In this document: positions 1-43,689 of the stretch, in pieces
Position numbering within the stretch: position 1 is the stretch's first letter
Layout: the number at the start of each line of letters is the position of its first letter
Source of the DNA: a virus
Taxonomy: Duplodnaviria > Heunggongvirae > Uroviricota > Caudoviricetes
Length of the DNA stretch: 43,689 nt
Strand: one strand, 5' to 3'
IMG/VR virus record: IMGVR_UViG_3300045988_038444
Span: 1 to 43,689 of that record
Made by a program: the position numbers and the translations under genes
The notes under the pieces: model-generated
Told to the model about the DNA's origin: nothing
What the model saw: only the letters and a program-made list of their open reading frames with translations
Database searches by the model: none

Positions 1-105
1 CCTGTAGCAGCGCCTACACCAGCGGCAGCACCTGTAGCAGCGCCTACACCAGCGGCAGCACCTGTAGCAGCGCCTACACCAGCGGCAGCACCTGTAGCAG
101 CGCCT
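1..105 (+). repeat. Tandem 30-bp repeat (cctgtagcagcgcctacaccagcggcagca, about 3.5 copies) inside a coding region; it encodes a (PVAAPTPAAA)n Pro/Ala-rich linker
   Basis: Exact tandem copies are visible at 1-30, 31-60 and 61-90, with a partial copy at 91-105; frame 1 stays open to the stop at 247-249. Confidence 0.85.
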
Positions 106-249
106 GTGAAGGTGATGACTGAAAAAGCAGGTGGTGTAACTTACGAACAGTTTATTGCGCAAGGTTGGAACGATGAACAACTGATCGCTAACGGTTATAT
201 GGTAATGACCACCCCGGCCCCGAATTTTCTCAACGGTAACGGTTACTGA
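1..249 (+). CDS. Partial CDS: C-terminal end of a repeat-linker protein (Pro/Ala linker followed by ...VKVMTEKAGGVTYEQFIAQGWNDEQLIANGYMVMTTPAPNFLNGNGY*). It probably continues the ORF that runs off the 3' end of the window
   Basis: Frame 1 is open from position 1 to TGA at 247-249. The Pro-rich PVA repeats resemble the VEPPVSR/APVAR repeats at 43500-43640. Confidence 0.45.
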   Translation, partial: PVAAPTPAAAPVAAPTPAAAPVAAPTPAAAPVAAPVKVMTEKAGGVTYEQFIAQGWNDEQLIANGYMVMTTPAPNFLNGNGY

Positions 250-291
250 TAGTTACTGGAACTGGGACGACATACCGCTTTAAACAGACAT

Positions 292-312
292 GGGGCCATA
301 GTGCCCCATTTA
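292..312 (+). promoter_or_regulatory. Conserved 21-mer GGGGCCATAGTGCCCCATTTA, copy 1, about 16 nt upstream of an ATG
   Basis: The same 21-mer (1 mismatch) recurs at 591-611 upstream of the next gene. It contains the short inverted repeat GGGGC..GCCCC. Confidence 0.4.
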
Positions 313-327
313 TCAACGAGGTATAAA

Positions 328-582
328 ATGAATCAAGAACAATTTGTACAAGAACAAGAAATGTTTGAAAAATTATCTTTAGAAGACCAATTGTCATACG
401 TAAAGAAACACGGAGTGATTCAAAAAAGATTTAATAGCGTTTTAAGAACTTCCCGTGAAAATTTTGGTAAATTTTATTTCGCGTATGAAGTGCAAAACGG
501 TTATGGGTGGCGATTTGCACGCGCTTCTACAAAAGAAGAAAGTGATCGGTTATATAATGAATGGGTCAATAAGCGTTCATAA
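328..582 (+). CDS. Hypothetical early protein (84 aa)
   Basis: ATG at 328 preceded by GAGG; the track ORF 301..582 is trimmed to the first ATG. Confidence 0.5.
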   Translation: MNQEQFVQEQEMFEKLSLEDQLSYVKKHGVIQKRFNSVLRTSRENFGKFYFAYEVQNGYGWRFARASTKEESDRLYNEWVNKRS

Positions 583-590
583 CTGAAAAC

Positions 591-611
591 GGGACCATAG
601 TGCCCCATTTA
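591..611 (+). promoter_or_regulatory. Conserved 21-mer GGGACCATAGTGCCCCATTTA, copy 2, 17 nt upstream of the polymerase ATG
   Basis: Direct comparison with 292-312. Confidence 0.4.
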
Positions 612-628
612 CTTATCAGGGTTTTATT

Positions 629-2485
629 ATGTCAGATGCTTACGTTCACGATATTGAAAACTATCCTAATGTTTTTCTGTTCGGTGCTATTCACGCGTTA
701 ACTGAAACACCTTATATTTTTGAGATTTCACATCGTCGCGATGATCGTCAGGCTTTTTACCTGTTCACAGAATATTTGCGTGAACATCGTGCTGAAGAAG
801 TTGGTTATAACAATCTGGGTTACGACTATCCTGTTCAGCATTCTATTTTGAACAACATCATGTATATCACCAACGCAGACATTTACAAAAAAGGTGATTC
901 GATAATTAACGCTGGTGATGAAAATCGTTTTGCTCATATGGTGTGGGAAAAAGACTGGATAGTTCCCCAACTTGATTTGTATAAAATTCATCATTTCGAC
1001 AATCAGGCAAAACGAACAAGTCTGAAAACACTTGAATTCAATATGAGAATGGAAAACATTGAAGACCTTCCGTTTACCCCAGGGACTTATTTAACCGATT
1101 CTCAAATTGATACGCTTCGTCAATATCTGATACACGATTTGAAAGCGACTTTGATGTTTTATAAACACAGTAAAAAGCTGATAGATTTTCGTCGTGAACT
1201 TTCTGCTAAATACGGTCGTAATTTCATGAACCATAATGACACGAAAATCGGTAAAGACTATTTCATTATGGAACTTGAAAAATCAGGTATTCAATGTTTC
1301 GAACCGTGTAGCAGAAAACCACGACAGACGCACAGACCATCAATCGCATTGAACAGTGTGATTTTCCCTTATGTCCGTTTTGAACAGCCTGAATTTAATC
1401 GTGTTCTTAACTGGTTACGTCAGCAGGTCATCACTGAAACAAAAGGTGTATTTACAGATTTAAGCGCAGACATTAACGGGTTCTCGTTTGATTTTGGTAC
1501 GGGTGGTATCCACGGGTCTATTGAATCTCAAACTATCAGGTCCACTGAAAATTATGTGATCATCGATCTGGACGTTGCCAGTTTTTACCCGAACCTTGCG
1601 ATCAGTAATGAACTTTATCCGGCACATCTGGGAAAACAATTTTGCACCATTTATAAAAATGTTTACGACATGCGTTCCAGTTACCCGAAAGGTACACCAG
1701 AAAATGCAATGTTAAAACTGGCGTTAAACGGTGTGTATGGTGACAGTAATAACGTATACAGTCCATTCTACGATCCTGCTTATACAATGGCTATTACGAT
1801 TAATGGACAGTTACTTTTGTGCATGTTGGCTGAAGAACTTCTGAAAATCCCTGGTTTGTCCATGATCCAGGCTAACACAGATGGTCTTACGGTTTACGTA
1901 CCACGAGTGTTTACCGGACAAGTAGAACAGGTTCGTCACGCGTGGGAAAAATTAACCAGACTCCAGCTTGAAGAAGCGATTTATGACGTGATGTTTATTC
2001 GCGATGTAAATAATTACATCGCTGTTTATGAAGGCGGTAAGAAAGTTAAACGTAAAGGCGCTTATTGTCACAGTGTTGATCTGGGTTGGCATCAAAACCA
2101 CAGTATGCAGGTTGTTGCAAAAGCGGCTGAAGCAGCACTGGTACACAATAAAGACATTCATGATTTTATAACATCACACGAAGACATTCACGATTTCATG
2201 TTAGTGACGAAAGTACCGCGTAACAGCAAGTTATTATGGGGTGATAAACAGGTTCAGAACATTACCCGTTATTACGTCAGTACAGATGGTGCACCTTTGA
2301 CAAAAGTCATGCCACCGCTGGCAAAATCACTGAAACTGAACCCTGATGCGCCTGAACGCCGCATGTCCGTGTGCAAAGGTTGGTTGACCACTGAGTGCAA
2401 CGACATGAAACGTTTTAACCGGGCAACGCTAAATTATGATTTTTACATCAAAGAAGCTGAAAAACTCGTTGCACCACTTCGGTAA
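629..2485 (+). CDS. Compact family-B DNA polymerase (618 aa)
   Basis: Pol motif A DLDVASFYPN, motif B KLALNGVYG and motif C NTDGLTVYV. Candidate exonuclease motifs: ExoI HDIEN near the N-terminus, ExoII HHFDN and ExoIII YLIHD. The size is phi29-like. Confidence 0.7.
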   Translation: MSDAYVHDIENYPNVFLFGAIHALTETPYIFEISHRRDDRQAFYLFTEYLREHRAEEVGYNNLGYDYPVQHSILNNIMYITNADIYKKGDSIINAGDENRFAHMVWEKDWIVPQLDLYKIHHFDNQAKRTSLKTLEFNMRMENIEDLPFTPGTYLTDSQIDTLRQYLIHDLKATLMFYKHSKKLIDFRRELSAKYGRNFMNHNDTKIGKDYFIMELEKSGIQCFEPCSRKPRQTHRPSIALNSVIFPYVRFEQPEFNRVLNWLRQQVITETKGVFTDLSADINGFSFDFGTGGIHGSIESQTIRSTENYVIIDLDVASFYPNLAISNELYPAHLGKQFCTIYKNVYDMRSSYPKGTPENAMLKLALNGVYGDSNNVYSPFYDPAYTMAITINGQLLLCMLAEELLKIPGLSMIQANTDGLTVYVPRVFTGQVEQVRHAWEKLTRLQLEEAIYDVMFIRDVNNYIAVYEGGKKVKRKGAYCHSVDLGWHQNHSMQVVAKAAEAALVHNKDIHDFITSHEDIHDFMLVTKVPRNSKLLWGDKQVQNITRYYVSTDGAPLTKVMPPLAKSLKLNPDAPERRMSVCKGWLTTECNDMKRFNRATLNYDFYIKEAEKLVAPLR

Positions 2486-2524
2486 ACCGTATAGAATTAT
2501 TTAAAACTTATTGAGGCGATAACA

Positions 2525-3061
2525 ATGCATACTTCACACAAATTTGTAACTGGTTCACCGATTGGTGTCTTTACTCCCGGTAAAATTTACAACCGTGTTG
2601 ACGGGTTCACCCGTGACGGTCGTTCCCGTGGTTTTTATATTGATGACCGTGGTGAATTCCGTTTAACAGATGATGATATGTTCGAACCTGCAGAACAGAT
2701 CCAACTGCGTTTACCACAGATGCCAATGTTTCCGGCCCGTCAGGAACGTCTTAAACTGGCTGCACGCTGGGGAACGTCTGAAATCAGTATCAGTAACTGG
2801 TACAAAGTTGATGACCTGATGAAACCGTGGCGCATCGGTGACGCTATCTGTGGTACTCGTGTTCTTACAGAACCTAATACAACGACGTTTAAACCCGGTG
2901 AACTGGCTGAACTGGCTAATTCCCGTGGTTATCTGCTGTCAGAATTATCCGTTCGTTGGGGGTGGCATTATGGATGTGAAACTTTACACACTATCAGCAT
3001 GGATCCGCGTCGTGTTGCGCTTATCTGGGATATGTTAGAAGGAATGAATCGTCATGACTGA
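2525..3061 (+). CDS. Hypothetical protein (178 aa)
   Basis: Track ORF with an ATG start; the AGGCG upstream is a weak SD. Confidence 0.5.
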   Translation: MHTSHKFVTGSPIGVFTPGKIYNRVDGFTRDGRSRGFYIDDRGEFRLTDDDMFEPAEQIQLRLPQMPMFPARQERLKLAARWGTSEISISNWYKVDDLMKPWRIGDAICGTRVLTEPNTTTFKPGELAELANSRGYLLSELSVRWGWHYGCETLHTISMDPRRVALIWDMLEGMNRHD

Positions 3062-3401
3062 TTACAGTAAGATGGATGATAGAGATATTGATCGCCTTGT
3101 TTTGAAAGTTATTTACGGTGTTCATGCTGACGATAAAGATATCCAAGGTTGTTGGTCACGGGGCGGTTTCAAATATACCACTAATCCGACTGACGCAATG
3201 CCGATTATTATTGAAAATAAAATTAGTATTGTTTCAACAGATTCATCGTGGATCGCTTTACCTGACAATGCTGCTATTGATGGAATTACTGGTGATGCGA
3301 CAGAAATGATTTATGCGGATGACTCATGTGTTATTCACGCTAACCCACTCCGTGCCGCAATGATTGTGTTCTTACAGATGCAGGAAAACAACCATGATTA
3401 A
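3054..3401 (+). CDS. Hypothetical protein (115 aa), possibly DUF2591-like
   Basis: Track ORF overlapping the previous stop; the segment YTTNPTDAMPIIIENKISI resembles the DUF2591 phage family (by recall only). Confidence 0.4.
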   Translation: MTDYSKMDDRDIDRLVLKVIYGVHADDKDIQGCWSRGGFKYTTNPTDAMPIIIENKISIVSTDSSWIALPDNAAIDGITGDATEMIYADDSCVIHANPLRAAMIVFLQMQENNHD

Positions 3402-3744
3402 ACTCTGTTACATTGCCGGGCCTTATCGTGCTGATTGTGCGCTTAAAACATCCCGTAACGTGTCGCGCGCTGAACAGGCAGGTAAACGACTTGCTTTACA
3501 ACGTCCGGGGTGGTTCCCGGTTATCCCTCACAAGAACACCGAATTGTGGGACTTTGACGGCGGTTTACGCAATATACAACCCGAATACTACTTGTCAGGC
3601 ACATTAGAAGTTATGCGCCGTTGTGATGCCGTTCTGGTACTTCCTGATTATCGTCGTTCGTCCGGGACTATTGCGGAAATTGCAGAAGCTGAACGTCTGG
3701 GTATTCCTGTGTATTACAGTGTGGAGAGTATCCCACATGGTTGA
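3394..3744 (+). CDS. Nucleoside 2-deoxyribosyltransferase-like (DUF4406-like) protein (116 aa)
   Basis: Start trimmed to ATG 3394 with AGGA 8 nt upstream. The N-terminus has YIAGPYRAD and the segment VLVLPDYRRSSGTIAEIAEAERLGIPVY. Confidence 0.5.
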   Translation: MIKLCYIAGPYRADCALKTSRNVSRAEQAGKRLALQRPGWFPVIPHKNTELWDFDGGLRNIQPEYYLSGTLEVMRRCDAVLVLPDYRRSSGTIAEIAEAERLGIPVYYSVESIPHG

Positions 3745-4516
3745 TGTTAAGTTATTTAATCAAGATTGTTTGTTCATGATGAACTTCATTACTGAAAAAT
3801 CTATTGATTTAATTCTTACAGATCCTCCGTATGGTACAACTGCTTGCAAATGGGATTCGATAATAGATTTAGATTTAATGTGGTCAAATTTAAATCGAAT
3901 CATTACGGATAAAGGGGCAATCGTTCTTACGGCAACACAACCATTTGCAAGTATTTTAGTAAATTCAAACATCAAAATGTTTAAATACGATTGGGTGTGG
4001 AATAAATCAAAACGAACTGATTTTGTAAGAGCAAAACTAAAACCAATGGGTGGTCACGAAAGCGTTTTGGTTTTCAGTAAAGGTTCTGTTGCGAATGGTG
4101 CATCTTCAATGATGAACTATTACCCACAAGGTTTGAAACGTATTAATAAAGTAGCTAAAAACGGCGGCGGTGGTTCTGGTTTTTTGGGTCGTAATGGTGA
4201 AAATTTAGGACCAAATAACAAGCTACACAAACCTACGTATATTCAAGAATTTACAGGATACCCATGCACTCAATTGAATATTCAGAGTGAGAATAAAACA
4301 GTTCATCCCACGCAAAAACCTGTAGAGTTAATGGAATATCTTATTTTAACTTACACAAAAGAAGGTGATACGGTTTTAGATTTCACAATGGGTAGTGGAA
4401 CAACAGGTGTTGCTGCCGTGAAAACTAATCGTAATTTTATCGGTATAGAGTTAGATAAAGAATATTTCGAAATTGCTAATAAACGTATTAATTTGGCATT
4501 GATGGGTATTTACTAA
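3737..4516 (+). CDS. DNA methyltransferase (N6-adenine/N4-cytosine, beta-class order: motif IV DPPY before motif I FxGSGTT)
   Basis: Start trimmed to ATG 3737 with GGAGAG SD. Motifs ILTDPPYGT and DFTMGSGTTGVAA; C-terminal NFIGIELDKEY. Confidence 0.8.
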   Translation: MVDVKLFNQDCLFMMNFITEKSIDLILTDPPYGTTACKWDSIIDLDLMWSNLNRIITDKGAIVLTATQPFASILVNSNIKMFKYDWVWNKSKRTDFVRAKLKPMGGHESVLVFSKGSVANGASSMMNYYPQGLKRINKVAKNGGGGSGFLGRNGENLGPNNKLHKPTYIQEFTGYPCTQLNIQSENKTVHPTQKPVELMEYLILTYTKEGDTVLDFTMGSGTTGVAAVKTNRNFIGIELDKEYFEIANKRINLALMGIY

Positions 4517-4531
4517 CAAAGAGGATTGCTT

Positions 4532-4765
4532 ATGTCCACAATCGTTGAATTCAACCCTATGGATCCTGCTAAACGCCCGACAGGACGCTTTGCAAGATTG
4601 CCACAAACACGCGAACAGTTTTTTCCATTGTTAAACATGCGAGGGATTAAAACAGACCCACACGGGTTGATAGGAACATCCTTGTTTATGTACCGGACTG
4701 AATATCCGGTTCCTGCATCGTGGATTGAAGTATCGGTTGAAGATTTACTTAAGACTGTCTACTAA
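4532..4765 (+). CDS. Hypothetical protein (77 aa)
   Basis: ATG 4532 with GAGGA SD; its 3' end overlaps the converging o-spanin gene. Confidence 0.4.
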   Translation: MSTIVEFNPMDPAKRPTGRFARLPQTREQFFPLLNMRGIKTDPHGLIGTSLFMYRTEYPVPASWIEVSVEDLLKTVY

Positions 4766-4993
4766 CGCATTATGCATAGTTGCACATTTGAAATAAATAT
4801 CTAACCACTGGTCATTAACATCTGTTGAATCATTTCCTGTCAGACCGTTCAGCCGTGGAAGGTTTTCGGTCTGACACTTCTGAACTAATGCGGCCTGATA
4901 AACGGGCTTCTGCTTCGGTAACTCGTTCGTTGTACAGGCGTTGATATTCAGAAGTAAGACACTCATTACGAAAAACAGTATTAGTCTTTTCAT
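4745..4993 (-). CDS. Outer-membrane spanin (o-spanin, Rz1-like lipoprotein), partly embedded in the i-spanin gene in another frame
   Basis: Signal peptide MKRLILFFVMSVLLLNINAC with an INAC lipobox; overlaps 4830..5228. Confidence 0.55.
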   Translation of the reverse strand: MKRLILFFVMSVLLLNINACTTNELPKQKPVYQAALVQKCQTENLPRLNGLTGNDSTDVNDQWLDIYFKCATMHNALVDSLK

Positions 4994-5228
4994 GTCGTAT
5001 TTCCACGATTTTAGTATTCTGTGACCAGCCAGCTAAACCACGAAGTACATCATCCGCCAGTTCCTGTTGTGCCTTTAACCGTTGTTGTTCCCGTTGTGCA
5101 TCGTCTAAACGTTCCTGACGTTCTTCATTTACCCGTACTTTATATCCCGCGTGGTAACACGTATACGCACCTACGCTTAACACAAGAACGGTCGCAACAA
5201 CGGTGATTAACACACTACGGGTTGTCAT
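4830..5228 (-). CDS. Inner-membrane spanin (i-spanin, Rz-like)
   Basis: N-terminal TM helix LITVVATVLVLSVGAY followed by a charged coiled-coil; classic overlap with the o-spanin. Confidence 0.6.
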   Translation of the reverse strand: MTTRSVLITVVATVLVLSVGAYTCYHAGYKVRVNEERQERLDDAQREQQRLKAQQELADDVLRGLAGWSQNTKIVEIRHEKTNTVFRNECLTSEYQRLYNERVTEAEARLSGRISSEVSDRKPSTAERSDRK

Positions 5229-5445
5229 TTGGCGTACCTCGTTGTTTATCTACAGCGATTTTTTTAGCACCAACATACTGACCTATACAGAAACCGAAAT
5301 AGGTTAACAACACTGTATCATCAAGTGTGCGGTCCACGGCCTGGTAAATCAGAATGCCTGTTACCACGAGGAAGCCTAAAGCCGCTTGTGCGCGGCTTAA
5401 AGAGATCCCCCCGGTTGTGTTACGTAATATACTGAATTTATCCAT
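5215..5445 (-). CDS. Holin-like small membrane protein (2 TM, 76 aa)
   Basis: Start trimmed to ATG 5445 (MDKFSIL...). Two hydrophobic helices; sits immediately downstream of the endolysin. Confidence 0.4.
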   Translation of the reverse strand: MDKFSILRNTTGGISLSRAQAALGFLVVTGILIYQAVDRTLDDTVLLTYFGFCIGQYVGAKKIAVDKQRGTPNDNP

Positions 5446-5455
5446 GATTGTTATC

Positions 5456-5845
5456 TCACGCGGGATATTTCGCATGTGGTAACTGGAAGTGTGGACCATC
5501 TTTCAGTGTTTTCCAGTCACCACCCCATTCAACAGGGATATTCAGTTCTTTTGCAGCCTGTTTAAATGCAGTGGCAATTTGTTCGTAATACTTCCACTCC
5601 CACGACCCGGCAGATGTAGGATAAGCAAATACATCCACGGCGTGACCCGAAATATGGCGACTGTTCATCGTCTGACTTTTACCTGCAGCAACCAGTTGTC
5701 GTTGTCGTTCAACAGTTCGTAAACCTTCTGTGATACCGAAATCAACGGGTGATAACTGAAGTGCCCGACGCACGATTTTCACAAGATCTGAATTAACCCC
5801 TTTCAGATTATTTTCACTTCTCTGACTGAATTTAAAGTTACTCAT
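5456..5845 (-). CDS. Endolysin, L-alanyl-D-glutamate peptidase (M15-like, T5 Lys-type)
   Basis: SRHISGHAVD zinc-binding motif and the general similarity pattern of T5-type endolysins. Confidence 0.75.
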   Translation of the reverse strand: MSNFKFSQRSENNLKGVNSDLVKIVRRALQLSPVDFGITEGLRTVERQRQLVAAGKSQTMNSRHISGHAVDVFAYPTSAGSWEWKYYEQIATAFKQAAKELNIPVEWGGDWKTLKDGPHFQLPHAKYPA

Positions 5846-6165
5846 TGCTTACTCCCGGTTTTACGTTGTTCCGCTTTCAAACCTTCAATAACAACTTTCA
5901 GGTCATTTGTTGACTGTGTTAGCTCTTTAACACTGGTGAGGATTTCAGCGTTCTGTGTTGCCTGATATTCAATTTTGATATCATGGACATCTACACGGGA
6001 TTCCACTCGTTTTGCCAGATTGAGCGCCTCGTGCGCATAGGTTTTTGCATCTACAATATCTTTTTCATTAGAATTGATTTGGTTTTGAGTTACCCCGTAA
6101 CCTACCAACCCCGTGGCAACAAATGCTATTATAGGCCAATACCTCAACACTGGGTTATCAGACAT
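5842..6165 (-). CDS. Lysis-associated membrane protein (holin/antiholin candidate, 107 aa)
   Basis: N-terminal TM helix then coiled-coil. It is the first gene of the lysis cassette, with AGGAG SD; the divergent tail-fibre ATG is only 27 bp away. Confidence 0.4.
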   Translation of the reverse strand: MSDNPVLRYWPIIAFVATGLVGYGVTQNQINSNEKDIVDAKTYAHEALNLAKRVESRVDVHDIKIEYQATQNAEILTSVKELTQSTNDLKVVIEGLKAEQRKTGSKQ

Positions 6166-6191
6166 TGTTCTACACTCCTGGAGACTTAAAG

Positions 6192-9164
6192 ATGGCTAAC
6201 TGTAACGATTATATCAGTGCTGATGATTTGAAAACAGGCAAACAAGCGATTTTACATATTGAACACGTTGCGAAAAGTCGTGATGCTAACGGTAATCATG
6301 CGTTGGATGTTACCGATACGATCCGTGATCAATCAGTTACCAACAAGACGCTTGATGGTTTAGAAAACCTGTACAATCAGGCTATATCTCAGGTTGGCTA
6401 TATCACAATGGATAGCTTCGAAGATGGCGCGACATTAACATTGCCTAACCAGGTGTTGCGATATAAGTCGACAGGAGAATATTACCGATGGGACGGTGAA
6501 TTTCCTAAAACCGTTTCTTCTGGTTCAACACCTGAAACTGCTGGTGGCGTTGGTCTTGGCGCGTGGGTTAGTGTTGGTGACGCTTCATTAAGAAGCCAGG
6601 TTTCTGACCCTGATGGCGCAACAAAATATCCAGATTTGCAGATCGCAAGATGGAGAGACACATTCGACCCGCGCGGGTGGAATGCAAAAGGTGATGGGGT
6701 CACCGATGACACCTCAGCGCTTAATGGCGTATTAAACGCCGCACCAGTTGGTCAGAAAATTAATGGCAATGGGAAGACATATAAGGTCACATCCCTGCCT
6801 GACATTAGTAGATTCGTCAATACTCGTTTTGTATATGAACGTATTCCTGGTCAGCCTCTTTTTTATGCTTCTGAAGATTTTATCCAGGGACAGTTATTTA
6901 AAATTACAGATACACCGTGGTACAACGCCTGGACGCAGGATAAAACGTTTGTATATGACAATGTCATCTATGCGCCTTTTATGGCTGGAGACCGCCATGG
7001 TGTAAATAACCTCCATGTTGCATGGGTTCGCTCAGGAGATGACGGGAAGACCTGGACAACGCCGGAATGGCTTACAGATTTACATGAAAACCATCCCACA
7101 GTTAACTATCACTGCATGAGTATGGGGGTTGTCAGAAATCGCCTTTTTGCTGTAATTGAGACGCGGACCGTGAGAGGAAATAAACTGCAGGTTGCAGAGT
7201 TGTGGGATCGCCCAATGAGTCGCAGCCTTCGCGTTTATGGTGGTATAACGAAAGCAGCAAATCAGCAAGTCGCTTATATTCGCATTACTGATCACGGATT
7301 ATTTGCTGGTGATTTTGTCAACTTCTCAAACTCTGGTGTTACAGGTGTTACCGGGAATATGACGGTGACTACTGTTATTGATAAAAATACTTTTACAGTT
7401 ACGACGCAAAATACCCAGGATGTGGATCAGAATAACGAGGGTGGATACTGGAGTTTTGGTACATCATTTCACTCGTCACCATGGAGAAAAACCAGTCTTG
7501 GAACTATTCCTTCTTTTGTTGACGGAAGCACTCCTGTTACTGAGATTCACAGTTTTGCGACGATTAGCGATAACAGTTTTGCTGTTGGCTACCATAATGG
7601 TGATATTGGTCCACGCGAGCTTGGGATACTCTATTTCTCTGATGCTTTCGGTTCTCCTGGTAGCTTTGTTCGCAGACGCATACCTGCAGAATATGAGGCG
7701 AATGCATCTGAGCCATGTGTAAAATATTATGATGGCATTCTGTATCTGACGACCAGGGGGACATTAAGTACTCAACCCGGTAGTTCATTGCACAGAAGCT
7801 CTGATTTAGGTATATCATGGAATTCTCTTCGCTTCCCAAATAATGTTCATCACTCAAACCTTCCTTTTGCCAAAGTTGGCGATGAGCTGATTATTTTTGG
7901 CAGTGAGCGCGCATTTGGTGAGTGGGAAGGAGGAGAACCTGATAACCGTTATGCAGGAAACTATCCAAGAACATTTATGACCAGAGTTAACGTCAATGAG
8001 TGGAGTCTGGATAATGTAGAGTGGGTTAATGTTACTGATCAGATTTATCAGGGCGGAATAGTTAACTCTGCGGTTGGTGTTGGTTCAGTTTGTATCAAAG
8101 ACAACTGGCTGTACTACATTTTCGGTGGGGAAGACTTTCTAAACCCATGGAGCATAGGGGATAACAACAAAAAATATCCTTATGTTCACGATGGTCACCC
8201 GGCTGATTTGTATTGTTTCAGGGTGAAAATTAAACAGGAAGAATTTGTTTCAAGGGATTTTGTCTACGGAGCCACTCCTAACAGAACGCTTCCTACTTTT
8301 ATGTCGACGTCAGGCGTGAGGACGGTTCCTGTACCCGTTGATTTCACAGATGATGTTGCCGTCCAGTCACTGACTGTCCATGCAGGTACATCAGGACAAG
8401 TTCGCGCGGAAGTCAAACTTGAGGGTAATTACGCCATTATTGCGAAGAAAGTACCGTCTGATAATGTTACCGCTCAGAGATTAATCGTTAGCGGCGGTGA
8501 AACAACGTCTTCAGCAGATGGTGCAATGATAACGTTGCATGGTTCCGGAAGCAGTACTCCACGTCGCGCGGTATATAACGCACTCGAACATCTTTTTGAG
8601 AACGGAGATGTTAAACCTCATCTTGATAATGTAAATGCTCTTGGTGGGCCTAGCAACCGTTTCACCACTGCATACCTCGGAAGCAACCCTATTGTTACTT
8701 CTAACGGAGAGAAGAAAACGGAGCCGGTAGTTTTTGATGATGCTTTCCTGGATGCCTGGGGTGACGTTCACTACATCATGTACAAGTGGTTAGATGCTAT
8801 TCAACTGAAAGGCAATGATGCTCGTATTCACTTCGGGGTTATTGCTCAGCAAATTCGTGATGTATTCATTGCACATGGTCTGATGGACGAAAACAGTACG
8901 GATTGTCGTTATGCCGTTCTGTGCTATGACAAGTATCCACGGATGACCGATATGGTATTTTCGCACAATGAAATCGTTGAACACACTGACGATGAGGGTA
9001 ATGTCACTACCACGGAAGAACCTGTATACACCGAGGTGGTTATTCACGAAGAGGGTGAGGAATGGGGTGTTCGGCCTGACGGAATTTTCTTTGCTGAAGC
9101 TGCTTATCAGCGAAGAAAACTGGAAAGAATCGAAGCCAGACTTTCTGCTCTTGAACAGAAGTAA
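6192..9164 (+). CDS. Tail fibre / putative endosialidase (endo-N-acetylneuraminidase) with a C-terminal intramolecular chaperone (peptidase S74-like) domain
   Basis: Two Asp-box (BNR) motifs, SGDDGKTW (~7030) and SSDLGISW (~7795). C-terminal ...DAWGDVHYIMYKWLDAIQLKGNDARIHFGVIAQQIRDVF...RLSALEQK is typical of autocleaving chaperone domains of endosialidases and T5 pb1. Start trimmed to ATG 6192 (GGAGA SD). Confidence 0.75.
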   Translation: MANCNDYISADDLKTGKQAILHIEHVAKSRDANGNHALDVTDTIRDQSVTNKTLDGLENLYNQAISQVGYITMDSFEDGATLTLPNQVLRYKSTGEYYRWDGEFPKTVSSGSTPETAGGVGLGAWVSVGDASLRSQVSDPDGATKYPDLQIARWRDTFDPRGWNAKGDGVTDDTSALNGVLNAAPVGQKINGNGKTYKVTSLPDISRFVNTRFVYERIPGQPLFYASEDFIQGQLFKITDTPWYNAWTQDKTFVYDNVIYAPFMAGDRHGVNNLHVAWVRSGDDGKTWTTPEWLTDLHENHPTVNYHCMSMGVVRNRLFAVIETRTVRGNKLQVAELWDRPMSRSLRVYGGITKAANQQVAYIRITDHGLFAGDFVNFSNSGVTGVTGNMTVTTVIDKNTFTVTTQNTQDVDQNNEGGYWSFGTSFHSSPWRKTSLGTIPSFVDGSTPVTEIHSFATISDNSFAVGYHNGDIGPRELGILYFSDAFGSPGSFVRRRIPAEYEANASEPCVKYYDGILYLTTRGTLSTQPGSSLHRSSDLGISWNSLRFPNNVHHSNLPFAKVGDELIIFGSERAFGEWEGGEPDNRYAGNYPRTFMTRVNVNEWSLDNVEWVNVTDQIYQGGIVNSAVGVGSVCIKDNWLYYIFGGEDFLNPWSIGDNNKKYPYVHDGHPADLYCFRVKIKQEEFVSRDFVYGATPNRTLPTFMSTSGVRTVPVPVDFTDDVAVQSLTVHAGTSGQVRAEVKLEGNYAIIAKKVPSDNVTAQRLIVSGGETTSSADGAMITLHGSGSSTPRRAVYNALEHLFENGDVKPHLDNVNALGGPSNRFTTAYLGSNPIVTSNGEKKTEPVVFDDAFLDAWGDVHYIMYKWLDAIQLKGNDARIHFGVIAQQIRDVFIAHGLMDENSTDCRYAVLCYDKYPRMTDMVFSHNEIVEHTDDEGNVTTTEEPVYTEVVIHEEGEEWGVRPDGIFFAEAAYQRRKLERIEARLSALEQK
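6204..6216 (-). promoter_or_regulatory. Candidate extended -10 promoter (CACTGATATAAT) for the lysis cassette, located inside the first codons of the tail-fibre gene
   Basis: The minus strand reads ...cagcacTGaTATAATcg... with the motif about 35-45 nt upstream of ATG 6165. The same motif recurs upstream of two other minus-strand genes. Confidence 0.4.
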
Positions 9165-9167
9165 TAA

Positions 9168-9197
9168 ACAAAACCCCGCTTCGGCGGGGTTGTTTTA
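9168..9197. terminator. Bidirectional rho-independent terminator
   Basis: Hairpin AACCCCGCTTCGGCGGGGTT flanked by an A-run and a T-run, lying between the convergent tail-fibre and SSB genes. Confidence 0.7.
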
Positions 9198-9200
9198 TCA

Positions 9201-9611
9201 TCAGAACGGAATGTCGTCTGAAAAGTCCATCGGAGGCTCATTGCCTCCTTGTGGGCTTTGTTGTTTTTGTGGCTGCTGTTGCTGATTTGTTACCCATCCG
9301 CCTTGAGGTTGTTGGCCTGATTGCTGGCGCGGTTGCTGACCAGAATCATCACGTTTACCACCAAGCATCTGCATAACGCCACCCATCTGTGGAATGACAA
9401 TCTCCGTAGTGTATCGGTCTACGCCGTTGCTGTCAGACCACTTACGAGTGTGCAGCTGTCCTTCGATATAAACCTGTGAACCTTTGCGAAGGTATTCTCC
9501 TGCAACTTCCGCAAGTTTCCCGAAGATGACTATGCGATGCCATTCAGTCTGTTCCTTCTTTTCTCCTGTTTGCTTGTCTTTCCACTGCTCAGATGTTGCA
9601 ACAAAAAACAA
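9201..9611 (-). pseudogene. ssb: N-terminally truncated SSB (residues ~35-178 of an E. coli-like SSB, with DDIPF tail); TTG start, no SD
   Basis: [39 protein letters not shown]...[11 protein letters not shown] is ~75-80% identical to E. coli SSB by recall. An in-frame TAA lies 9 nt upstream of the TTG, so the first OB-fold strand is absent. Confidence 0.6.
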
Positions 9612-9632
9612 GCCAACGGCTTAGATAACTTG

Positions 9633-12164
9633 TTATAAATCATCCTGATAATAACGTGCATCGTAATTGATGCACGTTAAACCTACCTGATAGTTATTAT
9701 CCCTTCCTGACGGTTCCATACTCTGAACAAGCATTGCTAATTTGCTACGCTCATCATCAGCACGGATTACATATGCTGTACGGTCACGCAACCATCCTGT
9801 ATAAATTTCTTCAGATGGCTGGTAAGCCATTATCACGGAAAATTTATCATCCCCGGCAGTTACAGGAATGTTTTCAAGTGTTCCCAGTCGGTGTGTTAAC
9901 GTTATGCTGTATGTATTACCCGTGGCGAACGTAACAGGATCGCTAAGAATAAGTGTTAAACCATCAACATCGACTACAATGCCTTCATGCTGTTTCATAC
10001 GAGTGTTATCAATCATATCCACACGCATGCCTGGAGTAGCCTGTAACCCGATACTAAGCGCTGTACATTCGTGAGTAATACGTTGGTAACGCAACTTATT
10101 CATCTCACGATTAGCGCGAATATTTGCAAGATATCGCGATTGACATGCGACAAGATCTATCTTATTGAGATTTGTTTCTTCACCTTTAGTTACATACAAA
10201 TACGATTTTTCATCATGATCGAAGTATTTAACCTGAACACCCGTATATTCTTTAGGTGGTGCGAAAGAACGTGTGCGTTTATCACTGTCAGGGATCTTAA
10301 ACGCGTGACCAAACTGCATTGCTGACTGGTCCTGCGGTAATTCAGGCCAGAAATACAATACACTACCGATCTGATACGGTTTAACATTCACCGTGTTACA
10401 GATAGTGTCCAATCCTTCTTCGTACGTCGTACTGTTGTTATCAAATGTATAACCAACTTCAATTGCTCGTTGGTCACCAAAATATTCAAGAATTTGTGCC
10501 TGAACAGCATATAAAGCATCACGATCAATGGTGTCTAATGTGCGACGACCAAATAAAGGATCTGTATGCATTGACATTACAACATCTGCAAAATTACTAC
10601 TTGCAACACCATCGTATACGCGCGTTGCAATCATGTTTAATTTACGTTCTTTTTGTTTCAGTGCAGCGTTTGTTGCTTTTGTCACTGTATGAATCAATGT
10701 CACATCACCATAGGAACGCGGAGAAACGTTCGTTATAGCGTATAAATCACGCCACTTGATATTATCAACAACAGATCCTTCAAAATCTTTATCTGTGTTT
10801 GATAGTCGTCTTACAGACACGTTGACAGGGCCGTCAAACGGGTTATCCACAATTAACGAATTACCTACGGCTTCTGTATAACGACCGCGGACAGACATAG
10901 AGTGTGTCACATTCGCTTTCACACCGTTCGGGTCCGACAAAACTACCTGGAAGTCACAGGTAAACGGATAAATGTCACCATCAGTTTTATACACTCCATT
11001 CTGTGCATAAAGATTAATCATCAACTTATCCGCACTGTCAATCAGATAAGGTCCGACAATATACGGCGTGGTACTGTCAAGAGACGGTGAAAACTTGTAT
11101 AAAATACTTCCGCTTCCTTCAATGGTTTCAAGTTCCCAGTAACCATCGTTTCGCAAATAAGCCTGTGTATATGCAGCCTGACCACTTTCAGACAGAGCAT
11201 CCCAACCTTCACGACCAGTAGTATCAATGATTAACGTATTCTCATCTGCATAAATAACGTCATATTCACCGGATAGATCATTACGTACATACGTGTTTAA
11301 CGGTAAAGTATTAGGTGTAAAACTGTAAAATTGTGATAAACGAATTTTACTACCGATTGGTGCACGTTCTGACCAGTCGATTGTAGTGTTATCGTCGCTG
11401 GAAATCGTAGTATCAATTTCACCTGTGCTGTAAATTTTAAAATTTGCTTTACTAATATCAGCATAGTTTGGTGGCTTAACTTCAGATCCGTCTGCTTCGT
11501 TCGATGACTTAGCAACCATGATCGGAAAAGTGTTAATATCAATCGCACCACCGATATTCATATATGGAGAACCATACCCTGGTGCATTACCTTTTTTATA
11601 AAAGTCTAATTTTTCACCGCTGATATTTACCGCAGGTGTAATACCATCACGAACGTCTTCGACTTCGTATTCACCAGCACCCAGACACAGAAACTGAACT
11701 TCGTATTCTGTTCGGTCAATGAAGATTCGGTAATCCATTAACAAATCAGGGTATACCAGTACACGACCACGAATATCAGAGATACGCTCACCCGGTCGCG
11801 AAGCATTAGTACGCCCCTGAAGCGCGTTGTTAGACGACGCTGAACGTGAGTTCTTAAGATTAGCCGATGCACTGGTATTCGGCATGAACAATTTTAAAAT
11901 GGGGTTTAAAATTGTGCTAATAACTTTCGTTATTGCACTAACCACTCCACCTTTTGGTAGTTCATAAATATGATAAACAGCGTCAGAATCAGTCAATACG
12001 CTGGGGTCAGTAACCCACTTTTGGGTAATATTTTCATCGTTTTTATAAATCAGTAACCCACGCGGGCGAACAGTACCCACGGGCCAGCGTTTCAGCATCC
12101 ATTCACCAAAGTCAACGTTATCAGCGTGTTCAACAGGATTAGTATGATAGATGACTTTAGACAC
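9633..12164 (-). CDS. Central tail fibre / tail tip host-specificity protein (lambda J-like, 843 aa)
   Basis: Large protein directly downstream of the K-like, L-like and M-like genes and the tape measure; called on synteny only. Confidence 0.5.
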   Translation of the reverse strand: MSKVIYHTNPVEHADNVDFGEWMLKRWPVGTVRPRGLLIYKNDENITQKWVTDPSVLTDSDAVYHIYELPKGGVVSAITKVISTILNPILKLFMPNTSASANLKNSRSASSNNALQGRTNASRPGERISDIRGRVLVYPDLLMDYRIFIDRTEYEVQFLCLGAGEYEVEDVRDGITPAVNISGEKLDFYKKGNAPGYGSPYMNIGGAIDINTFPIMVAKSSNEADGSEVKPPNYADISKANFKIYSTGEIDTTISSDDNTTIDWSERAPIGSKIRLSQFYSFTPNTLPLNTYVRNDLSGEYDVIYADENTLIIDTTGREGWDALSESGQAAYTQAYLRNDGYWELETIEGSGSILYKFSPSLDSTTPYIVGPYLIDSADKLMINLYAQNGVYKTDGDIYPFTCDFQVVLSDPNGVKANVTHSMSVRGRYTEAVGNSLIVDNPFDGPVNVSVRRLSNTDKDFEGSVVDNIKWRDLYAITNVSPRSYGDVTLIHTVTKATNAALKQKERKLNMIATRVYDGVASSNFADVVMSMHTDPLFGRRTLDTIDRDALYAVQAQILEYFGDQRAIEVGYTFDNNSTTYEEGLDTICNTVNVKPYQIGSVLYFWPELPQDQSAMQFGHAFKIPDSDKRTRSFAPPKEYTGVQVKYFDHDEKSYLYVTKGEETNLNKIDLVACQSRYLANIRANREMNKLRYQRITHECTALSIGLQATPGMRVDMIDNTRMKQHEGIVVDVDGLTLILSDPVTFATGNTYSITLTHRLGTLENIPVTAGDDKFSVIMAYQPSEEIYTGWLRDRTAYVIRADDERSKLAMLVQSMEPSGRDNNYQVGLTCINYDARYYQDDL

Positions 12165-12516
12165 TTTTCATTCTCCAGAACGTGATTTCTTTATGTGCTG
12201 TCTTGATTATACTTAAAGGTGATCTGATTGTCTGTCCTGGTGAATCACCAGGTGGCTGATAACAATGATGAACCATTCCGCAATCCCACACGCCGACATG
12301 AAAACCGCCTGAATATCTGTTCTTCATCAGTACAAGCGCGCCTTGTTCCGGTGTGGTAATTGGTGAAAAACGTTTTCGCATCCATCTGACAAACGCAATA
12401 TCCCATTCATCACCTGAAACAGTTTTTAATATATGTGGGTAGTTGTGGACCTGATACCACTGACTAACCTCGTGTGTACAATTCCATTTGTCAATATCGT
12501 AGCGGTCACCGATCAT
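12157..12516 (-). CDS. Tail assembly protein K-like (NlpC/P60-type Cys-His peptidase fold)
   Basis: NCTHEV (candidate Cys) and HVGVWDCGMVHH (candidate His) in a 119-aa protein at the gpK position. Confidence 0.5.
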   Translation of the reverse strand: MIGDRYDIDKWNCTHEVSQWYQVHNYPHILKTVSGDEWDIAFVRWMRKRFSPITTPEQGALVLMKNRYSGGFHVGVWDCGMVHHCYQPPGDSPGQTIRSPLSIIKTAHKEITFWRMKSV

Positions 12517-13031
12517 GTTGCATACGCCAGCAATGTAGGAAAACGTTCAAACGTATATAATTCACCTGTCCCGGCAAAGTTCGTAATAGGTGGTGATGCT
12601 GTGAACGTACAACCCTGTGGTTCGGTAGTAATGTCACCAGATTCCAGAAGATATGGCCCATCCTGAATATCAGACATGGAACCATCTTCACGATAAACAA
12701 ACGTTCGTAACTCAACAGATGGTTTTTCATTACTGTCAAGCGGAATTAAGTCCAGATATACACCGACAACTTCATTCAGATCCTGAATGGTGAATGAATA
12801 ATCCTGTGATAAATCGTTTTGTTTATTCGCCTTCTTGACGGACATCGGAACGTATTCGTACTCATATTCCTTACCGTCTTCATGTACAGCGATAAATCCC
12901 GGATAAACACTGGTGATGTATAGCGGATTAGGCCATGAACTATGATTCAGTTTCACACCGTCAACAACACCTTTACCAGTTGTTGCAACGGTTAATAATT
13001 CACGCAGTTCGTCTTTCATTCTGGTGTCCAC
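12513..13031 (-). CDS. Minor tail protein (gpL-position)
   Basis: Synteny between the tape-measure/M-like gene and the K-like gene. Confidence 0.4.
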   Translation of the reverse strand: MDTRMKDELRELLTVATTGKGVVDGVKLNHSSWPNPLYITSVYPGFIAVHEDGKEYEYEYVPMSVKKANKQNDLSQDYSFTIQDLNEVVGVYLDLIPLDSNEKPSVELRTFVYREDGSMSDIQDGPYLLESGDITTEPQGCTFTASPPITNFAGTGELYTFERFPTLLAYAT

Positions 13032-13519
13032 GCGTTATTTAAGAGTAAGCCAGTATCAATAATTTCTTTAAGGTAACAAGCAGCATAATCACCCTGGCAT
13101 TTAGTGATTAACAATCGTGATGCCATTGCACAACGGTCGATTACCGGAACAGCTTGTAACTGTAAATCGACAGATCCTTTCCATCCTACAACAGAGGATG
13201 AAGGGTTACTGACAATCTGAACAACGTGTTCCTGAATCAAACCGTTCACAAACAGTTGCATCACAAACCGCTTACTACCTTCAGCGATTTCCAGATTATA
13301 AAAATCGTCCCACCACTGAAGCATCGCCGGACTATATAACTGAATTGTACACGATACCTGAGCAGGTCCACCAAAGGCGCTACGACCTAACCGTGATAAC
13401 GTCCCGGAAACATCAGATTTAGTTACACCCCACGGTGGGCTATAACTGTAATTATCACGCTCAGGTAACACCATTTTCGCGCCGTACTCAAGCCGTGGTA
13501 AATCATCTGTATTGCTCAT
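13016..13519 (-). CDS. Minor tail / distal tail protein (gpM/Dit-position)
   Basis: Immediately downstream of the tape measure with an overlapping stop/start. Confidence 0.4.
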   Translation of the reverse strand: MSNTDDLPRLEYGAKMVLPERDNYSYSPPWGVTKSDVSGTLSRLGRSAFGGPAQVSCTIQLYSPAMLQWWDDFYNLEIAEGSKRFVMQLFVNGLIQEHVVQIVSNPSSSVVGWKGSVDLQLQAVPVIDRCAMASRLLITKCQGDYAACYLKEIIDTGLLLNNAWTPE

Positions 13520-16083
13520 TATATTTTCCTGTTCGCATCATAGTTAGACCTGAACGCTTTATTCGTCTGACTGTACGGGTCATTCCATTGTGCCGCTGAT
13601 TGTCGTGGGAATTCTTCACCTATGATAAGCACTACGTCATCCCGTGTTAATCCTTGTTTCACCTGAACACGTTCGCCACCGTAGTTATGAACCTGAATAT
13701 TAGGTGATGAACCACCTTCAGATCCGGGGGTGTATGTCCCACGATTCATTGCTTCCAGAGTGCTACGATAACGACTCGTAGCCTGTTTGGTACTGACAAA
13801 TTCACCATTACTCAAACGTGCGTTTATACTGTCACTCTGACCTGTACCCGGACCTTTAACATAACCACCCGTTGCAAAACCTGTTGCGGCCACAGACTGA
13901 ATGTTACCTAACACGCTTGTCCCGTATGATAAAGCCTGTGCAATGAACGGAATATTCGCCGGGAACGGCAACGCCATAGCCTGACTAACGGCTGTCCACA
14001 GGTTAATACTCGCCTGTGCGATACTAAAGGCTTTAGACAGTGCAAACATCGCTTTATATGCGTTTGATTGCTCACCTTTAGATTGTGCCAGACCAGCAGC
14101 CATTTGACCCAAAAAATCAGCACTGGATTGTAGCAACAAGCTGTAGTTAGCATTTGCAAGATTCATACGGGCTTGTTCCCCGGCCTGTTGAATCTGCGTT
14201 TTCATGTCCTGGTATTGTTGCTCGTTAATTAAATCTTGTTCACGGGCTTGTTGTATGACAGTAAGGCGTTGTGCTTCCTGTTGATTAACCTGATCAACCT
14301 GTGATTGATACGGGTTTAACTCACCCTGTACATCGGTTTGTACCTGTGAAACCTGACCAGCTAACTGTTGCGCCTGCTGTTGACGTTGCAATGCAGCCAC
14401 ATGTGCATCAACAGCGGCACGTTCAGCATCAGTCGCGTCTTTATTCAGTCGTGACTGTGCTTCTGCCTGTTGTGATGCCAGCGTTAACTGTTGACGTACC
14501 TGATATTCTTTCTGATATGTTGCTGTAAGTTGTTCAACAGACGACCCCTGTGTTAAGGCAATCTGAACCTGTTCACGGGCTAACTGAACATCATAATTAC
14601 CAGCATTGATTTTATCCTGAAGCGTTTTCAGGTATTTCTGGTTAGCAGCCTGATTACGTTCCAGTTCTTTCTGTGCACGTTTAGCCGCAGATGCTTCAGC
14701 ACTCGCTGATTTCTTCTGGTTTTTTTGATTTTCTTTATATTCTGCCTGTTGTTTCAACAACGCAGCATAGTCTGCAATCTGTTCCTTAGTTGCTTTATTA
14801 CCCAGTTTCTGACTTGCTGCCAGTTCATAGTTACCGTCAGCAAGCGCCTGGGTGTAGGTGATCTGTTCTTTCAGGTTTTTAATCTGTTTTTGTGCTTTCG
14901 CGTCTGATGCATTTGTCCCTTTTATAGAAATAGGTTTTGTAGCATCACGGTTTTTTTTAGCTTGTTCGTATCCAGCCGCAGATGCTTTAACAAATCTATC
15001 AACCTGGTCATTGTACGCTTTTGCATTATTTACATCATCGTTTGACCAGACCAGATCAGCAAGGGATGCCCCAGTAGCACCTGGTTGTAACTTAGATATT
15101 ACGCCAGCTATTGACCACAATTTATCAGCAGTTGTTGAATCATCGCCTAATTTATTGATGAAACCTGTAAGTGTATCAATAGCGTTTACAGCAAGATTTG
15201 ATGCTCCAGTCACGTCATTCATGCTTGCAACAAGCGTGGCTAACGATACAGATAACGAATTCGTAGCTTGATCTAAAGACCGTGGCAATTTGCTAAATTC
15301 TTCATCAACATTTTGCGTTTGACGAATAATAGCATTCAATGCTTGTTCCGCTGTGAGTTCACCATCCAGCATTTGCTGACGTAACTCACCCATTGAAACA
15401 CCTAAACCAGCAGCCATCTGTCTTGCCAGTTCTGGCATCTGTTCAACAATGCTGTTAAATTCTTCCGCACGAACTACACCAGATGAAATTGACTGACCAA
15501 ACTGACGTAATGCGTTAGACATTTCTTCAGCAGATGAACTACCAACACGACCTATTTTTTGAAGTGTTTCAGTTAATCGTAATATCTGATCGTTTGTTGC
15601 GCCGCTATCCTTTAATGACGATGATAAGGTTTCCCATAAACGTTCAGTATCAGCAAGACCACCACCTGTTTTAGAGGCAATATCCGCGAGTGTTTGAAAT
15701 GTTTGTTCGGCTGATGATGTACTCCCGGTCAATCTTGCAATACGAGCTTCGAGTTGATTAGCTGCATCACCCGCAACAATAAACGCTTTTCCTAACTCAA
15801 TAGCAGAAGACACCGCACCTATTGCCATAAAACCACGAACGGCGTTTGTTGCAAGATTTACGCCAGATGCCATCGACTTTAAAGATGATGTAGCGTTACC
15901 AGTATTTGACGCCATTACTTGTGCAGATTTTGCAGCTTGCTGTTCACTTTTTGATAAAGTGTTTGCCGCTTGTGCAGCAGATTTTGCAGAATTAGCTGTT
16001 TGGTCTAACTGGTTATTAAGGCTGTTAAGATTTCTGTCAGCGTTACCAGTGTCTATTTTTATATCAATCGGATACTGTGCCAT
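13519..16083 (-). CDS. Tail tape measure protein (~854 aa)
   Basis: Long Ala/Gln-rich coiled-coil protein with a C-terminal Gly-rich region. Start trimmed to ATG 16083 (AAAAGG SD); the track's GTG at 16101 lacks an SD. Confidence 0.8.
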   Translation of the reverse strand: MAQYPIDIKIDTGNADRNLNSLNNQLDQTANSAKSAAQAANTLSKSEQQAAKSAQVMASNTGNATSSLKSMASGVNLATNAVRGFMAIGAVSSAIELGKAFIVAGDAANQLEARIARLTGSTSSAEQTFQTLADIASKTGGGLADTERLWETLSSSLKDSGATNDQILRLTETLQKIGRVGSSSAEEMSNALRQFGQSISSGVVRAEEFNSIVEQMPELARQMAAGLGVSMGELRQQMLDGELTAEQALNAIIRQTQNVDEEFSKLPRSLDQATNSLSVSLATLVASMNDVTGASNLAVNAIDTLTGFINKLGDDSTTADKLWSIAGVISKLQPGATGASLADLVWSNDDVNNAKAYNDQVDRFVKASAAGYEQAKKNRDATKPISIKGTNASDAKAQKQIKNLKEQITYTQALADGNYELAASQKLGNKATKEQIADYAALLKQQAEYKENQKNQKKSASAEASAAKRAQKELERNQAANQKYLKTLQDKINAGNYDVQLAREQVQIALTQGSSVEQLTATYQKEYQVRQQLTLASQQAEAQSRLNKDATDAERAAVDAHVAALQRQQQAQQLAGQVSQVQTDVQGELNPYQSQVDQVNQQEAQRLTVIQQAREQDLINEQQYQDMKTQIQQAGEQARMNLANANYSLLLQSSADFLGQMAAGLAQSKGEQSNAYKAMFALSKAFSIAQASINLWTAVSQAMALPFPANIPFIAQALSYGTSVLGNIQSVAATGFATGGYVKGPGTGQSDSINARLSNGEFVSTKQATSRYRSTLEAMNRGTYTPGSEGGSSPNIQVHNYGGERVQVKQGLTRDDVVLIIGEEFPRQSAAQWNDPYSQTNKAFRSNYDANRKI

Positions 16084-16114
16084 TGTGGTTAACCTTTTCA
16101 CGAAGCATATACAC

Positions 16115-16127
16115 AGTTTAACACGGG
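16115..16127 (-). promoter_or_regulatory. Candidate late promoter motif CCCGTGtTAAACT about 32 nt upstream of the tape-measure ATG
   Basis: The minus strand reads gaCCCGTGtTAAACTgtgtata. A near-identical caCCCGTGgTAAACTataca lies at the same distance upstream of TerL. Confidence 0.35.
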
Positions 16128-16145
16128 TCTAAAAAGCGACAAACG

Positions 16146-16187
16146 TTTAAAATAATTCTTGACGGATTACACAATGATGTGTAACCT
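16146..16187 (+). promoter_or_regulatory. Early promoter copy P1 (TTTAAAATAATTCTTGACGGATTACAC; -35 TTGACG 16159-16164, 17-nt spacer, -10 TAACCT)
   Basis: One of ten nearly identical copies of this element. Confidence 0.7.
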
Positions 16188-16217
16188 ACAATCAACAAAA
16201 CAACGGAGAGTTACAAA

Positions 16218-16397
16218 ATGGCTACTTTCATCATTCTTTTCTTAATCGCTGCTGTATATCTGATCCCAGCACTCATCGCGATTAACGTTAAACATAAACA
16301 ACAAACAGCAATTATTTTACTTAACATCTTTGCGGGTTGGACATTCGTCGGTTGGTTAGGTGCGTTAATCTGGTCTGTGTTAAAAAGCGACAAATAA
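16218..16397 (+). CDS. Superinfection immunity (Imm-like) small membrane protein (59 aa)
   Basis: MATFIILFLIAAVYLIPALIAI...FAGWTFVGWLGALIWSV matches the Imm/PF14373-like pattern. GGAGAG SD. The track's minus ORF 16211..16393 is its shadow. Confidence 0.55.
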   Translation: MATFIILFLIAAVYLIPALIAINVKHKQQTAIILLNIFAGWTFVGWLGALIWSVLKSDK

Positions 16398-16398
16398 G

Positions 16399-17310
16399 AT
16401 GAGTAGGAAACGTTTAACCACAGAAGAGTTTATCACGCGTGCCCGTGAAGTTCATGGGCACAAATACGATTACTCACTAGTGGAGTATTTGAATTGGCGC
16501 ACACCTGTGAAAATCATCTGTCCTATACATGGAGTGTTTGAACAAATTCCTAATAATCATTTAAAAGGACGCAAGTGTTTATTCTGTGCAGGAAATCAAC
16601 AATCAAATACCAATGAATTTATCACAAGGGGGCGCGAAGTTCATGGGGGTAAGTATGGTTATTCGTTGGTGAAATATAAAGACTCTCGGACCAAAGTGAA
16701 AATCATTTGTCCAATACACGGAATGTTTGAACAACGTCCATATAGTCACTTGCAGCAAAAAGCAGGTTGCCCACAATGTGCTTGGGAACAATTGTCTGAA
16801 CAAAGACGTTTATCCGCCGAAGAATTCATTACTCGTGCTCGCGAAGTTCACGGGGACCGTTACGACTATTCGTTGGTGGAGTATGTTAACAATTCCACCC
16901 CTGTAAAAATTATTTGTTCAGAACACGGTGTGTTTGAACAGACACCGGGCAATCACACATTTATGAAAGCTGGCTGTCCCCAGTGCGCTGAAACAGGTTT
17001 TAATCCGTCAGAACCCGGCACGTTATATGTACTCGCTGATGATAAACAGTATCCCACTCTGATTAAAATTGGTATTACAAACGACTTAAAACAGCGACTA
17101 CGACAACTACAACGACGAACTCCGCATCTTGTGGTTAAACTTGTATCGTATCCGTTCCCACATGGCGCTGACGCTTACAAACTGGAACAAGAGGTACACA
17201 AGGTCTTTCACGAACTTAATGCGCGTCTCAAAGGCTTTGACGGTGCTACAGAGTGGTTTAAATACTCTCCTGCAATCCTCGATTACATAAATGAAAAAGC
17301 CCGGAACTAA
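16399..17310 (+). CDS. Homing-endonuclease-like protein HE-1: three N-terminal ~60-aa zinc-ribbon repeats + C-terminal T5orf172/GIY-YIG-like domain
   Basis: Three repeats of EEFITRAREVHGxKYDYSLVEY...KIICPIHGVFEQ...GCPQC. C-terminal GTLYVLADDKQYPTLIKIGITNDLKQRLRQLQRR. Inserted between the G/G-T chaperone genes and the tape measure. Confidence 0.6.
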   Translation: MSRKRLTTEEFITRAREVHGHKYDYSLVEYLNWRTPVKIICPIHGVFEQIPNNHLKGRKCLFCAGNQQSNTNEFITRGREVHGGKYGYSLVKYKDSRTKVKIICPIHGMFEQRPYSHLQQKAGCPQCAWEQLSEQRRLSAEEFITRAREVHGDRYDYSLVEYVNNSTPVKIICSEHGVFEQTPGNHTFMKAGCPQCAETGFNPSEPGTLYVLADDKQYPTLIKIGITNDLKQRLRQLQRRTPHLVVKLVSYPFPHGADAYKLEQEVHKVFHELNARLKGFDGATEWFKYSPAILDYINEKARN

Positions 17311-17330
17311 CCGGGCTTATGTTTATTTTT
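17297..17330 (+). terminator. Rho-independent terminator after HE-1
   Basis: Hairpin AAGCCCGGAACTAACCGGGCTT followed by a T-rich run. Confidence 0.6.
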
Positions 17331-18025
17331 CTTCATCTCGACAACACGTGCAGACCGCAATGCTGTTAACAATTTCCATAGGAACTGTACATCAACGTTG
17401 TACACCCGTGCGTAACGTTCACAGGCAACCCAATCACTATTTATCAAATCAAGATAAGCATACCAATAAAAAACAGCATCAGGTCGCAATTCAGGACGTT
17501 TCTGTACAACAACCGGAACAGATATACCACGTGCAGCCGCCCCTTGTGTAACCCAGTCCAGGTCGTCCCCGTCTGTCTTATCGTTCCACAAGAGGAAGTC
17601 GATCAGTTTTTTTCAATCTGTTTTTCCCATTCGTCCTGGAAGAATGCGGAATTAATTGCGAACTGAATAACACGGCTGTAGATCACCTGACCAAAACGTT
17701 CATCACTTAACAATTCAATAGCTTCTTCGACACTGAATGGTTCCGGTTTGTCATCTTCACCAATCAGTTTCCAGTCCAGCATAAGAACGTTAGCCACAAA
17801 CTTAACACCTTCTGGTGTATATTCCTGATTCCACAGTTTTTCAAAGAAGTTTTCAGACAACACACCGTTCTGTTTTACATAGTCCGCGACTGTTACGTTA
17901 TATACCTGGTTAGCGGTGTTCAGGTTCAACACGGTGATACTGAAATTTTCATTTAAAATCAGTTCAGCAGAAGACTTCAGCACCAGTGGAGAAAGTGCTT
18001 TTTTCAGATGGTCAAACTTTGACAT
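17307..18025 (-). CDS. Tail assembly chaperone G-T fusion via programmed -1 frameshift at AAAAAAC (~17606-17612)
   Basis: The -1 frame after the heptamer runs KKLIDFLLWNDKTDGDD... to 17307. This matches the canonical G/GT arrangement. Confidence 0.5.
17603..18025 (-). CDS. Tail assembly chaperone G
   Basis: 140-aa acidic protein upstream of the tape-measure region. It ends at a slippery A AAA AAC (plus strand 17606-17612) just before its stop. Confidence 0.55.
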   Translation of the reverse strand: MSKFDHLKKALSPLVLKSSAELILNENFSITVLNLNTANQVYNVTVADYVKQNGVLSENFFEKLWNQEYTPEGVKFVANVLMLDWKLIGEDDKPEPFSVEEAIELLSDERFGQVIYSRVIQFAINSAFFQDEWEKQIEKN

Positions 18026-18090
18026 GGTTTTTTTACCTTTTATGTAGTAGACGATTAGATAGTAATAGTTCTGTACAAATTACGCAAGAG

Positions 18091-18133
18091 ATTTAAAATA
18101 ATTCTTGACGAATTACATCTGTTAAGGTATCTT
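18091..18133 (+). promoter_or_regulatory. Early promoter copy P2 (-35 TTGACG 18105-18110, -10 TATCTT)
   Basis: Conserved element ATTTAAAATAATTCTTGACGAATTACA. Confidence 0.7.
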
Positions 18134-18165
18134 TAACTCAACGAAACGAACTGAGGGTAAGAGGG

Positions 18166-18789
18166 ATGGCGATTATTAACATGGGTTGGCATAGTTCTGT
18201 TTTTGAAGGAAATGTTAAACTCCTGGAAGGGGCATATAGTCCTATCCATCGTAATGATATTGGTGGCGATTACCCACCATCTTATTTTCTATACGAAACT
18301 GATCATGGGTGCTGTATCAAAGAACGTGAACGTAACGGTTACCATGATTCAGATTTTGAAATGTTAATATGGAACCCTGAAACAAAAAAGCGCTTCATGG
18401 TATACATTTGCAACTACCCGTGGTTGGTGTTATCCATGCTATGGTTCACGCCCAGATGCAACACCAGAAGTTTTAGAAGCATATAATATTTATGAACAAC
18501 AGCAAGAGGAAAAACGGCAACGTTATTGCAAAATAAAAAGAGTAAACAAGCAACGCAAACTGAACGCACAGTTTAGATTAATAGTACGTGAATTTGGTGT
18601 TGATCGCGAACAAGTTGAAAAACTTTATAAATTATATCACCCAGATATGTTCCCTGTATTTTGTAAACTTCTTAACAGTAATTTACGTTCTGATTTCCGT
18701 AAAAGTTTACGTAAACAACTAGTTGATTGGTTAAAAGGGAACGGTAAGTACGATAAACCATTTTCACCTAAACAAATTCAGTATTTATG
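18166..18789 (+). pseudogene. Split gene: N-terminal ORF 18166..18486 and a +1-frame continuation open 18368..18789, junction at an A6 run (18384-18389)
   Basis: Second frame open for ~140 codons with no ATG and ending 3 nt before the terminator; the two frames overlap only around gaaacAAAAAAgcgc. Confidence 0.4.
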
Positions 18790-18792
18790 AAT

Positions 18793-18819
18793 AAAAAAGC
18801 CCCGGTTTAACGCCGGGGC
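18793..18819 (-). terminator. Rho-independent terminator, strongest on the minus strand (after the major tail protein gene)
   Basis: Hairpin GCCCCGGTTTAACGCCGGGGC with an A6 run on the plus side, which is a U-run on the minus strand. Confidence 0.6.
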
Positions 18820-18839
18820 AACCACTACCAACCACCATG

Positions 18840-20297
18840 TCATGCTGTAGGCAGATATGGGAACAAGCTGAACCCAATCATAAAACCGATCGACTCTTCT
18901 TCGTGGGCGTTACCGCTAACAGTGACTTTCACTTTTTCGCCCGTCACAAGGTTTTTGGAACCGTCGCCCAGTGTCATCGCAGGAATGTTAACCACGATTG
19001 CACCGTCACCGTTTACCCCGGCAAGTTCGAAGTTGACTGTTGCGTTGTTACGGATCGCAGCCAGTACAGCACCGTCTGTCATCACCGTTTCAGTTTCCAT
19101 TGTGATTTCCAGGTTACCGATGTTGGTAAACGCAGCACCCATCACGCCCAGCACGTTTTCACCTGACACGTTGTTATTCACGGTGACAGTAACGTCTTTC
19201 AGGAACGTACTGAGTCCACTATCATCGATCCCGGTCAGTCGTACACGGTTCAGGTTCGTTACGGTGTTGTACGCTTCGTTAGCCACGAATTCAACATACC
19301 CGGAACCCGGCAGCGCGGTTTCTGACGGTGCTGATAAATCCTGTGCTACAAACGTCAGATCCATTGTCATTTTTTCAGTCAACGGTGCGTTGATCGTCAT
19401 CTGGTTTGCAGCTACAGCACGCGCATATTCATAAATAACAGGTGTCGTGTTGTAACGTACTTCCATTGTGTATTCAGTTTTAACGAACTCTGCAGAGTCA
19501 ACAGGAACGTTTCGAACAAAACTGGAAACAAATAAACGTACAGTTTTACCCGTACCTTCTTCAGTGGTGAATTCACTGTTAGCGAGAGTCAGAATATGAT
19601 CACCAACCATAGTCACACGGGCCATTTTACTGGTTACGGACTGTGTTAGACCATCAATATAAACATACTGTCCCGGTACTAAACCCAGTGTGGAAAAATC
19701 CAGGGTGGTAGACGTCAACTGACCATTACTGTTAACAGCGATTTCACCAGACGCTGCAGCATGCCCCACGAGATATAAACGAGCTTCAGCAGGCGGTGAC
19801 GCTTCGGCACTAAGCCCTGACACGTTGATAGCAGTAGTGGTACTATCAGCGCCTACAGTTTTCAAACCGTTGTTTGCAGCCAGTGTAAAACCTGTCGCAT
19901 AAACAAGAGCACCTTTAGGTAATGCCGCATCAAGAGTAGTAACGTTATAAGCATCAGCGCCAACACTGGTAACGTCAATATCAATTGCACCAGCACCGAC
20001 CCATTTACTATAAAGGAATCCGTCACCCCAGTAGCGGAACGTATCAAGTGTCAGGTCTGTCTGAAAGCCCGGTGCAACTTCAACGTTAGTTACCGTGCCT
20101 TTACGTGCAGATCGGTCCGTACTGATCGGTGTACGCTGAGTCTTTGTAATATCAGCACTGTAAGAACTGATTTCATTCGGTTGTTGAACCGTCCAGGGTG
20201 TACCAAAAACAGGTTCACAGACTTTTGCCACACTGAGTCGTGTTGCGTTTACATCAGTCGCAGGTGTTTGCGAACATTTAAAAATTGATTCAGCCAT
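18840..20297 (-). CDS. Major tail (tube) protein, 485 aa, with a C-terminal extra (Ig-like?) domain
   Basis: Abundant Thr/Val-rich beta protein at the position between the tail completion protein and the chaperones. Confidence 0.6.
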   Translation of the reverse strand: MAESIFKCSQTPATDVNATRLSVAKVCEPVFGTPWTVQQPNEISSYSADITKTQRTPISTDRSARKGTVTNVEVAPGFQTDLTLDTFRYWGDGFLYSKWVGAGAIDIDVTSVGADAYNVTTLDAALPKGALVYATGFTLAANNGLKTVGADSTTTAINVSGLSAEASPPAEARLYLVGHAAASGEIAVNSNGQLTSTTLDFSTLGLVPGQYVYIDGLTQSVTSKMARVTMVGDHILTLANSEFTTEEGTGKTVRLFVSSFVRNVPVDSAEFVKTEYTMEVRYNTTPVIYEYARAVAANQMTINAPLTEKMTMDLTFVAQDLSAPSETALPGSGYVEFVANEAYNTVTNLNRVRLTGIDDSGLSTFLKDVTVTVNNNVSGENVLGVMGAAFTNIGNLEITMETETVMTDGAVLAAIRNNATVNFELAGVNGDGAIVVNIPAMTLGDGSKNLVTGEKVKVTVSGNAHEEESIGFMIGFSLFPYLPTA

Positions 20298-20330
20298 TGT
20301 TCTAAGCCTCGTTTGATTGCAATCATTCGT

Positions 20331-20340
20331 AGTTTAATAT
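20331..20340 (-). promoter_or_regulatory. Candidate late promoter -10 (TATATTAAACT) about 34 nt upstream of the major tail protein ATG
   Basis: TAAACT lies at the same distance from the ATG as in the TerL and tape-measure upstream regions, but the CCCGTG part is absent. Confidence 0.25.
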
Positions 20341-20759
20341 ATTTCTTCGTATTCGTAACTAAGTACGACGTTCGTTAAAAACCACGCGTTATCACGACCC
20401 TGATGACGAATATCAACACTCGTGTAAATTAACGGGCGGTCCTGCCAGACACCTTCAAATAATTTTGCAAGCCGATCCGCAATATCAATACTCAAAGTGT
20501 CCATGCCATACTGAGCAGGTGTGCGTACCTGTAAAAAAACGTTTCCTGTTCTTAAACGACGACGACAAACACCTTCCCCACCCAGCGTGGTTATTGTCCA
20601 CGGACCGGGATTGTGTGTCAGAATCAGACCGGGTTTTTCTGTAGTGTCATCAGGGAGTTGACCAGAAGCGATTGTAAATCTGTCAGGCGTAATTTCCACG
20701 GGGAGATTCGCCAGAACGCGATTATAAACAATTCCTGAAACATCTGAGAGTGTCATCAC
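20334..20759 (-). CDS. Tail completion / tail terminator protein (SPP1 gp17-like, DUF3168-like pattern)
   Basis: 141-aa protein with IVYNRVLANLPVEITPDRF...P, at the synteny position. Confidence 0.4.
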   Translation of the reverse strand: MMTLSDVSGIVYNRVLANLPVEITPDRFTIASGQLPDDTTEKPGLILTHNPGPWTITTLGGEGVCRRRLRTGNVFLQVRTPAQYGMDTLSIDIADRLAKLFEGVWQDRPLIYTSVDIRHQGRDNAWFLTNVVLSYEYEEIY

Positions 20760-21184
20760 TGATTAAACCTCACCATTATTCCGGCTTTTAATATAGCACG
20801 TTCGACAAACCCGGAAGGTGTCTGTGTACTGCTACCACCATTGAGAACCCCAATGTAAGGAACGTTGTTAGTAATATGCAGTTCCTGACCATTAACTTTA
20901 ATACTGCTGATAGTGACTGTATCCTGTTCGATACGTGCTTTACTGGCTTCAACATTACCTGTTGGTGTATCAGGACTATTAGCGGGTTGCCCCTGATCGA
21001 ACCACCAGTTGTTGCTTGCCCAGCCACTCAATATTGGTGTACCATCAGGAGGCTCACTTATGAGTATGTTACGTAGTGTTAAAACATATCTAATGACTTG
21101 ACGATCCGTAAAATCTTGTAAGTCGGCTTTTATGTCTTTAAACACTCCAGTAATACGATTTATATCATTGATTTTGCTAGTCAT
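20756..21184 (-). CDS. Head-tail joining protein (HK97 gp10-like)
   Basis: Start trimmed to ATG 21184 to avoid overlap with the divergent HE-2; contains ISEPPDGTPILSGWASNNWW. Confidence 0.4.
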   Translation of the reverse strand: MTSKINDINRITGVFKDIKADLQDFTDRQVIRYVLTLRNILISEPPDGTPILSGWASNNWWFDQGQPANSPDTPTGNVEASKARIEQDTVTISSIKVNGQELHITNNVPYIGVLNGGSSTQTPSGFVERAILKAGIMVRFNQ

Positions 21185-21206
21185 TGACAAACCTAAAGGT
21201 AGAAAA

Positions 21207-22103
21207 ATGGGCGGTAAAAGACTAACCAAAGAACAACTAGAGCATAACATAAAAGATATTTGTCAATCAAAAAATTACAAATTTATAAAATGGAAAGACG
21301 GGTTTAAAAACAAAGAATCACGAATTATTTTATCTTGTGTTACACACGGGGAATGGGACACTAAATGTTATCATTTTTTGAATGGTTCTGGTTGTCCGAT
21401 CTGTGGTGGAACACGAACCACAAAAGGGTTAAGAATTGCACAGATTAAAGACAGTTTAACAAATTCTAAATCAAAGTTTATTAAATTTAAAACTAATTTT
21501 CAAAATGGAAATTCTGTTTGTTTGCTGAGCTGTATTGATCATGGTGGATGGGAGACAACAGTCAATAGACTAATCTTTACATCTGTTGATTGCCCGTTGT
21601 GTATAACGAATAGACAGAAAACTAAACAAGAACGAGAAATTGAAATAACAAATAGATGTAAAGAAACAGGGTTGTTTTTTAATAAGATATTCGACGAACA
21701 TCCGACATGGAAATCTAAAATATCATTAAAGTGTTCAACGCATGGTGATTTTGTTACAACAATTAATTCTTTTCTTAGTAAACAAAAAGGTTGTCCAAAC
21801 TGTAGTAAAACAGGGTTTAAAGCTGGTAAGTATGCAACACTTTATGTCTTGCGGTCCACATGCGGTCGTTACGTTAAAATAGGTATCAGTAATTGTGTAG
21901 AGCAAAGAATTAATACACTTCGTAGAAAAACACCATTTGATTTTCAAGTAATAGAAAAATTGAATGGACACGGGGCAACCATTCGTTCACTTGAAAAAGA
22001 TTTTCATTCTCATTTTGAATCTGCAGGATTAACCGGGTTCGATGGTTGTACAGAGTGGTTAAAATGGAATCCAAATATAACCACTCTGATACGGATGTTA
22101 TAG
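21207..22103 (+). CDS. Homing-endonuclease-like protein HE-2: three CxxHG...CPxC zinc ribbons + C-terminal T5orf172/GIY-YIG-like domain
   Basis: CVTHGEWDT..GCPICGG, CIDHGGWET..DCPLC and CSTHGDFVT..GCPNC. C-terminal ATLYVLRSTCGRYVKIGISNCVEQRINTLRRK...FDGCTEWLKWNPNITTLIRML. Start trimmed to ATG 21207. Confidence 0.6.
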   Translation: MGGKRLTKEQLEHNIKDICQSKNYKFIKWKDGFKNKESRIILSCVTHGEWDTKCYHFLNGSGCPICGGTRTTKGLRIAQIKDSLTNSKSKFIKFKTNFQNGNSVCLLSCIDHGGWETTVNRLIFTSVDCPLCITNRQKTKQEREIEITNRCKETGLFFNKIFDEHPTWKSKISLKCSTHGDFVTTINSFLSKQKGCPNCSKTGFKAGKYATLYVLRSTCGRYVKIGISNCVEQRINTLRRKTPFDFQVIEKLNGHGATIRSLEKDFHSHFESAGLTGFDGCTEWLKWNPNITTLIRML

Positions 22104-22481
22104 TTATACCGCTCCAACAGGATGAATAAATGCCATATCATCCCCTAACAATCGTGGGTTTTGACGATCAAGAAGGCGATATTCTTTACCACGTTCATCA
22201 ACCACAACATCACCCCGATCAGGAACAAATCGTGGTTCAAAACTCTGACTATCCATAATTACCATCGTTGTGGTTATTCTGGTCATAGTAGTCGGATCCC
22301 ACTTTTCTAATGGGTAAATATAACCACGACACGTATGCGATTCAGTAACGGTTGTACCCGGTAATGTAGGATTAGACGGGTTGGGAACTGTTATCACACG
22401 TTTTACCGTCAAATCCTCACCTACTTCAGCAAGTGCACGAGTAACACCTTTCAGGACACTTTGACGTTTGTCTGCCATCAC
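22104..22481 (-). CDS. Head closure / head-tail adaptor protein (putative)
   Basis: 125-aa protein in the connector module; called on synteny only. Confidence 0.35.
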   Translation of the reverse strand: MMADKRQSVLKGVTRALAEVGEDLTVKRVITVPNPSNPTLPGTTVTESHTCRGYIYPLEKWDPTTMTRITTTMVIMDSQSFEPRFVPDRGDVVVDERGKEYRLLDRQNPRLLGDDMAFIHPVGAV

Positions 22482-22888
22482 CGTTCACCCTCGTTAAGTG
22501 CACGACCACCGCTTTCAAGTGTTACAGGTGGGTTGTCGAACTGACCACGTTGAATAGCAGGTTGCATACCAGCGCCAGTTAATGTAGCTCCACCAACACC
22601 CATAAAACTACCTAACAAACCGCCACCTGAATCAGCGCCAGTATTAATACGTAAAATAAAATCTTTTTTAAGTTTATTCCAGGCGTCTGCTGACTGACTA
22701 CTGCTGAGTGAGATCGGACCTACTTTAATGTCAGTATCGTTGCTGGCAATAGACGCCATATAATCACAGAGAGCGACGCAAATACTGAGAGGATTTGTAT
22801 AACCGTTGTCAATGTACCACTGAATTTGTTCATCAGTAACATCAGGGACACTGATCAAATAACGAATACCTTCAACTGTAATAGCCAT
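22478..22888 (-). CDS. Head-tail connector protein (putative)
   Basis: Start trimmed to ATG 22888 with AGGTGA SD; the track's N-terminal extension lacks an SD. Confidence 0.4.
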   Translation of the reverse strand: MAITVEGIRYLISVPDVTDEQIQWYIDNGYTNPLSICVALCDYMASIASNDTDIKVGPISLSSSQSADAWNKLKKDFILRINTGADSGGGLLGSFMGVGGATLTGAGMQPAIQRGQFDNPPVTLESGGRALNEGER

Positions 22889-22926
22889 GTGATCACCTGT
22901 GAGAAATGTTTTCGTTATATTAGCAC

Positions 22927-22952
22927 GAAAAAAAGCCGTCTTAAACAGACGG
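22927..22952 (-). terminator. Rho-independent terminator on the minus strand
   Basis: Hairpin GCCGTCTGTTTAAGACGGC followed by U7 when read on the minus strand. Confidence 0.65.
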
Positions 22953-23162
22953 CAAATGGCTCTGGGTGATAATGAGGGTTTTACATAACTGGTCATCCAC
23001 ACCTGACGTCCCAACATACCCCTATGCGTGACACGTGAATAACCAGTTATGTAAAACGACACGCAGTTCAGGATGTTTCACAACATGCTTTACCCACGAT
23101 TTGCGGCTTTCCCGCCAGCAAGATAAGGATCACCTCCTTATCAGCGAGTGTTTGGGTTGTGG

Positions 23163-23235
23163 CGGTTGGAATCGAACCAACTCCCATCGGTGCGATTCCA
23201 ACCGCAGTACGCGCAGCGGTCCGCTACATGACTAG
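23163..23235 (-). ncRNA. tRNA-like element: canonical T-arm (GGTTCGATTCC) within an 8-bp acceptor-like helix (GCGGTTGG...CCAACCGC-CA), plus an upstream D-arm-like stem containing GG
   Basis: Minus-strand RNA ...GCGGUUGGAAUCGCACCGAUGGGAGUUGGUUCGAUUCCAACCGCCA. No room for an anticodon arm could be found by eye. Confidence 0.25.
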
Positions 23236-23459
23236 TATTTTCACGGTCGCCTATCTGCTAGCTCGCCATTGAGCTTCACCACAACGGAAAGAGCACTGGA
23301 ACTTGGGCTGAGTATTACCGCATGTCTTTCGACTTCGAACCAAGGCTGACATTACCCAATGCTCTTACCTGTTATGTGCCGGTTACGTTTATCCGGCGTC
23401 TTTCGACCGATTAAGTGATAGTGTCTGCTATGCAGTTCTGTCACTGACTTAACAATAGG

Positions 23460-23813
23460 TCAAGAATAGTTATATGTCAAGCCTTGTGATTCACACCATT
23501 TAGCAGCGGCACTTTTACTACTAAACGATTCTGAATTCATCGGCATACCCATAACATAAACATTATAGGTTTTTGGCGCATCACGTCGGATTTCAGCCGC
23601 AGTGGTTGATGCCGATTCTTCGGTTGCTACAGTCACTGGTTCTTCAACGGTCGCAGTAGCTGGTTCAATGTGGCGCATACGCACAAGGGCGTTTAAAACA
23701 GCCGGGGTAGCTTTTGATGTTGATACTTTATCGCCAGCGGACATCTGTTTACCGTTCCACAGCATCGGACGGGTGAAAACATATTTCAGTGACGGATCAT
23801 ATGAATTACGCAT
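23460..23813 (-). CDS. Hypothetical structural-module protein (117 aa)
   Basis: Start trimmed to ATG 23813 with GAGGT SD, directly after the post-MCP terminator. Confidence 0.45.
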   Translation of the reverse strand: MRNSYDPSLKYVFTRPMLWNGKQMSAGDKVSTSKATPAVLNALVRMRHIEPATATVEEPVTVATEESASTTAAEIRRDAPKTYNVYVMGMPMNSESFSSKSAAAKWCESQGLTYNYS

Positions 23814-23830
23814 GATTTTAACCTCATGAA

Positions 23831-23858
23831 AAAAGGGGCAGCATAAGCCACCCCTTAA
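23831..23858 (-). terminator. Rho-independent terminator immediately after the major capsid gene (minus strand)
   Basis: Minus strand AAGGGGTGGCTTATGCTGCCCCTTTTTT. Confidence 0.6.
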
Positions 23859-23875
23859 TGATATCACAGTTGTTA

Positions 23876-24895
23876 TTAAACCGCGTCGTAGAACAGAACG
23901 CCCAGGTCAGGTGCAACCATCTGAACATCAATGGCAAATTCCGCTTCAACGAAATTACCACGACGGCCTTCGACACCCGGATAGGTACGGATAGACGGAC
24001 CGTTGTTAACGCCCAGACCGATGAACTCGTTCCACACGAAGCCCGCAGCCGCAACAGGTTTCATATTGCCAACAGTCGGTTCAACATAGTTGAGCATCAG
24101 CACACCAGTTTTAGCAAACCGGAAGTCTGACAGCGGATTGCCGTTACTGTCTTCAACGCCATCAGCAGCCATGTTGACCACAGACTGCATGATTTCCAGT
24201 TCGTCAACTTCCAGCAGTGCAGCCAGTGCCTGTTTAGTCACGATCCCAGGGTTCTGAGTGGTAGAACCACCGTTAATACGGTCAATAACAGCCGGGCTAC
24301 GGGTCAGTGCGTCATACACGTCCAGCGTCATCAGTGCTTTGTTCCAGCGACGACCACCGGATGCCAGAGAGAACGCAACACGACGTGACAGGATATCACC
24401 AATCGGATCGGCATTCGCATTAGACCATTTCAGGAATCCACCCGTGGACGGAGACGAGCCTTTACCCTGGAAATCAAGACCCCATTTACCAGCGGTCAGG
24501 AATTTTTCAGCAAAATCCACTTCTTTGTTGATCAGCAACGCATCTGTGGTTACTGCTGACGCTTCCATATCCAGTTGCTGACCGTTTTGAACGTTTGCAC
24601 GTTTTTTGTCAGAAATAAAGATACGGATCGCATCGTCATCAACGGTGTAACCCTGGTTTTTGGTTTTGTAACCAATAGTATTAGCAACACCATCTTCGGC
24701 ACGTTTGGAGTTAACCGGACGACCGAAATAACCTTTCGGGTAAGTCAGGAATTTACCAGCAGCCTGGTTAACAGGAACTACCGGGAAATAACGAGTACCG
24801 ACAAACAGTGACGTATCCTGCCAGTAACTTACAGAAAAGTTAGACAGGAATGTATCTGGTGCGCCAACGTCGCGAAAATTCTGTTTGTAACTCAT
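23876..24895 (-). CDS. Major capsid protein (lambda gpE-like size, 339 aa)
   Basis: Position after the decoration and scaffold genes, terminator immediately downstream, size and composition typical of gpE-type MCPs. Confidence 0.7.
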   Translation of the reverse strand: MSYKQNFRDVGAPDTFLSNFSVSYWQDTSLFVGTRYFPVVPVNQAAGKFLTYPKGYFGRPVNSKRAEDGVANTIGYKTKNQGYTVDDDAIRIFISDKKRANVQNGQQLDMEASAVTTDALLINKEVDFAEKFLTAGKWGLDFQGKGSSPSTGGFLKWSNANADPIGDILSRRVAFSLASGGRRWNKALMTLDVYDALTRSPAVIDRINGGSTTQNPGIVTKQALAALLEVDELEIMQSVVNMAADGVEDSNGNPLSDFRFAKTGVLMLNYVEPTVGNMKPVAAAGFVWNEFIGLGVNNGPSIRTYPGVEGRRGNFVEAEFAIDVQMVAPDLGVLFYDAV

Positions 24896-24898
24896 CGG

Positions 24899-25309
24899 TT
24901 ATGCTCCTTTAGAATACGGTGCAATAAGTAATGCGGTAACTACCTGGTCTTCTTCAGTGGCTGCAGTTTGAGAAATAGCCACGACCAGTTGTGTATCAGT
25001 AGCGGTCTGGAATCGTCCGTCAGCACCAACAGCAAGCTCAACACCTGTGTCGAACGTTGCAGCAGCTTTTACTGGTACGAATTTTTCTTTTTCGTTTACC
25101 AGGTCGAAGAATACACCAGCAGTGGCATCATCAACAGCTACACCGTCGATACGACCGTCAGCCGTTGGGAATTTGTATTTAGGTACACACTGGTTAGTGT
25201 CACCTAAACTGGTATCCAGAACAAGACCAACACCTGCCGAAATAGCCACGGATGCAACGGCACGGGTCGGGCGCTCATAGTTCCAGTAGATTTTGCTGTT
25301 CTTAGCCAT
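24899..25309 (-). CDS. Head decoration protein (gpD-like)
   Basis: 136-aa Ala/Thr/Gly-rich protein immediately upstream of the MCP. Confidence 0.5.
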   Translation of the reverse strand: MAKNSKIYWNYERPTRAVASVAISAGVGLVLDTSLGDTNQCVPKYKFPTADGRIDGVAVDDATAGVFFDLVNEKEKFVPVKAAATFDTGVELAVGADGRFQTATDTQLVVAISQTAATEEDQVVTALLIAPYSKGA

Positions 25310-26568
25310 TATTCGTCACCTCGCATCGCTTCGATTGCTTCCTGACCTTTTTTAGTTGCAGAAACTGCCTGCATAGCCTGGGTGCGTGTTTTACCCGGAT
25401 TTGCTTTCAGCCATTCGTTGATCATGTCTTCCAGTGCACTGGAACCTTTACCACTACCGTTCGGCGCTGCTGGCTCTTTACGTGCTTTCCAGAGTTCGTC
25501 GGCCTGTTTGAGTTTTTCAACCAGAAAGTTACGATCCGCTTCCGGTAAACGCTCAAGAGTCATGACCATTTGGGTTTTCTGTACCATTTCACCCGGAATG
25601 TGTGCGAAATCAGCGTTCACGGTTTTTTCAGCTTTCGCCAGTGCCGCTTCAGTCTGTGCTTTGCGAAGTTGTTCGTCCTGAGATTTCAGAACATCATACA
25701 TCGGACCAGCTACAGACTTCTGAACAACCTGACCAGCAATCGTGGTAAACGATTCATCAGCCTGTTTAGCCATCGTCACGAGGGCATCGCGAGCAGTGGC
25801 ATCCATTTTACGGAATGCTTCCTGATCAGATTCAGGCAGAGAATTATGATACGCCTTATGGACGTCGTTCATCTCAGCCAGGGCTTTGTATTTTTCCAGT
25901 TCGGACATTTCGATTTCCTCTGCCGTTTTTAAAACTTGAGGTACTTCCTGGTCCGGGTGTAATTTTTTCCACGCGGATCGGACTTTGTTTTTCACACCTG
26001 CTAAATCGGCTTCAGGGATTTCAACTTTGTTACCGCGATAACCCGGACCTAATGCAGCAAGTGCAGCGCCTACAATACGCGCATCAGGTTCACCGCCAGG
26101 GGTAGCTGTTAAACGAAGTTTCCAGGTTGAAGGTTTTTCTGGATCTGGCACATATGCATAATCAGATGCCGGGAAAACTTCACCGTCTTCAGTTTTACCA
26201 CCTTTCGCTTTATTCATCGAAATACCAGCGGCCTGTTGCAACGTTATAATATATTCATTTACCGCGTCACGCAATGCTGCTTGTTTATCGGTAACAGAAT
26301 CATCTTTTGCAATATCCTCTGCTGCTTCATAAAGCGCATCGTTCAACATCCACGAATTAGAGAGGAAATCACGAACTTTCTGTTCAAGTTCTTTTTCAGC
26401 CAGTGCCGCGCTGAATGTTGACTTTAAAAGAACAACAGCAGGCGGTTCTGAATGTGATTTAAGAACAAGAGCATTTGCTCCCTCGTGAGCAGGTTTTGTC
26501 ACGCCGGACAGAAAACCGATCTTCATCGATTTAGCGCGGCGTAAATGATTAGTACCATCTGTACGCAT
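25309..26568 (-). CDS. Scaffolding protein (possibly a protease-scaffold fusion), 419 aa
   Basis: Highly alpha-helical, Lys/Glu/Ala-rich protein upstream of the decoration and MCP genes. Confidence 0.5.
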   Translation of the reverse strand: MRTDGTNHLRRAKSMKIGFLSGVTKPAHEGANALVLKSHSEPPAVVLLKSTFSAALAEKELEQKVRDFLSNSWMLNDALYEAAEDIAKDDSVTDKQAALRDAVNEYIITLQQAAGISMNKAKGGKTEDGEVFPASDYAYVPDPEKPSTWKLRLTATPGGEPDARIVGAALAALGPGYRGNKVEIPEADLAGVKNKVRSAWKKLHPDQEVPQVLKTAEEIEMSELEKYKALAEMNDVHKAYHNSLPESDQEAFRKMDATARDALVTMAKQADESFTTIAGQVVQKSVAGPMYDVLKSQDEQLRKAQTEAALAKAEKTVNADFAHIPGEMVQKTQMVMTLERLPEADRNFLVEKLKQADELWKARKEPAAPNGSGKGSSALEDMINEWLKANPGKTRTQAMQAVSATKKGQEAIEAMRGDE

Positions 26569-26978
26569 TATTCCACATCCTCATAATATGCAGTTCCACC
26601 GATACTATATCCCGTATATTCACCAGTCTGAAACTTTTTCAAAACTTCGTCATCAGTTATCAACGTACCAACAATGACGCCTGTCTGATCCAGTTTATCA
26701 ACCAGTCCAAAACTTGCTGCAATGTCTTCGGTCATCGGGAACGCAAACACAACTTTCCCAACAGGTTGTTGATTATGCATATTATCCATGATGCGCTGAT
26801 CAGAATTCATGAAGTCCAACCATGCTTTCAGAGTGACATCCTCGGGAAATTGCTCGTTGTCCGTGTCTGTGTAAATTTCTAACTGACCTGTCTCCTGATT
26901 ACGTTTTTTACAGATACTACCCCAACCGAATACCATACGTAGTGAGTTGTCAACCTTATTAACTTTTACGTTAATCAC
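26568..26978 (-). CDS. Hypothetical head-module protein (possible prohead protease, XkdF-like?)
   Basis: 136-aa protein between the HE fragment and the scaffold gene; the function call is weak. Confidence 0.3.
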   Translation of the reverse strand: MINVKVNKVDNSLRMVFGWGSICKKRNQETGQLEIYTDTDNEQFPEDVTLKAWLDFMNSDQRIMDNMHNQQPVGKVVFAFPMTEDIAASFGLVDKLDQTGVIVGTLITDDEVLKKFQTGEYTGYSIGGTAYYEDVE

Positions 26979-27385
26979 GGGGATTGTCCTCGTATTGTTT
27001 CAACATGACTAAATTCTAACATTTCGGATGAATAATTGCACTGGTGATACACGCTGTTTACAACGTTACCGAATATCTCAGAAAGATTCTTGATCGGTTC
27101 AACAGCAGTCGTTACTGGTTCAACAGCAGTCGTTACTGGTTCAACAGTAGTCGTTACCGGTTCAACAGTAGTCGTTACCGGTTCAACAGCAGTCGTTACT
27201 GGTTCAACAGCGTCCAGATGTTCAGCGACAACCTGGAAAAACACTGTGTTAGTTTCACGGTCAATAATAACCACTGTGCTGGAACTATCTTCAACAATGC
27301 TGAATGAGTAGTCGTAACGATCACCGTGAATTTTACGGGCGCGACGAATGAATTCGTCTGTAGCAACTCTGATGTTCGGATCCAT
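26975..27385 (-). CDS. Homing-endonuclease-related fragment: one EFIRRARKIHGDRYDYS module + (VEPVTTA)x6 repeat + short C-terminus; no nuclease domain
   Basis: DEFIRRARKIHGDRYDYSFS matches the HE-1 repeat. Start trimmed to ATG 27385 (AAGGG SD). Driven by the minus-strand promoter copy at 27416-27462. Confidence 0.5.
   Translation of the reverse strand: MDPNIRVATDEFIRRARKIHGDRYDYSFSIVEDSSSTVVIIDRETNTVFFQVVAEHLDAVEPVTTAVEPVTTTVEPVTTTVEPVTTAVEPVTTAVEPIKNLSEIFGNVVNSVYHQCNYSSEMLEFSHVETIRGQSP
27096..27215 (-). repeat. Tandem 21-bp repeat (ggttcaacagcagtcgttact, ~5.7 copies) encoding VEPVTTA heptads
   Basis: Copies at 27096, 27117, 27138, 27159 and 27180, plus a partial copy. Confidence 0.85.
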
Positions 27386-27415
27386 ACATTCAACCCTTCT
27401 TGTTCTCTTAACCAC

Positions 27416-27462
27416 AGGGTAGTTGTGTCGGTGTAATCCGTCAAGAATTATTTTGCGTATAG
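27416..27462 (-). promoter_or_regulatory. Early-type promoter copy on the MINUS strand (revcomp = CAAAATAATTCTTGACGGATTACACCGACACAACTACCCTGTGG), divergent from P3
   Basis: Near-identical (about 90%) to P3 over ~45 nt including the spacer; -35 CGTCAA at plus 27439-27444; -10 TACCCT. Confidence 0.65.
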
Positions 27463-27526
27463 ATTCATGGGAAGTATGCGACCCCCTATACCTTTTAAAC
27501 CTCTCCTACTTGCAGCAACTTTTACT

Positions 27527-27637
27527 ACTTATACTACTCTTCTATTTATCTATGTTTATTATGTTTTCTATAAAAAGATAACAAAAAGAATAAGATAGAG
27601 AGGGGTTGGTTAAAAAGTAAACATGACGAAATATATG
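27527..27637. repeat. Conserved ~105-bp intergenic element, copy A (core ttctataaaaagataacaaaaagaataagatagagaggggttggttaaaaagtaaacatgacgaaatatatg)
   Basis: About 90% identical to 42607-42713. Confidence 0.8.
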
Positions 27638-27651
27638 AATCTATGATCTAC

Positions 27652-27733
27652 TAATACACGTTCTGTATTAGCCGCAACTCAAAATCATGAAACCTATGTA
27701 GAACTATGTGCAGTTAGTACACGTTCTGTATTA
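27652..27733. promoter_or_regulatory. Two 19-bp palindromic operator-like sites TAATACAcgttcTGTATTA (27652-27670) and TAGTACAcgttcTGTATTA (27715-27733), 63 bp apart, just upstream of P3
   Basis: Perfect 7-bp inverted repeat with a 5-bp spacer; the second copy has one mismatch. Confidence 0.55.
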
Positions 27734-27740
27734 ACTGCAT

Positions 27741-27783
27741 CTTTAAAATAATTCTTGACGGATTACACCGACGCAACTATCTT
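27741..27783 (+). promoter_or_regulatory. Early promoter copy P3 (-35 TTGACG 27755-27760, -10 TATCTT)
   Basis: CTTTAAAATAATTCTTGACGGATTACACCGACGCAACTATCTT. Confidence 0.7.
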
Positions 27784-27814
27784 GTGGTTAACAGGAAGAA
27801 AAAGGAGACATGCA

Positions 27815-27883
27815 ATGATTTACTACATACTGGCTTTCATGATTTTCGCAGCACCTGTGATCGTAGGAATAGTAAGAGGTTAA
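27815..27883 (+). CDS. Possible 22-aa hydrophobic micropeptide (MIYYILAFMIFAAPVIVGIVRG)
   Basis: ATG with GGAGA SD right after P3. Confidence 0.2.
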   Translation: MIYYILAFMIFAAPVIVGIVRG

Positions 27884-27887
27884 CAGT

Positions 27888-28436
27888 ATGAACGAACTGA
27901 CAAACACCAACGTTGATTTCACAATGTCCAGCCTGGATTTCTTGAAGAATGTTATCAACCCAGCACGTGTGGCTGAAGGTGAGGAAGTCTGGGTCCGTCA
28001 TAATGATTTCTTAGCCAGAGTTAAGGATGAATTAGAAGGTCAAGTTTTGGTTACGAAACTTTTCACACCCAAACTTCAGGGAAGAGGTGGCAATAGAAAA
28101 CCGTTTGAAGTGGTCGATCTAAACATGGATCAAATGCTTCTTGTGGGTATGCGTGAATCTAAAGCCGTTCGCAAAGCTGTATTAGCCAAATTAAAGAAGT
28201 TGAATAACCACCAACACCAACCGTTACTACAGTTACAGTGTGAAATCGGAGAATTGCACAAACAGAATGACGAACTACGTAACGAAATTGAAGTCGATCG
28301 TAAGACCTATGATTTGTTGTTGGTAGACATGAAAAAGTTATGGGAAGAGAAAGAAAATCTGCAAAAAGAATTAACTGCTTTGCGTAAACAGGATGATGTT
28401 CGTAAACGTGCGCTTAAACTTTTACTTGGGTTATAA
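27888..28436 (+). CDS. Putative regulatory/DNA-binding protein with a C-terminal coiled coil (Rha/antirepressor-like?)
   Basis: 182 aa; N-terminal ...FEVVDLNMDQMLLVGMRESKAVRKAVLAKLKKL, C-terminal heptad-rich ELHKQNDELRNEIE. Confidence 0.4.
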   Translation: MNELTNTNVDFTMSSLDFLKNVINPARVAEGEEVWVRHNDFLARVKDELEGQVLVTKLFTPKLQGRGGNRKPFEVVDLNMDQMLLVGMRESKAVRKAVLAKLKKLNNHQHQPLLQLQCEIGELHKQNDELRNEIEVDRKTYDLLLVDMKKLWEEKENLQKELTALRKQDDVRKRALKLLLGL

Positions 28437-28439
28437 CCT

Positions 28440-28601
28440 ATGGGTAAAAAGAAACGGAAACAGCCTGTCAAGAAAGAACCATATAACCCACGGCATGTTA
28501 ATGAGTTATGGGCTAAAGATGTGGACGATTTTACTGAATCTGACTGGAGTAAAGTCACAAGGTTGATCGTTAAATTAAGACGACTATCGAGGTACGCGTA
28601 A
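28440..28601 (+). CDS. Small basic protein (53 aa)
   Basis: ATG 28440; stop overlaps the next ATG (TAATG). Confidence 0.3.
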   Translation: MGKKKRKQPVKKEPYNPRHVNELWAKDVDDFTESDWSKVTRLIVKLRRLSRYA

Positions 28602-28876
28602 TGTGTTACTGTATGAAAAAAGTTGGTGACGAACTTCAAAAACGTCTGATGGAAAAAGTACCAGTAGGTTCGGAAGTCAGCACTAACCTGTTTGATAAAG
28701 TTGGCTGGGATAATCAGTGTTTCGGTCTGACGTCTGGTAAAACTTACGTTATGTTGAAATATCGTCTTGCATACCGTGCTAAAAAGAAAAACGGTGAACT
28801 GGCGAAGAACTTCACGCGCCTGGAAACCAACATCAAAATGTCTTATTGTCCATTCTGCGGGGAGAAACAGGAGTAA
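28601..28876 (+). CDS. Small zinc-ribbon protein (C-x2-C ... CPFCG)
   Basis: Track ORF; Cys pairs at both ends. Confidence 0.4.
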   Translation: MCYCMKKVGDELQKRLMEKVPVGSEVSTNLFDKVGWDNQCFGLTSGKTYVMLKYRLAYRAKKKNGELAKNFTRLETNIKMSYCPFCGEKQE

Positions 28877-29104
28877 TCGCTATGGGAATGAAACAAATAT
28901 GGGATGGTAAAACCTTCCTTCTGTTGGTTGTGAAGTATTGATCCATCTGGCAAGCATTAACAAGTGGGTGGCACGAACTGTTCAGGGTTATGAAATATGG
29001 CCTTCTGTTTATGAAAATGATACGGCACATCACAGGGTAAACATAAAATTTGAAGATAATGTTCGTCTGTTATGTGATGTGCGACCTCTTGACTGGCGTG
29101 AACC

Positions 29105-29178
29105 TGATTAACTTGGTTCGATGGCTGTACTGAGTGGTTAAAATGGAATCCAAATATAACCACTCTAATACGTATAAT
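29105..29178 (+). pseudogene. Remnant of a homing-endonuclease 3' end (~90% nt identity to the last 70 nt of HE-2; WFDGCTEWLKWNPNITTLIRIITG*)
   Basis: cttggttcgatggctgtactgagtggttaaaatggaatccaaatataaccactctaatacg versus HE-2 ccgggttcgatggttgtacagagtggttaaaatggaatccaaatataaccactctgatacg. Confidence 0.6.
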
Positions 29179-30137
29179 CACGGGATAACATTTATATCTT
29201 GAGGGAGAGAATAAGCAACCCGGCAACGACAATTAATCACGTTCGCAGCACTACCGTTAGGATCACGAGGAAACATAAGTGGTCCTAACGGCGTTGAAAA
29301 CGGTCTGTCCATTGGTATCCAGCCGTTCGTTTCACCTGTAGAAATATGCGCATCACGTGTCCGACCATCTTTTCTATATAACCAGCGCTTCAGCAATTCA
29401 TTACTAATAGCCCCGGTAATCTGTCCCTGACGTATTGCCTGATCCTGACCAACTGATACAGCACGAAGTGATTCAGTACGCGCTATTGTCTCTGTACGCT
29501 GTTTTACATAACGCAAGCGTGTCTGTTCGATTATCTGGTCAATCTTCACCTGTGATAGTTTCCCGGCACTTACAGCGTTCTTCGCACTGTCTGTAACAGT
29601 GGTCAGACTGTTCACATAACCTGCTTCACCTTTTTCCAGTGCTGATCGTAGACGTTGAACCGTCATTTCCTGCCGTGTGGTTAACCCTATTGATGATCGA
29701 AAATCACGGGCTATCTGACGCGGATTTCGTCCGGTTACCATACCCTGGTTAACTGCAATCTGAACAGCTTTGACTGTTTCGTCACTGACTTCACGGATCA
29801 GTTGTCCGACATAGTTGTTGATATATGTGCTGACCTGTGGGGTGACCAGACTGAACACAACCGGACCTGTTACAGCCGCTTTCGGTAGAACCTGAACGAC
29901 TACACGACCTGATTCAGCGATCGCATCTTCAATAACCGGGCGCAACTGTGCACTAAGTTCATCAGGAAGTGTTTCAAGAATGGGGAGTAACCCGGCAATA
30001 CCTTGGGTTTCAATAATGTATTCCAGGTTGGCTAACGACTCACTACGACGCACGTTTTCCCACACAACATCAAGTGCTTCGCGAATGCGAGCGTCATACT
30101 TGTCTGAAATATCCGGGTATGGGTCTTTAGTAGCCAT
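29178..30137 (-). CDS. Head morphogenesis protein (SPP1 gp7 / Mu F-like)
   Basis: Family-typical segment ...NYVGQLIREVSDETVKAVQIAVNQGMVTGRNPRQIARDF...; size 319 aa. Confidence 0.65.
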   Translation of the reverse strand: MATKDPYPDISDKYDARIREALDVVWENVRRSESLANLEYIIETQGIAGLLPILETLPDELSAQLRPVIEDAIAESGRVVVQVLPKAAVTGPVVFSLVTPQVSTYINNYVGQLIREVSDETVKAVQIAVNQGMVTGRNPRQIARDFRSSIGLTTRQEMTVQRLRSALEKGEAGYVNSLTTVTDSAKNAVSAGKLSQVKIDQIIEQTRLRYVKQRTETIARTESLRAVSVGQDQAIRQGQITGAISNELLKRWLYRKDGRTRDAHISTGETNGWIPMDRPFSTPLGPLMFPRDPNGSAANVINCRCRVAYSLPQDINVIP

Positions 30138-30176
30138 AAAAAAGCCTCAGTTAACACACTGAGGCCGATTATATCA
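30137..30176 (-). promoter_or_regulatory. Candidate late promoter (ext -10 CACGTGATATAAT, plus 30168-30176) followed by a hairpin GCCTCAGTGTGTTAACTGAGGC + U6 abutting the ATG of the head morphogenesis gene
   Basis: The hairpin also acts as a terminator for upstream minus-strand transcripts; the GAGG SD lies in its 3' arm. Confidence 0.4.
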
Positions 30177-30310
30177 CGTGTTACGGACGTGGAAGATTAC
30201 GTTTTTCAGTTCCCTGAATGCGGTTCTTAACTTCGCGGATCTGTTCTTCCAGAAACTGTAACGCTTTTTGTGCTCGTTCGTAGTCTATTTCAAGTTCACG
30301 TAATAATTTT

Positions 30311-30505
30311 TCATCTTTTGTCACGATTATAACGTCCTTTAAAACCGGGTCTGACCATCAACTTACCATTCACCACCGCGTGAAATTCACCATTGGTGTC
30401 ATCCATATATTTATAAACTGTCGCTTTGTTACACCCAATCCTCCTAGCAAGTTCTGTCACGTTGCCATAAACGGTGGGTAGTAATTCAGAAATAGTTTGA
30501 ACCAT
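30311..30505 (-). CDS. Small HTH DNA-binding protein (64 aa)
   Basis: TELARRIGCNKATVYKYM is HTH-like. Confidence 0.4.
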   Translation of the reverse strand: MVQTISELLPTVYGNVTELARRIGCNKATVYKYMDDTNGEFHAVVNGKLMVRPGFKGRYNRDKR

Positions 30506-30687
30506 TATAATAGTTCCCCTCTGTCACGTGCCACACGTTCGATTAACCGAATCGTGGCAGACCGTTTATCACCGTCATAAGGTTCTTCATAACGAAGATC
30601 GTCTGTGAAAACGATTTGTTCACGGTCACAGTGAATAACAATAATGTCGTATTTGACCAGAAGGTCGAATGCTTGTTCACCGTTCAT
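30505..30687 (-). CDS. Hypothetical protein (60 aa)
   Basis: Track ORF; stop/start coupled (ATGA) with the downstream gene. Confidence 0.35.
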   Translation of the reverse strand: MNGEQAFDLLVKYDIIVIHCDREQIVFTDDLRYEEPYDGDKRSATIRLIERVARDRGELL

Positions 30688-31312
30688 CGTTAAGATATTC
30701 CTCTGCGTGTAATGCTGCGTAACTGATCAGATCTTCCAGACTGTCACGATGTGGTGTTTCAGTGTCGGAATAGAAACGAACCGCTTTTAACAACATCAGG
30801 AACAACCATCCTTCACCCGGTGTTAAATCGCGCCCGGTAATTGTGTTAAACGCAGCAACGATTTTAGCTGACGAACGTTCCTGACCAGACGTGTCATACT
30901 GCTTACCACGTTCTGTCAGTAGCTGTTCAGCCTGTTTCAGTAAATCAGACGCTGTTGATGGTTGTTGAACAGGTGTGAATAGATGCGCCAGGTGTAAGTC
31001 TGCTAATGACTGTTGTTTATATTTTGTTATTTCATCATTAGTACGAATAGAATAACCATGTATGGCTAACTTGTCGTCATTAACACGAGTAACCATTACA
31101 TCCCGTGGTGAGACTGCAGGACGTTTTTCAACGATTTCCCAGAAATTTTCACTGCTCATTGTAAATTCAGTACCTGTTTCAATTCTTATCATGCGTGCAG
31201 ATACACGGGGTTCTTCTGACCAGTGATAGTCAACACTGAATTTATTAATTTTTGGTTTAACAACACAAGTAGCCCAGTCCGGTGCTTCACTCCAGTTAAT
31301 GTTATGCATCAT
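30677..31312 (-). CDS. Hypothetical protein (~211 aa)
   Basis: Start trimmed to the MMHNINW ATG pair. The track's TTG-start extension is encoded by the reverse complement of promoter P4 and is probably not translated. Confidence 0.4.
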   Translation of the reverse strand: MMHNINWSEAPDWATCVVKPKINKFSVDYHWSEEPRVSARMIRIETGTEFTMSSENFWEIVEKRPAVSPRDVMVTRVNDDKLAIHGYSIRTNDEITKYKQQSLADLHLAHLFTPVQQPSTASDLLKQAEQLLTERGKQYDTSGQERSSAKIVAAFNTITGRDLTPGEGWLFLMLLKAVRFYSDTETPHRDSLEDLISYAALHAEEYLNDER

Positions 31313-31340
31313 TCGTTCCTCATTGGTTAACGTTGACAGA

Positions 31341-31384
31341 AGTTTAAAATAATTCTTGACACATTGCAAGCAGTAACACTAACA
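31341..31384 (+). promoter_or_regulatory. Early promoter copy P4 (-35 TTGACA 31355-31360, -10 TAACAT)
   Basis: GTTTAAAATAATTCTTGACACATTGCA. Confidence 0.65.
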
Positions 31385-31419
31385 TTTGTCACGAACGAAA
31401 CACACTGAGGAATCAAACA

Positions 31420-31923
31420 ATGACTAACCTGTATATCAAAAAACTAACACCCCACGCTGAACTTCCAACACGTGTAACACCAGACAGCGCCGGGTTAGAC
31501 GTTCGTGCTTGCCTATGGGAAGAATCGGTAACTATATTCACAGAATCAGGCGCTAAAGTGGAACGTCCGGTTGTTGCAGGAACAATCGCATTATGGCCCG
31601 GCGACCGCGCTATGATCCCCACTGGTCTGAAAATGTCAGTTGATAACGGATATTGCATTAAATTTTATCCACGTTCCGGCATGAGTCTTAAACACGGTTT
31701 GTCACTGATCAACTGTGTGGGTATCGGTGATCGTGATTACAAAGAAGAATACTACGTTACGCTGACTAACCACGGACAGAAATTACAGACTATCGCAGAC
31801 GGTGAACGCGTTTGCCAGCTTATGGTTGAACGTGTCGAACCTGTTAATCTGGTTGAAGTGGAAGAATTACCAGATGTTGATAGTCAGCGTAATGGCGGGT
31901 TTGGATCAACAGGACGGGTATGA
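31420..31923 (+). CDS. dut: dUTPase (deoxyuridine triphosphatase)
   Basis: Motifs AGLDVRA, YPRSGMSLKHG, GIGDRDYKEEYYV and QRNGGFGSTGR. Confidence 0.85.
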   Translation: MTNLYIKKLTPHAELPTRVTPDSAGLDVRACLWEESVTIFTESGAKVERPVVAGTIALWPGDRAMIPTGLKMSVDNGYCIKFYPRSGMSLKHGLSLINCVGIGDRDYKEEYYVTLTNHGQKLQTIADGERVCQLMVERVEPVNLVEVEELPDVDSQRNGGFGSTGRV

Positions 31924-32249
31924 TGAACAATCGTGATTTATTAGTCAACGCAGCACGGGCTGCTGAAATCCAGGGTAAATATTACGTCGCGTACGACGAA
32001 CGTTATATAAACGAAGGTATTGATATAGGTAATGGTCGCCTGTGGAACCCTCTTACACGTAATGAGGATGCTTTCAGTCTGATGGTTAACATGTACATGG
32101 ATCTGGATGTTCGTGACAACGAAGTGACGGTTAATAACCCTGACACTGGCGTTAGTTATAAGCAACCAGTTAGCCACGGAGAAGATCGTGAAAAAGCAAC
32201 GCGTTTAGCGATCGTCAACTGTGCAGCAATTGTGGGGTCGTATTTATGA
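31920..32249 (+). CDS. Hypothetical protein (109 aa)
   Basis: Track ORF overlapping the dut stop. Confidence 0.45.
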   Translation: MMNNRDLLVNAARAAEIQGKYYVAYDERYINEGIDIGNGRLWNPLTRNEDAFSLMVNMYMDLDVRDNEVTVNNPDTGVSYKQPVSHGEDREKATRLAIVNCAAIVGSYL

Positions 32250-32494
32250 CGATATTTAAAAACTCAATGGGCGATACTGTCGCGTATCTACCGAAAGTCA
32301 TTATTGCAGATCCATCCTGTGTTGATTACCCACACTGCAAGCAATCTGAAGCGACCTACAACGACCTGTGCGCTGATATTATGCGTGGTTGTGACATCGG
32401 TATTGAACGACTTCAGAAACTGCGGGAGGAATACGAAAAACGGTCTGTTCAGGCAGCAATGGGTTTACCGCCTGTATACGATAATTTAAAATAA
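32246..32494 (+). CDS. Hypothetical protein (82 aa); its last codons (..NLK*) are encoded by the UP-element of promoter P5
   Basis: Track ORF; gataatTTAAAATAAttcttgacgg. Confidence 0.4.
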   Translation: MTIFKNSMGDTVAYLPKVIIADPSCVDYPHCKQSEATYNDLCADIMRGCDIGIERLQKLREEYEKRSVQAAMGLPPVYDNLK

Positions 32495-32526
32495 TTCTTG
32501 ACGGATTACACAAGGACGTGTAACCT
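32487..32526 (+). promoter_or_regulatory. Early promoter copy P5 (-35 TTGACG 32498-32503, ext -10 TGtTAACCT)
   Basis: Identical to P1 over ~35 nt, including the spacer GATTACACAaggacGTGTAACCTACAA. Confidence 0.7.
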
Positions 32527-32556
32527 ACAAACATCAAAACAAAGGAGGACACAATC

Positions 32557-32901
32557 ATGTTATTCGCTATTTTATGGGTTCTTTTCTCTCTGATTATCGC
32601 GGGTGTTGCCAAACAAACGGGTCGCAACCCTGGTGCATGGTTCTTTATCGCATTTCTCACAAGTCCTGTGATCGGTGGTCTGATTCTGTTAATCGCATAT
32701 CTGTTTAACGGTAAGGTCGTAAGGGAACAACCGAAAGTGGTAACCACGGGGATGTTTAGTAACTACCTTGCAGCCTATAACTATGTTAATGAACATTACA
32801 CCATTGATACTGACTACCGGGCAGAAGCAGCCAGTGACCTGTTTAAGTATGCTACCTGTCGCGAGGACTGTGATAAACTGATCGCGAAGTACGTTAACTG
32901 A
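32557..32901 (+). CDS. Membrane protein (2 TM, 114 aa)
   Basis: MLFAILWVLFSLIIAGVA...WFFIAFLTSPVIGGLILLIAYLF; GGAGGA SD. Confidence 0.45.
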   Translation: MLFAILWVLFSLIIAGVAKQTGRNPGAWFFIAFLTSPVIGGLILLIAYLFNGKVVREQPKVVTTGMFSNYLAAYNYVNEHYTIDTDYRAEAASDLFKYATCREDCDKLIAKYVN

Positions 32902-32916
32902 CAGGAGAAAACTTAA

Positions 32917-33249
32917 ATGCGTTTTGAAATTCTTGAGCTTGTTAAATATGACAAGACTGCTGCTGAAATTCTGGTTGATGCAGTTGCTGACAACGAAGTG
33001 AAATTTAAACTACTTAACAAGGTCTGGAAATACATTGTAACCACGACTATTGTTGAGCAAGCATCACAGTTTAAAGAAGTTGTTGCTGATATGTACGCGT
33101 TCACTGGCGATGATGAGGTTAAACTACAACTGCTTGATAAAACGCTGGAACGTGCGATCAACAACAGTTATCCGTTACAGACTCGTATTCAGACTGCGGT
33201 TGATGAAGCGAGTAAATTACTGTCAATCGTGCAGCCTGAAACTAAGTAA
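32917..33249 (+). CDS. Hypothetical protein (110 aa)
   Basis: Track ORF with GGAGAA SD. Confidence 0.45.
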   Translation: MRFEILELVKYDKTAAEILVDAVADNEVKFKLLNKVWKYIVTTTIVEQASQFKEVVADMYAFTGDDEVKLQLLDKTLERAINNSYPLQTRIQTAVDEASKLLSIVQPETK

Positions 33250-33255
33250 AAATTA

Positions 33256-33283
33256 AGGGACCAGAAACGGTCCCTTTTTAATT
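33256..33283. terminator. Bidirectional rho-independent terminator between the converging + cassette and the portal gene
   Basis: Hairpin AGGGACCAGAAACGGTCCCT flanked by A/T runs on both sides. Confidence 0.7.
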
Positions 33284-34638
33284 CAGTCGTCAATAGACGG
33301 TAACCCATCCCCGGCTTTATCAATCCCCGTAATAGGTAGACCCGCCTCTTTATATACGTATTCCTGAAGGTCTGGATCCGGGAATACAGGCGCGCCAGCT
33401 TGTGCAAGTCGTGCAAGTGCAGTGGTCAACGTTTCGATACTGTCTTTACTGATCGACCCGGCGCGAATCGACGGGCGGTATTCATCAGGAAATGCGTTTA
33501 ACGACCATAACTGCGGTATCAACTGACGATTAACACATTCTACAATGCTGTCAATACGTGATTGCATTGCGCGGATCCATAATTCAGTACGACTACCCAG
33601 GTTAGCATTATTCCCGGTATTACCACCCGTTCCGAAAAACATGAAATCAGCCAGTAACGCACGGGCAATACTGGTATCCAGGCGTTTAATCGTCCGGTCA
33701 ATATCCACAGAACTGGTCTGATTAGGTGTAACGAATTCCAGTTTCACCTGTTGTTCACCACCATACGTGGTAACACCTGTTTCGTTATCGTAACCCGTGA
33801 TATACGGTTTAGAATAAATCACCAGTCCTGATTGTTCATTGCGTTTGATATTAGCGACGATGTTTTCATAGTTATCAATCATCGCCTGTGCTGCCTGACG
33901 TTGTTGTTCAGGAACGTTGGGGTCATTAGCCGCTTTCTTAATATCTGCGTTAACAGTAATTACCGGGAACCCTGTACCACGTTCGGCAAGTATGGATTCG
34001 ATTTCCATATTCACTTTTTTGTAGTACCACGGACGATAAGCTGTGCGCAGCAGTGATAAACCTTCCGGGTTACCTTTATTCGGACTTGAAATCAAATGAA
34101 GCGAACGGTCACGCGTGATTAACGTCGTTGTACCCTGGTTAGGTGAACGTTGATAAATACCACGAACATAACCTGTCGGTTCTTCAATGTCCCAGCCAGC
34201 AAGCGTTTCAGGTGCTACAGGAACCAGACGGGCAATACCCACCGTGCCATCATCAAGGTCTTTCACCCAGATGTCATACCAACCCCAGCCAAACACATCA
34301 ACGTCTGTCCATGTCTGAACGAACGCGGACCAGGTATCGTCCGGGAGTGCACCACGCGGATCACCCATTTTATTTTCAACAGCATCCTGTAACCATTCTG
34401 AATAACGAATAGCTTCTGGATCATCTTTGTCAGACGGGTCAAAAATCCACTGTACAGAACGATAAACGCTACTCATAGCGAATAACACACCGCCAATAGT
34501 TTCGTCGTTCTCAGCCATCTGACGCAGAATACGACGGCCTTGTTTACCGTTCAGCTTAGGAAGGAAATCGTCGTTTACCTGGTTGCCTGTTCGACTGTAC
34601 CCGGCAACGGCTAGTTGTTCGAATTGTTGATCAGCCAT
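33283..34638 (-). CDS. Portal protein (451 aa)
   Basis: Size, position downstream of TerL and upstream of head morphogenesis, and an acidic C-terminus. Confidence 0.7.
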   Translation of the reverse strand: MADQQFEQLAVAGYSRTGNQVNDDFLPKLNGKQGRRILRQMAENDETIGGVLFAMSSVYRSVQWIFDPSDKDDPEAIRYSEWLQDAVENKMGDPRGALPDDTWSAFVQTWTDVDVFGWGWYDIWVKDLDDGTVGIARLVPVAPETLAGWDIEEPTGYVRGIYQRSPNQGTTTLITRDRSLHLISSPNKGNPEGLSLLRTAYRPWYYKKVNMEIESILAERGTGFPVITVNADIKKAANDPNVPEQQRQAAQAMIDNYENIVANIKRNEQSGLVIYSKPYITGYDNETGVTTYGGEQQVKLEFVTPNQTSSVDIDRTIKRLDTSIARALLADFMFFGTGGNTGNNANLGSRTELWIRAMQSRIDSIVECVNRQLIPQLWSLNAFPDEYRPSIRAGSISKDSIETLTTALARLAQAGAPVFPDPDLQEYVYKEAGLPITGIDKAGDGLPSIDD

Positions 34639-34667
34639 GTTCTACAGGCTCCATACGGTTTACGGTT

Positions 34668-34680
34668 CTTAACGTATGTT
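34668..34680 (-). promoter_or_regulatory. Candidate late promoter (ext -10 CACTGATATAAC) upstream of the portal gene
   Basis: Minus strand ccatCACTGATATAACatacg, about 30-40 nt upstream of ATG 34638. Same motif as at 6204-6216 and 30168-30176. Confidence 0.4.
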
Positions 34681-34706
34681 ATATCAGTGATGGTTTTTTT
34701 GCACGG

Positions 34707-34749
34707 TGTTAAAATAATTCTTGACGAATTGCAAACGTGCGATTATGCT
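34707..34749 (+). promoter_or_regulatory. Early promoter copy P6 (-35 TTGACG 34721-34726, -10 TATGCT)
   Basis: GTTAAAATAATTCTTGACGAATTGCA. Confidence 0.7.
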
Positions 34750-34780
34750 TTAGTCATCAAATGAACGAAGGGTGATAACT

Positions 34781-35092
34781 ATGAAACCGAATGAAAATAT
34801 TACACAACTGGATATTGCTTTTGGACCTAAAAACATTGCTGAATTTCTCCCGGCGATGGGTAGTATTCCGAAAGAATTTTTCGAAAATTCTAACCCGTGG
34901 AATCAGTGGGTCAGCAAATGGTTCTTCAACGGTCTGAAAGAATACGCAGTTGCTGTTGAAGGTGTGAACTTTAAAGATGCTCACGCGCATATCAAAGTGA
35001 TCCTGGGTAGTTTCGAACCTAAACACGAACATAAAATTGCCGGGTGTGCGTATCTCGCGTCAATGTGGTTTGTACCGGAGACAGTTAAATGA
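34781..35092 (+). CDS. Hypothetical protein (~103 aa)
   Basis: Start trimmed to ATG 34781 (AAGGGTGA SD). Confidence 0.45.
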   Translation: MKPNENITQLDIAFGPKNIAEFLPAMGSIPKEFFENSNPWNQWVSKWFFNGLKEYAVAVEGVNFKDAHAHIKVILGSFEPKHEHKIAGCAYLASMWFVPETVK

Positions 35093-35235
35093 ATCCAAGA
35101 AATATTAGTCGCCCGTGGGTTGAAAATTCACGCTCCGATCACTTCGAACGCCGTAAAGCAGAAGTTAAACGCTTGGTTGCCGCTGGTCACACTAAAAAAC
35201 GTGCACAACAAATTGCTAAAAGTAAGGGGTTTTGA
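35089..35235 (+). CDS. Small basic protein (48 aa)
   Basis: ATGA-coupled start at 35089. Confidence 0.3.
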   Translation: MNPRNISRPWVENSRSDHFERRKAEVKRLVAAGHTKKRAQQIAKSKGF

Positions 35236-35238
35236 ATT

Positions 35239-35397
35239 ATGGTATATGTTCTGATTTTCATTCTTAGTAGTAACATGATCGGTAGTGCTGAATTTAATAG
35301 TAAATCTGCATGTGAACAAGTAAACAAAGATATTCGTACAGCCGGACACCACGTGTGGGCGAAATGTTATCCGAAAGGTATGATAAACGGAGAATAA
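35239..35397 (+). CDS. Small protein with a hydrophobic N-terminus (52 aa)
   Basis: ATG 35239; MVYVLIFILSSNMIGSA looks like a signal peptide or TM helix. Confidence 0.3.
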   Translation: MVYVLIFILSSNMIGSAEFNSKSACEQVNKDIRTAGHHVWAKCYPKGMINGE

Positions 35398-35399
35398 TC

Positions 35400-35735
35400 A
35401 TGAATCATGTAAACGCTATTCGCTGTAATGATGAATATCAGTGTTCACACTGTGGTAAATCGTGGGATATCCACGAAGAAGCGCCAGATTGTAAAATGAC
35501 ACTGGTTAGTGCAGATGTGTATAAAACTGTCAATTATTTTGGTTTGTCTTTAACTGTTCCTGAAGATATTGACTATATAGCCACGAATAGTTACGGGGTT
35601 GTTTACGGGTATTTTAGTGAACCAGAACTATGTGATGAATTTTGGGATAATCATCGTTACGGTATCCCAAAAGTGAGGCTTGCAACTGTAAACCTACACG
35701 GGCTGAACTGGCGGGAGACTCTAAGAAAATGTTAA
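35400..35735 (+). CDS. Zinc-binding hypothetical protein (111 aa)
   Basis: Start trimmed to ATG 35400 (GGAGA SD); contains CSHCGK...C. Confidence 0.45.
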   Translation: MNHVNAIRCNDEYQCSHCGKSWDIHEEAPDCKMTLVSADVYKTVNYFGLSLTVPEDIDYIATNSYGVVYGYFSEPELCDEFWDNHRYGIPKVRLATVNLHGLNWRETLRKC

Positions 35736-35890
35736 TTGGCTATGTACTGGTGCTTGTTCTACACGGTGTGGCTATTGAACCTGTGACAGAACGTATTATG
35801 ACGTTCGAACAGTGTCAGGGTGCTTTACAAGCTGAACAGGCTTACAACCCTGATAAAAATTACGGGTGTGCTGAAGTTTATCGGGACTAA
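35729..35890 (+). CDS. Small secreted/membrane protein (53 aa)
   Basis: ATG overlaps the previous stop; hydrophobic N-terminus LIGYVLVLVLHGVAI. Confidence 0.3.
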   Translation: MLIGYVLVLVLHGVAIEPVTERIMTFEQCQGALQAEQAYNPDKNYGCAEVYRD

Positions 35891-35977
35891 TTATTATGGA
35901 ATACATGTACATTGCTTTCTCACTTCTGTTAATGATTGTTGTCGTTATTACAACTGAGAAAAAAAGAACAAGGTGTG

Positions 35978-36172
35978 ATGGGTTTAGCAGTTGCTCTGAT
36001 TCGTGTTCTTTCAATCATGTTGCTGGTAACCAGTTTTTCAATTGCTTTTGACATCGTGGAATTACAAAGCGATTATTACGGTTTTGTGAAACTTCAACAT
36101 CAGTTGACATACGCCGTCATATTCGGTTTAGGTTCTGTTAGCCTCGCTGTTCTTTCATCTTTCAGACATTGA
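35978..36172 (+). CDS. Small membrane protein (64 aa, 2 TM)
   Basis: Start trimmed to ATG 35978 (AAGGTG SD); ends 6 nt before the terminator. Confidence 0.4.
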   Translation: MGLAVALIRVLSIMLLVTSFSIAFDIVELQSDYYGFVKLQHQLTYAVIFGLGSVSLAVLSSFRH

Positions 36173-36198
36173 AAAAAAGCCCCGGACAGTTCCGGGGC
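36172..36198 (-). terminator. Rho-independent terminator (strong on the minus strand, after TerL)
   Basis: Minus strand GCCCCGGAACTGTCCGGGGC + U7. Confidence 0.7.
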
Positions 36199-36299
36199 GA
36201 AGTCGATTAGTAAAACGTGAACGCGGAAAACTGTAATGGTACTATGAACGGACTGGTAAACCCTCTGAAAACGGGCGGGAATAATCCCGCCACACTGTT

Positions 36300-38063
36300 T
36301 TAAAAAATGTCACCGTATTCAGGAGTACCAACAGGATTCACACTACCAGTAAATGGTTCTTCGACAAATTCGGTGCGTTTTGGTGATAGTGCAATAACCG
36401 CAGCGTCGAAAAAGTTTGGTGACTTACTTCCGTTTGGTTTCTTGTCGATCACAATCTTCCCGGCACCGTTACTGGTATACGTTGGCTGACTTAACTCAGC
36501 TTCTAACCGTTGTGCGTTTTCCAGTGACGGATCAATCAGAATGATTTCGTCCGGATCCTGTGGTTGACCTTCCACATACCATTTATAAATTCGCTGACAA
36601 CGCAGGCGTAACGCCCACGATGCTTGTGCTTTATAATTTGAGAAATAATCTTTGTTTGATTTACGGTCTTTGTCACCAGGTTTTGTACCACCGATAATAT
36701 CACCACCCGGATCCACAACTTTTCCATTCGGTAACCACGGGCGCACACGGAAGCGTAAAATATCTTTCCGGTCATTTGCCGCTACTTTAACGCCTGTACC
36801 AACACCGTTAACTTCGTACCAGTATTCATCAACACCCAGCATATTAGCCATCGTCAACATTCCCGGTGCAGCCAGTTCAGCACCCCTGTGGTCAAGTTGC
36901 AGATGTGTCAGGAATACACCGTGAGCAATTACCAGCGCACTGGCATCTTCCCCACCGTCTGCTGCGTCCTGTCCGGCAATACGTTGACCTGTTGGTGTAA
37001 GTAGTCCATTAACTTTGCGCCATTCTGTGTCACGGAAAGCGTCAAAAGCAGCGCGTACCCATTCAGCTTTAATCAACACCCCCTGAACAGCAGCGGCATA
37101 ATCGCGGTCAACTTCCTGTGCGAAAATATGCTGTAAACCTTTTTCAGCGAACGATTGTTTTTCTCGCTTATACCATTCATCGTCTTTAGCCGGGTGATCA
37201 CGCCAGTCAAGAACCATTACACGCAATTTACCACGGGGTAATTTCTTGCCCGGTTCCCATTCCAGACCAGCTTTACGATTACGATAAAAAACGTTACCAA
37301 CACCGTTAACTGAACTGATGTCGATACGAACGTTGGTGTTAGCTGACAACGACGCTTCAATCAGTTCAGGACGGTCTACGTGTGCCGCTTCGTCCAAGAA
37401 GTAGACAGATTTACGACCACCACGACCGATGTTGTCACCAGCTTCACCAGTAATTGTTGCACCGTTTTCAGGGTTGATACATTTCATGTAAACCAGATGG
37501 TCTTTTTCACGCAGACCAACAGGACGTAATTCCGGTGGTAATGCGCGGATAATCTGGCGAATCTTTTCAAAAATACTATCCGGGTCACCCAGTTTATCGA
37601 CAAGCTGCTCTTTACGTGACCCCCAGCCAACTGAAGAACCAGGACGATACAGCCACGCCCACACGGATAAACCACAGGCTACCCAGGTCGCACCATAGTC
37701 TCGTGATTTTTCCCAAAGTCCTTTTTCTTTGTCTTCAAGCGCTTCATAAACAAACTGAACCATATCGATCTGACGTTCGAAAAGGCAGAAAGGCATGTTG
37801 GGTGGATATTCAGTACCGACGTTACGCGGGTCGTAAGTAAACGCCCAGTCGAGGATAAACGCTACCGGGTTTGTTTCGTAATACTTTTTCAGCACCGGGA
37901 CAATTGCCCGATCCGTGCGCATACGGTTTAACAGGTTAATACGGTCAATGTAACACTGCTTGTAATCCGGGCGTGGCTGACCTTTTCGCCAGATACGTTC
38001 GTCATTTGCGTAGGCATCACGCCAGCGCGGGTAATTATGAATATTTCCAGTAAACTTATTCAT
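36300..38063 (-). CDS. Terminase large subunit
   Basis: 587 aa; Walker A-like ...YGATWVACGLS..., ATPase/nuclease two-domain size, located upstream of the portal. Confidence 0.8.
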   Translation of the reverse strand: MNKFTGNIHNYPRWRDAYANDERIWRKGQPRPDYKQCYIDRINLLNRMRTDRAIVPVLKKYYETNPVAFILDWAFTYDPRNVGTEYPPNMPFCLFERQIDMVQFVYEALEDKEKGLWEKSRDYGATWVACGLSVWAWLYRPGSSVGWGSRKEQLVDKLGDPDSIFEKIRQIIRALPPELRPVGLREKDHLVYMKCINPENGATITGEAGDNIGRGGRKSVYFLDEAAHVDRPELIEASLSANTNVRIDISSVNGVGNVFYRNRKAGLEWEPGKKLPRGKLRVMVLDWRDHPAKDDEWYKREKQSFAEKGLQHIFAQEVDRDYAAAVQGVLIKAEWVRAAFDAFRDTEWRKVNGLLTPTGQRIAGQDAADGGEDASALVIAHGVFLTHLQLDHRGAELAAPGMLTMANMLGVDEYWYEVNGVGTGVKVAANDRKDILRFRVRPWLPNGKVVDPGGDIIGGTKPGDKDRKSNKDYFSNYKAQASWALRLRCQRIYKWYVEGQPQDPDEIILIDPSLENAQRLEAELSQPTYTSNGAGKIVIDKKPNGSKSPNFFDAAVIALSPKRTEFVEEPFTGSVNPVGTPEYGDIF

Positions 38064-38089
38064 GGTTATCGGCCCGTTTGTAACTGTTC

Positions 38090-38112
38090 TGTATAGTTTA
38101 CCACGGGTGATT
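38090..38112 (-). promoter_or_regulatory. Candidate late promoter motif caCCCGTGgTAAACTataca about 32 nt upstream of the TerL ATG
   Basis: Paired with the near-identical motif upstream of the tape-measure gene. Confidence 0.35.
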
Positions 38113-38125
38113 GGTGGTGACAGAG

Positions 38126-38170
38126 ATTTAAAATAATTCTTGACAGATTGCAGAAGTGGTGTCAGACTCT
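38126..38170 (+). promoter_or_regulatory. Early promoter copy P7 (-35 TTGACA 38140-38145)
   Basis: GATTTAAAATAATTCTTGACAGATTGCA. Confidence 0.65.
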
Positions 38171-38200
38171 GATTATCAATTGAACAGGAGTAACACAGGT

Positions 38201-38533
38201 ATGAATATTAAAGACCACAACGGATTATTTAAAGAAGTTCTTACCGTTCGTCTTGAACGTAATGCACAACCTGAATACGGGCAAAATGCCGTTTACTGTG
38301 TTCATTTTAAAGACACTACATTTTCATATTTTGAAGATGATGTAGACACTGTTGAAATTGGTGGCGACCTTTCAATATTCGTAAAACTTTATAATACTGA
38401 ACTTATGACTTACATGCTTCAAACGGTCCTGAATACGTTCGGTCGCACTGACGGGGTGTGTGTCACTACTCAGACAAAACAACAGGTGTTGCAAAACATC
38501 CGTGAACTACTGGAGCGCGTCGACCATGGGTGA
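38201..38533 (+). CDS. Hypothetical protein (110 aa)
   Basis: Start trimmed to ATG 38201 with AGGAG SD. Confidence 0.45.
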   Translation: MNIKDHNGLFKEVLTVRLERNAQPEYGQNAVYCVHFKDTTFSYFEDDVDTVEIGGDLSIFVKLYNTELMTYMLQTVLNTFGRTDGVCVTTQTKQQVLQNIRELLERVDHG

Positions 38534-38708
38534 TAAACCAAGTCTGACACCGTGGCGGATCCGTTTAAATGGTGATGATATTAGTACCATTTATGCTTAT
38601 CAGGATAAACCACGAAATTTAGCGCTGGGGCAATACGCGCAATTATTCATGTTGTCGTCCTGGCAAATTGTGCAACGCACACTGGAAAAGATTAAAAGGG
38701 GTTGTTGA
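38526..38708 (+). CDS. Hypothetical protein (60 aa)
   Basis: ATG 38526 overlapping the upstream stop. Confidence 0.35.
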   Translation: MGDKPSLTPWRIRLNGDDISTIYAYQDKPRNLALGQYAQLFMLSSWQIVQRTLEKIKRGC

Positions 38709-38860
38709 TGATCATGAAACGCGTCGCCATTTCTGGTGTGGCCATTTTAATTCTTATAATAGTGTTTAGCATATTAATAGATAAAGGTGTGGATAATTTA
38801 TGTTTGCTTAATTTTATCAGTGTTACTTCTTTTTACCTTGGGTTATGGTGTTCAAAATAA
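38708..38860 (+). CDS. Small membrane protein (50 aa)
   Basis: ATG 38708 (AAGGGG SD); two hydrophobic stretches. Confidence 0.3.
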   Translation: MIMKRVAISGVAILILIIVFSILIDKGVDNLCLLNFISVTSFYLGLWCSK

Positions 38861-39249
38861 TGTGGAACATCTGTCATAAATCCGGGCGAGTACTGTTCAC
38901 TACGAATGATGAACGGACCGCTATGAATCGTGCTAAATATGGGTGGAGGGTTAAAAAAGTGGATGACCGTTACGAAATTGCAAAACAGCACGGAATGTCG
39001 ATAGAGTTCATCGACTGGTTTTGGGAGAACAAGAAAGCCAGTTTAGGTAGTGTCTGGTTTATCACTATGAGTACAATGTGGGAAGGGTGGAAAGGCGCGT
39101 TAGGTGATCCCGTGGGTGAAATTGTTGAAAGACCGTGTGAAGCAGAACTACGTTCTCCCGGTGAAACATACAAATACCTGCGTGGAAAACTCAACATGGA
39201 ACGTATGCCAGTAGGTACAAAGTTTTACGCCAGCCGAAACCCCTGTTAA
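38860..39249 (+). CDS. Hypothetical protein (~129 aa)
   Basis: TAATG-coupled ATG at 38860 within track ORF 38845..39249. Confidence 0.4.
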   Translation: MWNICHKSGRVLFTTNDERTAMNRAKYGWRVKKVDDRYEIAKQHGMSIEFIDWFWENKKASLGSVWFITMSTMWEGWKGALGDPVGEIVERPCEAELRSPGETYKYLRGKLNMERMPVGTKFYASRNPC

Positions 39250-39320
39250 ATTATTGTAAAACCCATACCATTCTTACCAGTTCCGCACTACCCTGAAACT
39301 ATCAAACAGGAGTGCGGAAC

Positions 39321-39527
39321 ATGTTCAGATACGTTTTAAAATTACTCGCCATTATTGCAACATGGCTAATCATACAGTCCGGGTATGACCTGCGTGTTCG
39401 TAACCAATGTTCAGACTATCAACGCATTACACGAACTGCGACAATCTACAGTCACGGTATTTGTTACGCGGCAGACAGTGACGGACAGTTTAAAATAATT
39501 CTTGACGGTTTACACATCATCAGATAG
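39321..39527 (+). CDS. Small protein with an N-terminal TM/signal (68 aa); its C-terminus (..[13 protein letters not shown]) is encoded by promoter P8
   Basis: ATG 39321 with AGGAG SD. Confidence 0.4.
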   Translation: MFRYVLKLLAIIATWLIIQSGYDLRVRNQCSDYQRITRTATIYSHGICYAADSDGQFKIILDGLHIIR

Positions 39528-39530
39528 ACT
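39490..39530 (+). promoter_or_regulatory. Early promoter copy P8 (-35 TTGACG 39502-39507, -10 TAGACT)
   Basis: GTTTAAAATAATTCTTGACGGTTTACA lying inside the 3' end of the upstream ORF. Confidence 0.7.
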
Positions 39531-39562
39531 TCAGTTTGTGTAAAACAACTGGAGTTATCACC

Positions 39563-39829
39563 ATGTTTAAAACTGGTCAACACGTAGAAGTCACCAGTCC
39601 ACGACTGTTAGAAGTTCTCGCACGTCGCAAATCTAAACCGTTCGGCACTGTTGTAGCGGTCGATCCGCAAGCTGAATACCCGGTTAAAGTTCGCATCACT
39701 GACGATACAGGGTTTCAAATCCCCTTCACGTTCAACGGTGAACAGTGCGATTACACTTTCTCATTTACTATGAACGGTCATCATGACCATCGTAGCCTGA
39801 CACCTGATTTAAGAGTGGTGAATGTATGA
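39563..39829 (+). CDS. Hypothetical protein (88 aa)
   Basis: Start trimmed to ATG 39563 (GGAG SD). Confidence 0.45.
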   Translation: MFKTGQHVEVTSPRLLEVLARRKSKPFGTVVAVDPQAEYPVKVRITDDTGFQIPFTFNGEQCDYTFSFTMNGHHDHRSLTPDLRVVNV

Positions 39830-40068
39830 TGAGTACGAAAACAACAATTATCAACTGTTTTCGGAAAGTTACTGGGTACGATCCGAATGTAATTATCACC
39901 GCCAACGGTTTGTATTATTCGGTAGATAATTATGGTCTGAACAATACTTTATGGAGTGTTCCACCACAACAAATTATTACTGACCATAAACAACCACATC
40001 GTAAAACAGGTATTGCAAAAGCCCGACGCGATGCGAAGAAAAGAAGGAACCGGAAATTAAACGGTTGA
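39826..40068 (+). CDS. Hypothetical protein with a basic C-terminus (80 aa)
   Basis: ATGA-coupled start; C-terminal [26 protein letters not shown]. Confidence 0.45.
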
Positions 40069-40102
40069 TTATCTCATTCACAAATTAAACAGGAAAACAA
40101 AT

Positions 40103-41017
40103 ATGAACTTCTTTAAAAACGCTATTATTTATCGTCTGACTAATCCTATGGCACTAATGGCCCAGTTGCCAACACTGGAAGACAGCCTGTGTGCGTTTCA
40201 ATTCAATCCATGTGGTTCACAGGATATGGCGCGTACTGGTTGGGTTCCGGCAACTGAACAACATCATACGCTGGTTCACCAGGCTAATGGGCAATATCTG
40301 CTGACCATCCAGAAACAGGAAAAGATTATTCCTGGTCCGGTCATTAAACAGCATCTGAACGCGCGAATCGCCAAACTGGAAGCGGAACAGGCGCGTAAAC
40401 TGAAGAAAACAGAGAAAGATAGCCTGAAAGATGAAGTATTGCACAGTCTGTTACCACGAGCATTCGTTAAAAACAGTCGTACACAGTTGTGGATTGATAT
40501 CACTAGCGGGTTGATCGTGGTTGATGCGTCCAGTGCTAAACGGACTGAAGACGCATTAGCACTATTGCGTAAATCCCTGGGTAGTCTGCCAGTCGTCCCA
40601 CTGACAACTGAAAACCCTGTTGAACTGACAACAACGGAGTGGGTACGTTCAGGAAACGCGCCAACAGGTTTCACAATGGGTGATTCTGCGGAATTGAAAG
40701 CAATCCTGACTGACGGCGGTGTTGCACGCGTTAAAAAACAGGATTTAACCAGTGATGAAATAGCCACGCATATTGAAGCAGGAAAAGTTGTTACAAAACT
40801 GGCTCTGAACTGGCTGCAGCGGGTAACGTTTACGCTAACTGACAGCATGACGTTAAACCGTGTGAAATTCTGCGACGGGTTGCTCGACCAGAACGACGAT
40901 ATCGATCGTGAAGACAGTCTGACACGATTTGACGCTGATTTTGTACTAATGACAGGTGAACTTCAGGCGCTGATCAAACAACTTATCACTGCTTTGGGTG
41001 GGGAGGCTAAACGATGA
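40103..41017 (+). CDS. rdgC: Recombination-associated protein RdgC
   Basis: Strong end-to-end similarity to E. coli RdgC by recall (e.g. [105 protein letters not shown]). Confidence 0.85.
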
Positions 41018-41346
41018 GAACAGAACAGGAACGTATTATTCAGTGGTTATGTTCTGGTGAAACCGGACTAAGCTCTAAAACGATGGTCTGCATTCACACG
41101 GGTAATGAAATGGGTTACGGCTGGGAGTTTAGAGCACCCTTTGACGTTTCTGATTTTCGCCGTTGTTGGTTCCTGGTTGAAGCTGTGCCAGAAATCAGAA
41201 ACAGTTTTCCGTTGATTGCTGAAAAGTGTCCGGCGTTTAAAGGTGTGATTGAAAACTGGGACGTTATTAGCGCAGCTTATGAACGTGAACGCGGATCCGG
41301 TAAATGTCCTGAAACGTATCGGTTACTGAAAGAAAGTTTAAAATAA
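41014..41346 (+). CDS. Hypothetical protein (110 aa); its C-terminal ..SLK* is encoded by the UP element of P9
   Basis: Track ORF, ATGA-coupled to rdgC. Confidence 0.45.
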
Positions 41347-41378
41347 TTCTTGACGGGTTGCACAAGGAAGTGTAATAT
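41336..41378 (+). promoter_or_regulatory. Early promoter copy P9 (-35 TTGACG 41350-41355, ext -10 TGtTAATAT)
   Basis: GTTTAAAATAATTCTTGACGGGTTGCA. Confidence 0.7.
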
Positions 41379-41412
41379 TACCTCATTGAAACGAATTATG
41401 AGGAACCGGAAA

Positions 41413-41604
41413 ATGTTATTTACAAAAGAATGGTATGAAATCATGGAGTCTTTCGAAAAGAATTGCAAAGGGCGTTTTCGTTTTGACCGTGAAGAAAAAG
41501 AAATGTGGAAAATTGGTGCGTACTATCAGCAAGGAGAATGTAACGAGTGGTTCAAAATGTTTCTTGCTGGTTATATGGCTGGTCGTGCTACTTATCTCAA
41601 CTAA
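41413..41604 (+). CDS. Hypothetical protein (63 aa)
   Basis: Start trimmed to ATG 41413 (GAGGA SD). Confidence 0.4.
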   Translation: MLFTKEWYEIMESFEKNCKGRFRFDREEKEMWKIGAYYQQGECNEWFKMFLAGYMAGRATYLN

Positions 41605-41613
41605 TGCGTAAAA

Positions 41614-41634
41614 CGCCCCGTAAGGGGCTTTCTT
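41614..41634. terminator. Rho-independent terminator between the + cassette and the TerS 3' end
   Basis: Hairpin GCCCCGTAAGGGGC + TTTCTT. Confidence 0.6.
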
Positions 41635-41697
41635 ATATCACCCTGTACCCTTGCACCACCCATCAACAGATCGTCGAAACGCAAACGGTTTCCGGCG

Positions 41698-42333
41698 TTA
41701 TTTAAGCGCTTTCTGATACAGTTGCGCGATGTCGTCAATAGTTGCACCTTCAGGAACACTCTGAACCACGTTTCCAACCACACCAGACAATTCCACACGG
41801 TCGATACTGTTCCCGGTGATCTTATCCAGTTGTTCAGACGCTTTTGCACGAGTTTTCGGGTCGAACAGTTCACGTGTCACCAGAATGTATCCACCCAGCA
41901 TGTAACGTTTGTAGCAAACTACGTACTGTTGTAGATGGCTGGGGATATCGTCGGTACTGTTCACCCACAGGTGTTTCGCTTCCGTGTCGTCTTCACCAGG
42001 AACGATGACACGCTGACAATACGGTTCCAGTAATTCTTCAGCCGTGCTTGCCGCTCGTTTCCACCACTCGACACGACTCGTTAACGATTCCCCTACAGAC
42101 TCAAGCGCATGACTTCCCATCGCGTCCAGATAGTTCAACACCTTCGTATTCGACAGGAGGCGATGTGCGGTCGTTGCAGCCGCTGCATCAGACGTGTGAC
42201 CCGGATAAGCCTCTAAAACACATCGCGTATTGCTGAAGCCGTTATTGACACGATCTAACCACAGGTTGGCGAACTTGAGCTGTTCCGGCGACAACTCCAG
42301 AGCAGCCCTTTTAGCCCGGTCTGAAATTTTCAT
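41698..42333 (-). CDS. Terminase small subunit (~211 aa)
   Basis: LSPEQLKFANLWLDRVNNGFSNTRCVLEAYPGHTSDAAAATTAHRLLSNTKVLNYLDAM fits the TerS HTH pattern. Start trimmed to ATG 42333 (GGGAGA SD). Confidence 0.65.
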   Translation of the reverse strand: MKISDRAKRAALELSPEQLKFANLWLDRVNNGFSNTRCVLEAYPGHTSDAAAATTAHRLLSNTKVLNYLDAMGSHALESVGESLTSRVEWWKRAASTAEELLEPYCQRVIVPGEDDTEAKHLWVNSTDDIPSHLQQYVVCYKRYMLGGYILVTRELFDPKTRAKASEQLDKITGNSIDRVELSGVVGNVVQSVPEGATIDDIAQLYQKALK

Positions 42334-42390
42334 AAATTTGTCTCCCATAAATTTTAAATTAGTTTCCCACAGATACCCACGGGTTGTCCA

Positions 42391-42570
42391 CACGCCCTGT
42401 TTTACAGCTAATACAATGTTAATATTAAGTTTACAGTTAGTGCACAATATGCATTAATTTTCGACTATATACATAAATACGTAGCCCATAATCACAATGA
42501 TTTCAAAGACTTGCATAAAAACATAGATTACAATAGGTATCTCCCAGACTTTTATTTTAGCTCTATTTAC
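42391..42570 (+). promoter_or_regulatory. Two copies of TTTACAGCTAATACA (42391-42405, 42556-42570), possibly -35 regions of rightward promoters
   Basis: Exact 15-mer repeat 165 bp apart. The first copy is followed at 16 nt by TATTAA. Confidence 0.3.
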
Positions 42571-42606
42571 AGCTAATACACTATATGCACTATCTCTATC
42601 TTTCTA

Positions 42607-42713
42607 TACTACTTCTTCTTTATATCTATGTTTTCTATGTTATCTATAAAAAGATAATAAAAAGAATAAGATAGAGAAGGGTCGGTTAAAAAATAAACAT
42701 GACGAAATCTATG
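42607..42713. repeat. Conserved ~105-bp intergenic element, copy B
   Basis: About 90% identical to 27527-27637 (..tctataaaaagataataaaaagaataagatagagaagggtcggttaaaaaataaacatgacgaaatctatg). Confidence 0.8.
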
Positions 42714-42728
42714 TTAAGTATAACTTTA

Positions 42729-42905
42729 ATGCACAACATGCACTATATAATTCACAACGTGCATTAGCTGTGCCAACATAGATACACAACGTGCACTAAC
42801 AGTTAATACACAACGTGCATCTTGCACTAACTGCTAAAGCACAACATGCACTAAGTGTAAATACACTAACATATAAAGCACGTCTTGCACTAGCTGCTAA
42901 TGCAC
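42729..42905. repeat. Iteron/operator array: at least 5 imperfect palindromes nGCAC-AAC-(G/A)TGCA (cores at ~42730, 42751, 42783, 42807 and 42838) plus related GCACGTCTTGCACTAGCTGC and ATGCACGTT, spaced 24-32 bp
   Basis: Direct reading; the sites share CACAAC(G/A)TGCA(C/T)T and several are followed by CTAAC/CTAAG. Confidence 0.6.
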
Positions 42906-42944
42906 GTTATGATTTATCCGTGGTCAAACAAGAAGGGTATGATA

Positions 42945-43689
42945 ATGAAAAAGAACCTTTTAGACGAATTAATAGATTTAAAAGGCGGGGTACAAAACGC
43001 TGTTGAATACCTTAATCGTCGAGGTGTTAAGGTGACTGTTGGTCGTTACAACCAATGGTTAAGCGGTAGGTTTCATCCTAAATATGAAACGATCAGTATT
43101 ATTCTTGAAGAGATTACTGACTTCACACTGTCACCCTTGCCAGTACAACATTCTGACGAAAACATTGTTCTTAAACACACAATACCGGTTACCGAACTGC
43201 GTCAGAAATTACCACACAGACGTTTTGCTAATAACTACTGGCAACGTGTCAGATACGTTGATTCACAGATCCTGGAAGCTGTTCACGGTCACGACGTGTG
43301 GACACGGTTTGAGGCGATGTGTGGTAATTTTGAATGTGCAAGATATGTGCTACGCAGAAATTTAAACGAACACACAATTACTGACAGTTGGATTCAAAAT
43401 GGTTTGCGCCGGGGATGGATCCCGGAATGTGTAAACGTAATGGTCGATTTGCTTGAAAAATACGAAGGCACCGGGACACCGTTTAACGTAATGGTTTGTG
43501 AACCACCTGTATCACGAGTGGAACCACCTGTATCACGAGTGGAAGCACCTGTATCACGAGTGGAACCACCTGTATCACGAGTGGAAGCACCTGTAGCACG
43601 AGTTGAAGCACCTGTAGCACGATTTGAACCGCCTGTAGTCGATGTCAGCGATTTGAAGGAGAAAATCAGACTGTATGCGTTATCACACA
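42945..43689 (+). CDS. Partial CDS (N-terminal 248 aa; no stop inside the window): HTH-like N-terminal region, then a (VEPPVSR/VEAPVAR)n repeat linker; probably continues in the partial ORF at 1..249
   Basis: ATG 42945; the frame is open to the window end; MKKNLLDELIDLKGGVQNAVEYLNRRGVKVTVGRYNQWLSGRF... Confidence 0.5.
   Translation, partial: MKKNLLDELIDLKGGVQNAVEYLNRRGVKVTVGRYNQWLSGRFHPKYETISIILEEITDFTLSPLPVQHSDENIVLKHTIPVTELRQKLPHRRFANNYWQRVRYVDSQILEAVHGHDVWTRFEAMCGNFECARYVLRRNLNEHTITDSWIQNGLRRGWIPECVNVMVDLLEKYEGTGTPFNVMVCEPPVSRVEPPVSRVEAPVSRVEPPVSRVEAPVARVEAPVARFEPPVVDVSDLKEKIRLYALSH
43500..43640 (+). repeat. Tandem 21-bp repeat (gaaccacctgtatcacgagtg, ~6.7 copies with drift) inside coding sequence
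   Basis: Copies at 43500, 43521, 43542, 43563, 43584 and 43605, plus a partial copy. Confidence 0.85.

Follow-up and report, generated by a model that had tools for sequence, protein, structure and literature searches.

How does a phage DNA polymerase obtain its primers when neither a primase nor a helicase is found in the genome that encodes it? The question was raised by an open reading frame near the left end of a JGI metagenome contig, which was analysed over its whole length of 43,689 bp and is called the window here. A sequence-only reading had described a 618-aa family-B DNA polymerase (PolB) in a genome without helicase or primase and had regarded the priming mode as open. We found that this paradox of a polymerase without primase disappears, because the window is a truncated contig, and that the gene very probably encodes the replicative, primer-dependent and proofreading PolB of a Sashavirus, its primer dependence being judged from complete relatives.

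629..2485, plus strand: gene of a family-B DNA polymerase, assigned by sequence to the compact ‘crAss-like’ PolB type, 618 aa

The ORF starts with ATG and its bounds are exactly those given before. Its identity as a PolB was borne out by a profile match to PHROG 1252 (E = 6e-215), by further profile and structure matches and by invariant active-site residues. A Pfam-A scan of the 618-aa ORF that included the DNA_pol_B and DNA_pol_B_exo families reported no family even at E ≤ 1; the Pfam models do not reach sequences as divergent as the compact PolB family, whose assignment to family B accordingly depends on searches by profile and by structure. A single-sequence phmmer search of the PDB yielded marginal matches only (E = 0.014), so that a family profile was needed. 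The 120 listed matches of a protein homologue search were all at least 99% identical and useless for this purpose; diversity was taken instead from a 50%-identity representative library, which gave a 50-sequence alignment with homologues of 43–54% identity. With the resulting profile 64 PDB sequences were matched at E ≤ 1 (best E = 4e-7), and all 60 that were listed are family-B polymerases. The AF2 model of the protein (pLDDT 95.9, pTM 0.91) shows the PolB fold by structure comparison, with an exonuclease domain and palm, fingers and thumb, and the top 50 Foldseek matches, a check that had been proposed before, are all PolBs at ∼1e-15. The best profile and structural matches are primer-dependent enzymes: the Thermococcus polymerases 9N, KOD and Tgo, Pol alpha, Pol epsilon, E. 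coli Pol II and RB69 gp43. The family is large, since 4,851 representatives of 50%-identity clusters match and 969 GenBank phage records contain homologues.

Along its full 1,857 nt the polymerase gene is 97–98% identical to the polymerases annotated in phages Sasha, Sergei, Solent, Bas82 and PJ16, and it is ∼84% identical to that of SP069/SP-062. Sashavirus and Nonanavirus phages (Salmonella phages Sasha, Sergei, Solent and 9NA; Escherichia phages Bas82, PJ16 and AVIO78A) carry the same gene in the same flanking order, and Yutin et al. 2024 list both genera among the PolB-encoding phages. By nucleotide comparison, the gene can be identified as one already known and annotated as DNA polymerase in cultured Sashavirus phages, which are 9NA-like siphophages of E. 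coli and Salmonella. The protein can further be assigned to the compact ‘crAss-like’ PolB group of Kazlauskas et al. 2020, a part of the EpsilonN-like clade (PMC7544198). BLASTP aligned it with a PolB fragment of a crAss-like virus (40% identity, E = 3e-56), tblastn matched the uncultured phage cr1_1, and the nearest BFVD structures belong to crAss-like and other phage polymerases (cr3_1, cr11_1, cr127_1, phi14:2, Fpv1 and crAssphage) with TM scores up to 0.93. The phage itself is a siphovirus of Enterobacteria and not a crassvirus, and its PolB is a single chain, whereas some polymerases of crAss-like and related phages appear in databases as two ORFs or as fragments. In the accessible portion of Kazlauskas 2020, the 9NA homologue is assigned to the ‘PolBmain’ CLANS cluster and not to the cluster of protein-primed and primer-independent polymerases, pPolB+piPolB (PMC7544198).

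The left end of the window lies within a gene for a single-stranded DNA-binding protein (SSB):

1..105, no strand: 30-bp tandem repeat, 3.5 perfect copies (TRF, 100% matches), encoding (PVAAPTPAAA)n
1..246, plus strand: 3′ end (last 81 codons and stop) of a gp2.5-like SSB/annealing protein gene, truncated where the contig starts

The window comprises about three quarters of a phage genome of roughly 53–59 kb, with ∼14.7 kb missing as mapped to PJ16 and Bas82, and among the matches listed no contig with the exact PolB protein exceeds 43,689 bp. Residues 256–343 of Bas82_0067 align with positions 1–246 (tblastn, 91% identity, E = 1e-41). The 30-bp repeat reaches 9.7 copies in the same gene of Bas82 compared with 3.5 copies up to the contig end here. 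It is an assembly breakpoint; two other metagenome contigs likewise begin 250–390 bp before the polymerase gene. Tandem repeats coincide with both ends of the contig, as a 21-bp tandem repeat is situated ∼50 bp before the right end. Claims of absence on metagenome contigs need a completeness check.

Within the window, the earlier statement that primase, helicase, clamp and terminal protein are lacking stood up: Pfam and PHROG searches of 27 of its non-structural or unassigned ORFs detected none of the four, and tblastn with the helicase, primase and nuclease of relatives found nothing. Applied to the genome, the claim fails, as helicase and primase genes lie just beyond the left end in near-identical relatives. 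Directly upstream of the polymerase, Bas82, PJ16 and L003, a metagenome contig with a polymerase that has 2 of 618 residues changed and is accompanied by the same module, encode the gp2.5-like SSB, a DUF2800/PD-(D/E)XK nuclease, an SF2 helicase, a DEDD exonuclease and a 784-aa protein. The DUF2800 nuclease, the SF2 helicase and the primase-polymerase/SF3 helicase occupy the next 8 kb in all complete relatives examined and in L003. The 784-aa protein is an NrS-1-like AEP primase-polymerase/D5_N fused to an SF3 helicase: Pfam identified NrS-1 HBD, D5_N and DUF5906 in it, besides the SF2 helicase, DUF2800 nuclease and DEDD exonuclease among its neighbours, and its N-terminus matched the PDB entries 6a9w, 6k9a and 7rr3 (labelled ‘Primase’, E = 1e-30) and a 797-aa primase chain in the PDB (E = 3e-34). 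We take the three entries to be the NrS-1 primase-polymerase. Judged from the relatives, the window stops a few hundred bases short of where these genes are expected. They would be missing from it because a tandem repeat within the SSB gene is where the contig breaks off, and the absence of helicase and primase can be read as a truncation artefact; the same module is most likely present in the phage of the window. A helicase-primase had in substance been overlooked, then, outside the window rather than among its small ORFs. A processivity factor or clamp was identified neither in the window nor in the annotation of the relatives.

Three further replication-related genes were recovered by Pfam:

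9201..9611, minus strand: bacterial-type OB-fold SSB (PF00436, E = 3e-26) among tail genes; the match begins at profile position 28 of 104
31420..31923, plus strand: dUTPase (PF00692, E = 3e-18)
40103..41017, plus strand: RdgC recombination-associated protein (PF04381, E = 7e-115)

An ‘initiator-like ORF’ had been named before; if the ORF at 41698–42447 (minus strand) was meant, which is our guess, it encodes a small terminase subunit (phrog_51).

The N-terminal part of the polymerase carries the elements of a proofreading domain:

629..1168, plus strand: predicted 3′-5′ proofreading exonuclease domain, DEDDy, aa 1–180
650–658, plus strand: ExoI, D8/E10 in ‘HDIEN’, both invariant in 50 homologues
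809–826, plus strand: ExoII, N61-N62-L-G-Y-D66, D66 invariant in 50 homologues
within 629..1168, plus strand: (S/T)Lx2h-like motif, T130–L135
1124–1138, plus strand: ExoIII, Y166-LIH-D170, Y166 and D170 each conserved in 49 of 50

The exonuclease domain begins at about residue 4, and no separate N-terminal domain lies ahead of it. The residues D8/E10, N62..Y65-D66 and Y166..D170 are 98–100% conserved in the 50 homologues, and in the model all of them fall within the secondary-structure elements expected for them, in agreement with the former placement of ExoI (HDIEN) and ExoIII (YLIHD). ExoII had been placed wrongly at HHFDN (121–125), which is a conserved family motif after strand 114–116. 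We assign ExoII to N61-N62..D66 because D66 is invariant and N62–D66 open helix 62–75 directly after strand 56–59, with N61 just before the helix. The domain thereby spans about 180 residues and not the ∼300 N-terminal residues over which the Exo motifs were said to be spread. All proofreading residues are retained, and the domain is predicted to be intact.

The remainder of the chain contains a long linker and the polymerase motifs:

1169..1528, plus strand: Exo-to-palm linker, aa 181–300, defined by alignment conservation and spacing relative to phi29
1565..1591, plus strand: motif A, D313-L-D315-V-A-S-F-Y-P, with catalytic D315 and an extra conserved D313
1715..1741, plus strand: motif B, K363-LALNGVYG, aligned with K487 of Thermococcus PolB
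1868..1885, plus strand: motif C variant, Q-A-N416-T-D418-G, with the first Asp of DTD changed to an invariant Asn
2006..2059, plus strand: variant of the KxY region, V460-N461-N-Y463, with K474-R-K-G477 one strand later

Motifs A, B and C are as clear as had been stated, with key residues invariant or nearly so in the 50-sequence alignment. In motif A, which HMMER aligned with LDFRSLYPS of Thermococcus PolBs, D315 and Y320 are found in 50 of 50 sequences and D313 in 49; in motif B the counts are 50 of 50 for K363 and G371 and 49 for N367. Residues Q414, N416, T417, D418 and G419 of motif C are each present in all 50, as are N461, Y463 and K474 of the KxY region. The alignment with Thermococcus PolBs is gapless from motif B through motif C and continues through the KxY strand; it places N416 and D418 opposite both Asp residues of ‘DTD’ (positions 540 and 542) and Y463 at the Tyr of ‘KKKY’, with N461 replacing the Lys of KxY. 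Where Thermococcus has T-T-R-G, the corresponding strand carries K474-R-K-G, and the region shows no recognisable KH dipeptide. Archaeal and eukaryotic primer-dependent PolBs thus have DTD(S/G) and KxY compared with NTDG and NxY here, and their N-terminal domain of roughly 130 aa is missing; the Thermococcus enzymes have fingers about 35 aa longer. The linker is about 55–65 aa longer than its counterpart in phi29 or Thermococcus PolB and contains the family-conserved motifs PRQTxR (231–236), ITETKGVF (267–274) and GxGGIHGS (290–297). The last of these is probably equivalent to the YxGG/A motif because it is positioned 22 residues before the motif A Asp.

A motif C without the first Asp together with a KxY region without Lys is unusual among characterised primer-dependent PolBs and in part common to piPolBs.

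One could suppose on this basis that the enzyme starts chains de novo like a piPolB, so that a separate primase would be dispensable or auxiliary. Its motif C, with a substitution analogous to that of piPolB but not identical (QxNTDG here, SxTTDG there), also ends in Gly, the canonical KxY Lys is absent from N461-x-Y463, and our literature search found no relevant biochemistry and no structural study of compact crAss-like PolBs. The loss of the first Asp is not diagnostic, though, because it is known from the B2/G2 groups, as well as from some active PolB groups, and because divergence of motif C and KxY is reported as a hallmark of the crAss-like group versus other EpsilonN-like PolBs (PMC7544198), a pattern into which NTDG and NxY fit. 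The hallmark of piPolBs in place of KxY is a KH-X8-KTRG motif, and they possess both TPR1 and TPR2, neither of which occurs in the 618-aa protein. The family groups with PolBmain and crAss-like polymerases rather than with pPolB+piPolB in the part of the clustering available to us (PMC7544198), and a large dedicated AEP primase-polymerase/helicase is kept in the same module of complete relatives. A primer-independent start also sits poorly with GP55 (HelPrimPolB) of Lactococcus phage 1706, a related fused enzyme for which the accessible text describes PolB polymerase, intrinsic 3′-5′ exonuclease, AEP-primase and helicase activities and de novo DNA synthesis through the AEP-primase and polymerase activities (PMC12205980). 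On its published description, as far as accessible, GP55 appears to be the nearest characterised enzyme and the only biochemically characterised relative found from two divergent sister groups; it unites helicase, primase and PolB in one chain, whereas the PolB here is a separate 618-aa protein and the relatives carry a 784-aa primase-helicase. We therefore consider a piPolB-like start very unlikely, and the most likely role of the enzyme is that of an ordinary replicase that depends on primers.

An accessory role in repair or translesion synthesis, as for E. coli Pol II, with the host replisome copying the phage genome, would agree with Pol II being among the structural matches and with the missing clamp or processivity factor. 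It is nevertheless highly improbable: the gene lies within a complete syntenic module (SSB, nuclease, two helicases and primase-polymerase) in all relatives examined, 9NA-like phages are virulent (PMC4153490), PolB is swapped in situ with PolA within the clade as expected of a replicase slot (PMC11348598), and every proofreading residue is kept.

The remaining possibility is a protein-primed enzyme of the phi29 type, which would start from a terminal protein at linear genome ends and need neither primase nor helicase. The description as a ‘phi29-scale enzyme’ is fair for length and for the spacing of the Exo motifs only (D9/E11, D63 and Y162/D166 in the 572-aa phi29 record, D8/E10, D66 and Y166/D170 here); the protein has 65 additional residues between ExoIII and motif A and exceeds phi29 polymerase by 83 aa in the thumb and C-terminal region. 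TPR1/TPR2-like insertions, for which a search had been suggested, are absent by spacing and by the Thermococcus alignment: motif B follows motif A after only 48 aa (D315 to K363; 134 in phi29), which implies short fingers and no TPR1, and the 55 aa from motif B to motif C (75 in phi29), gapless against Thermococcus PolB, leave no TPR2. Sequence similarity to phi29 polymerase is not significant, since hhalign with the family profile gave a probability of 0.3%, in an alignment that paired ExoII, the SLK motif and motif B. Protein priming is hardly credible and already largely refuted, given also that primer-dependent PolBs rank ahead of phi29 in every search, that the 9NA homologue falls into PolBmain in the portion of the clustering cited above, that the neighbours of the polymerase gene are SSB and hypothetical or NinX-like genes and not a terminal protein, that a primase-helicase is present in the relatives, and that pac-headful packaging, with a pac fragment and assembly as a circle, was seen in the relative 9NA (PMC4153490).

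For the primer-dependent replicase, the complete relatives suggest a division of labour in which PolB would most likely extend primers laid by the separate 784-aa AEP primase-polymerase/SF3 helicase, assisted by the gp2.5-like SSB and the SF2 helicase. The DUF2800 PD-(D/E)XK nuclease and the SSB/annealing protein probably feed recombination-dependent concatemer formation for pac-headful packaging. The NrS-1 primase-polymerase, to which the Sashavirus partner is homologous, is reported to synthesise primers de novo, and it makes them with dNTPs. For this reason Sashavirus phages might use DNA instead of RNA primers, and the PrimPol-helicase would then hand over to a minimal PolB, adapted to this step by its altered site for binding the primer terminus; we regard this as rather unlikely. 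As it stands the polymerase gene matters little, since it is annotated in a cultured phage genus and the paradox is gone. Of wider relevance is that a very abundant compact PolB family escapes Pfam and appears to be without biochemical characterisation despite its unusual active-site motifs.

The region between the SSB and polymerase genes contains additional elements:

292..312, plus strand: 21-nt stem-loop element GGGGCCATAGTGCCCCATTTA, copy 1, downstream of the SSB gene
328..582, plus strand: 84-aa ORF inserted between the SSB gene and the polymerase gene, with one copy of the element on either side
591..611, plus strand: 21-nt stem-loop element GGGGCCATAGTGCCCCATTTA, copy 2, 17 nt ahead of the start codon of the polymerase gene

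Compared with its Sashavirus relatives the window has an extra 84-aa ORF and a duplicated stem-loop here (313–590); this interval has no match in Bas82, PJ16 or the near-identical contig L003, and the ORF gave no Pfam or PHROG match. The element occurs in two copies only in the window, where none would be expected by chance, and the stem-loop of copy 1 was also scored as terminator-like on the minus strand (309..290) in a pattern scan.

ORF calling places the polymerase gene at 629–2485 on the + strand, with an ATG start and a product of 618 aa, as had been called in the sequence-only reading; the longest ORF overlapping it in any other frame or strand has 88 aa. A Pfam-A scan of the protein gave no family even at E ≤ 1. 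In PHROGs it matches phrog_1252 'DNA polymerase' end to end (E 6e-215). When all 1.84 billion representatives of the 50%-identity clusters were scanned with HMMER, 4,851 relatives came up at E ≤ 1e-3, with 2,063 at E ≤ 1e-30, mostly 580–750 aa long. The query was aligned with 49 relatives at 43–54% identity (alignment A1). The A1 profile gave 64 matches at E ≤ 1 among all PDB sequences, and all 60 listed are family-B polymerases (PolBs): Thermococcus and Pyrococcus (4e-7), then ASFV, Pol alpha, Pol II, RB69 and Pol epsilon. For the AlphaFold2 model from A1 (pLDDT 95.9, pTM 0.91) the best 50 Foldseek matches in the PDB are all PolBs (∼1e-15). PHROG, profile–PDB and Foldseek results all agree with the earlier PolB assignment.

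The protein has a PolB fold in which both the DEDDy exonuclease and the active site for polymerisation are intact. The following residues are conserved in A1:
ExoI: D8, E10
ExoII: N61/N62, Tyr or Phe at 65, D66
(S/T)Lx2h-like motif: S131-L132-K133
ExoIII: Y166, D170
GG motif: G292-G293-x-H295
Motif A: D313, D315-x-x-S-x-Y320-P
Motif B: K363..N367..G371
Motif C: Q414-x-N416-T417-D418-G419
KxY region: N461-x-Y463, K474

ExoI and ExoIII had been picked correctly from the sequence. The segment then taken for ExoII, HHFDN (121–125), is conserved and follows strand 114–116, but its Asp is not that of ExoII. In the model N62–D66 open helix 62–75 right behind strand 56–59; in a DEDD fold ExoII is expected at a helix start directly behind such a strand, and we therefore assign it to N61/N62..D66. 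The first Asp of motif C is Asn family-wide (N416; window 1874–1876), and an extra Asp, D313, stands in 49 of 50 sequences two residues ahead of the catalytic D315 of motif A, on the same strand (window 1565–1573). D313 may be a compensating metal ligand for the missing Asp, by analogy with the D(K/R) idea put forward for B2/G2 PolBs by Kazlauskas et al. 2020 (PMC7544198). A motif C without its first Asp is compatible with activity, since a piPolB with a TTDG motif polymerises efficiently (PMC5695915).

Because ExoI lies at residue 8 and strands run from residue 4 on, no N-terminal domain precedes the exonuclease; this resembles phi29 polymerase and differs from archaeal, eukaryotic and T4-type PolBs, which have such a domain. 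Motif spacings, taken for phi29 from its GenBank translation and for Thermococcus from an ungapped HMMER alignment, are:
ExoI to ExoII: this protein 58, phi29 54
ExoII to ExoIII: this protein 104, phi29 103
ExoIII to motif A: this protein 145, phi29 80
Motif A to motif B: this protein 48, phi29 134, Thermococcus 83
Motif B to motif C: this protein 55, phi29 75, Thermococcus 55
Motif C to C-terminus: this protein 200, phi29 117

The extra length lies in the Exo–palm linker (residues 181–300) and the thumb, and hhalign of A1 against phi29 polymerase gave no significant match. Protein-primed and primer-independent PolBs are defined by two insertions: TPR1 separates motif A from motif B, and TPR2 separates motif B from motif C (PMC5695915). 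Both, for which the sequence-only reading had proposed a search, are absent here, as the A–B (48) and B–C (55) intervals are short.

Neither the gene nor its family is new: the former has an annotation in phages that have been cultured, and the latter has been catalogued. Megablast with the ORF matched 24 phage records, 22 at ≥80% coverage, and all annotated matches name the gene DNA polymerase. Ten records share 97.2–97.7% identity, a group with Salmonella phages Sasha, Sergei and Solent, Escherichia phages AVIO78A, PJ16, Bas82 and PDP46, and two 'Sashavirus' genomes; by tblastn, homologues occur in 969 GenBank phage records (706 full-length). Sashavirus, Nonanavirus and Gorganvirus form a clade that encodes PolB and in which PolA has replaced it in situ once (Yutin et al. 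2024, PMC11348598). Kazlauskas et al. 2020 (PMC7544198) list the homologue of Salmonella phage 9NA (UniRef50_A0A060D1M7, 633 aa) in the PolBmain cluster, outside pPolB+piPolB, and their table gives crAss-like virus PolBs with the same motifs. One of these shares 40% identity with the protein studied here (E 3e-56); the group's divergent motif C and KxY are on record (PMC7544198), and the window protein reads NTDG and NxY. The closest BFVD structures are phage polymerases of 600–670 aa (TM up to 0.93), some of them crAss-like. Our literature search on the biochemistry of crAss-like PolBs found no assayed member. GP55 of Lactococcus phage 1706, a fused helicase–primase–PolB from the HelPrimPolB group, is active both as a polymerase and as an exonuclease, and the abstract of its study ascribes de novo DNA synthesis to primase and polymerase activities combined (PMC12205980).

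In the protein collection the identical 618-aa sequence is found on one contig of 43,689 bp, the span of the window. The window is thus an entire metagenome contig, yet one that falls short of the full genome. Outside the polymerase gene it is collinear with Sashavirus-type genomes of 53–59 kb; on the PJ16 record it runs from ∼41,973 down to 1 and then from 57,745 down to 56,748, leaving ∼14.7 kb of genome missing. Both ends lie at repeats, which are assembly breakpoints. At window 1–105 a perfect 30-bp tandem repeat, 3.5 copies long, codes (PVAAPTPAAA)n in the linker of a gp2.5-like SSB/annealing protein. Copy number varies from genome to genome: Bas82 has 9.7 (L001 38093–38382), Logan metagenome contig L003 ∼1.7, and the window, cut at its edge, at least 3.5. 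This breakpoint is recurrent: two further contigs with the polymerase (L004, L005) start beside the repeat, 250–390 bp upstream of the gene. At the right, a 21-bp tandem repeat (43500–43637; 6.6 copies, 93% matches) ends ∼50 bp from the terminus, within the last 190 bases, and lies inside the region homologous to PJ16_098 (hypothetical).

Just past the left edge, Bas82 and PJ16 carry a helicase, exonuclease, primase and SSB module (domains from Pfam):
Same strand as the polymerase gene: gp2.5-like SSB (Bas82, PJ16)
Same strand: 381-aa protein with DUF2800 and a PD-(D/E)XK nuclease domain
Same strand: ∼250-aa protein (Bas82, PJ16)
Divergent: 553-aa 'DNA helicase' with ResIII, Helicase_C, DEAD and SWI2_SNF2, matches that make it an SF2 helicase
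Divergent: 168-aa exonuclease, Rv2179c-like DEDD 3′-5′
Divergent: 784-aa 'DNA primase' with NrS-1 polymerase HBD, D5_N and DUF5906 (SF3 helicase)

Residues 1–311 of the 784-aa protein match PDB 6a9w, 6k9a and 7rr3 (E ∼1e-30), which we take to be the NrS-1 primase-polymerase, and the 797-aa primase chain 7ola (E 3e-34); the PDB labels of all four read only 'Primase' or 'DNA primase'. The PJ16 SF2 helicase (L002 7678–10356) has 892 rather than 553 aa because of an intein (Hint plus LAGLIDADG homing endonuclease) in its ResIII ATPase domain, and its record names it 'type 1 site specific restriction modification protein'.

In the window itself, tblastn with the relatives' module proteins found no homologue except the C-terminal 88 SSB residues (1–246), and when the non-structural ORFs were scanned against Pfam and PHROG, no helicase and no primase came up. 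The only ORFs identified in these scans are RdgC, a DNA methylase, a nucleoside deoxyribosyltransferase-like protein, NinX, two T5orf172/MUG113-domain ORFs, a bacterial-type SSB, dUTPase, a small terminase subunit and an endosialidase tailspike. L003 carries the same module as Bas82 and PJ16 beside a polymerase in which 2 of the 618 residues differ from those encoded in the window. The claim that helicase and primase are lacking is therefore correct for the window, yet all available proxies make it wrong for the phage. The orphan polymerase with an open priming mode was an artefact of contig truncation.

In Bas82, PJ16 and L003 the polymerase gene thus sits within a replication module. We propose that the enzyme is the phage replicase and would extend primers from the AEP primase-polymerase/SF3 helicase, while the gp2.5-like SSB would coat displaced strands. 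For RdgC, the SF2 helicase and the DUF2800 nuclease we propose a part in recombination-dependent replication, which would give concatemers for headful packaging; 9NA shows pac-headful packaging and a circular assembly (PMC4153490). A further reading, in which the compact PolBs are paired with an NrS-1-like primase-polymerase and may start from primers made of DNA, we hold rather improbable. A repair-only polymerase is unlikely given this placement of the gene and the swapping of PolA and PolB in the same slot (PMC11348598). Self-priming of the piPolB kind, kept in view by the altered motif C and KxY, is unlikely with TPR1/TPR2 absent and a dedicated primase kept in relatives. Protein priming is essentially excluded by the same absence, the lack of a terminal protein, the pac fragment of 9NA (PMC4153490) and the PolBmain listing of its homologue.

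Just upstream of the polymerase gene, a 21-nt GC stem-loop, GGGGCCATAGTGCCCCATTTA, occurs at 292–312 and 591–611, either side of an 84-aa ORF (328–582) with no Pfam or PHROG match. Segment 313–590 is absent from Bas82, PJ16 and L003 and looks like a small gene cassette acquired via the duplicated intergenic stem-loop. Two ORFs oppose the tail/head block genes in strand, and we read both as homing-endonuclease-like:
16399–17310, +: T5orf172/MUG113, treble-clef zinc-finger-like, CapR/DUF723 domains
21132–22103, +: T5orf172/MUG113, treble-clef zinc-finger-like, CapR/DUF723 domains

The region around the second (∼21170–22110) has no Bas82 match by megablast. The bacterial-type SSB (PF00436; 9201–9611, −) is flanked by the tail tip gene and the tailspike, far from the replication module; its Pfam match begins at profile position 28 of 104, so its OB fold may be shortened at the N-terminus, and it may be the 'truncated ssb' noted earlier. 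The tailspike (6165–9164, +) is a complete endosialidase with Tail_spike_N, End_N_terminal, beta-propeller, beta-barrel, End_tail_spike and S74 chaperone domains. This suggests that the host bears a K1 polysialic-acid capsule; the tailspike of 9NA differs in being an O-antigen endorhamnosidase.

Follow-up and report, generated by a model that had tools for sequence, protein, structure and literature searches.

The closest described counterparts of the spike gene analysed here are found in several kinds of phages. CUS-3 is a P22-like prophage of E. coli K1 strain RS218, and the GenBank entry of its spike, SiaK1, cites direct-assay evidence for endo-alpha-sialidase activity. Podovirus K1F encodes the endosialidase endoNF (gp17; PDB 1v0e, 3gvl, 3gw6) in the same orientation as all its other genes, and the triad of this enzyme is Glu581, Arg596 and Arg647 (PMC2955717). 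Among siphoviruses, the K1-dependent Kagunavirus members K1G, K1H and JSSK01 carry endosialidase spikes, with reported identities of ~46-48% to the K1F and K1E spikes, and K1-specific activity has been demonstrated for JSSK01 (PMC11641727). They share with our locus the same four Pfam domains and Peptidase_S74, but belong to another genus and genome type. The nearest backbone is that of phage Bas82, which requires the O16 O-antigen (PMC11990801).

The window, which is the whole stretch of 43,689 nucleotides of IMG/VR record IMGVR_UViG_3300045988_038444, has a 9NA-like siphovirus backbone (Nonanavirus/Sashavirus), ~95% identical to Bas82. With a probability of about 0.85, we read it as an uncultured 9NA-like E. 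coli siphovirus whose single receptor-binding tailspike is a K1 endo-alpha-2,8-sialidase, including the cassette origin and the transcription scheme proposed below. Coordinates are collected in Table 1.

Table 1. Features of the spike locus in window coordinates (strand "." where a feature concerns both).
Feature	Position	Strand	Residues or evidence
Lysis cassette after its first gene	4745..5845	-	
o-spanin	4745-4993	-	
i-spanin	4830-5228	-	
Two-TMD membrane protein	5215-5499	-	
M15 endolysin	5456-5845	-	
Holin/antiholin, lysis cassette gene 1	5842..6165	-	PHROG 24402 holin, E = 2e-55
Candidate spike promoter, extended -10 TGCTATTAT	6124..6132	+	inside holin codons 12-14
Divergent intergenic region, 26 nt	6166..6191	.	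both SD sequences inside
Holin SD, CTCC (GGAG on minus strand)	6175-6178	-	
Spike SD GGAG	6180-6183	+	
Endosialidase tailspike precursor CDS	6192..9164	+	990 aa plus stop
Backbone-type N-terminal anchor, presumed tail-tip attachment	6192..6494	+	aa 1-101; Bas82 100%
Candidate lysis-cassette promoter, extended -10 TGATATAAT	6208..6216	-	inside spike codons 6-9
Tail_spike_N domain PF18668	6381..6581	+	aa 64-130; E = 6e-19
Left crossover	6495-6590		within Tail_spike_N stretch
Mosaic junctions	6495-6590, 6806-6851, 8639-8648, 9331		
IME207 (Shuimuvirus)-type segment	6590..6845	+	96.5% nt identity, informative sites
Endosialidase N-terminal extension PF12218	6684..6884	+	aa 165-231; E = 2.6e-37
CUS-3 prophage-type catalytic core	6851..8639	+	10/1789 nt mismatches, 99.44%
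Six-bladed beta-propeller PF12217	6885..8234	+	aa 232-681; Pfam match
Catalytic residues H269, E507, R522, R573	6996-6998, 7710-7712, 7755-7757, 7908-7910	+	mapped by alignment
Asp-box 1 SGDDGKTW	7032..7055	+	aa 281-288
Beta-barrel PF12195, inserted in propeller	7218-7466	+	aa 343-425; Pfam match
Asp-box 2 SSDLGISW	7797..7820	+	aa 536-543
Stalk/tailspike domain PF12219	8235..8699	+	aa 682-836; Pfam match
IME207-type right segment	8648..9331	.	9/684 nt mismatches, 98.7%, informative sites
C-terminal intramolecular chaperone	8700..9161	+	aa 837-990; Peptidase_S74, 3gw6, residue mapping
Self-cleavage dyad Ser837, Lys842	8700-8702, 8715-8717	+	mapped from homologues
Bidirectional intrinsic terminator between convergent spike gene and SSB fragment	9172..9191	.	
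5'-truncated SSB gene fragment	9201..9611	-	96% aa-identical to IME207 SSB
J-like tail tip protein, backbone, final gene of minus-strand tail operon	9633..12164	-	

An endosialidase-type tailspike

A mechanical ORF call places the start of the spike gene at TTG 6165. The true start is ATG 6192, since a GGAG lies 8 nt upstream and a 2-nt indel among relatives shows 6166-6191 to be non-coding. From this ATG to the stop codon at 9162-9164 the gene encodes the 990 residues counted in the sequence-only reading, which had proposed a K1 depolymerase with two Asp-boxes and a self-cleaving S74-type chaperone. All of this is strongly supported. A Pfam domain search matched all four endosialidase domains (End_beta_propel with E = 4e-231, and also End_N_terminal, End_beta_barrel and End_tail_spike) as well as Peptidase_S74 (aa 840-897, E = 8.7e-9). 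Both Asp-boxes were found, the PDB chains of endoNF matched with E = 0, and the endoNF chaperone structure 3gw6 matched aa 717-990 with E = 3.5e-148. The catalytic residues, mapped by alignment from endoNF H350/E581/R596/R647, are conserved, as is the Ser/Lys cleavage dyad. The end of the mature K1F peptide, residue 910, aligns with T836, the predicted end of the mature spike, and chaperone release is predicted to occur by a cut before Ser837.

The architecture is that of K1F endoNF (69% amino acid identity overall), with a chaperone segment that is 97.1% identical at the nucleotide level and a boundary between mature protein and C-terminal domain at the aligned Thr/Ser. However, the K1F core is merely ~55-80% identical to the one found here, and K1F has an additional N-terminal segment of ~75-90 residues, the T7-type adaptor, that is absent from our spike. 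CUS-3 SiaK1 is closer overall (81% amino acid identity) and has the same domain set, catalytic residues and cleavage dyad. It differs in an unrelated N-terminal region of its own (0-17% amino acid identity over aa 1-120) and in its chaperone (37-77% identity by 30-aa bin), and CUS-3 is a temperate podovirus, whereas the phage described here is a lytic-type siphovirus.

The sequence shows residues 1 to ~135 to be the family tail-attachment anchor and the Tail_spike_N domain, residues 165-836 to be an endoNF-type catalytic unit consisting of N-terminal extension, propeller with two Asp-boxes and inserted barrel, and stalk, and residues 837-990 to be the chaperone. By homology, the spike would trimerise with the aid of the chaperone, which would then excise itself before Ser837 via Ser837/Lys842, and the mature spike would degrade the K1 polysialic-acid capsule, allowing the virion to reach the cell surface. 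The spike is a clear but ordinary example of a well-known enzyme family, the endosialidases, on a new phage backbone. Near-identical proteins are already present in NCBI as metagenomic entries labelled "endosialidase". The phage itself is known from metagenomes alone, and its activity is assigned by homology.

An endosialidase-like spike with an altered or lost specificity, in which case the phage would not be K1-specific, is improbable. Such a spike might be binding-only, or act on K92, O-acetylated polysialic acid or a non-E. coli capsule. This would fit the metagenomic source of the phage and the record of IME207, a phage with a K1F-type spike, as a Klebsiella isolate. IME207 represents the source type of the flanks, and database host labels around the module are therefore non-uniform. 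One sialic-acid-binding residue of the stalk also differs from endoNF (Q853 to M779), but CUS-3 has Met at this position as well. The core differs at only 10 of 1,789 nucleotides from siaK1, with the direct-assay evidence cited in its entry, and H269, E507, R522 and R573 are all kept. Moreover, the nearest backbones belong to E. coli phages, and matching genes occur in E. coli prophages, including those of APEC O18 and F11.

Mosaic origin of the spike gene

The nucleotide comparisons show the spike gene to be a mosaic of at least four recombined pieces. The anchor (6192-6494) has no mismatch to Bas82 over 303 nt and is also kept in 9NA, Sasha and KP13-27; the same anchor carries at least 12 different spike bodies. 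It is followed by the left crossover, within a Tail_spike_N stretch (6381-6581) that matches spikes of Skatevirus-like phages, Kayfunavirus and Kuttervirus at 70-84% of nucleotides. At 636 informative sites the core agrees with CUS-3 rather than IME207, and over a wider stretch (6819-8767) prophage spike genes match in 187 of 5,426 complete E. coli genomes. The right segment spans the chaperone-coding end, the spike stop codon, the terminator and the 3' half of the SSB fragment. In IME207 itself the flanks surround a K1F-type core instead of the CUS-3-type core found here. The native spike and SSB genes of IME207 and of Skatevirus Bas77 are convergent, as in our locus, but there the spike points the same way as the tail genes and the SSB gene is full length.

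The fibre had been proposed to be a host-range module, and a swappable cassette is indeed supported, with other boundaries. Compared with the closest backbone, the swap begins only after about aa 102-133, and on the right the cassette passes the terminator and ends in the SSB fragment, at ~9331. Its left homology arm is the Tail_spike_N coding stretch, and its right one is the SSB fragment. CUS-3-type prophages reside in K1 E. coli, and we infer that recombination took place between the phage and a resident prophage of this type during replication in K1 hosts.

The window is a metagenomic contig, and the crossovers lie within stretches common to endosialidase genes, which are prone to mis-joining by assemblers, so that CUS-3 prophage reads could have been joined to a Sashavirus contig. 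Such a chimera is extremely unlikely, as the identical 990-residue protein with its neighbours is present in assemblies of other samples (Logan SRR2565813 and ENA ERZ27304563). Ten more members of the 990-residue cluster (at least 90% identity), two of them NCBI MAG entries, come from contigs that reach 56-58 kb, and a variant that agrees at 975 of 990 residues is encoded in matching context on an IMG/VR contig (L015).

Gene layout and termination

The orientation of the spike gene, described as reversed in the sequence-only reading, is correct, yet it is not peculiar to this phage. In 9NA, Sasha, Bas82, AVIO78A and KP13-27 the spike is likewise on the plus strand and divergent from a holin-endolysin-spanin cassette, with a spike-holin junction of 26-28 bp in 9NA-like relatives. 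Since all relatives examined have this layout, the reversed orientation is a family trait, and the comparison indicates that the plus-strand spike and the divergent junction are ancestral to the whole 9NA-like group. The spikes 9NA gp55, Sasha gp51, Bas82_0055 and AVIO78A_065 share gene order, orientation, junction and anchor with ours, but have unrelated receptor-binding bodies (647-683 aa) after a homology break at ~6595. None of the further plus-strand ORFs of notable size scanned in the late region is a recognisable structural gene, in agreement with the spike being the sole late structural gene on this strand: two encode HNH homing endonucleases (16399-17310 and 21132-22103), a third is anti-repressor-like and the fourth has no assigned function. 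The final 200 residues of the J-like tail tip protein are 98% identical to Bas82, and annotations of the holin homologue read holin in Bas82 and either holin or antiholin in Sasha.

A strong bidirectional terminator had been noted at the end of the spike gene, and folding confirmed it. The hairpin (9172-9191) has 8 pairs, 6 of them G-C, a TTCG loop and T-runs on both strands. Its energies are -16.6 and -16.8 kcal/mol, with z = -4.1 for both strands, and none of 200 shuffles folded equally well. In the SSB fragment beyond it, approximately 31-34 residues are missing from the start of the OB fold; the Pfam match of the fragment begins at profile position 28 and its homology to full-length phage SSB genes stops at ~9602. 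The identical truncation junction is present in Bas82, whereas the fragment was not found in 9NA, Sasha, AVIO78A and KP13-27.

The divergent junction and its candidate promoters

The ATGs of the holin (6165, minus strand) and the spike (6192, plus strand) are offset by 27 bp, as had been stated, with 26 nt between them. Both Shine-Dalgarno sequences lie within CTCCTGGAG (6175-6183), but this had been taken for a near-palindrome and is just a pair of abutting SDs, without conservation as a palindrome. Folding of the spike and holin leaders showed no excess structure relative to shuffles.

A lysis promoter had been placed in the 5' end of the fibre gene at 6204-6216. The site is there and invariant in relatives, but on the minus strand at 6208-6216, and CACTGATATAAT on this strand spans 6208-6219. 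ATTATATCA is invariant in 12 distinct relatives, which represent only about five independent lineages, although adjacent synonymous sites vary, and the extended -10 TGATATAAT is invariant also in 8 further loci examined. Synonymous sites are frozen in spike codons 6-8 and vary in codons 3-5 and 9-13. This lends comparative support to a candidate lysis promoter buried in the spike gene, with a predicted transcript start at ~6201. The sequence-only reading had left the origin of spike transcription unclear, and the mirror image of the lysis site, TGCTATTAT at 6124-6132, is now a candidate for it (predicted start ~6139). No other plus-strand TGnTAnnnT is conserved in the 780-column alignment. The corresponding site reads TGTTATAAT in Sasha and TGTTATGAT in 9NA and KP13-27, and no relative departs from the rare ATA codon at this holin-internal -10. 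Conserved sequence close to the 5' end of a coding region could also have causes other than promoters.

It is possible, at somewhat less than even odds, that there are no embedded promoters. Transcription of the spike gene would then enter by read-through from upstream, out of the plus-strand replication operon and antisense across the lysis cassette, and lysis mRNA would stem either from antiterminated read-through of the tail operon or from a promoter at another site. The -10-like strings would in that case reflect constraints on amino acids, codons or translation initiation, for instance AT-rich 5' codons. Between ORF 4526-4765 and the spike gene, no plus-strand terminator is convincing; the sole candidate (5239-5258) is weak (-8.2 kcal/mol, z = -1.9) and its stem is maintained in neither 9NA nor Sasha. 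Both promoter candidates lack a -35 hexamer, which is why the lysis site was missing from a generic promoter scan, and that scan listed 9 promoter-like sites in the region, no more than the 11.1 expected by chance. Within the window, TGNTATAAT occurs 3 times against 1.95 expected by chance, and the three exact copies of TGATATAAT have no common flanking motif. On the other hand, TGnTAnnnT has on each strand a single occurrence kept in 12 of 12 distinct relatives, each facing the correct gene, while 1,024 patterns with the same mask average 0.057 conserved hits and only 4 of them reach 2. Synonymous third positions are frozen exactly inside the motifs and variable beside them, and the motifs vary only at the N of TGn and at hexamer position 4, the least constrained positions. 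In addition, the tail operon is separated from the lysis genes by two terminator-like minus-strand hairpins, one strong (9191-9172) and one weak (9623-9609).

In the scheme with embedded promoters, spike transcription would begin from the -10 element at 6124-6132 (plus) and lysis transcription from the one facing it at 6216-6208 (minus). The 5' ends of the two transcripts would overlap by ~60 nt, and the two terminator-like hairpins would keep the lysis genes apart from the tail operon. Face-to-face promoter pairs are found in coliphage 186 (pR/pL) and P22 (Pant/Psar), a few tens of bp apart, with overlapping 5' transcripts and possible transcriptional interference. Those pairs serve a lysis/lysogeny switch, whereas the pair described here is predicted only, lies with both members inside coding sequence, and would serve two late functions.

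The endosialidase tailspike and its 9NA-like backbone

The spike gene runs on the plus strand from the ATG at 6192 to a stop codon at 9162-9164 and encodes 990 aa. By every sequence-level measure applied, its product is a member of the endosialidase (GH58) tailspike family. The sequence-only reading had taken it for a K1 depolymerase, and this interpretation agrees at the sequence level with four endosialidase Pfam domains, with matches to the endosialidase of phage K1F (gp17, endoNF) at E = 0, and with the retention of the catalytic residues. The two Asp-boxes that had been noticed are SGDDGKTW (aa 281-288) and SSDLGISW (aa 536-543). The comparison with endoNF that had been proposed as a check was run by PDB sequence search and alignment; the endoNF entries 1v0e and 3gvl aligned continuously over aa 160-836 (E = 0), and the endoNF chaperone 3gw6 over aa 717-990 (E = 3.5e-148), with the spike being ~70% identical to the solved endoNF structures. 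Residues were mapped by aligning the spike with K1F gp17, the prophage endosialidase spike CUS-3 siaK1 and the fibre of the Shuimuvirus IME207. In this alignment, the endoNF residues H350 (which we take to have an active-site role), E581, R596 and R647 correspond to H269, E507, R522 and R573 of the spike, the Ser/Lys dyad S911/K916, presumably catalytic at the cleavage site, corresponds to S837/K842, and residue 910, where mature endoNF is annotated to end, falls on T836. Glu581, Arg596 and Arg647 are named as the endoNF triad in PMC2955717. The S74-type chaperone is borne out by its PF13884 match, the match to 3gw6 and the presence of the dyad, and it would release itself by autoproteolysis following trimer folding. 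The core shares 99.4% of its nucleotides with CUS-3 siaK1, a gene whose database entry refers to direct-assay evidence of endo-alpha-sialidase activity, and on this basis the spike is predicted to cleave alpha-2,8-linked polysialic acid.

Judged by nucleotide similarity and synteny, the remainder of the window is a 9NA-like siphovirus (Nonanavirus/Sashavirus). The stretch 9200-34000 is 95.5% identical to Escherichia phage KarinMuster_Bas82 over 89% of its length and 81.5% identical to 9NA over 62%, and Sashavirus and Nonanavirus genomes also match. The order lysis, spike, tail tip is common to Bas82, AVIO78A, Sasha, 9NA and Klebsiella phage KP13-27. In these five relatives, plus-strand replication genes converge on the minus-strand lysis cassette (o-spanin, i-spanin, membrane protein, endolysin and holin), which is followed by a gap of 26-28 bp and a plus-strand spike gene that converges on the minus-strand tail-tip gene. 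Since all five share this layout, both the reversed orientation of the spike and its narrow divergent junction are ancestral to the group; the orientation was read correctly, and it is not a peculiarity of this module. The spike is the only recognisable structural gene on the plus strand of the late region, as had been stated, because the other larger ORFs scanned there encode two HNH homing endonucleases, one anti-repressor-like protein and one unknown protein. Among all loci gathered, at least 12 different spike bodies (618 to 990 aa) share one N-terminal anchor, which identifies the locus as the host-range cassette that had been proposed, with its boundaries now corrected. Bas82 itself depends on the O16 O-antigen (PMC11990801). 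In two metagenome loci (L020 and L021), compared over the first 150 aa, a different body begins after ~aa 55 (…TLDGFF…) and not after ~aa 135, thus the anchor has at least two alternative exchange junctions.

Endosialidases as a family, their exchange as modules between phage backbones and their self-cleaving chaperone are well established. K1-specific depolymerase spikes, which are applied in capsule typing, anti-virulence approaches and phage therapy, are recorded in the podoviruses K1F and CUS-3, and the SP6-like phages K1E and K1-5 carry them as well. Such spikes are also described in the K1-dependent siphoviruses K1G, K1H and JSSK01, which belong to Kagunavirus (PMC11641727). A literature search found no paper linking endosialidases with Nonanavirus or Sashavirus, and in the phage collection searched no record covered 80% or more of the locus. 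What is new is the endosialidase cassette on a 9NA-like backbone, which extends the range of the enzyme to these rarely studied siphoviruses. Taken together, the initial observation is confirmed and its interpretation supported, with corrected boundaries and coordinates.

Mosaic origin of the spike gene

The pieces of the gene and their sources, listed in the table, were defined by ninety-nucleotide bins, runs of informative sites and BLAST of the segments.

Domains of the spike protein, nucleotide segments with their closest sources, and crossovers
Feature	Position	Match or location
Tail_spike_N	aa 64-130	Pfam E = 6.3e-19
End_N_terminal (PF12218)	aa 165-231	Pfam E = 2.6e-37
End_beta_propel (PF12217)	aa 232-681	Pfam E = 4.3e-231
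End_beta_barrel (PF12195), inserted in propeller	aa 343-425	Pfam E = 8.2e-46
End_tail_spike (PF12219), stalk	aa 682-836	Pfam E = 2.1e-77
Peptidase_S74 (PF13884)	aa 840-897	Pfam E = 8.7e-9
Bas82 backbone anchor	6192-6494	100% nt (0/303 mismatches)
Shuimuvirus IME207 segment	6590-6845	96.5% nt
P22-like K1 prophage CUS-3 segment	6851-8639	99.44% nt (10/1789 mismatches)
IME207 segment	8648-9331	98.7% nt (9/684); spike-coding part also 97.1% to K1F
Bas82-type backbone	9342-12164	93.3% nt
Crossover 1	6495-6590	inside Tail_spike_N domain
Crossover 2	6806-6851	in endosialidase N-terminal extension
Crossover 3	8639-8648	conserved stalk end
Crossover 4	~9331	within ORF downstream of terminator (SSB fragment)

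The recombination history is unusually legible, and the capture of the enzyme is recorded in detail by crossovers in Tail_spike_N, on either side of the catalytic core and in an SSB gene fragment. The Tail_spike_N stretch shows 70-84% nucleotide identity to spikes of Skatevirus-like siphoviruses, Kayfunavirus podoviruses and Kuttervirus myoviruses, and because it is common to all of these it is a plausible universal left exchange arm. Of 5426 complete E. coli genomes, 187 have prophages with spike genes that match 6819-8767, a stretch enclosing the CUS-3-type core. The core and the prophage gene are ten bases apart, which suggests that the two recombined while the phage multiplied in prophage-bearing hosts, and the source was probably a prophage of a K1 host. 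An assembly chimera could also produce such a mosaic, and is very unlikely since the same protein and context recur elsewhere: an identical protein of 990 aa, with unchanged neighbours, is found in Logan SRR2565813 and ENA ERZ27304563, a variant with 975 of 990 identical residues lies in the same context on an IMG/VR contig, and ten further 990-aa variants of at least 90% identity are carried by contigs reaching 56-58 kb (two of these variants are NCBI MAG proteins named "catalytic beta propeller domain of endosialidase").

As a side observation, IME207 (KX523699.2) is named a Salmonella phage and has Klebsiella pneumoniae as its recorded host, while its tail fibre (4819-7749) tracks K1F endoNF, with bin-by-bin identities to the window protein like those of K1F and with all catalytic residues kept. 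Its host label or actual specificity deserves checking.

A strong bidirectional terminator had been predicted 3' of the spike gene, and the sequence agrees with this: at 9172-9191, a stem of 8 pairs (6 G-C) is closed by a TTCG loop, T-runs follow it on both strands, and its folding energies are -16.6 and -16.8 kcal/mol (z = -4.1 in each direction). Beyond it lies the minus-strand ORF 9201-9611, annotated as "SSB" in relatives and 96% identical to the SSB of IME207. It aligns to IME207 SSB only from residue 35 onwards, which corresponds to residue 36 in the E. coli protein, and of the 104 positions in the Pfam SSB profile the first to be matched is 28. The ORF thus lacks roughly the first 31-34 residues, including the start of the OB-fold, and with an incomplete N-terminal domain it is only a fragment of a gene, even though it retains the acidic DDIPF tip at the C-terminus. 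In IME207 and the Skatevirus Bas77, a full-length SSB gene is convergent with the spike gene. Homology to these genes ends at ~9602 and is followed directly by the terminator-like hairpin after the tail-tip gene, a truncation junction that is exactly identical in Bas82. The fragment is absent from 9NA, Sasha, AVIO78A and the KP13-27 group, and as these phages carry the spike in the same orientation, inversion of a block of spike and convergent SSB from a Skatevirus-like donor was rejected as the origin of the orientation. In the simplest reading, the spike cassette of a Skatevirus-like donor would have entered an ancestor of the E. coli branch, bringing along the terminator and the 3' four-fifths of the SSB gene; the fragment would thereafter have acted as a right-hand homology arm, and the most recent spike exchange would have ended within it, near 9331. 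Expression of the fragment is doubtful, since the ORF appears to start within the U-tract of the hairpin upstream and has no SD. Possible readings of the fragment are a fossil, a homology arm and an expressed C-terminal-tail decoy; it may have been retained as a portable right arm for cassette swaps with Skatevirus- and Shuimuvirus-like phages or as such a decoy. The homology arms would be a practical means of retargeting 9NA-like phages.

Promoter candidates at the divergent spike-lysis junction

The first gene of the lysis cassette, the holin gene, starts at 6165 on the minus strand, so that 26 nt separate its start codon from that of the spike, in line with the close spacing of the divergent ATGs that had been noticed. 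The mechanical ORF list begins the spike at TTG 6165. We consider ATG 6192 the true start because GGAG is located 8 nt upstream and because relatives differ by a 2-nt indel in 6166-6191, which is therefore noncoding. Both SDs are indeed contained in the near-palindrome CTCCTGGAG (6175-6183); its role as an RNA structure or operator was rejected, since the palindrome is not kept in relatives. The predicted leaders showed no extra structure compared to shuffled sequences (z = +0.8 and +1.1).

Minus-strand transcripts of the tail operon meet the weak hairpin 9623-9609 and then the strong terminator 9191-9172 before they could run antisense to the spike, so the lysis cassette plausibly needs its own promoter. 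The sequence-only reading had placed one within the first fibre codons at 6204-6216. A conserved candidate is present there, and its coordinates need correction: the extended -10 TGATATAAT, part of CACTGATATAAT at 6208-6219 on the minus strand, occupies 6208-6216 (-) and matches the TGnTATAAT-like consensus at 9 of 9 positions. On the plus strand, TGCTATTAT at 6124-6132 is a candidate extended -10 with 5 of 6 hexamer positions matched. The two would form a face-to-face pair (6124-6132 (+) and 6216-6208 (-)), each lying inside the coding sequence of the other gene. With predicted starts at ~6139 (+) and ~6201 (-), the leaders would be ~53 and ~36 nt long, and the transcripts would overlap by about 60-63 nt at their 5' ends, including both ribosome-binding sites.

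Conservation was assessed in an alignment of 780 columns around the junction in 12 distinct relatives; as a metagenome scan for additional relatives yielded only 6 loci, this comparison rests on about five lineages. TGnTAnnnT has exactly one conserved occurrence per strand in these relatives, at 6208-6216 (-) and 6124-6132 (+), compared to a mean of 0.057 conserved hits for all 1024 patterns with the same mask, of which only four reach two. The third positions of spike codons 6-8 are frozen, whereas codons 3-5 and 9-13 all vary, and the rare ATA codon at holin position 13 is kept in every relative. The plus-strand motif reads TGTTATAAT in Sasha and TGTTATGAT in 9NA and KP13-27, with variation confined to the N of TGn and hexamer position 4. 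Both motifs are kept in all 8 further loci examined. At neither site is there a -35 hexamer (at most 2 of 6 matches at 16-18 nt spacing), which extended -10 promoters do not require. Neither candidate passes a two-hexamer scan, in which promoter-like sites are not in excess, and the frequency of TGNTATAAT in the window is that expected by chance.

We estimate a probability of about 60% that functional embedded promoters serve the spike and lysis genes. The spike transcript could instead be supplied by read-through from the plus-strand replication operon, a reading to which we give somewhat less than even odds. The only terminator-like site between this operon and the spike, the plus-strand hairpin 5239-5258, is weak (z = -1.9) and poorly conserved, its T-run being conserved and its stem not, which may permit read-through; the single conserved TGnTAnnnT per strand and the frozen codons argue comparatively for embedded promoters. 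Embedded promoters are a testable prediction, and their conserved face-to-face arrangement bears on spike and lysis expression throughout the 9NA-like family. That RNA-polymerase collision or antisense pairing couples or balances spike production and the timing of lysis seems rather unlikely, and the same low expectation applies to the joint reading for the 9NA-like group, in which face-to-face promoters, spike-lysis coupling and an SSB fragment acting as arm or decoy would all hold.

Further features of the window

Neither Rfam nor tRNA scans of the full window detected an RNA gene. The two HNH-type homing endonuclease genes, 16399-17310 (+) and 21132-22103 (+) (PHROG 681/559, E = 5e-85 and 4e-64), lie on the opposite strand within the tail and head-tail gene blocks; in 9NA there is no gene between the tape-measure and tail-chaperone genes, where the first of them is located here. 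Upstream of the lysis genes, the DNA methyltransferase gene 3623-4516 (+) appears to be a second variable cassette: it is a 297-aa ORF here, ~520 nt in Bas82 and 1182 nt in 9NA and Sasha, and the GC content of the region falls to ~0.35-0.36. The 3' ends of the convergent plus-strand ORF 4526-4765 and o-spanin gene (4745-4993, minus strand) overlap by 21 nt (4745-4765) with no terminator between them, and the same overlap is found in Bas82, AVIO78A and Sasha.

The window has three exact minus-strand copies of TGATATAAT, at 6208, 18631 and 30168, and a phage-specific late promoter motif was rejected, as they have no common flanks and their number is within chance. The copy at 18631-18639 (-) is located in a long noncoding gap between the end of the major tail protein gene (18840) and the start of the tail assembly chaperone genes (18025), and is a possible internal promoter. 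At 30137-30176 (-), a perfect TGATATAAT precedes the gene starting at 30137, which corresponds to a 9NA gene annotated as SPP1 gp7-like prophage assembly protein. The motif is immediately followed by a hairpin and T-run (GCCTCAG...CTGAGGCTTTTTT) abutting the ATG, an odd arrangement that puts a promoter and then a terminator-like element right before the start codon.

Follow-up and report, generated by a model that had tools for sequence, protein, structure and literature searches.

Putative host-type extended −10 promoters upstream of the virion and lysis units of a 9NA-like siphovirus

How can virion genes be expressed in a genome where opposite-strand clusters of small accessory genes split them into about ten pieces? 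This is the plan of the 9NA-like siphovirus studied here (the window, i.e., the whole stretch of 43,689 nucleotides that was analyzed), which has ~95% identity to the Escherichia coli phages AVIO78A, Bas82 and PDP46. The virion genes occupy the minus strand, interrupted by plus-strand clusters of small genes, and the tailspike gene (ATG at 6192) is the sole virion gene on the plus strand. Because of this fragmentation, each virion unit needs a promoter of its own. Neither transcription start data nor a description of transcription organization for the 9NA-like group was found in the literature searched. A preliminary description had proposed two recurrent late-promoter motifs, one before the lysis, head-morphogenesis and portal genes (motif 1) and the other before the TerL, tape-measure and major tail protein genes (motif 2), and all six of these minus-strand sites are present in the sequence. 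Footprints were aligned between the window and the phages 9NA, Sergei, AVIO78A and Carvaje (relatives 80 to 95% identical), with the Proteus phage PM-CJR (60% amino acid identity in TerL) as a distant comparison, and chance counts came from dinucleotide-preserving shuffles of the window.

Both motifs are versions of TGnTAnnnT, the ordinary extended −10 signal of E. coli. Motif 1 is TGATATAAT, or its variant ending in C, a near-perfect sigma70 extended −10, and motif 2 is TGnTAAACT, which belongs to this class and has a weaker hexamer. Extended −10 (TGn) sigma70 promoters, of which galP1 and lambda pRE are examples from E. coli and its phages, carry a TG one base upstream of TAnnnT, and this dinucleotide allows promoter opening by the polymerase even if the −35 box is poor; the class is reportedly covered by Keilty and Rosenberg in 1987, Barne et al. 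in 1997 and Mitchell et al. in 2003. TGn followed by TAnnnT or TAnnnC is matched at five of the six sites (perfect consensus TGnTATAAT at two), with the TG one base 5' of the hexamer at 6208, 30168, 34678, 38095 and 16115 and absent at 20331. The hexamer is TATAAT twice (6/6 matches), TAAACT three times (4/6) and, before the portal gene, TATAAC (5/6), which lacks the usually essential last T. At the −35 position, 16 to 18 bp upstream, only one to four of the six bases match TTGACA (CTGTCA, TTGTCG and CCGTGC are the poor boxes 17 bp upstream), and these are unconserved among relatives, as expected for the extended −10 class. The idea of two phage-specific motifs is not supported, since both correspond to this host signal and their prefixes, CAC and A/CCCCG, vary among relatives.

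The motifs themselves are real and conserved, but two sets of coordinates had to be moved by 4 to 10 nt: the lysis site, CACTGATATAAT, lies at 6208-6219 instead of 6204-6216, and the portal site, CACTGATATAAC, at 34678-34689, 10 nt away from the proposed 34668-34680. The head-morphogenesis site, CACGTGATATAAT, spans 30168-30180, and the range 30168-30176 given for it is exact for TGATATAAT. On the same minus strand, ACCCGTGGTAAACT is found at 38095-38108 before TerL and ACCCGTGTTAAACT at 16115-16128 before the tape-measure gene; the tail ascribed to motif 2, (N)T(N)TA, fits the latter (gTgTA) but not the former (aTaCA). The distance of ~32 nt from the last base of the hexamer to the A of the ATG was correct for TerL and tape measure alike, while it is about 31, 40 and 43 nt for motif 1 and 34 to 35 nt for the TAAACT of the major tail protein. 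A constant spacing is nevertheless no special argument for these motifs, since the promoter family of the opposite strand also keeps 30 to 35 nt from −10 to ATG. All the features are collected in Table 1.

Table 1. Putative promoter elements and the associated terminator hairpin in the window
Feature	Position	Strand	Context
Extended −10 TGATATAAT	6208-6216	-	~42 nt before first lysis gene ATG (6165)
Extended −10 TGATATAAT	30168-30176	-	~30 nt before head-morphogenesis ATG (30137); directly abuts terminator hairpin
Intrinsic terminator hairpin	30143-30166	-	9-bp stem, then U6
Extended −10 TGATATAAC, hexamer without final T	34678-34686	-	~39 nt before portal ATG (34638)
Extended −10 TGGTAAACT	38095-38103	-	~31 nt before TerL ATG (38063)
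Extended −10 TGTTAAACT	16115-16123	-	~31 nt before tape-measure ATG (16083)
TAAACT without TG, weak candidate	20331-20336	-	~33 nt before major tail protein ATG (20297)
Extended −10 TGCTAATAT	22917-22925	-	Just past terminator; 28 nt before ATG 22888; new here
Extended −10 TGATATCAT	23858-23866	-	44 nt before ATG 23813; new here
TTGCGT-N17-TACTAT promoter	18059-18087	-	Before tail assembly chaperone gene (ATG 18025)
TTGCAA-N17-TAAACT candidate promoter	31341-31369	-	Unit from 211-aa gene to NinH (ATG 31312)
Extended −10-like TGGGAAACT	42361-42369	-	27 nt before TerS ATG (42333); TGGACA 18 bp upstream
Extended −10 TGCTATTAT	6124-6132	+	59 nt before tailspike ATG (6192)
Fourth TGATATAAT	18631-18639	-	No downstream minus-strand gene for 605 nt; not in preliminary description
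Cassette TTAAAATAATTC TTGACA N17 CAGACT	38128-38168	+	To gene at 38201; 27 bp from TerL −10
Cassette TTGACG N17 TATGCT	34709-34749	+	To gene at 34781; 25 bp from portal −10
Cassette TTGACG N17 TAACCT	16147-16187	+	To superinfection-immunity gene at 16218; 26 bp from tape-measure −10
Cassette TTGACG N17 TATCTT	18093-18133	+	To gene at 18166
Cassette TTGACG N17 TATCTT	27743-27783	+	Then 22-codon hydrophobic ORF, then gene at 27888
Cassette GCAAAATAATTCTTGACG N17 TACCCT	27416-27456	-	71 nt before ATG 27385
Cassette TTGACA N18 TAACAT	31344-31385	+	To dUTPase gene at 31420
Cassette	32486-32526	+	Within plus-strand cluster, before gene at 32557
Cassette TTGACG N17 TAGACT	39490-39530	+	Before gene at 39563
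Cassette TTGACG N17 TAATAT	41338-41378	+	Before gene at 41413

Some of the strings are more frequent than expected. TGATATAAY has four copies, all on the minus strand, against 0.91 expected (none of 100 shuffles reached four), ACCCGTGNTAAACT has two exact copies plus one with a single mismatch that is antisense in a coding region (0.05 expected), and the core TGNTAAACT has seven against 2.29, five of them away from unit starts. Bare TAAACT, with 34 copies in the window, is so common that the major-tail site has no evidential value by itself. For the a priori consensus TGNTATAAT, the count is not raised above chance (3 versus 1.95 expected); the signal resides in position and conservation, not in number. 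A relaxed extended −10 pattern gave 140 matches in the window, mostly within genes, and a generic −35/−10 promoter scan performed at chance level and picked up none of the six sites; a sequence match alone thus proves little. The position is informative: an extended −10 lies 15 to 60 nt upstream of 8 of the 12 first genes of virion or lysis units and of 4 of the 43 other gene starts (Fisher p=1.5e-4), with the qualification that the choice of three internal "unit-first" genes was partly guided by the sites themselves.

In the alignments with 9NA, Sergei, AVIO78A and Carvaje, the conserved 8 to 10 nt appear as islands of identity in variable DNA, their distance from the ATG being unchanged, and the prefixes CAC and ACCCG are not conserved (the former is GCC in Carvaje before the portal gene, the latter ACTAG in 9NA and Sergei before TerL). 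At TerL, GTGGTAAACT is invariant in five phages and the 19-nt spacer toward the 17-mer of the opposite strand (see below) is variable. Before the tape-measure gene, no block other than GTTAAACT is invariant in an alignment of 62% identity that includes two different upstream contexts. GTGATAyAAT is kept in five phages before the head-morphogenesis gene (TACAAT in Carvaje), with divergent surroundings and different upstream genes, and the portal TGATATAAC together with the next 12 nt is identical in 9NA, Sergei and Carvaje. The lysis TGATATAAT falls within the opening codons of the tailspike gene, which is divergent; three synonymous sites of the tailspike codons GAT TAT ATC remain unchanged in 9NA, Sergei and Carvaje, and with them the motif, while five flanking codons vary. 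The TG is conserved at these sites except in the tape-measure one, which retains it in three of the five phages (lost in 9NA and Carvaje). The major-tail site, described as a TAAACT-only version, is weak: it is without TG and overlaps the stop codon of the upstream gene. It is the same in Sergei and reads TGtTAAACT in 9NA, where a gene in reverse orientation has been inserted upstream, but Carvaje lacks it. Even PM-CJR has TATAAT or TATACT hexamers at the corresponding positions, upstream of TerL, portal, gp40, the chaperone and the tape-measure gene.

Similar sites precede four or five more units. The one at 22917 becomes TGCTAAAAT in Carvaje. That at 23858, abutting a terminator hairpin (23833-23856) that follows the major capsid gene, is uncertain because Carvaje has only a degenerate version (TGgTAACAT in 9NA); so is the TerS site, whose hexamer is weak (TGcGAAACT in 9NA, TGcAAAATT in Carvaje). 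The chaperone promoter, cTTGCGyAATTyGTACAGAACTATTAmTAT, is conserved in four phages, with divergence after it. At 31341, the −10 overlaps the end of the 17-mer; with divergent ATGs only 107 nt apart, the promoters at 31341 and 31344 would have to overlap. The lambdoid nin-region genes NinH and NinX are both carried by these phages. The tailspike gene, late yet on the other strand, also has a conserved TGnTATnAT (TGtTATGAT in 9NA and Carvaje, TGtTATAAT in Sergei). The fourth TGATATAAT is antisense within what is probably a plus-strand gene with a frameshift, which makes it an orphan or else a promoter of antisense transcription.

The stronger signal in this genome is a 25-bp element, TTAAAATAATTCTTGACrgATTrCA, whose 17-mer has nine exact copies against 0.22 expected. 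This dominant repeat, 25 to 27 bp from three of the six sites, had been missed in the preliminary description. It points along the opposite strand, ~70 nt before each small-gene cluster, with an RBS and ATG 68 to 76 nt from its start, and comprises an AT-rich UP-like tract and a −35 box, followed by a 17-bp spacer and TAnnnT. In the information profile of 34 copies from four genomes, the peaks coincide with the AT tract, TTGAC and the T, A and T of the hexamer 17 bp downstream. The family thus has the sequence features expected of consensus sigma70 promoters (TTGACA-like −35, spacer of 17 +/- 1 bp, TAnnnT, AT tract upstream), and the AVIO78A site homologous to 31344-31385 is annotated as a sigma70 promoter. 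Strong promoters with consensus −35 and −10 boxes and an AT-rich UP-like region are known from T5 (PN25), T7 (A1) and rrnB P1, and the cassettes resemble them in the AT tract, TTGACr, 17-bp spacer and TAnnnT and, as with strong phage early promoters, in preceding early-type (accessory and replication) genes. Unlike usual host-type promoters, 25 to 26 bp are almost invariant over the 34 copies, even at positions that the polymerase is not known to recognize, namely the C preceding the −35 and the spacer bases ggATTrCA. The only copy along the virion strand, at 27416, precedes an extra gene ahead of the head genes and forms a 61-nt inverted repeat with that at 27743. In 9NA and Sergei, the family is also found before the replication operon, so the two promoter classes follow gene function.

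At the divergent junctions, each virion promoter would stand back-to-back with a near-consensus sigma70 promoter driving the opposite cluster. The virion −10 is 25 to 28 bp from the 17-mer, predicted starts are ~87 bp apart, and a single 11-bp AT tract would occupy about −38 to −49 of both promoters. Closely spaced divergent promoters are known in bacteria, and bidirectional promoters have reportedly been described by Warman et al. in 2021; the junctions are like such promoter pairs in having opposite-strand promoters within ~90 bp and an AT-rich center common to both. However, they share this upstream tract instead of a symmetric −10, and the two arms belong to different sequence and gene classes. 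The sites had also been placed downstream of bidirectional terminators, which is mostly wrong: those of TerL, portal, tape measure and lysis lie in divergent gene junctions, and the head-morphogenesis site is immediately upstream of a terminator hairpin. The 3' arm of this hairpin (30143-30166) contains the head-morphogenesis RBS, and the start predicted from the −10 at 30168 falls within its 5' arm; the whole structure has −19.2 kcal/mol, reduced to −3 to −6.6 if the RNA begins 7 to 9 nt past the −10. Among relatives, its stems are conserved and its loops variable.

Their conservation and position make it very probable that the elements are genuine promoter signals for the virion and lysis units, even if the relation to terminators fails for most sites and the motif specificity claimed for them is not supported. 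We consider it probable that they are the −10 regions of host sigma70 extended −10 promoters, which would start separate units for TerL, portal, head morphogenesis, the tape measure with tail genes and the lysis cassette, and similarly for the further units, including the tailspike gene. By their sequence, the virion promoters are a class distinct from the opposite-strand cassettes, and both classes appear host-type. The virion sites resemble known extended −10 promoters in the TG and TAnnnT with a poor or absent −35, in the conservation of TG and hexamer while the spacer drifts, and in lying 27 to 44 nt before the ATG, with room for a short leader and RBS. They differ in the missing last T of the portal TATAAC, in the four of six matches of TAAACT and in the loss of TG from some relatives (9NA and Carvaje at the tape measure). 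The perfect TGATATAAT at 18631 also serves no gene, and a plain sigma70 promoter alone does not explain late timing. Sequences, positions, conservation and association with gene class are direct observations, from which we infer the use of the sigma70 holoenzyme, the start positions and an expression of the virion class later than the consensus class; "late" is an assumption for the virion promoters.

A phage factor (alternative sigma, activator or RNA polymerase modifier) reading TGATATAAY and ACCCGTGnTAAACT seems unlikely. It would account for the separation of virion promoters from the consensus promoters of early-type genes, for −35 regions as poor as is typical of activator-dependent promoters, for the retention of ACCCGTGGTAAACT in the window, AVIO78A and Carvaje and of the invariant TACAGAAC just past the TerL −10, and for the near-copy ACCCGTGGTTAACT that recurs in the head-protease leader of 9NA, Sergei and Carvaje. 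But the conserved core is only the 8 to 10 nt that match the host extended −10, and the prefixes drift. Late promoters of T4 have TATAAATA at −10, which gp55 recognizes together with gp33 and the sliding clamp, and are similar in being −10-only signals without −35 at a short fixed distance before virion genes, whereas the TG conserved here is a contact of sigma70 region 3.0 and not a T4 feature. The single TATAAATA in the window (30408-30415, inside a gene; 2.31 expected) led us to reject a T4-type late box, and GTACAGAAC is not enriched either. Promoters of a T7-like single-subunit RNA polymerase were also rejected, since the motifs share only 9 nt versus the ~20 bp of near-identity required across the start site at every copy, and the annotations of 9NA, Sergei, Carvaje and AVIO78A contain no RNA polymerase gene. 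Among 30 small ORFs scanned with Pfam, most gave no match at all, and none showed a gp55-like or other sigma, RNA polymerase, Q-like or other antiterminator domain (the window covers roughly three quarters of the genome, with ~14 kb beyond it).

That the strings have no promoter function, being chance AT-rich sequences or conserved through neighboring leaders, coding regions and terminators, is quite improbable. Transcription would then start elsewhere, for example at a minus-strand −10 (AAGAAT or TATTTT) inside the 17-mer, making it a bidirectional promoter; the generic scan does give a minus-strand CTGACA-N18-AAGAAT inside the TerL copy, and for the unit at ATG 31312 the start has to lie inside a 17-mer or at its edge. 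The chance-level count of TGNTATAAT, the five TGNTAAACT copies and one TGATATAAT away from unit starts, the lysis site within a conserved coding region and the TerL and portal leaders conserved throughout also agree with this. Several results speak against it. At the head-morphogenesis and tape-measure sites, the islands of identity stand out clearly from the DNA around them; the association with position is significant; the remote phage of Proteus has equivalent hexamers; most copies of the 17-mer offer neither a TG nor a usable −35 to the minus-strand hexamers that they contain; and the 17-mer is also found where no minus-strand gene follows (32486, 39490 and 41338). It is very improbable that the motif-2 sites are −10-like sequences in the initially transcribed region, for sigma70-dependent pausing or regulator binding as at lambdoid late promoters, with the true start upstream. 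This reading derives from ACCCGTGGTTAACT: in 9NA, Sergei and Carvaje, just 17 nt separate it from the head-protease ATG, and a better extended −10, TGATATTAT, precedes it 32 nt before this ATG, so that ACCCGTGGTTAACT cannot be the start signal there. The lambdoid nin-region genes fit this reading. Yet neither TerL nor tape measure has a better −10 between the 17-mer and the motif, no Q-like protein was found by Pfam among the 30 small ORFs, and coding DNA has many relaxed versions of the string.

Beyond being a strong promoter, the 25-bp element might conceivably be the hinge of a bidirectional early/late switch, a speculation that we regard as rather doubtful. An early protein of the phage would use the invariant non-contact bases, C-TTGACrgATTrCA, as its operator and, by sitting on the −35 and spacer of the early promoter, would shut that promoter off and free the shared AT tract and the polymerase alpha subunits for the weak virion promoter; expression of the ten or so dispersed virion units would then begin at the same time. 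Terminator-embedded promoters (30143-30176 and 23833-23866) would add a second trick: upstream transcripts would terminate, with the RBS locked in the stem, while those begun in the 5' arm would escape termination and expose it.

No new type of regulatory signal is revealed, the elements being of known kind. For a genome plan as odd as that of the 9NA-like phages, the analysis provides a concrete and testable promoter map of the virion and lysis units, with host-type extended −10 promoters before those units that have a candidate, a uniform near-consensus cassette before the small-gene clusters, and the two back-to-back. Such a map is of use for annotation and engineering in a group that includes phages of E. 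coli, Salmonella and Klebsiella proposed for biocontrol.

All six sites at which the preliminary description had placed two late-promoter motifs were found on the minus strand, with the lysis site lying ~4 nt and the portal (third motif 1) site 10 nt away from where they had been put. The spacing of ~32 nt proposed for TerL and the tape measure turned out to be exactly 32 nt from the end of the hexamer to the ATG. The motif TGATATAAT is a literal TGnTATAAT, i.e., the consensus extended -10 of E. coli sigma70, and TGgTAAACT and TGtTAAACT follow the same pattern, with four of the six hexamer positions matching and the critical A2 and T6 kept. Motifs 1 and 2, which had been considered distinct, therefore belong to one class. 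The -35 boxes found 17 bp upstream of these sites are poor; the TG of an extended -10 makes up for a missing -35. These sites are very probably genuine promoters serving the virion and lysis units, though the host type to which they belong is well known. In contrast to what had been suggested, they do not generally lie downstream of bidirectional terminators. The earlier observation is partly confirmed and its interpretation partly supported.

Candidate promoter elements and copies of the 17-mer in the window
Feature	Positions	Strand	Sequence
Motif 1, lysis	6208-6219	minus	CACTGATATAAT
Motif 1, head morphogenesis	30168-30180	minus	CACGTGATATAAT
Motif 1, portal	34678-34689	minus	CACTGATATAAC
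Motif 2, TerL	38095-38108	minus	ACCCGTGGTAAACT
Motif 2, tape measure	16115-16128	minus	ACCCGTGTTAAACT
Bare TAAACT, major tail	20331-20336	minus	TAAACT
Extended -10, newly listed	22917-22925		TGCTAATAT
Extended -10, newly listed	23858-23866		TGATATCAT
Extended -10, newly listed	21241-21249		TGTTATGCT
Extended -10, newly listed, before tailspike gene (sole virion gene on plus strand)	6124-6132	plus	TGCTATTAT
17-mer copy	16147-16163		
17-mer copy	18093-18109		
17-mer copy	27440-27456		
17-mer copy	27743-27759		
17-mer copy	31344-31360		
17-mer copy	32486-32502		
17-mer copy	34709-34725		
17-mer copy	38128-38144		
17-mer copy	39490-39506		
17-mer copy	41338-41354		

Megablast of positions 30000-38200 gave matches to the E. 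coli phages AVIO78A, KarinMuster_Bas82, PDP46 and PJ16 (~95% identity), the Salmonella phages Sasha, Sergei and 9NA (84-90%) and the Klebsiella phage Carvaje (~80%), and thus the window covers the greater part of a 9NA-like siphovirus genome (Nonanavirus/Sashavirus), in reverse orientation to the deposited records. Our gene map, which agrees with how 9NA, Carvaje, AVIO78A and Sergei are annotated, has the virion and lysis genes on the minus strand in ~10 units separated by plus-strand clusters of small genes, an interrupted layout already pointed out in the 9NA genome announcement (PMC4153490). Plus-strand inserts among the virion genes (16218-16397, 16399-17310 and 21207-22103) code for a superinfection-immunity protein (PF14373, detected with Pfam) and two T5orf172/MUG113 paralogs that have DUF723 and CapR zinc-finger regions and look like homing endonucleases; the insert at 16218-17310 is missing at that place in 9NA, Sergei and Carvaje. 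A stretch of 571 nt without any ORF (22889-23459, minus strand) is flanked by two virion genes and contains a tRNA-like T-arm (ggttcgattccaacc, at about 23165-23180). Neither ARAGORN nor Rfam identified a tRNA in it, or gave any match in the window, and Carvaje has a tRNA-Ser at the equivalent position; it is probably what is left of a tRNA, or else an unknown RNA. An iteron-like repeat of 19 nt (TAATGCACAACATGCACTA) occurs eight times at 42438-42892, upstream of the gene for the small terminase, and may be a pac or other DNA-recognition region, and a 21-bp unit (GAACCACCTGTATCACGAGTG) is repeated in tandem ~8 times at the window's right end (43479-43646); tandem repeat regions are likewise annotated in Sergei's record.

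An extended -10 (TGn, hexamer of at least 4/6, A2 and T6) was present 15-60 nt upstream of 8 of the 12 first genes of virion or lysis units, three internal units having been set with some hindsight, versus 4 of the remaining 43 gene starts (Fisher p=1.5e-4). Against shuffles of the window, TGATATAAY was found 4 times (0.91 expected), the 14-mer of motif 2 twice plus one near-copy (0.05) and the core TGNTAAACT 7 times (2.29), with five of its copies lying elsewhere; TAAACT by itself appears 34 times in the window. The a priori extended -10 consensus was not above chance (3 vs 1.95 expected) and its relaxed version gave 140 occurrences in the window. A generic sigma70 scan was dropped as a discriminator, since its totals equaled chance (38 vs 35.6 and 44 vs 43.8) and it recovered six copies of the 17-mer family described below and none of the proposed sites. 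The case for promoters is therefore built on position and conservation. A fourth TGATATAAT (18631-18639), missed before, serves no minus-strand gene and is antisense within an apparently frameshifted plus-strand gene. This gene (18166-18486) seemingly runs on in the +1 frame to 18790, with ~95 open codons and no start codon; possible explanations are a frameshift, a pseudogene or an error in sequencing.

Upstream of TerL, GTGGTAAACT is unchanged in the five phages aligned, while the 19 nt separating it from the next conserved element are wholly different among them. GTGATAyAAT is unchanged upstream of the head-morphogenesis gene (TACAAT in Carvaje) despite different preceding genes, and at the portal TGATATAAC is the same in all the phages compared, with a variable CAC prefix. 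Before the tape measure, GTTAAACT is the sole invariant block in an alignment of 62% identity spanning two unrelated contexts, with the TG present in three of the five phages. The lysis site falls within the opening codons of the tailspike gene, which diverges from the lysis genes, and here three internal synonymous positions, including the G of the TG, are invariant and five flanking codons vary; the tailspike's own element reads TGtTATGAT, TGtTATAAT and TGtTATGAT in three relatives. The lysis and tailspike candidate promoters are each inside the other gene, and thus ~60 nt of the two predicted 5' leaders would be complementary to each other. In this region (6124-6216), the two divergent ATGs are 26 nt apart and have a common palindromic RBS region (CTCCAGGAG). 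The major-tail TAAACT is missing in Carvaje, whose major tail gene directly adjoins the neighboring one, and in 9NA there is a full TGtTAAACT with a reverse gene inserted upstream; the site in the window can at most be a weak internal promoter. Even the distant Proteus phage PM-CJR (TerL 60% identical) has TATAAT or TATACT hexamers at the equivalent places (TerL, portal, gp40, chaperone and tape measure), accompanied by a TTTAyA box 17 bp upstream.

More striking than these motifs is a 25-bp promoter family that the preliminary description did not mention. A 17-mer (GTCAAGAATTATTTTAA) was found 25-27 bp upstream of three of the sites (TerL, portal and tape measure), and it occurs nine times without mismatch on the minus strand, plus once with two mismatches on the plus strand (0.22 expected). 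The 17-mer, TTAAAATAATTCTTGAC, has the same sequence in 9NA, Sergei and Carvaje and forms the core of a 25-bp near-invariant cassette predicted to fire against the direction of the virion genes. On the strand complementary to GTCAAGAATTATTTTAA, it reads TTAAAATAATTC-TTGACr-gATTrCA, with a 17-bp spacer and a TAnnnT after the TTGACr, and the RBS and ATG of a plus-strand gene come 68-76 nt from the start of the cassette. When 34 copies from the window, 9NA, Sergei and Carvaje were profiled for information content, 25-26 bp proved nearly invariant and, beyond this block, peaks fell exactly at the T, A and T of the -10 hexamer. By its sequence, the cassette reads as a near-consensus sigma70 promoter with a UP-like AT tract, and one copy was marked as a sigma70 promoter by the annotators of AVIO78A. 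It precedes small-gene clusters with the superinfection-immunity protein and the two T5orf172/DUF723 endonuclease-like genes (Pfam), as well as dUTPase and RdgC genes (named from the relatives' annotations), and likewise leads the replication operon in 9NA and Sergei. Only one copy (27416-27456) has the orientation of the virion strand; it stands in front of an additional gene that comes before the head genes. PM-CJR has the same back-to-back arrangement with a sequence of its own (GTCAAGCcATAtTTTAAAC). Scanning IMG/VR with the 17-mer gave more than 119 contigs, nearly all of them with just one match, in AT-rich viral DNA that is unrelated, and was uninformative. Just upstream of the cassette at 27743, inside the 502-nt gap separating two divergent cassettes, there are two copies of a 53-nt direct repeat (27632-27747), the second with an imperfect palindrome of 13-nt arms (TGCAGTTAGTACA-5-TGTATTAACTGCA) that looks like an operator. 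This cassette is followed at canonical distance by a 22-codon hydrophobic ORF (27811-27884, plus strand, MIYYILAFMIFAAPVIVGIVRG), ahead of a 182-aa gene.

The uniformity of the 25-bp family leaves some room for a phage protein reading it, which we consider unlikely. Among 30 small ORFs, Pfam detected no sigma, polymerase or antiterminator domain, NinH being the sole DNA-binding family, and no T4-type late box was found, its one copy in the window lying inside a gene. ACCCGTG was considered as a separate factor site, the 7-mer being enriched (14 vs 5.16 expected), but it was rejected as a defined motif because most copies are within genes and the TerL prefix ACCCG is ACTAG in 9NA and Sergei; its relaxed versions are common coding strings. 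Similarly, GTACAGAAC does not vary where it follows the TerL -10 or within the chaperone promoter spacer, and was discarded as an operator for lack of enrichment (16 vs 12.4, one mismatch allowed). A minus-strand promoter within the 17-mer (AAGAAT or TATTTT) has no consistent -35 or TG and is only a minor rival, and a spacer hairpin, which inspection by eye showed in some copies (16147, 32486, 41338 and 39490) and not in others, was also set aside. One base off the TerL motif, ACCCGTGGTTAACT is located 17 nt before the head-protease ATG in 9NA (16169-16182), and likewise in Sergei and Carvaje; a better extended -10, TGATATTAT, lies upstream, and hence it cannot be the start signal there. No transcriptome of this phage group was found in the literature searched, and the papers on AVIO78A and PDP46 do not discuss these promoter motifs. 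Nor were the motif strings found in that literature, which did not extend to Zeng et al. 2019, the key genomics paper on 9NA-like phages.

Promoter class follows gene class: early-type genes have consensus promoters, and virion and lysis genes have extended -10 promoters without a -35. Where the units diverge, the predicted start sites of the two promoters are ~87 bp apart and an 11-bp AT tract is at about -38 to -49 of both. Either promoter could use this tract as an upstream element, or the two could compete for it. At head morphogenesis (30143-30176) and after the capsid gene (23833-23866), both on the minus strand, the -10 adjoins a terminator hairpin and the predicted start is inside its 5' arm; at the former, the 3' arm holds the RBS of the gene. 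The whole hairpins fold at -19.2 and -21 kcal/mol, versus just -3 to -9 kcal/mol retained in RNAs starting 7-9 nt past the -10. We infer that transcripts coming from upstream would stop at these terminator-embedded promoters while those started locally would escape and read on; the arrangement of the elements is conserved in five phages.

Follow-up and report, generated by a model that had tools for sequence, protein, structure and literature searches.

Opposite-strand gene blocks with a shared predicted promoter module in the morphogenesis region of a 9NA-like phage

Plus-strand blocks among the morphogenesis genes

Every morphogenesis gene of the window (the whole 43,689-nucleotide stretch of phage DNA that was analysed) is on the minus strand, and the series is broken up by seven plus-strand blocks, C1 to C7 (Table 1). 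A sequence-only reading had placed the head, tail and tape measure (TMP) genes on this strand, and the genes from TerS to TMP were confirmed there, with their coordinates. The tailspike, also a virion gene, is nevertheless on the plus strand. GC skew changes sign with gene orientation and is reversed inside the cassettes. Relative to related phages, the window has lost approximately 2.1 kb of late-strand genes after TerL.

Comparison of the window sequence revealed approximately 95% nucleotide identity to Escherichia phage KarinMuster_Bas82 (Bas82) over 85% of the query, with Sasha and 9NA as further kin. The portal, TerL and major capsid proteins share 94% to 100% amino acid identity with those of Bas82, 9NA and Sasha, and the virion genes are syntenic with and highly identical to those of the same three phages, which by sequence comparison identifies the window as a 9NA-like (Sashavirus/Nonanavirus) phage. 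The family is described as virulent.

Pfam and PHROG searches with the plus-strand ORFs returned RdgC (E-value 7e-115), dUTPase (3e-18) and many PHROG matches (best 1e-54); these ORFs are real genes. The two putative homing endonuclease genes, at 16399-17310 and 21207-22103, match T5orf172 (4e-13 and 5e-5) and MUG113 (3e-12 and 3e-8). The phrog_30881 gene of C2 is broken in two by one additional A in a homopolymer run. C3 is carried on a 941-bp insertion with 33% GC (21170-22110) that is found in the window alone among the compared genomes. It lacks both the family promoter and a terminator hairpin, with a weak 9/12 generic promoter match as the sole signal. All six cassettes of the sequence-only reading (C1, C2 and C4 to C7) were found in place, coding on the strand opposite to the morphogenesis genes, as indicated by the Pfam/PHROG matches and the GC-skew reversal, but the reading overlooked C3. 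Its "at least eight" cassettes are better counted as seven blocks, or as nine promoter-led units plus one block without the family promoter.

Table 1. Genes, plus-strand blocks and predicted transcription signals of the window.
Feature	Position	Strand	Remarks
TMP (tape measure)	13519-16101	minus	
Chaperones	17307-18025	minus	
Tail tube	18840-20297	minus	
MCP (major capsid protein)	23876-24895	minus	
Head morphogenesis	29178-30137	minus	
Portal	33283-34638	minus	
TerL	36300-38063	minus	
TerS	41698-42447	minus	
C1	16218-17310	plus	Imm_superinfect membrane protein and T5orf172 homing-type endonuclease
Imm_superinfect membrane protein (C1, first gene)	16218-16397	plus	Pfam 3e-17
T5orf172 homing-type endonuclease (C1, second gene)	16399-17310	plus	
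C2	18166-18790	plus	phrog_30881 gene (Sasha gp43)
C3	21207-22103	plus	T5orf172/CapR-domain endonuclease
C4	27815-29111	plus	Five small genes (23, 182, 53, 91 and 57 aa)
C5	31420-33249	plus	dUTPase and four small genes; internal early promoter 32486-32526
C6	34781-36172	plus	Six small genes
C7	38201-41604	plus	Ten genes including RdgC (40103-41017); internal early promoters 39490-39530 and 41338-41378
TTAAAATAATTCTTGAC, exact copies	16147, 18093, 27743, 31344, 32486, 34709, 38128, 39490, 41338	plus	
C1 early promoter	16147-16187	plus	UP-like TTAAAATAATTC, -35 TTGACG, ATTACA spacer block, -10 TAACCT
C2 early promoter	18093-18133	plus	TTGACG-17-TATCTT
C4 early promoter	27743-27783	plus	TTGACG-17-TATCTT
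C5 early promoter	31344-31385	plus	TTGACA-18-TAACAT
C6 early promoter	34709-34749	plus	TTGACG-17-TATGCT
C7 early promoter	38128-38168	plus	Family 17-mer
Early-type promoter on late strand	27416-27456	minus	Heads gene of 146-aa repeat protein (26975-27415), upstream of head genes
Hairpin terminator, C1 end/chaperone end	17297-17318	both	U-tract on minus, T-rich tail on plus
Terminator after tail tube	18799-18819	minus	U-tract on minus only; A-tract on plus side
Hairpin, C4/head-morphogenesis junction	29132-29165		U-tract on neither strand
Bidirectional terminator, C5/portal	33255-33276	both	
Strong terminator after TerL	36179-36198	minus	U-tract on minus only
Second hairpin near TerL end	36274-36291		
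Short GC hairpin, C7/TerS	41615-41628	both	Moderate U-tracts on both strands
Candidate late promoter of TMP	16114-16128	minus	ACCCGTGTTAAACTG upstream of TMP; TTAAACT core kept in five genomes
Candidate late promoter of TerL	38094-38108	minus	ACCCGTGGTAAACTA, ~30 nt upstream of TerL
Candidate composite of late terminator and late promoter	30143-30176	minus	Conserved TGATATAAT (extended -10), then hairpin

Predicted promoters and terminators

The exact 17-mer TTAAAATAATTCTTGAC is present in nine plus-strand copies in the window. With up to three mismatches there are 12 matches, nine of them exact (0.44 expected), a number that was not reached in any of 100 shuffles; one copy with two mismatches is on the minus strand. 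The 17-mer comprises an UP-like element and a consensus -35, followed 17-18 nt further on by a TAnnnT -10, and every copy lies 55-75 nt 5' of a start codon with a Shine-Dalgarno sequence. The promoters either are located in divergent regions or run into the end of the ORF before them, and no stem-loop adjoins them. Near-identical predicted promoters of this kind head six of the seven blocks, as expected if each cassette had its own, but C3 is an exception. Generic promoter and terminator scans of the window gave total counts at chance level; the non-random features are the specific promoter motif and the placement of the hairpins. The separation of strands in time is not absolute, because one early-type promoter (27456-27416) has the orientation of the late strand and reads into the head genes.

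A 26-nt module, TTTAAAATAATTCTTGACrgATTrCA, is kept in 9NA, Sasha, Carvaje and Bas82 at 9 to 14 copies per genome. In these relatives it also heads the polymerase/exonuclease operon and a small-gene block, with a ParB-like gene among its members, that lies downstream of the primase gene, and from this association with replication operons we infer that the cassettes carry early genes. A similar TTGACnnATTACA is present in Proteus relatives, and in unrelated Klebsiella prophage-like contigs a HicA/DUF1902 pair is driven by the same module. The ATTRCA spacer block of the module is almost invariant over 52 distinct instances from five genomes. Recognition by sigma-70 does not account for this near-invariance.

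The five hairpins previously reported at cassette ends are all present and stable (z-scores of -2.5 to -5), but they are not uniformly bidirectional as had been claimed. A GC hairpin with an A-tract upstream and a T-tract downstream was found in full at 33255-33276 and approximately at 17297-17318 and 41615-41628, so three terminators look bidirectional. The arrangement is absent at 18799-18819 and 36179-36198, where the U-tract is on the minus strand only. On the plus strand, a T-rich tail follows the end hairpins of C1, C5 and C7; the end hairpins of C2 and C6 have no plus-strand U-tract, that of C4 lacks a U-tract altogether and C3 is without a hairpin. A late-strand terminator is predicted from sequence at five junctions and a usable early-strand one at three. 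Partial antisense read-through into late genes is possible at the ends of C2, C4 and C6, given the missing early-strand U-tract of C2 and C6 and the lack of any U-tract at C4.

Conserved footprints lie 5' of TerL, portal, TMP, tail tube and head morphogenesis. The GTGGTAAACT core of the candidate TerL promoter is kept in all relatives, with TACAGAAC (38086-38093) directly downstream of ACCCGTGGTAAACTA, and the U-tract of the hairpin at 30143-30176 extends into the head-morphogenesis ATG. The pattern TGnTAWAHT, drawn up post hoc after inspection of the data, is found ahead of 4 of the 12 late-block starts (0.24 expected); its shortened versions showed no genome-wide enrichment. In a Vibrio relative, CGTGATATACTA occurs four times, approximately 40-50 nt upstream of late-strand genes. 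These conserved extended -10-like elements ahead of several late blocks lend indirect support to internal late promoters.

Conserved slots and changing content

In 9NA, Sasha, Bas82 and Klebsiella phage Carvaje, slots C2, C4, C5, C6 and C7 are likewise filled and headed by the same promoter. Matching opposite-strand blocks are found in Proteus phage PM-CJR (portal identity 60%) and in part in Vibrio phages, and slot conservation covers four genera plus, partly, these Vibrio phages. All four relatives have the late genes, with few exceptions at 60% to 100% amino acid identity, whereas the cassette genes are patchy. C5 is almost core, C6 is patchily conserved and the gene content of C7 is highly variable. 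The first two genes of C4 are replaced in Bas82 and its 91-aa gene is shared by all four relatives; in the window, the first genes of C4 and C7 are replaced. The C2 slot holds other genes in Bas82 and Carvaje, and the window combines a Sasha-type C2 gene with a Bas82-like backbone.

C1 is missing at the 16218-17310 site in Sasha, 9NA and Carvaje. The TMP upstream element directly follows the chaperone terminator in Sasha; in the window and Bas82 the two are separated by a promoter, an Imm-like gene and an endonuclease gene. C3 is missing from all four relatives, and T5orf172 homologues occur at other sites in 9NA (gp46), Sasha (gp06) and Vibrio phages. The flanking genes are adjacent in relatives for C1 and C3 but not for C2 or C4 to C7. 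Alignment with Bas82 and Sasha gave 46 homology breakpoints, 11 of which fall in promoter/terminator windows that make up 4.8% of the region. Breaks at 18158, 27767, 38156 and 41334 lie at or just past promoters, and an 80-nt island of homology to Sasha and 9NA (41338-41415) covers a promoter only.

The positions of the cassettes are conserved in Salmonella, Klebsiella, Proteus and partly Vibrio relatives, so that the slots are old and their content is changing. The proposal of eight independent moron insertions therefore does not stand, since relatives share the C2 and C4 to C7 slots and C5 is almost core. The region can still be called a mosaic, as cassette gene content differs between relatives. 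The comparison with relatives that had been suggested for finding indels singled out C1 and the two endonuclease genes, which alone behave as recent insertions, but not C2 or C4 to C7, filled in every relative examined.

Interpretation and known systems

We consider it likely that the two strands carry different temporal gene classes, on the standard plan of 9NA-like siphophages; the labels "early" and "late" are themselves drawn from sequence. The plus-strand blocks would be early transcription units, with the 26-nt module and the following TAnnnT -10 recognised by unmodified host sigma-70 RNA polymerase, and their products would serve accessory, nucleotide-metabolism or host-takeover roles (dUTPase, RdgC, an Imm-like membrane protein and many unknowns). 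Hairpins at the convergent junctions would end early transcription and also the late transcripts arriving from the opposite side. The minus-strand morphogenesis genes may then be expressed as several units, probably restarting at -35-less extended -10-type promoters just past each cassette. Comparison with relatives shows that slots are conserved across genera as their content turns over and that homology breakpoints cluster at conserved promoter/5'UTR and terminator sequences. In addition, putative T5orf172 homing endonuclease genes of the free-standing kind move into the late operon, as with C3 and the second C1 gene.

An unlikely, though the least improbable, alternative is that there are one or a few long late transcripts, with phage antitermination reading through the late-strand terminators and antisense across the cassettes, making internal late promoters unnecessary. 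Seven strong late-strand terminators lie within the TerS-to-TMP region. For two of them there is scarcely space for a promoter, as 20 nt separate the MCP terminator from the next ATG and 30166-30143 abuts an ATG. Furthermore, C3 lies within a late block without a conserved late-promoter element or family early promoter, so polymerase must cross it antisense. However, in all relatives most cassettes have a conserved -10-like element on their downstream side, neither an antiterminator gene nor a put/nut-like RNA was identified, and an Rfam search was empty.

It is somewhat more doubtful that the blocks are classical morons, each an independently acquired promoter-gene-terminator unit between adjacent late genes. 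C1 fits this in full, given its absence from Sasha and presence in Bas82, and the module's use with HicA/DUF1902 in unrelated contigs agrees with it. The same promoter heads filled C2 and C4 to C7 slots in all four close relatives and the Proteus phage, however, with C5 almost core; all promoters belong to one family shared with replication operons and were not brought in gene by gene, and a virulent phage has no prophage-state expression.

We regard it as improbable that the convergent layout serves transcriptional interference, with early transcripts entering late genes and delaying them. The early promoters appear strong and the ends of C2, C4 and C6 have no canonical early-strand terminator, but any overlap would reach just the 3' ends of three late genes (tail tube, head morphogenesis and TerL). 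The junctions speak against antisense interference, since a late-strand terminator is predicted at five of them and a usable, bidirectional one at three. A reading of the plus-strand ORFs as shadow ORFs over an unbroken late operon has practically no chance of being right and was rejected: it is ruled out by the strong Pfam and PHROG family matches, the ORF listing shows no long minus-strand ORFs spanning the cassettes, GC skew is reversed there, relatives are annotated identically in these intervals, and nothing was found in its favour.

The opposite-strand layout is real, but it has already been annotated in 9NA-like phages (Nonanavirus, Sashavirus and Carvajevirus; Casjens et al. 2014, PMC4153490). 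The window shares with them the gene order, the promoter module and opposite-strand blocks at TerS/TerL, TerL/portal, portal/head-morphogenesis group, head morphogenesis/head genes and tail tube/chaperones, and differs in its own cassette content (C3, the replaced first genes of C4 and C7 and the Sasha-type C2). Zeng et al. reportedly also treated the genome architecture of 9NA-like phages (J Virol, 2019).

Lambdoid morons, reportedly described by Juhala et al. and by Hendrix et al. in 2000, are likewise autonomous units of sigma-70 promoter and terminator between late genes that are adjacent in relatives, and C1 has this anatomy. Most blocks of the window are instead conserved multi-gene slots, not sporadic single-gene insertions. 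They all use one phage-wide promoter class, and in a virulent phage their genes cannot serve lysogenic conversion.

In T4 and phi29, early and late genes are segregated by strand in interleaved clusters, and T4 late promoters have no -35 but a -10-type TATAAATA box. The window resembles these phages in having putative early and late genes on opposite strands and candidate late promoters without a -35. It differs in that its candidate late element is of the extended -10 type (TGnTAWAHT) and that no late sigma factor or activator was identified in it. The genes with T5orf172/MUG113 domains in C1 and C3 resemble free-standing T5orf172 (GIY-YIG superfamily) homing endonucleases in their repeated Zn-ribbon DNA-binding modules, the sporadic occurrence of homologues at variable sites among relatives and the low GC of C3.

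The PeSL (promoter-early stem-loop) cassettes of T4-like phages (PMC2839356, PMC4122927) likewise have a near-identical strong sigma-70-like early promoter, repeated and flanking variable non-essential ORFs, with indel/replacement breakpoints at the repeats. In contrast, the window has promoter and stem-loop at opposite block ends and not fused into a short composite, and no stem-loop precedes its three internal promoters (32486, 39490 and 41338). Its blocks also form no hyperplastic regions; they break up the head-tail operon of a siphovirus, which is on the other strand. We tentatively suggest that the 26-nt module may be more than a promoter, either as an operator for a phage factor that shuts off all early units or as a portable recombination linker. 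As a linker, it would carry cassettes within the family and into the morons of unrelated temperate Klebsiella phages (HicA/DUF1902). If so, the module would have in a siphovirus the part that the PeSL system has in T4, and would lie back-to-back with late promoters that have no -35.

Identity of the phage and its plus-strand gene blocks

A nucleotide similarity search with this 9NA-like phage region matched more than 100 records. Escherichia phage KarinMuster_Bas82 (Bas82) matched the region 16141-36000 at ~95% identity over 85% of the length; Sashavirus isolates and the Salmonella phages Sasha, Sergei and 9NA were also recovered, and Klebsiella phages were more distant. The window is therefore a 9NA-like siphophage, in reversed orientation compared to the GenBank records. 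Morphogenesis genes were placed using a six-frame ORF map, the Bas82 annotation and a tblastn matrix, and all of them lie on the minus (late) strand, as the sequence-only reading had stated. They are split by seven plus-strand gene blocks, C1 to C7. Six of these (C1, C2 and C4-C7) were found where that reading had placed them and C3 is additional.

Coordinates and properties of features in the window
Feature	Coordinates	Strand	Remark
Tape measure protein (TMP)	13519-16101	minus	
C1	16218-17310	plus	
Hairpin	17297-17318		predicted usable on both strands
Tail assembly chaperones	17307-18025	minus	
C2	18166-18790	plus	
Hairpin	18799-18819		A-tract on plus side, U-tract on minus only; predicted tail-tube transcript terminator
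Tail tube	18840-20297	minus	
Tail terminator and Neck1	20334-21187	minus	
C3	21207-22103	plus	absent from the sequence-only list
Hairpin after MCP	23856-23833	minus	
Major capsid protein (MCP)	23876-24895	minus	
TTAAAATAATTCTTGAC, two mismatches	27456-27440	minus	
C4	27815-29111	plus	
Hairpin at C4 end	29132-29165		without U-tract
Head morphogenesis	29178-30137	minus	
Hairpin in front of head morphogenesis	30166-30143	minus	
C5	31420-33249	plus	
Hairpin	33255-33276	both	good bidirectional terminator (predicted)
Portal	33283-34638	minus	
C6	34781-36172	plus	
Hairpin	36179-36198		A-tract on plus side, U-tract on minus only; predicted TerL transcript terminator
TerL	36300-38063	minus	
C7	38201-41604	plus	
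Hairpin	41615-41628		predicted usable on both strands
TerS	41698-42447	minus	PHROG terminase small subunit
TTAAAATAATTCTTGAC, exact copies	16147, 18093, 27743, 31344, 32486, 34709, 38128, 39490, 41338	plus	
GTGGTAAACT(R)TACAGAAC		late	footprint before TerL
CTGATATAACA		late	footprint before portal
(GTG)TTAAACT		late	footprint before TMP and tail tube
CCGTGGTTAACT		late	footprint before head block in 9NA, Sasha and Carvaje

The ORFs on the plus strand are real genes. Pfam searches matched Imm_superinfect (3e-17), dUTPase (3e-18), RdgC (7e-115), DUF2560 and two T5orf172/MUG113 endonucleases with repeated Zn-ribbon modules, and most of the small ORFs matched PHROG families (E-values down to 1e-54). 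The late genes have negative GC skew, and in the plus-strand blocks the skew is positive. The alternative that these are shadow ORFs, which the sequence-only reading had set against its own proposal, therefore fails: it is ruled out by the family searches, and GC skew also speaks against it. The gene in C2 shares 99.5% identity with Sasha gp43. One extra A in a homopolymer (A6 versus A5, 18384-18389) divides its 207-aa ORF into 18166-18486 and 18647-18790; this is a true frameshift or else an error of sequencing.

No tRNA or other RNA genes were found in the non-coding gaps of the window using ARAGORN and Rfam. A ~400-nt gap between head-completion genes (23062-23460) contains a T-arm-like hairpin with GGTTCGATTCCAACC (23128-23204, minus), and Carvaje, a Klebsiella phage, has a tRNA-Ser at the place corresponding to this gap. 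As neither program gives an intact tRNA there, the remnant is probably a decayed tRNA.

A repeated early-type promoter and the terminators

The 17-mer TTAAAATAATTCTTGAC has nine exact copies in the window, all on the plus strand. At up to three mismatches there are 12 matches (0.44 expected), a number reached in 0 of 100 shuffles. Each copy has an A/T-rich UP-like element, a consensus -35 (TTGACr), a 17-18 nt spacer and a TAnnnT -10, and is followed 55-75 nt 3' by a Shine-Dalgarno sequence and start codon. Six copies of this family promoter were also recovered by a generic sigma-70 scan; as global evidence, generic sigma-70 and terminator scans were dropped, their total counts being at chance level. 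The predicted promoter opens six of the seven blocks, with internal copies in C5 (one) and C7 (two). The proposed "at least eight" cassettes with their own promoters thus become seven blocks, or nine promoter-led units and C3, which lacks the family promoter.

The module is conserved, mostly unchanged, in 9NA, Sasha, Carvaje and Bas82 (9-14 copies per genome), where it heads orthologous cassettes. In these relatives it further stands at the front of the DNA polymerase/exonuclease/annealing-protein operon and of a group of small genes, one of them ParB-like, 3' of the primase gene. Immediately after infection, unmodified host RNA polymerase uses promoters that have a perfect -35 and an UP element. 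Because the same module heads replication operons and its perfect -35 and UP element suit the unmodified host polymerase, we infer that the cassettes are likely to be early genes. The ATTRCA directly 3' of the -35 is nearly invariant among 52 distinct instances from five genomes (T in 52/52 at two positions, C in 51/52 at another), and sigma-70 recognition does not account for this. The consensus was recomputed on unbiased genomes, that of the IMG/VR loci being biased by the search pattern.

Approximately eight viral contigs (L014, L011, L012, L030, L031, L036, L037 and L048) share only ~34 nt with the window (38126-38159), corresponding to the early-promoter module. In L014 (IMGVR_UViG_2588254173_000002, 4738-5264), which has flanks resembling temperate Klebsiella phages, the module lies ~45 nt upstream of a DUF1902 (HicB-like)/HicA toxin pair, next to a tail-fibre gene and an antirepressor gene. 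This unit looks like a classic moron with the same promoter. The occurrence of this promoter on a toxin-antitoxin moron of unrelated prophages is a hint that regulatory modules may pass between virulent and temperate phages.

A 146-aa gene and the early-type promoter that drives it (together 26975-27456, minus) are oriented like the late genes, with the promoter aimed at the head genes. The N-terminus of the gene product resembles the DNA-binding repeat of T5orf172 endonucleases, and after it comes a 21-nt repeat (VEPVTTA) in five tandem copies; Bas82 has the gene, whereas 9NA, Sasha and Carvaje lack it. Two copies of the imperfect palindrome TAATACAGAACGTGTAYTA, 63 nt apart (27650-27740), sit in a long non-coding region between two divergent early-type promoters. 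Proteus phage PM-CJR (L050 7040, 18874 and 23639) has its own repeated divergent-promoter module with TAAATAGTTTAAATATGGCTTGACAnATTACA on the cassette strand, and thus shares the TTGACnnATTACA core with the window promoters, though the UP regions differ. The holin (minus) and tailspike (plus) genes diverge from a very short spacer (6165-6225); the tailspike is a virion gene, yet it is on the "early" strand, without an early-type promoter.

The five hairpins previously noted are present and far more stable than shuffled controls (z -2.5 to -5), and the proposal of a bidirectional terminator for each cassette holds in part. It fits 33255-33276 and, approximately, 17297-17318 and 41615-41628. Judging from their sequences, 18799-18819 and 36179-36198 are not canonical cassette terminators; nor does the proposal fit C4, or C3, at which no hairpin was found. 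On the late strand, seven strong intrinsic terminators are predicted in the TerS-TMP stretch, counting those after MCP and in front of head morphogenesis, and the Sasha GenBank record has terminators annotated at corresponding places. Compared to Bas82 (L001 28721-30816), the window is without ~2.1 kb containing five small late-strand genes after TerL (36172-36300), and two hairpins are all that is left in the TerL-C6 interval.

Conserved slots with variable content

In the tblastn matrix, each of the four relatives has the late genes, nearly all of them with 60-100% amino-acid identity, and the cassette genes are patchy. C5 is almost core and C6 partly conserved among the four, and in C7 and the first half of C4 most of the content has been exchanged, in Bas82 too. 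The C2 slot holds the Sasha gene in the window and other genes in Bas82 and Carvaje, the C1 Imm-like gene is common to the window and Bas82 only, and C3 was found in the window only. Slot positions are conserved in Nonanavirus, Sashavirus, Carvajevirus and a Proteus Gorganvirus with 60% portal identity, and partly in Vibrio phages with 42% portal identity. This indicates a layout ancestral to a family-level lineage, and eight recent moron insertions are not borne out. The suggested comparison with related genomes does reveal C1 and C3 as insertions; most slots are occupied in relatives.

In Sasha, the chaperone terminator is directly followed by a conserved GTGTTAAACTG element and then TMP, and in the window and Bas82 the terminator is separated from GTGTTAAACTG/TMP by an early promoter together with the Imm-like gene and an endonuclease gene. 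The predicted anatomy of C1 is that of a textbook moron. The C3 insert (941 bp, 33% GC, 21170-22110) takes the place of 26 bp in Bas82 and changes six codons at the start of Neck1 and two at the end of the upstream gene. It behaves as a predicted free-standing homing endonuclease gene; homologues in 9NA (gp46), Sasha (gp06) and Vibrio phages occupy other sites.

Breakpoints relative to Bas82 and Sasha tend to fall just 3' of promoters (18158, 27767, 38156, 41334/41415) and also at terminators (17287, 18786, ~36270, 41609). An 80-nt island (41338-41415) is all that this part of the window shares with Sasha and 9NA. Promoter/5'UTR or terminator windows, 4.8% of the region, contain 11 of the 46 breakpoints (binomial P ~8e-6, indicative only since breakpoints are not independent).

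Late transcription and comparison with known systems

The sequence-only reading implied either multiple internal late promoters or antisense interference. In the divergent regions, phylogenetic footprinting picked out elements of the late strand that are conserved and lie 20-50 nt before start codons (Table). TGATATAAT, a perfect extended -10 conserved in five genomes, is located immediately before the hairpin abutting the head-morphogenesis ATG; a transcript from it would start within the stem and would not be stopped there, unlike transcripts arriving from upstream. The same extended -10 is found at 6216 (minus), ~40 nt upstream of the holin start. Of the 12 late-block starts, four (TerL, head morphogenesis, TMP, holin; 0.24 expected) have TGnTAWAHT, a pattern defined post hoc, in front of them, and a Vibrio relative has four exact copies of the 12-mer CGTGATATACTA, each ~40-50 nt upstream of a late-strand gene. 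The conserved elements, TGnTAWAHT and CGTGATATACTA favour several internal, -35-less late promoters. Read-through or antitermination must presumably also act at some sites, because some terminators are very near the next start codon and C3 is inside a late block. Antisense interference is not preferred as the main principle, since most junctions appear insulated on at least the late strand.

Three candidate late-promoter motifs were set aside. GKTAAACTR was not significant (4 matches, 2.2 expected). TACAGAAC (6 versus 1.8 expected) was rejected, preceding only TerL (38086-38093), the chaperone gene (18068-18075) and the head block; it is kept upstream of TerL and the chaperone gene in all relatives. 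The Proteus repeat TTTAAACTATTTA is, by context, more likely the UP element of a divergent early promoter.

The original observation is accurate and non-random, and its interpretation holds in part: what it describes is the already known genome layout of a phage family that has received little study, and the window is a new mosaic isolate with this layout. The architecture of 9NA-like phages was treated by Casjens et al. 2014 (PMC4153490), and the GenBank annotations of Bas82, 9NA, Sasha and Carvaje all show opposite orientation; the architecture goes unmentioned in other papers citing Zeng et al. 2019 (PMC6819911). Our analysis adds a promoter and terminator map and evidence for slot conservation, and leaves the current understanding of phage genome organisation unchanged. 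The map predicts ~ten early promoters that are nearly identical, seven terminators on the late strand and a set of candidate late promoters, and it can be tested; 9NA-like phages are in use for biocontrol and as models (Sergei; Bas82 in the BASEL collection). It also locates swap sites of accessory genes, which may include host-takeover or anti-defence functions.

Promoter-early stem-loop (PeSL) cassettes, which bring about modular shuffling in T4-like phages (PMC2839356, PMC4122927), are a close mechanistic analogue of the blocks, but the blocks lack their defining fused promoter/stem-loop composite. Morons are the closest mechanistic analogue for C1, although most blocks lack the defining indel between genes adjacent in relatives. 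T4 and phi29 have early and late genes on opposite strands, and this layout is among the closest analogues.

Follow-up and report, generated by a model that had tools for sequence, protein, structure and literature searches.

Repeated elements of a 9NA-like siphovirus probably constitute a portable sigma70 early promoter module with an unusually rigid core

The A-tract-rich block that Ross and co-workers are said to have described in 1993 lies right upstream of the -35 element of the rrnB P1 promoter. In phage phi29, the switch between divergent early and late promoters is controlled by p4. The early promoters of T4 are of an 'uber' type, combining UP, -35, TGn and -10 elements for the unmodified host sigma70 polymerase, and thus provide a precedent for phage sigma70 promoters whose consensus extends beyond the hexamers (Hinton 2010, PMC2988021). 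T4-type phages also carry PeSL (promoter-early stem-loop) cassettes, mobile regulatory cassettes for which homogenisation and duplication have been proposed (Arbiol et al. 2010, PMC2839356; Comeau et al. 2014, PMC4122927). The repeats analysed here lie in a 43,689-nucleotide stretch of viral DNA, hereafter the window, which derives from a 9NA-like siphovirus (a relative of Salmonella phage 9NA) and is 95.6% identical to Escherichia phage KarinMuster_Bas82 (Bas82). They most probably represent a portable sigma70 early promoter module of 9NA-like siphoviruses, placed before small cassettes between late structural genes. The element is of an ordinary kind, with a 26-base core that is unusually rigid. 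The analysis demonstrates the repeat together with its anatomy, conservation, context and spread; the activity of the module, its early timing and the protein contacts of individual bases are inferred from the sequence, the timing solely from promoter type and gene content. No copy is annotated as a promoter in the GenBank records of 9NA, Sasha, Bas82 and Carvaje, and no 5'-end or expression data for this phage group were found in the literature searched.

Scanning the window revealed exact plus-strand matches to TTTAAAATAATTCTTGAC at 16146, 18092, 27742, 31343, 32485, 38127, 39489 and 41337, a plus-strand match with one mismatch at 34708, and a minus-strand copy at 27440-27457 whose three mismatches all fall within bases 1-3. 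The nine plus-strand copies and single minus-strand copy listed in an earlier note on this DNA were therefore all recovered, at coordinates differing by at most 2 nt. An eleventh match, on the minus strand at 2489-2506, is a variant in which TTCTATAC replaces TTCTTGAC. Dinucleotide shuffles yielded a mean of 0.10 matches to TTTAAAATAATTCTTGAC and a maximum of 2, against the 10 copies of the window, and the most over-represented 8-mers of the whole window are those of the motif. Related 9NA-like phages carry some 10-17 near-identical copies per genome. Across 185,579 bacterial species, the core is all but missing from the genomes, with four single matches, one of which is a CRISPR spacer in a Yersinia genome.

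A family profile was built from 64 non-redundant copies found in relatives. A 26-nt core, extending from -48 to -23, is nearly invariant across them and contains the box A-28 T T R C A-23. The TTGAC stretch, itself a selection criterion for these copies, is present in 62 of the 64; positions outside the selection are also conserved, namely T-47 (89%), T-46 (88%) and A-28 (95%), together with the rest of the box, likewise not used in selection (T-27, T-26 and R-25 at 100%, C-24 at 98%, A-23 at 92%), -25 being a purine in every copy and a pyrimidine in none. The -10 region follows the classic pattern (T-12 72%, A-11 80%, T-7 80%), with TAnnnT exactly 17 bp downstream in 43 of the 64 copies (54 if spacers of 16-18 bp are counted), while no other offset reaches six copies. 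The predicted start is A in 59%, preceded one base earlier by C in 50%. In the window, nine of the ten copies have a T-12/A-11/T-7-type -10 at 16-18 bp from the -35. The consensus -35 claimed earlier turned out to be near-consensus (TTGACG in eight copies, TTGACA in two), and the 17-bp spacer with TAnnnT holds for eight copies, P4 having 18 bp and P7 the hexamer CAGACT. As for the proposed UP element, a conserved A/T block does exist at -48 to -37, about 12 nt or the length of one proximal UP subsite, but nothing is conserved upstream of -49: the 64-copy profile is neither conserved nor A/T-rich from -60 to -49 and shows no conserved distal subsite. Since the -10 hexamers are weak (for instance TAACCT, TATCTT and CAGACT) and a TG extension is absent from the -10 region of every copy, promoter strength cannot be read from the sequence. 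The sigma70-like appearance noticed earlier holds as far as the sequence goes, with an identity far in excess of what hexamers need. A phage-RNA-polymerase promoter of the T7 or N4 type was also considered and ruled out, canonical sigma70 hexamers being present and no RNA polymerase being annotated in Bas82, 9NA or Carvaje.

The placement of the copies is equally regular. From the motif start to an ATG on the same strand there are 68-77 nt in all ten window copies, most of the 54 family copies with a start codon place it 53-65 nt past TTGAC, and a Shine-Dalgarno sequence precedes the start codon in the promoter-led genes. It is highly improbable, in our view, that the repeats are instead binding sites of replication, partition or packaging proteins, or repeat debris. 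Such sites could be repeated and dispersed in the same way, and relatives do have a ParB-like gene, but each copy aims at the next gene from a fixed distance, the -10 pattern stands at a single offset, the motif has no palindromic symmetry, and the copies occupy cassette heads, with terminator-like hairpins at cassette ends.

Under the promoter interpretation, the module is most likely read by unaided host sigma70 RNA polymerase. The alpha C-terminal domains would contact AAAATA (about -45 to -40) and sigma region 4 the TTGAC(G/A) at -35, the degenerate TAnnnT following 17 bp further on. The predicted start is a C/A step some 7 nt past the -10, which would give an A/C-rich leader of 24-29 nt with the Shine-Dalgarno sequence. 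Each module would serve one short cassette, comprising between one and six small genes of accessory function or DNA metabolism, transcribed head-on against the flanking late structural genes; beyond the window, the same module would serve the DNA polymerase operon, before which the motif stands in 9NA and Bas82.

The copies had previously been assigned to a late operon, which proved wrong: the late structural genes occupy the minus strand, whereas nine copies head accessory cassettes on the plus strand and the tenth heads an inserted minus-strand gene. The cassettes contain genes for Imm, a T5orf172-type protein, dUTPase and RdgC, endonuclease-like genes and ORFans. P1 (16146-16187, +) is composed of an A/T block (16146-16158), the -35 TTGACG (16159-16164), the box ATTACA (16166-16171) and the -10 TAACCT (16182-16187); its predicted start, at about 16194, precedes the ATG at 16218 of an Imm-like gene, followed by a T5orf172-type gene. 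P1 and these two genes form an insertion relative to 9NA, and a terminator-like hairpin on both strands (17297-17318) marks the border with the tail-chaperone genes. P2 (18092-18133, +; -35 TTGACG 18105-18110, box ATTACA 18112-18117, -10 TATCTT 18128-18133) precedes a 106-aa ORFan starting at 18166. P3 (27742-27783, +; -35 27755-27760, box 27762-27767, -10 TATCTT 27778-27783, ATG 27810) has an inverted duplicate, the minus-strand copy Pm (27416-27457; -35 27444-27439, box 27437-27432, -10 TACCCT 27421-27416, ATG about 27389), which heads the ORF 26975-27415 and is missing from 9NA together with its gene.

Further along the plus strand, P5 (32485-32526; -35 32498-32503, box 32505-32510, -10 TAACCT 32521-32526, ATG 32557) lies inside a plus-strand cassette and is a near-duplicate of P1; a terminator-like hairpin on both strands (33255-33276) separates its cassette from the end of the portal gene. 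P6 (34708-34749), whose first base is G instead of T, has its -35 at 34721-34726, the box ATTGCA at 34728-34733, the -10 TATGCT at 34744-34749 and an ATG at 34781, and its cassette ends at a plus-strand terminator-like hairpin (36274-36291) facing the end of the large terminase gene. P7 (38127-38168) combines the -35 TTGACA (38140-38145) and the box ATTGCA (38147-38152) with the weak -10 CAGACT (38163-38168), before an ATG at 38201. P8 (39489-39530; -35 39502-39507, -10 TAGACT 39525-39530, ATG 39563) is internal and overlaps the end of the ORF 39312-39527, with RdgC farther downstream. P9 (41337-41378; -35 41350-41355, -10 TAATAT 41373-41378) precedes a 63-aa ORF starting at 41413, after which comes a terminator-like hairpin (41615-41628). 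The ATT(A/G)CA box reported earlier is present in eight of the ten copies; P8 and P9 have the variants TTTACA (39509-39514) and GTTGCA (41357-41362), respectively.

P4 (31343-31385, +) is composed of the -35 TTGACA (31356-31361), the box ATTGCA (31363-31368) and, after an 18-bp spacer, the -10 TAACAT (31380-31385), followed by the dUTPase ATG at 31420. A divergent promoter is predicted over it on the minus strand (31341-31369), with the -35 TTGCAA (31364-31369), which shares five of six bases of the P4 box, a 17-bp spacer and the -10 TAAACT (reverse complement of 31341-31346); downstream stand the Shine-Dalgarno sequence GAGGAA and, at about 31312, the ATG of a block encoding DUF6378 and NinH. 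The box could, in principle, be the -35 of such an overlapping second promoter firing in the opposite direction, the motif being one half of a bidirectional promoter. Indeed, the reverse strand reads TTGCAA at -27 to -22 and, 17 bp on, TAAACT or TATGAT at -45 to -50 in four of the 64 contexts, each with the Shine-Dalgarno sequence and ATG of a divergently oriented non-structural gene about 30 nt further on (in 9NA and Bas82, the helicase-side unit; at P4 and its Sasha orthologue, the NinH-containing block), and back-to-back pairs in the Flyfo phage have the same geometry. As a general explanation, this is rather unlikely: both reverse hexamers occur in those four contexts only, A being found at -22 and at -50 in 23% each; P5, P8 and P9 are without any divergent gene; and the reverse -10 is defective beside all four late structural blocks (TAAACG, TAAATC, TAACAC).

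Comparison of orthologous copies in the window, 9NA and Carvaje revealed a core difference of 6.7%, versus 49% in both flanks, indicating that selection, beyond recent duplication, maintains their likeness. Recent duplication, one of the origins suggested earlier, applies to two pairs: P1 and P5 are alike over about 58 nt with six mismatches, a longer stretch than the 35 nt or so first noticed, and P3 and the minus-strand copy over about 45 nt, as claimed. It does not account for the other copies, whose orthologues in 9NA and Klebsiella phage Carvaje combine an unchanged core with spacers that have diverged. Spread with the cassettes, the other suggested origin, is supported by the insertions absent from 9NA, by transfer to temperate phages and by the clustering of homology junctions. 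Indeed, 14 of the 71 junctions of homology with Bas82, 9NA and Carvaje fall within the 3.9% of sequence beside the copies (P = 5e-7), a clustering partly to be expected since conserved late genes abut variable cassettes at the same sites. Unrelated Klebsiella temperate phages carry the identical core as a single copy before an unrelated gene and have no other detectable DNA in common with 9NA-like phages.

The near-identity could instead be due mainly to concerted evolution of a mobile regulatory cassette, in which copies are homogenised or replaced by recombination and duplicated before incoming genes, the box hitch-hiking without being read. We regard this as a serious possibility, though with somewhat less than even chances. 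Besides the junctions, the core transfer and the two recent duplications before unrelated genes, a Bas82-specific five-gene block terminates exactly at a variant copy, and both Bas82 and 9NA have a promoter fragment fused upstream of another copy. Furthermore, all copies of the Proteus/Flyfo clade have been altered together at -39 to -37, with A at -38 in four of six Proteus copies and C in eight of ten motif-type Flyfo copies. (An eleventh listed Flyfo match, at 3876, looks spurious.) However, homogenisation within genomes fails to explain why Escherichia, Salmonella and Klebsiella phages of about 75-85% DNA identity share the 26 nt while their spacers drift. Since a marked spacer hairpin (-8.4 to -8.9 kcal/mol) occurs in only three of the ten copies (P1, P5 and P9), P6 having a shorter one and the others folding like shuffles, the stem-loop half of a PeSL is missing as well. 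In the preferred promoter-module reading, purifying selection maintains the core, which also acts as a portable unit, being copied before new genes, located at cassette-swap junctions and transferred to unrelated temperate phages.

To our knowledge, no described sigma70 or alpha contact explains why -28 to -23 should be as invariant as the -35. As suggested earlier, host polymerase could be joined by an additional phage or host protein recognising the ATTRCA box, either a global repressor stopping the early units once head-on late transcription begins or a MotA-like co-activator. The box survives in orthologues whose adjoining spacer has diverged by about 49%, its -25 is always a purine, a GATTRCA-like form is kept in Proteus phage PmiS-Isfahan despite just 60% identity of its portal protein, and six of the sites place promoters and late gene blocks back to back, an arrangement in which a single switch protein would be useful. 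We nevertheless consider this protein unlikely. The single core copy in unrelated temperate phages argues against a 9NA-like-specific factor being required for activity, and promoters firing right after infection cannot need a protein not yet made. Moreover, the box alone is not enriched in the window (38 matches versus 38.75 expected), it is loosened in Flyfo Tbat2_2 to approximately TT plus a further base that, with one exception among the copies, is a purine, and 30 window proteins yielded neither a DNA-binding, MotA or AsiA domain nor a candidate regulator. There is a similarly small chance that ATTRCA is the operator of a regulator acting on all 10-17 copies, or a new host-RNA-polymerase contact or DNA-shape signal past the -35. 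Were the box an operator, its regulator would turn off the early units, and perhaps turn on neighbouring late ones, allowing late transcription to proceed head-on through the interleaved cassettes.

For these poorly studied phages, the module provides a predicted transcription map, with some 10-17 early promoters, each with a small cassette set against late genes. The rigid 26-nt core can be used to search for cassette boundaries and to trace gene flow, and it already connects 9NA-like phages with Klebsiella temperate phages and with the Yersinia CRISPR spacer. The box beside the -35 poses a clean, testable question of how promoters are recognised or phage genes regulated. The units may also serve as compact promoter-plus-leader parts, provided that their strength matches their appearance.

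Among known systems, the middle promoters of T4, a case of sigma appropriation, similarly carry a conserved phage-specific box around -30 that adjoins or lies inside the site of sigma region 4. A MotA-dependent middle promoter was rejected, however: the MotA box, (a/t)(a/t)TGCTT(t/c)a, takes the place of the -35, whereas here the -35 is intact and the box differs in sequence as well as position (-28 to -23); Pfam gave no match to MotA or AsiA for the 30 proteins, and neither gene is annotated in relatives. As in phi29, early and late units diverge from a short shared region, where one DNA-bound protein could conceivably repress one and activate the other; neither a p4-like protein nor upstream inverted repeats were found, and the likeness is one of analogy only. 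The A-tract-rich block immediately upstream of the -35 recalls the rrnB P1 UP element, UP elements being A/T-rich stretches at -59 to -38 that bind alpha-CTD, but the module conserves about 12 nt (-48 to -37) without a distal subsite, and alpha-CTD binding is putative. With T4 early promoters, thought to out-compete host promoters, it shares a consensus beyond the two hexamers and a UP-like block; these differ by their TGn extension and near-consensus -10, whereas the module has a weak, variable -10 without TGn and extra conservation directly downstream of the -35. PeSLs are likewise numerous, strong sigma70-like early promoters with an A/T-rich upstream block, standing before ORFans or variable genes at insertion, deletion and replacement junctions of close relatives, sometimes within conserved modules; recombination between copies into mini-circles is a further mark of that class. 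Here too, a repeated promoter-type element stands at replacement junctions, and specific insertions are bounded by its copies. The PeSL, on the other hand, has a G/C-rich stem-loop terminating upstream transcription; the window copies show a modest spacer hairpin in P1, P5 and P9 only, and in place of an integral stable terminator there are terminator-like hairpins at cassette ends. PeSLs cluster in hyperplastic regions, whereas the present copies lie scattered among late structural genes, on the strand opposite to these genes, and their core, with 26 nearly invariant positions, is far more rigid than that of the PeSL.

The 18-mer TTTAAAATAATTCTTGAC is present in eight exact plus-strand copies in the window (16146, 18092, 27742, 31343, 32485, 38127, 39489 and 41337), in one copy with a single mismatch (34708), and on the minus strand at 27440-27457 with three mismatches, all confined to bases 1-3. 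Shuffled sequences that preserve dinucleotides contain a mean of 0.10 matches, and the top over-represented 8-mers of the whole window are pieces of this motif. The copy coordinates of the earlier note, nine on the plus strand (P1-P9) and one on the minus strand (the minus copy, here 27416-27457), were borne out to within 2 nt. All ten copies share the same order of elements, an A/T block, TTGAC(G/A), one base and the box ATT(A/G)CA, with the box reading TTTACA in P8 and GTTGCA in P9. TAnnnT lies at a 17-bp spacing in eight copies and at 18 bp in P4; P7 has CAGACT. Downstream come an A/C-rich leader, a Shine-Dalgarno sequence and, 68-77 nt from the first base of the motif, an ATG that is on the strand of the motif in every copy. 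Predicted transcription starts fall at ~16194, 18140, 27790, 31392, 32533, 34756, 38175, 39537 and 41385 (+) and at ~27409 (-). Further occurrences of ATTCTTGA and TAATTCTT were examined as extra copies and rejected as dispersed chance matches. A variant, TTTTAAATAATTCTATACGGTTTACC, is found antisense at 2489-2506 (-), within the 40 nt that separate the DNA polymerase gene from the plus-strand gene after it, and is kept at the same place in Escherichia phage KarinMuster_Bas82 (Bas82), 9NA and Klebsiella phage Carvaje; it may represent a copy in decay or a promoter for antisense transcription.

The window represents a 9NA-like siphovirus (Nonanavirus/Sashavirus), 95.6% identical to Bas82 over 86% of a 20-kb query and 78-92% identical to Salmonella phages Sasha, Sergei and 9NA and to Klebsiella phages. 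Overlaying the Bas82 annotation places the large terminase, portal, head, neck, tail and tape-measure genes on the minus strand, whereas each of the nine plus-strand copies heads a short plus-strand cassette wedged between late blocks. The copies were initially described as scattered through the late operon; this is therefore correct as geography but wrong as to strand and function. The cassettes encode an Imm-type superinfection immunity protein, a T5orf172/DUF723 endonuclease-like protein, a dUTPase, RdgC and many ORFans, and terminator-like hairpins, two of them readable on both strands, are present where cassettes meet late genes. Two paralogous T5orf172/MUG113 endonuclease-like genes with a zinc finger (DUF723/CapR) lie at 16399-17310 (+) and 21132-22103 (+). 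The second, located between neck genes in a stretch of ~940 bp (~21170-22110) without a DNA match in Bas82, has no canonical promoter copy upstream. The open reading frame 26975-27415, an inserted gene driven by the minus copy, contains 5.5 copies of a 21-nt repeat (27096-27211). Rfam and tRNA scans over the window gave no matches; a tRNA-like remnant with GGTTCGATTCCAACC, called by neither ARAGORN nor Rfam, is visible at ~23080-23160 (-), and Carvaje carries a tRNA-Ser at the syntenic position.

Since the 15-mer alone yielded mostly chance matches among the matches listed in a first scan of the collection, a 23-nt pattern was used instead. Copies were gathered from Bas82, 9NA, Sasha, Carvaje and IMG/VR contigs and reduced to 64 contexts, distinct in their downstream 70 nt. 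Their profile shows conservation also at positions outside the selection pattern. T is found at -47 (89%) and -46 (88%), and G at -30 (77%) and -29 (72%). Within the box, the values are 95% for A at -28, 100% for T at both -27 and -26, 98% for C at -24 and 92% for A at -23; position -25 is A or G (47/53) in 100% of the contexts and never a pyrimidine. The -10 follows a textbook sigma70 pattern (T-12 72%, A-11 80%, T-7 80%), with A at the expected start in 59% and C one base earlier in 50%. TAnnnT is spaced by exactly 17 bp in 43 of the 64 contexts and by 16-18 bp in 54, every other offset being seen in fewer than six. No conservation was seen upstream of -49 in these contexts, so that the UP element proposed earlier, real as an A/T block, amounts to a proximal subsite at most. 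Two palindromic operators were also rejected: TAATTC-TTGAC-GAATTA is perfect in P2 and P6 only and missing from the Proteus clade, and TTACAC-N6-GTGTAA is confined to the P1, P5, P9 subfamily.

At six orthologous promoter positions of the window, 9NA and Carvaje, divergence reaches 6.7% of positions in the 26-nt core (-48 to -23) and 49% in the flanks (27 nt upstream, 37 nt downstream). Judging from this comparison, selection, and not only recent copying, appears to keep the copies alike. Recent duplication, as suggested in the earlier note, holds only for P1 and P5, whose likeness beyond the hexamers indeed extends over ~58 nt, and for P3 and the minus copy, alike over ~45 nt as noted before; it does not account for the other copies. 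In Proteus phage PmiS-Isfahan and Flyfo Tbat2_2, whose portal is 60-63% identical, the motif reads AAAATAT(A/C/G)GCTTGAC-r-GATTRCA, keeping the A-tract, CTTGAC and the TT-purine. Positions -39 to -37 are altered jointly in all of their copies, with A predominating at -38 in the Proteus phage and C in Flyfo, a change that we read as the signature of concerted evolution among copies. The motif was not found in the Vibrio relatives (portal 42% identical), which carry other repeats.

The strongly conserved box adjoining the -35 could be explained in several ways. An extra protein reading ATTRCA would fit with the box being invariant and with position -25 being strictly a purine. However, the core is also present in the copies of temperate phages, the box alone is not enriched (38 matches for 38.75 expected), and no recognisable regulator was seen among 30 proteins. 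In an informal comparison, none of the known Fis, IHF, DnaA, CRP, OmpR or marbox sites fits. More speculatively, the polymerase itself might read the box through DNA shape, with (G/A)ATT and two pyrimidine-purine steps favouring a bend beside the -35. The box may also be, and may have originated as, the -35 of a second promoter that overlaps the first and points away from it. In 4 of the 64 contexts the reverse-strand box reads TTGCAA and is followed exactly 17 bp on by TAAACT or TATGAT, and all four have a divergent non-structural gene ~30 nt away, namely the helicase-side unit (9NA, Bas82) and the DUF6378/NinH block (P4 of the window and its Sasha orthologue). The same back-to-back pairs occur in Flyfo, but the other 60 contexts are left unexplained by such an arrangement. 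Simple hitch-hiking of the box in a homogenised repeat is hard to square with an identity that holds across three host genera.

Comparison with Bas82, 9NA and Carvaje revealed that homology breaks repeatedly where the core ends (+25) or around the start codon (+58 to +84). Among 71 junctions, 14 fall within the 3.9% of sequence adjoining copies (P = 5e-7), a clustering that is partly expected since conserved late genes adjoin variable cassettes there. Several insertions have copies as their bounds. Neither 9NA nor Carvaje has P1 together with the Imm and endonuclease-like genes, 9NA lacks the minus copy and its open reading frame 26975-27415, and a Bas82-specific five-gene block terminates exactly at a variant copy. 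These copy-bounded insertions and breaks agree with the earlier proposal that the promoters spread with their cassettes. Directly upstream of one copy in Bas82 (L123, ~10305-10345) and 9NA (L002, ~48600-48640), ATTGCACAAGGATGTGTAAAAT resembles the stretch of another copy from box to -10, here fused to the A/T block, possibly the scar of a recombination between copies. Some copies, at 9NA ~3750-4004 (-) and at loci L160 and L074, precede no gene start. Downstream of them, at least 60 nt of non-coding sequence are conserved (CATAGACAAGATACCTGACCAAGTATGTAGTAACCCGG...), perhaps as a long leader or as a small RNA; the next annotated gene after the 9NA copy begins ~250 nt downstream.

The 23-nt pattern retrieved the 9NA-like family from IMG/VR and, in representative bacterial genomes (185,579 species), four single matches only. 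Sixteen IMG/VR loci with the pattern have no further DNA in common with 9NA-like phages. Ten of these are Klebsiella temperate phages (L130, L131, L133, L156, L157, L161, L162, L164, L165 and L182), to which GenBank phage ST512-KPC3phi13.3 (MK422448, L190; core at 3444-3469) can be added. They contain an identical 26-nt core in single copy, with the -10, Shine-Dalgarno and ATG in register, between two small genes and with a tail fibre gene adjoining; the protein of the 85-aa gene downstream has no homologue in 9NA-like loci. One bacterial match is a 32-nt CRISPR spacer, TTAAAATAATTCTTGACGTATTGCACTGATGT, of Yersinia pekkanenii (NZ_CQAZ01000023.1, L189; ~1143-1174, minus strand), flanked by the 28-nt array repeat GTTCACTGCCGTACAGGCAGCTTAGAAA, which we take to resemble type I-F. 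Since this spacer consists of the promoter core and six further bases, it could by itself partly match all promoter copies of such a phage.

In 9NA, Bas82 and Carvaje, the motif is located ahead of the operon of the DNA polymerase gene and further replication genes and ahead of the unit downstream of the primase. The annotations of these phages include no RNA polymerase gene. Given the canonical hexamers and the replication, nucleotide-metabolism, superinfection-exclusion and ORFan genes downstream, the copies would most simply be early promoters for the unmodified host polymerase. The analogy is with T4 early promoters, whose alignments also show added consensus regions beyond the hexamers (PMC2988021). 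No transcript data for the 9NA-like group were found in the literature search.

A search for shared 9-mers upstream of the late blocks returned, as a late-promoter motif, only the reverse complement of the early one. Another candidate, CCGTGNTAAA, has two exact copies on the late strand ~20 nt from an early-promoter edge, in front of the genes for the tape measure and the large terminase. The exact copies lie at 13493 (+), 16117 (-), 28774 (+), 37227 (-) and 38097 (-), and 42 occurrences with at most one mismatch are present on both strands of the window, for 12.4 +/- 3.5 expected. Being over-represented window-wide, it is not specific and was rejected as a late-promoter motif. Late-strand regions upstream of the lysis block (~6190-6215 (-)) and the portal gene (~34655-34670 (-)) carry CACTGATATAA(T/C), an extended -10-like element (TGnTATAAT) with no -35; these sites may be late promoters. 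The Vibrio relatives have CGTGATATACT ahead of late genes. On the late strand, the small terminase gene is preceded by a 21-nt unit, GAACCACCTGTATCACGAGTG, repeated 6.6 times in tandem (43500-43637), with repeats of 24 and 31 nt nearby (42775-42850); these resemble iterons or a pac region. In the Proteus and Flyfo relatives, a different ~19-nt repeat (TAACAGGTGCTTGTGACTG in Proteus), which also contains CACCTGT, is present in 6-10 copies.

Collectively, the sequence comparisons point to a genuine promoter module that is family-wide, under strong constraint and ordinary in kind. Its noteworthy features are the unusually rigid core, including the unexplained box adjoining the -35, the head-on arrangement against late genes and the evidence for portability of the module. 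Motif annotation is absent from all four GenBank records inspected, a literature search with the motif sequence string gave nothing relevant, and papers on the 9NA-like group make no mention of promoters, with Zeng et al. 2019, the likeliest prior description, outside the scope of this search. MotA-type middle promoters and promoters of a phage RNA polymerase were both rejected as the identity of the copies. Among described elements, the PeSL cassettes of T4-type phages come closest; in these, strong early promoters of a sigma70-like type, with an A/T-rich region upstream, are repeated before ORFans and at shuffling junctions (PMC2839356). Since the copies lack the defining stem-loop terminator of these cassettes, with a modest spacer hairpin in P1, P5 and P9 only, they are not classed as PeSLs, but in their genome-evolution behaviour they appear similar.
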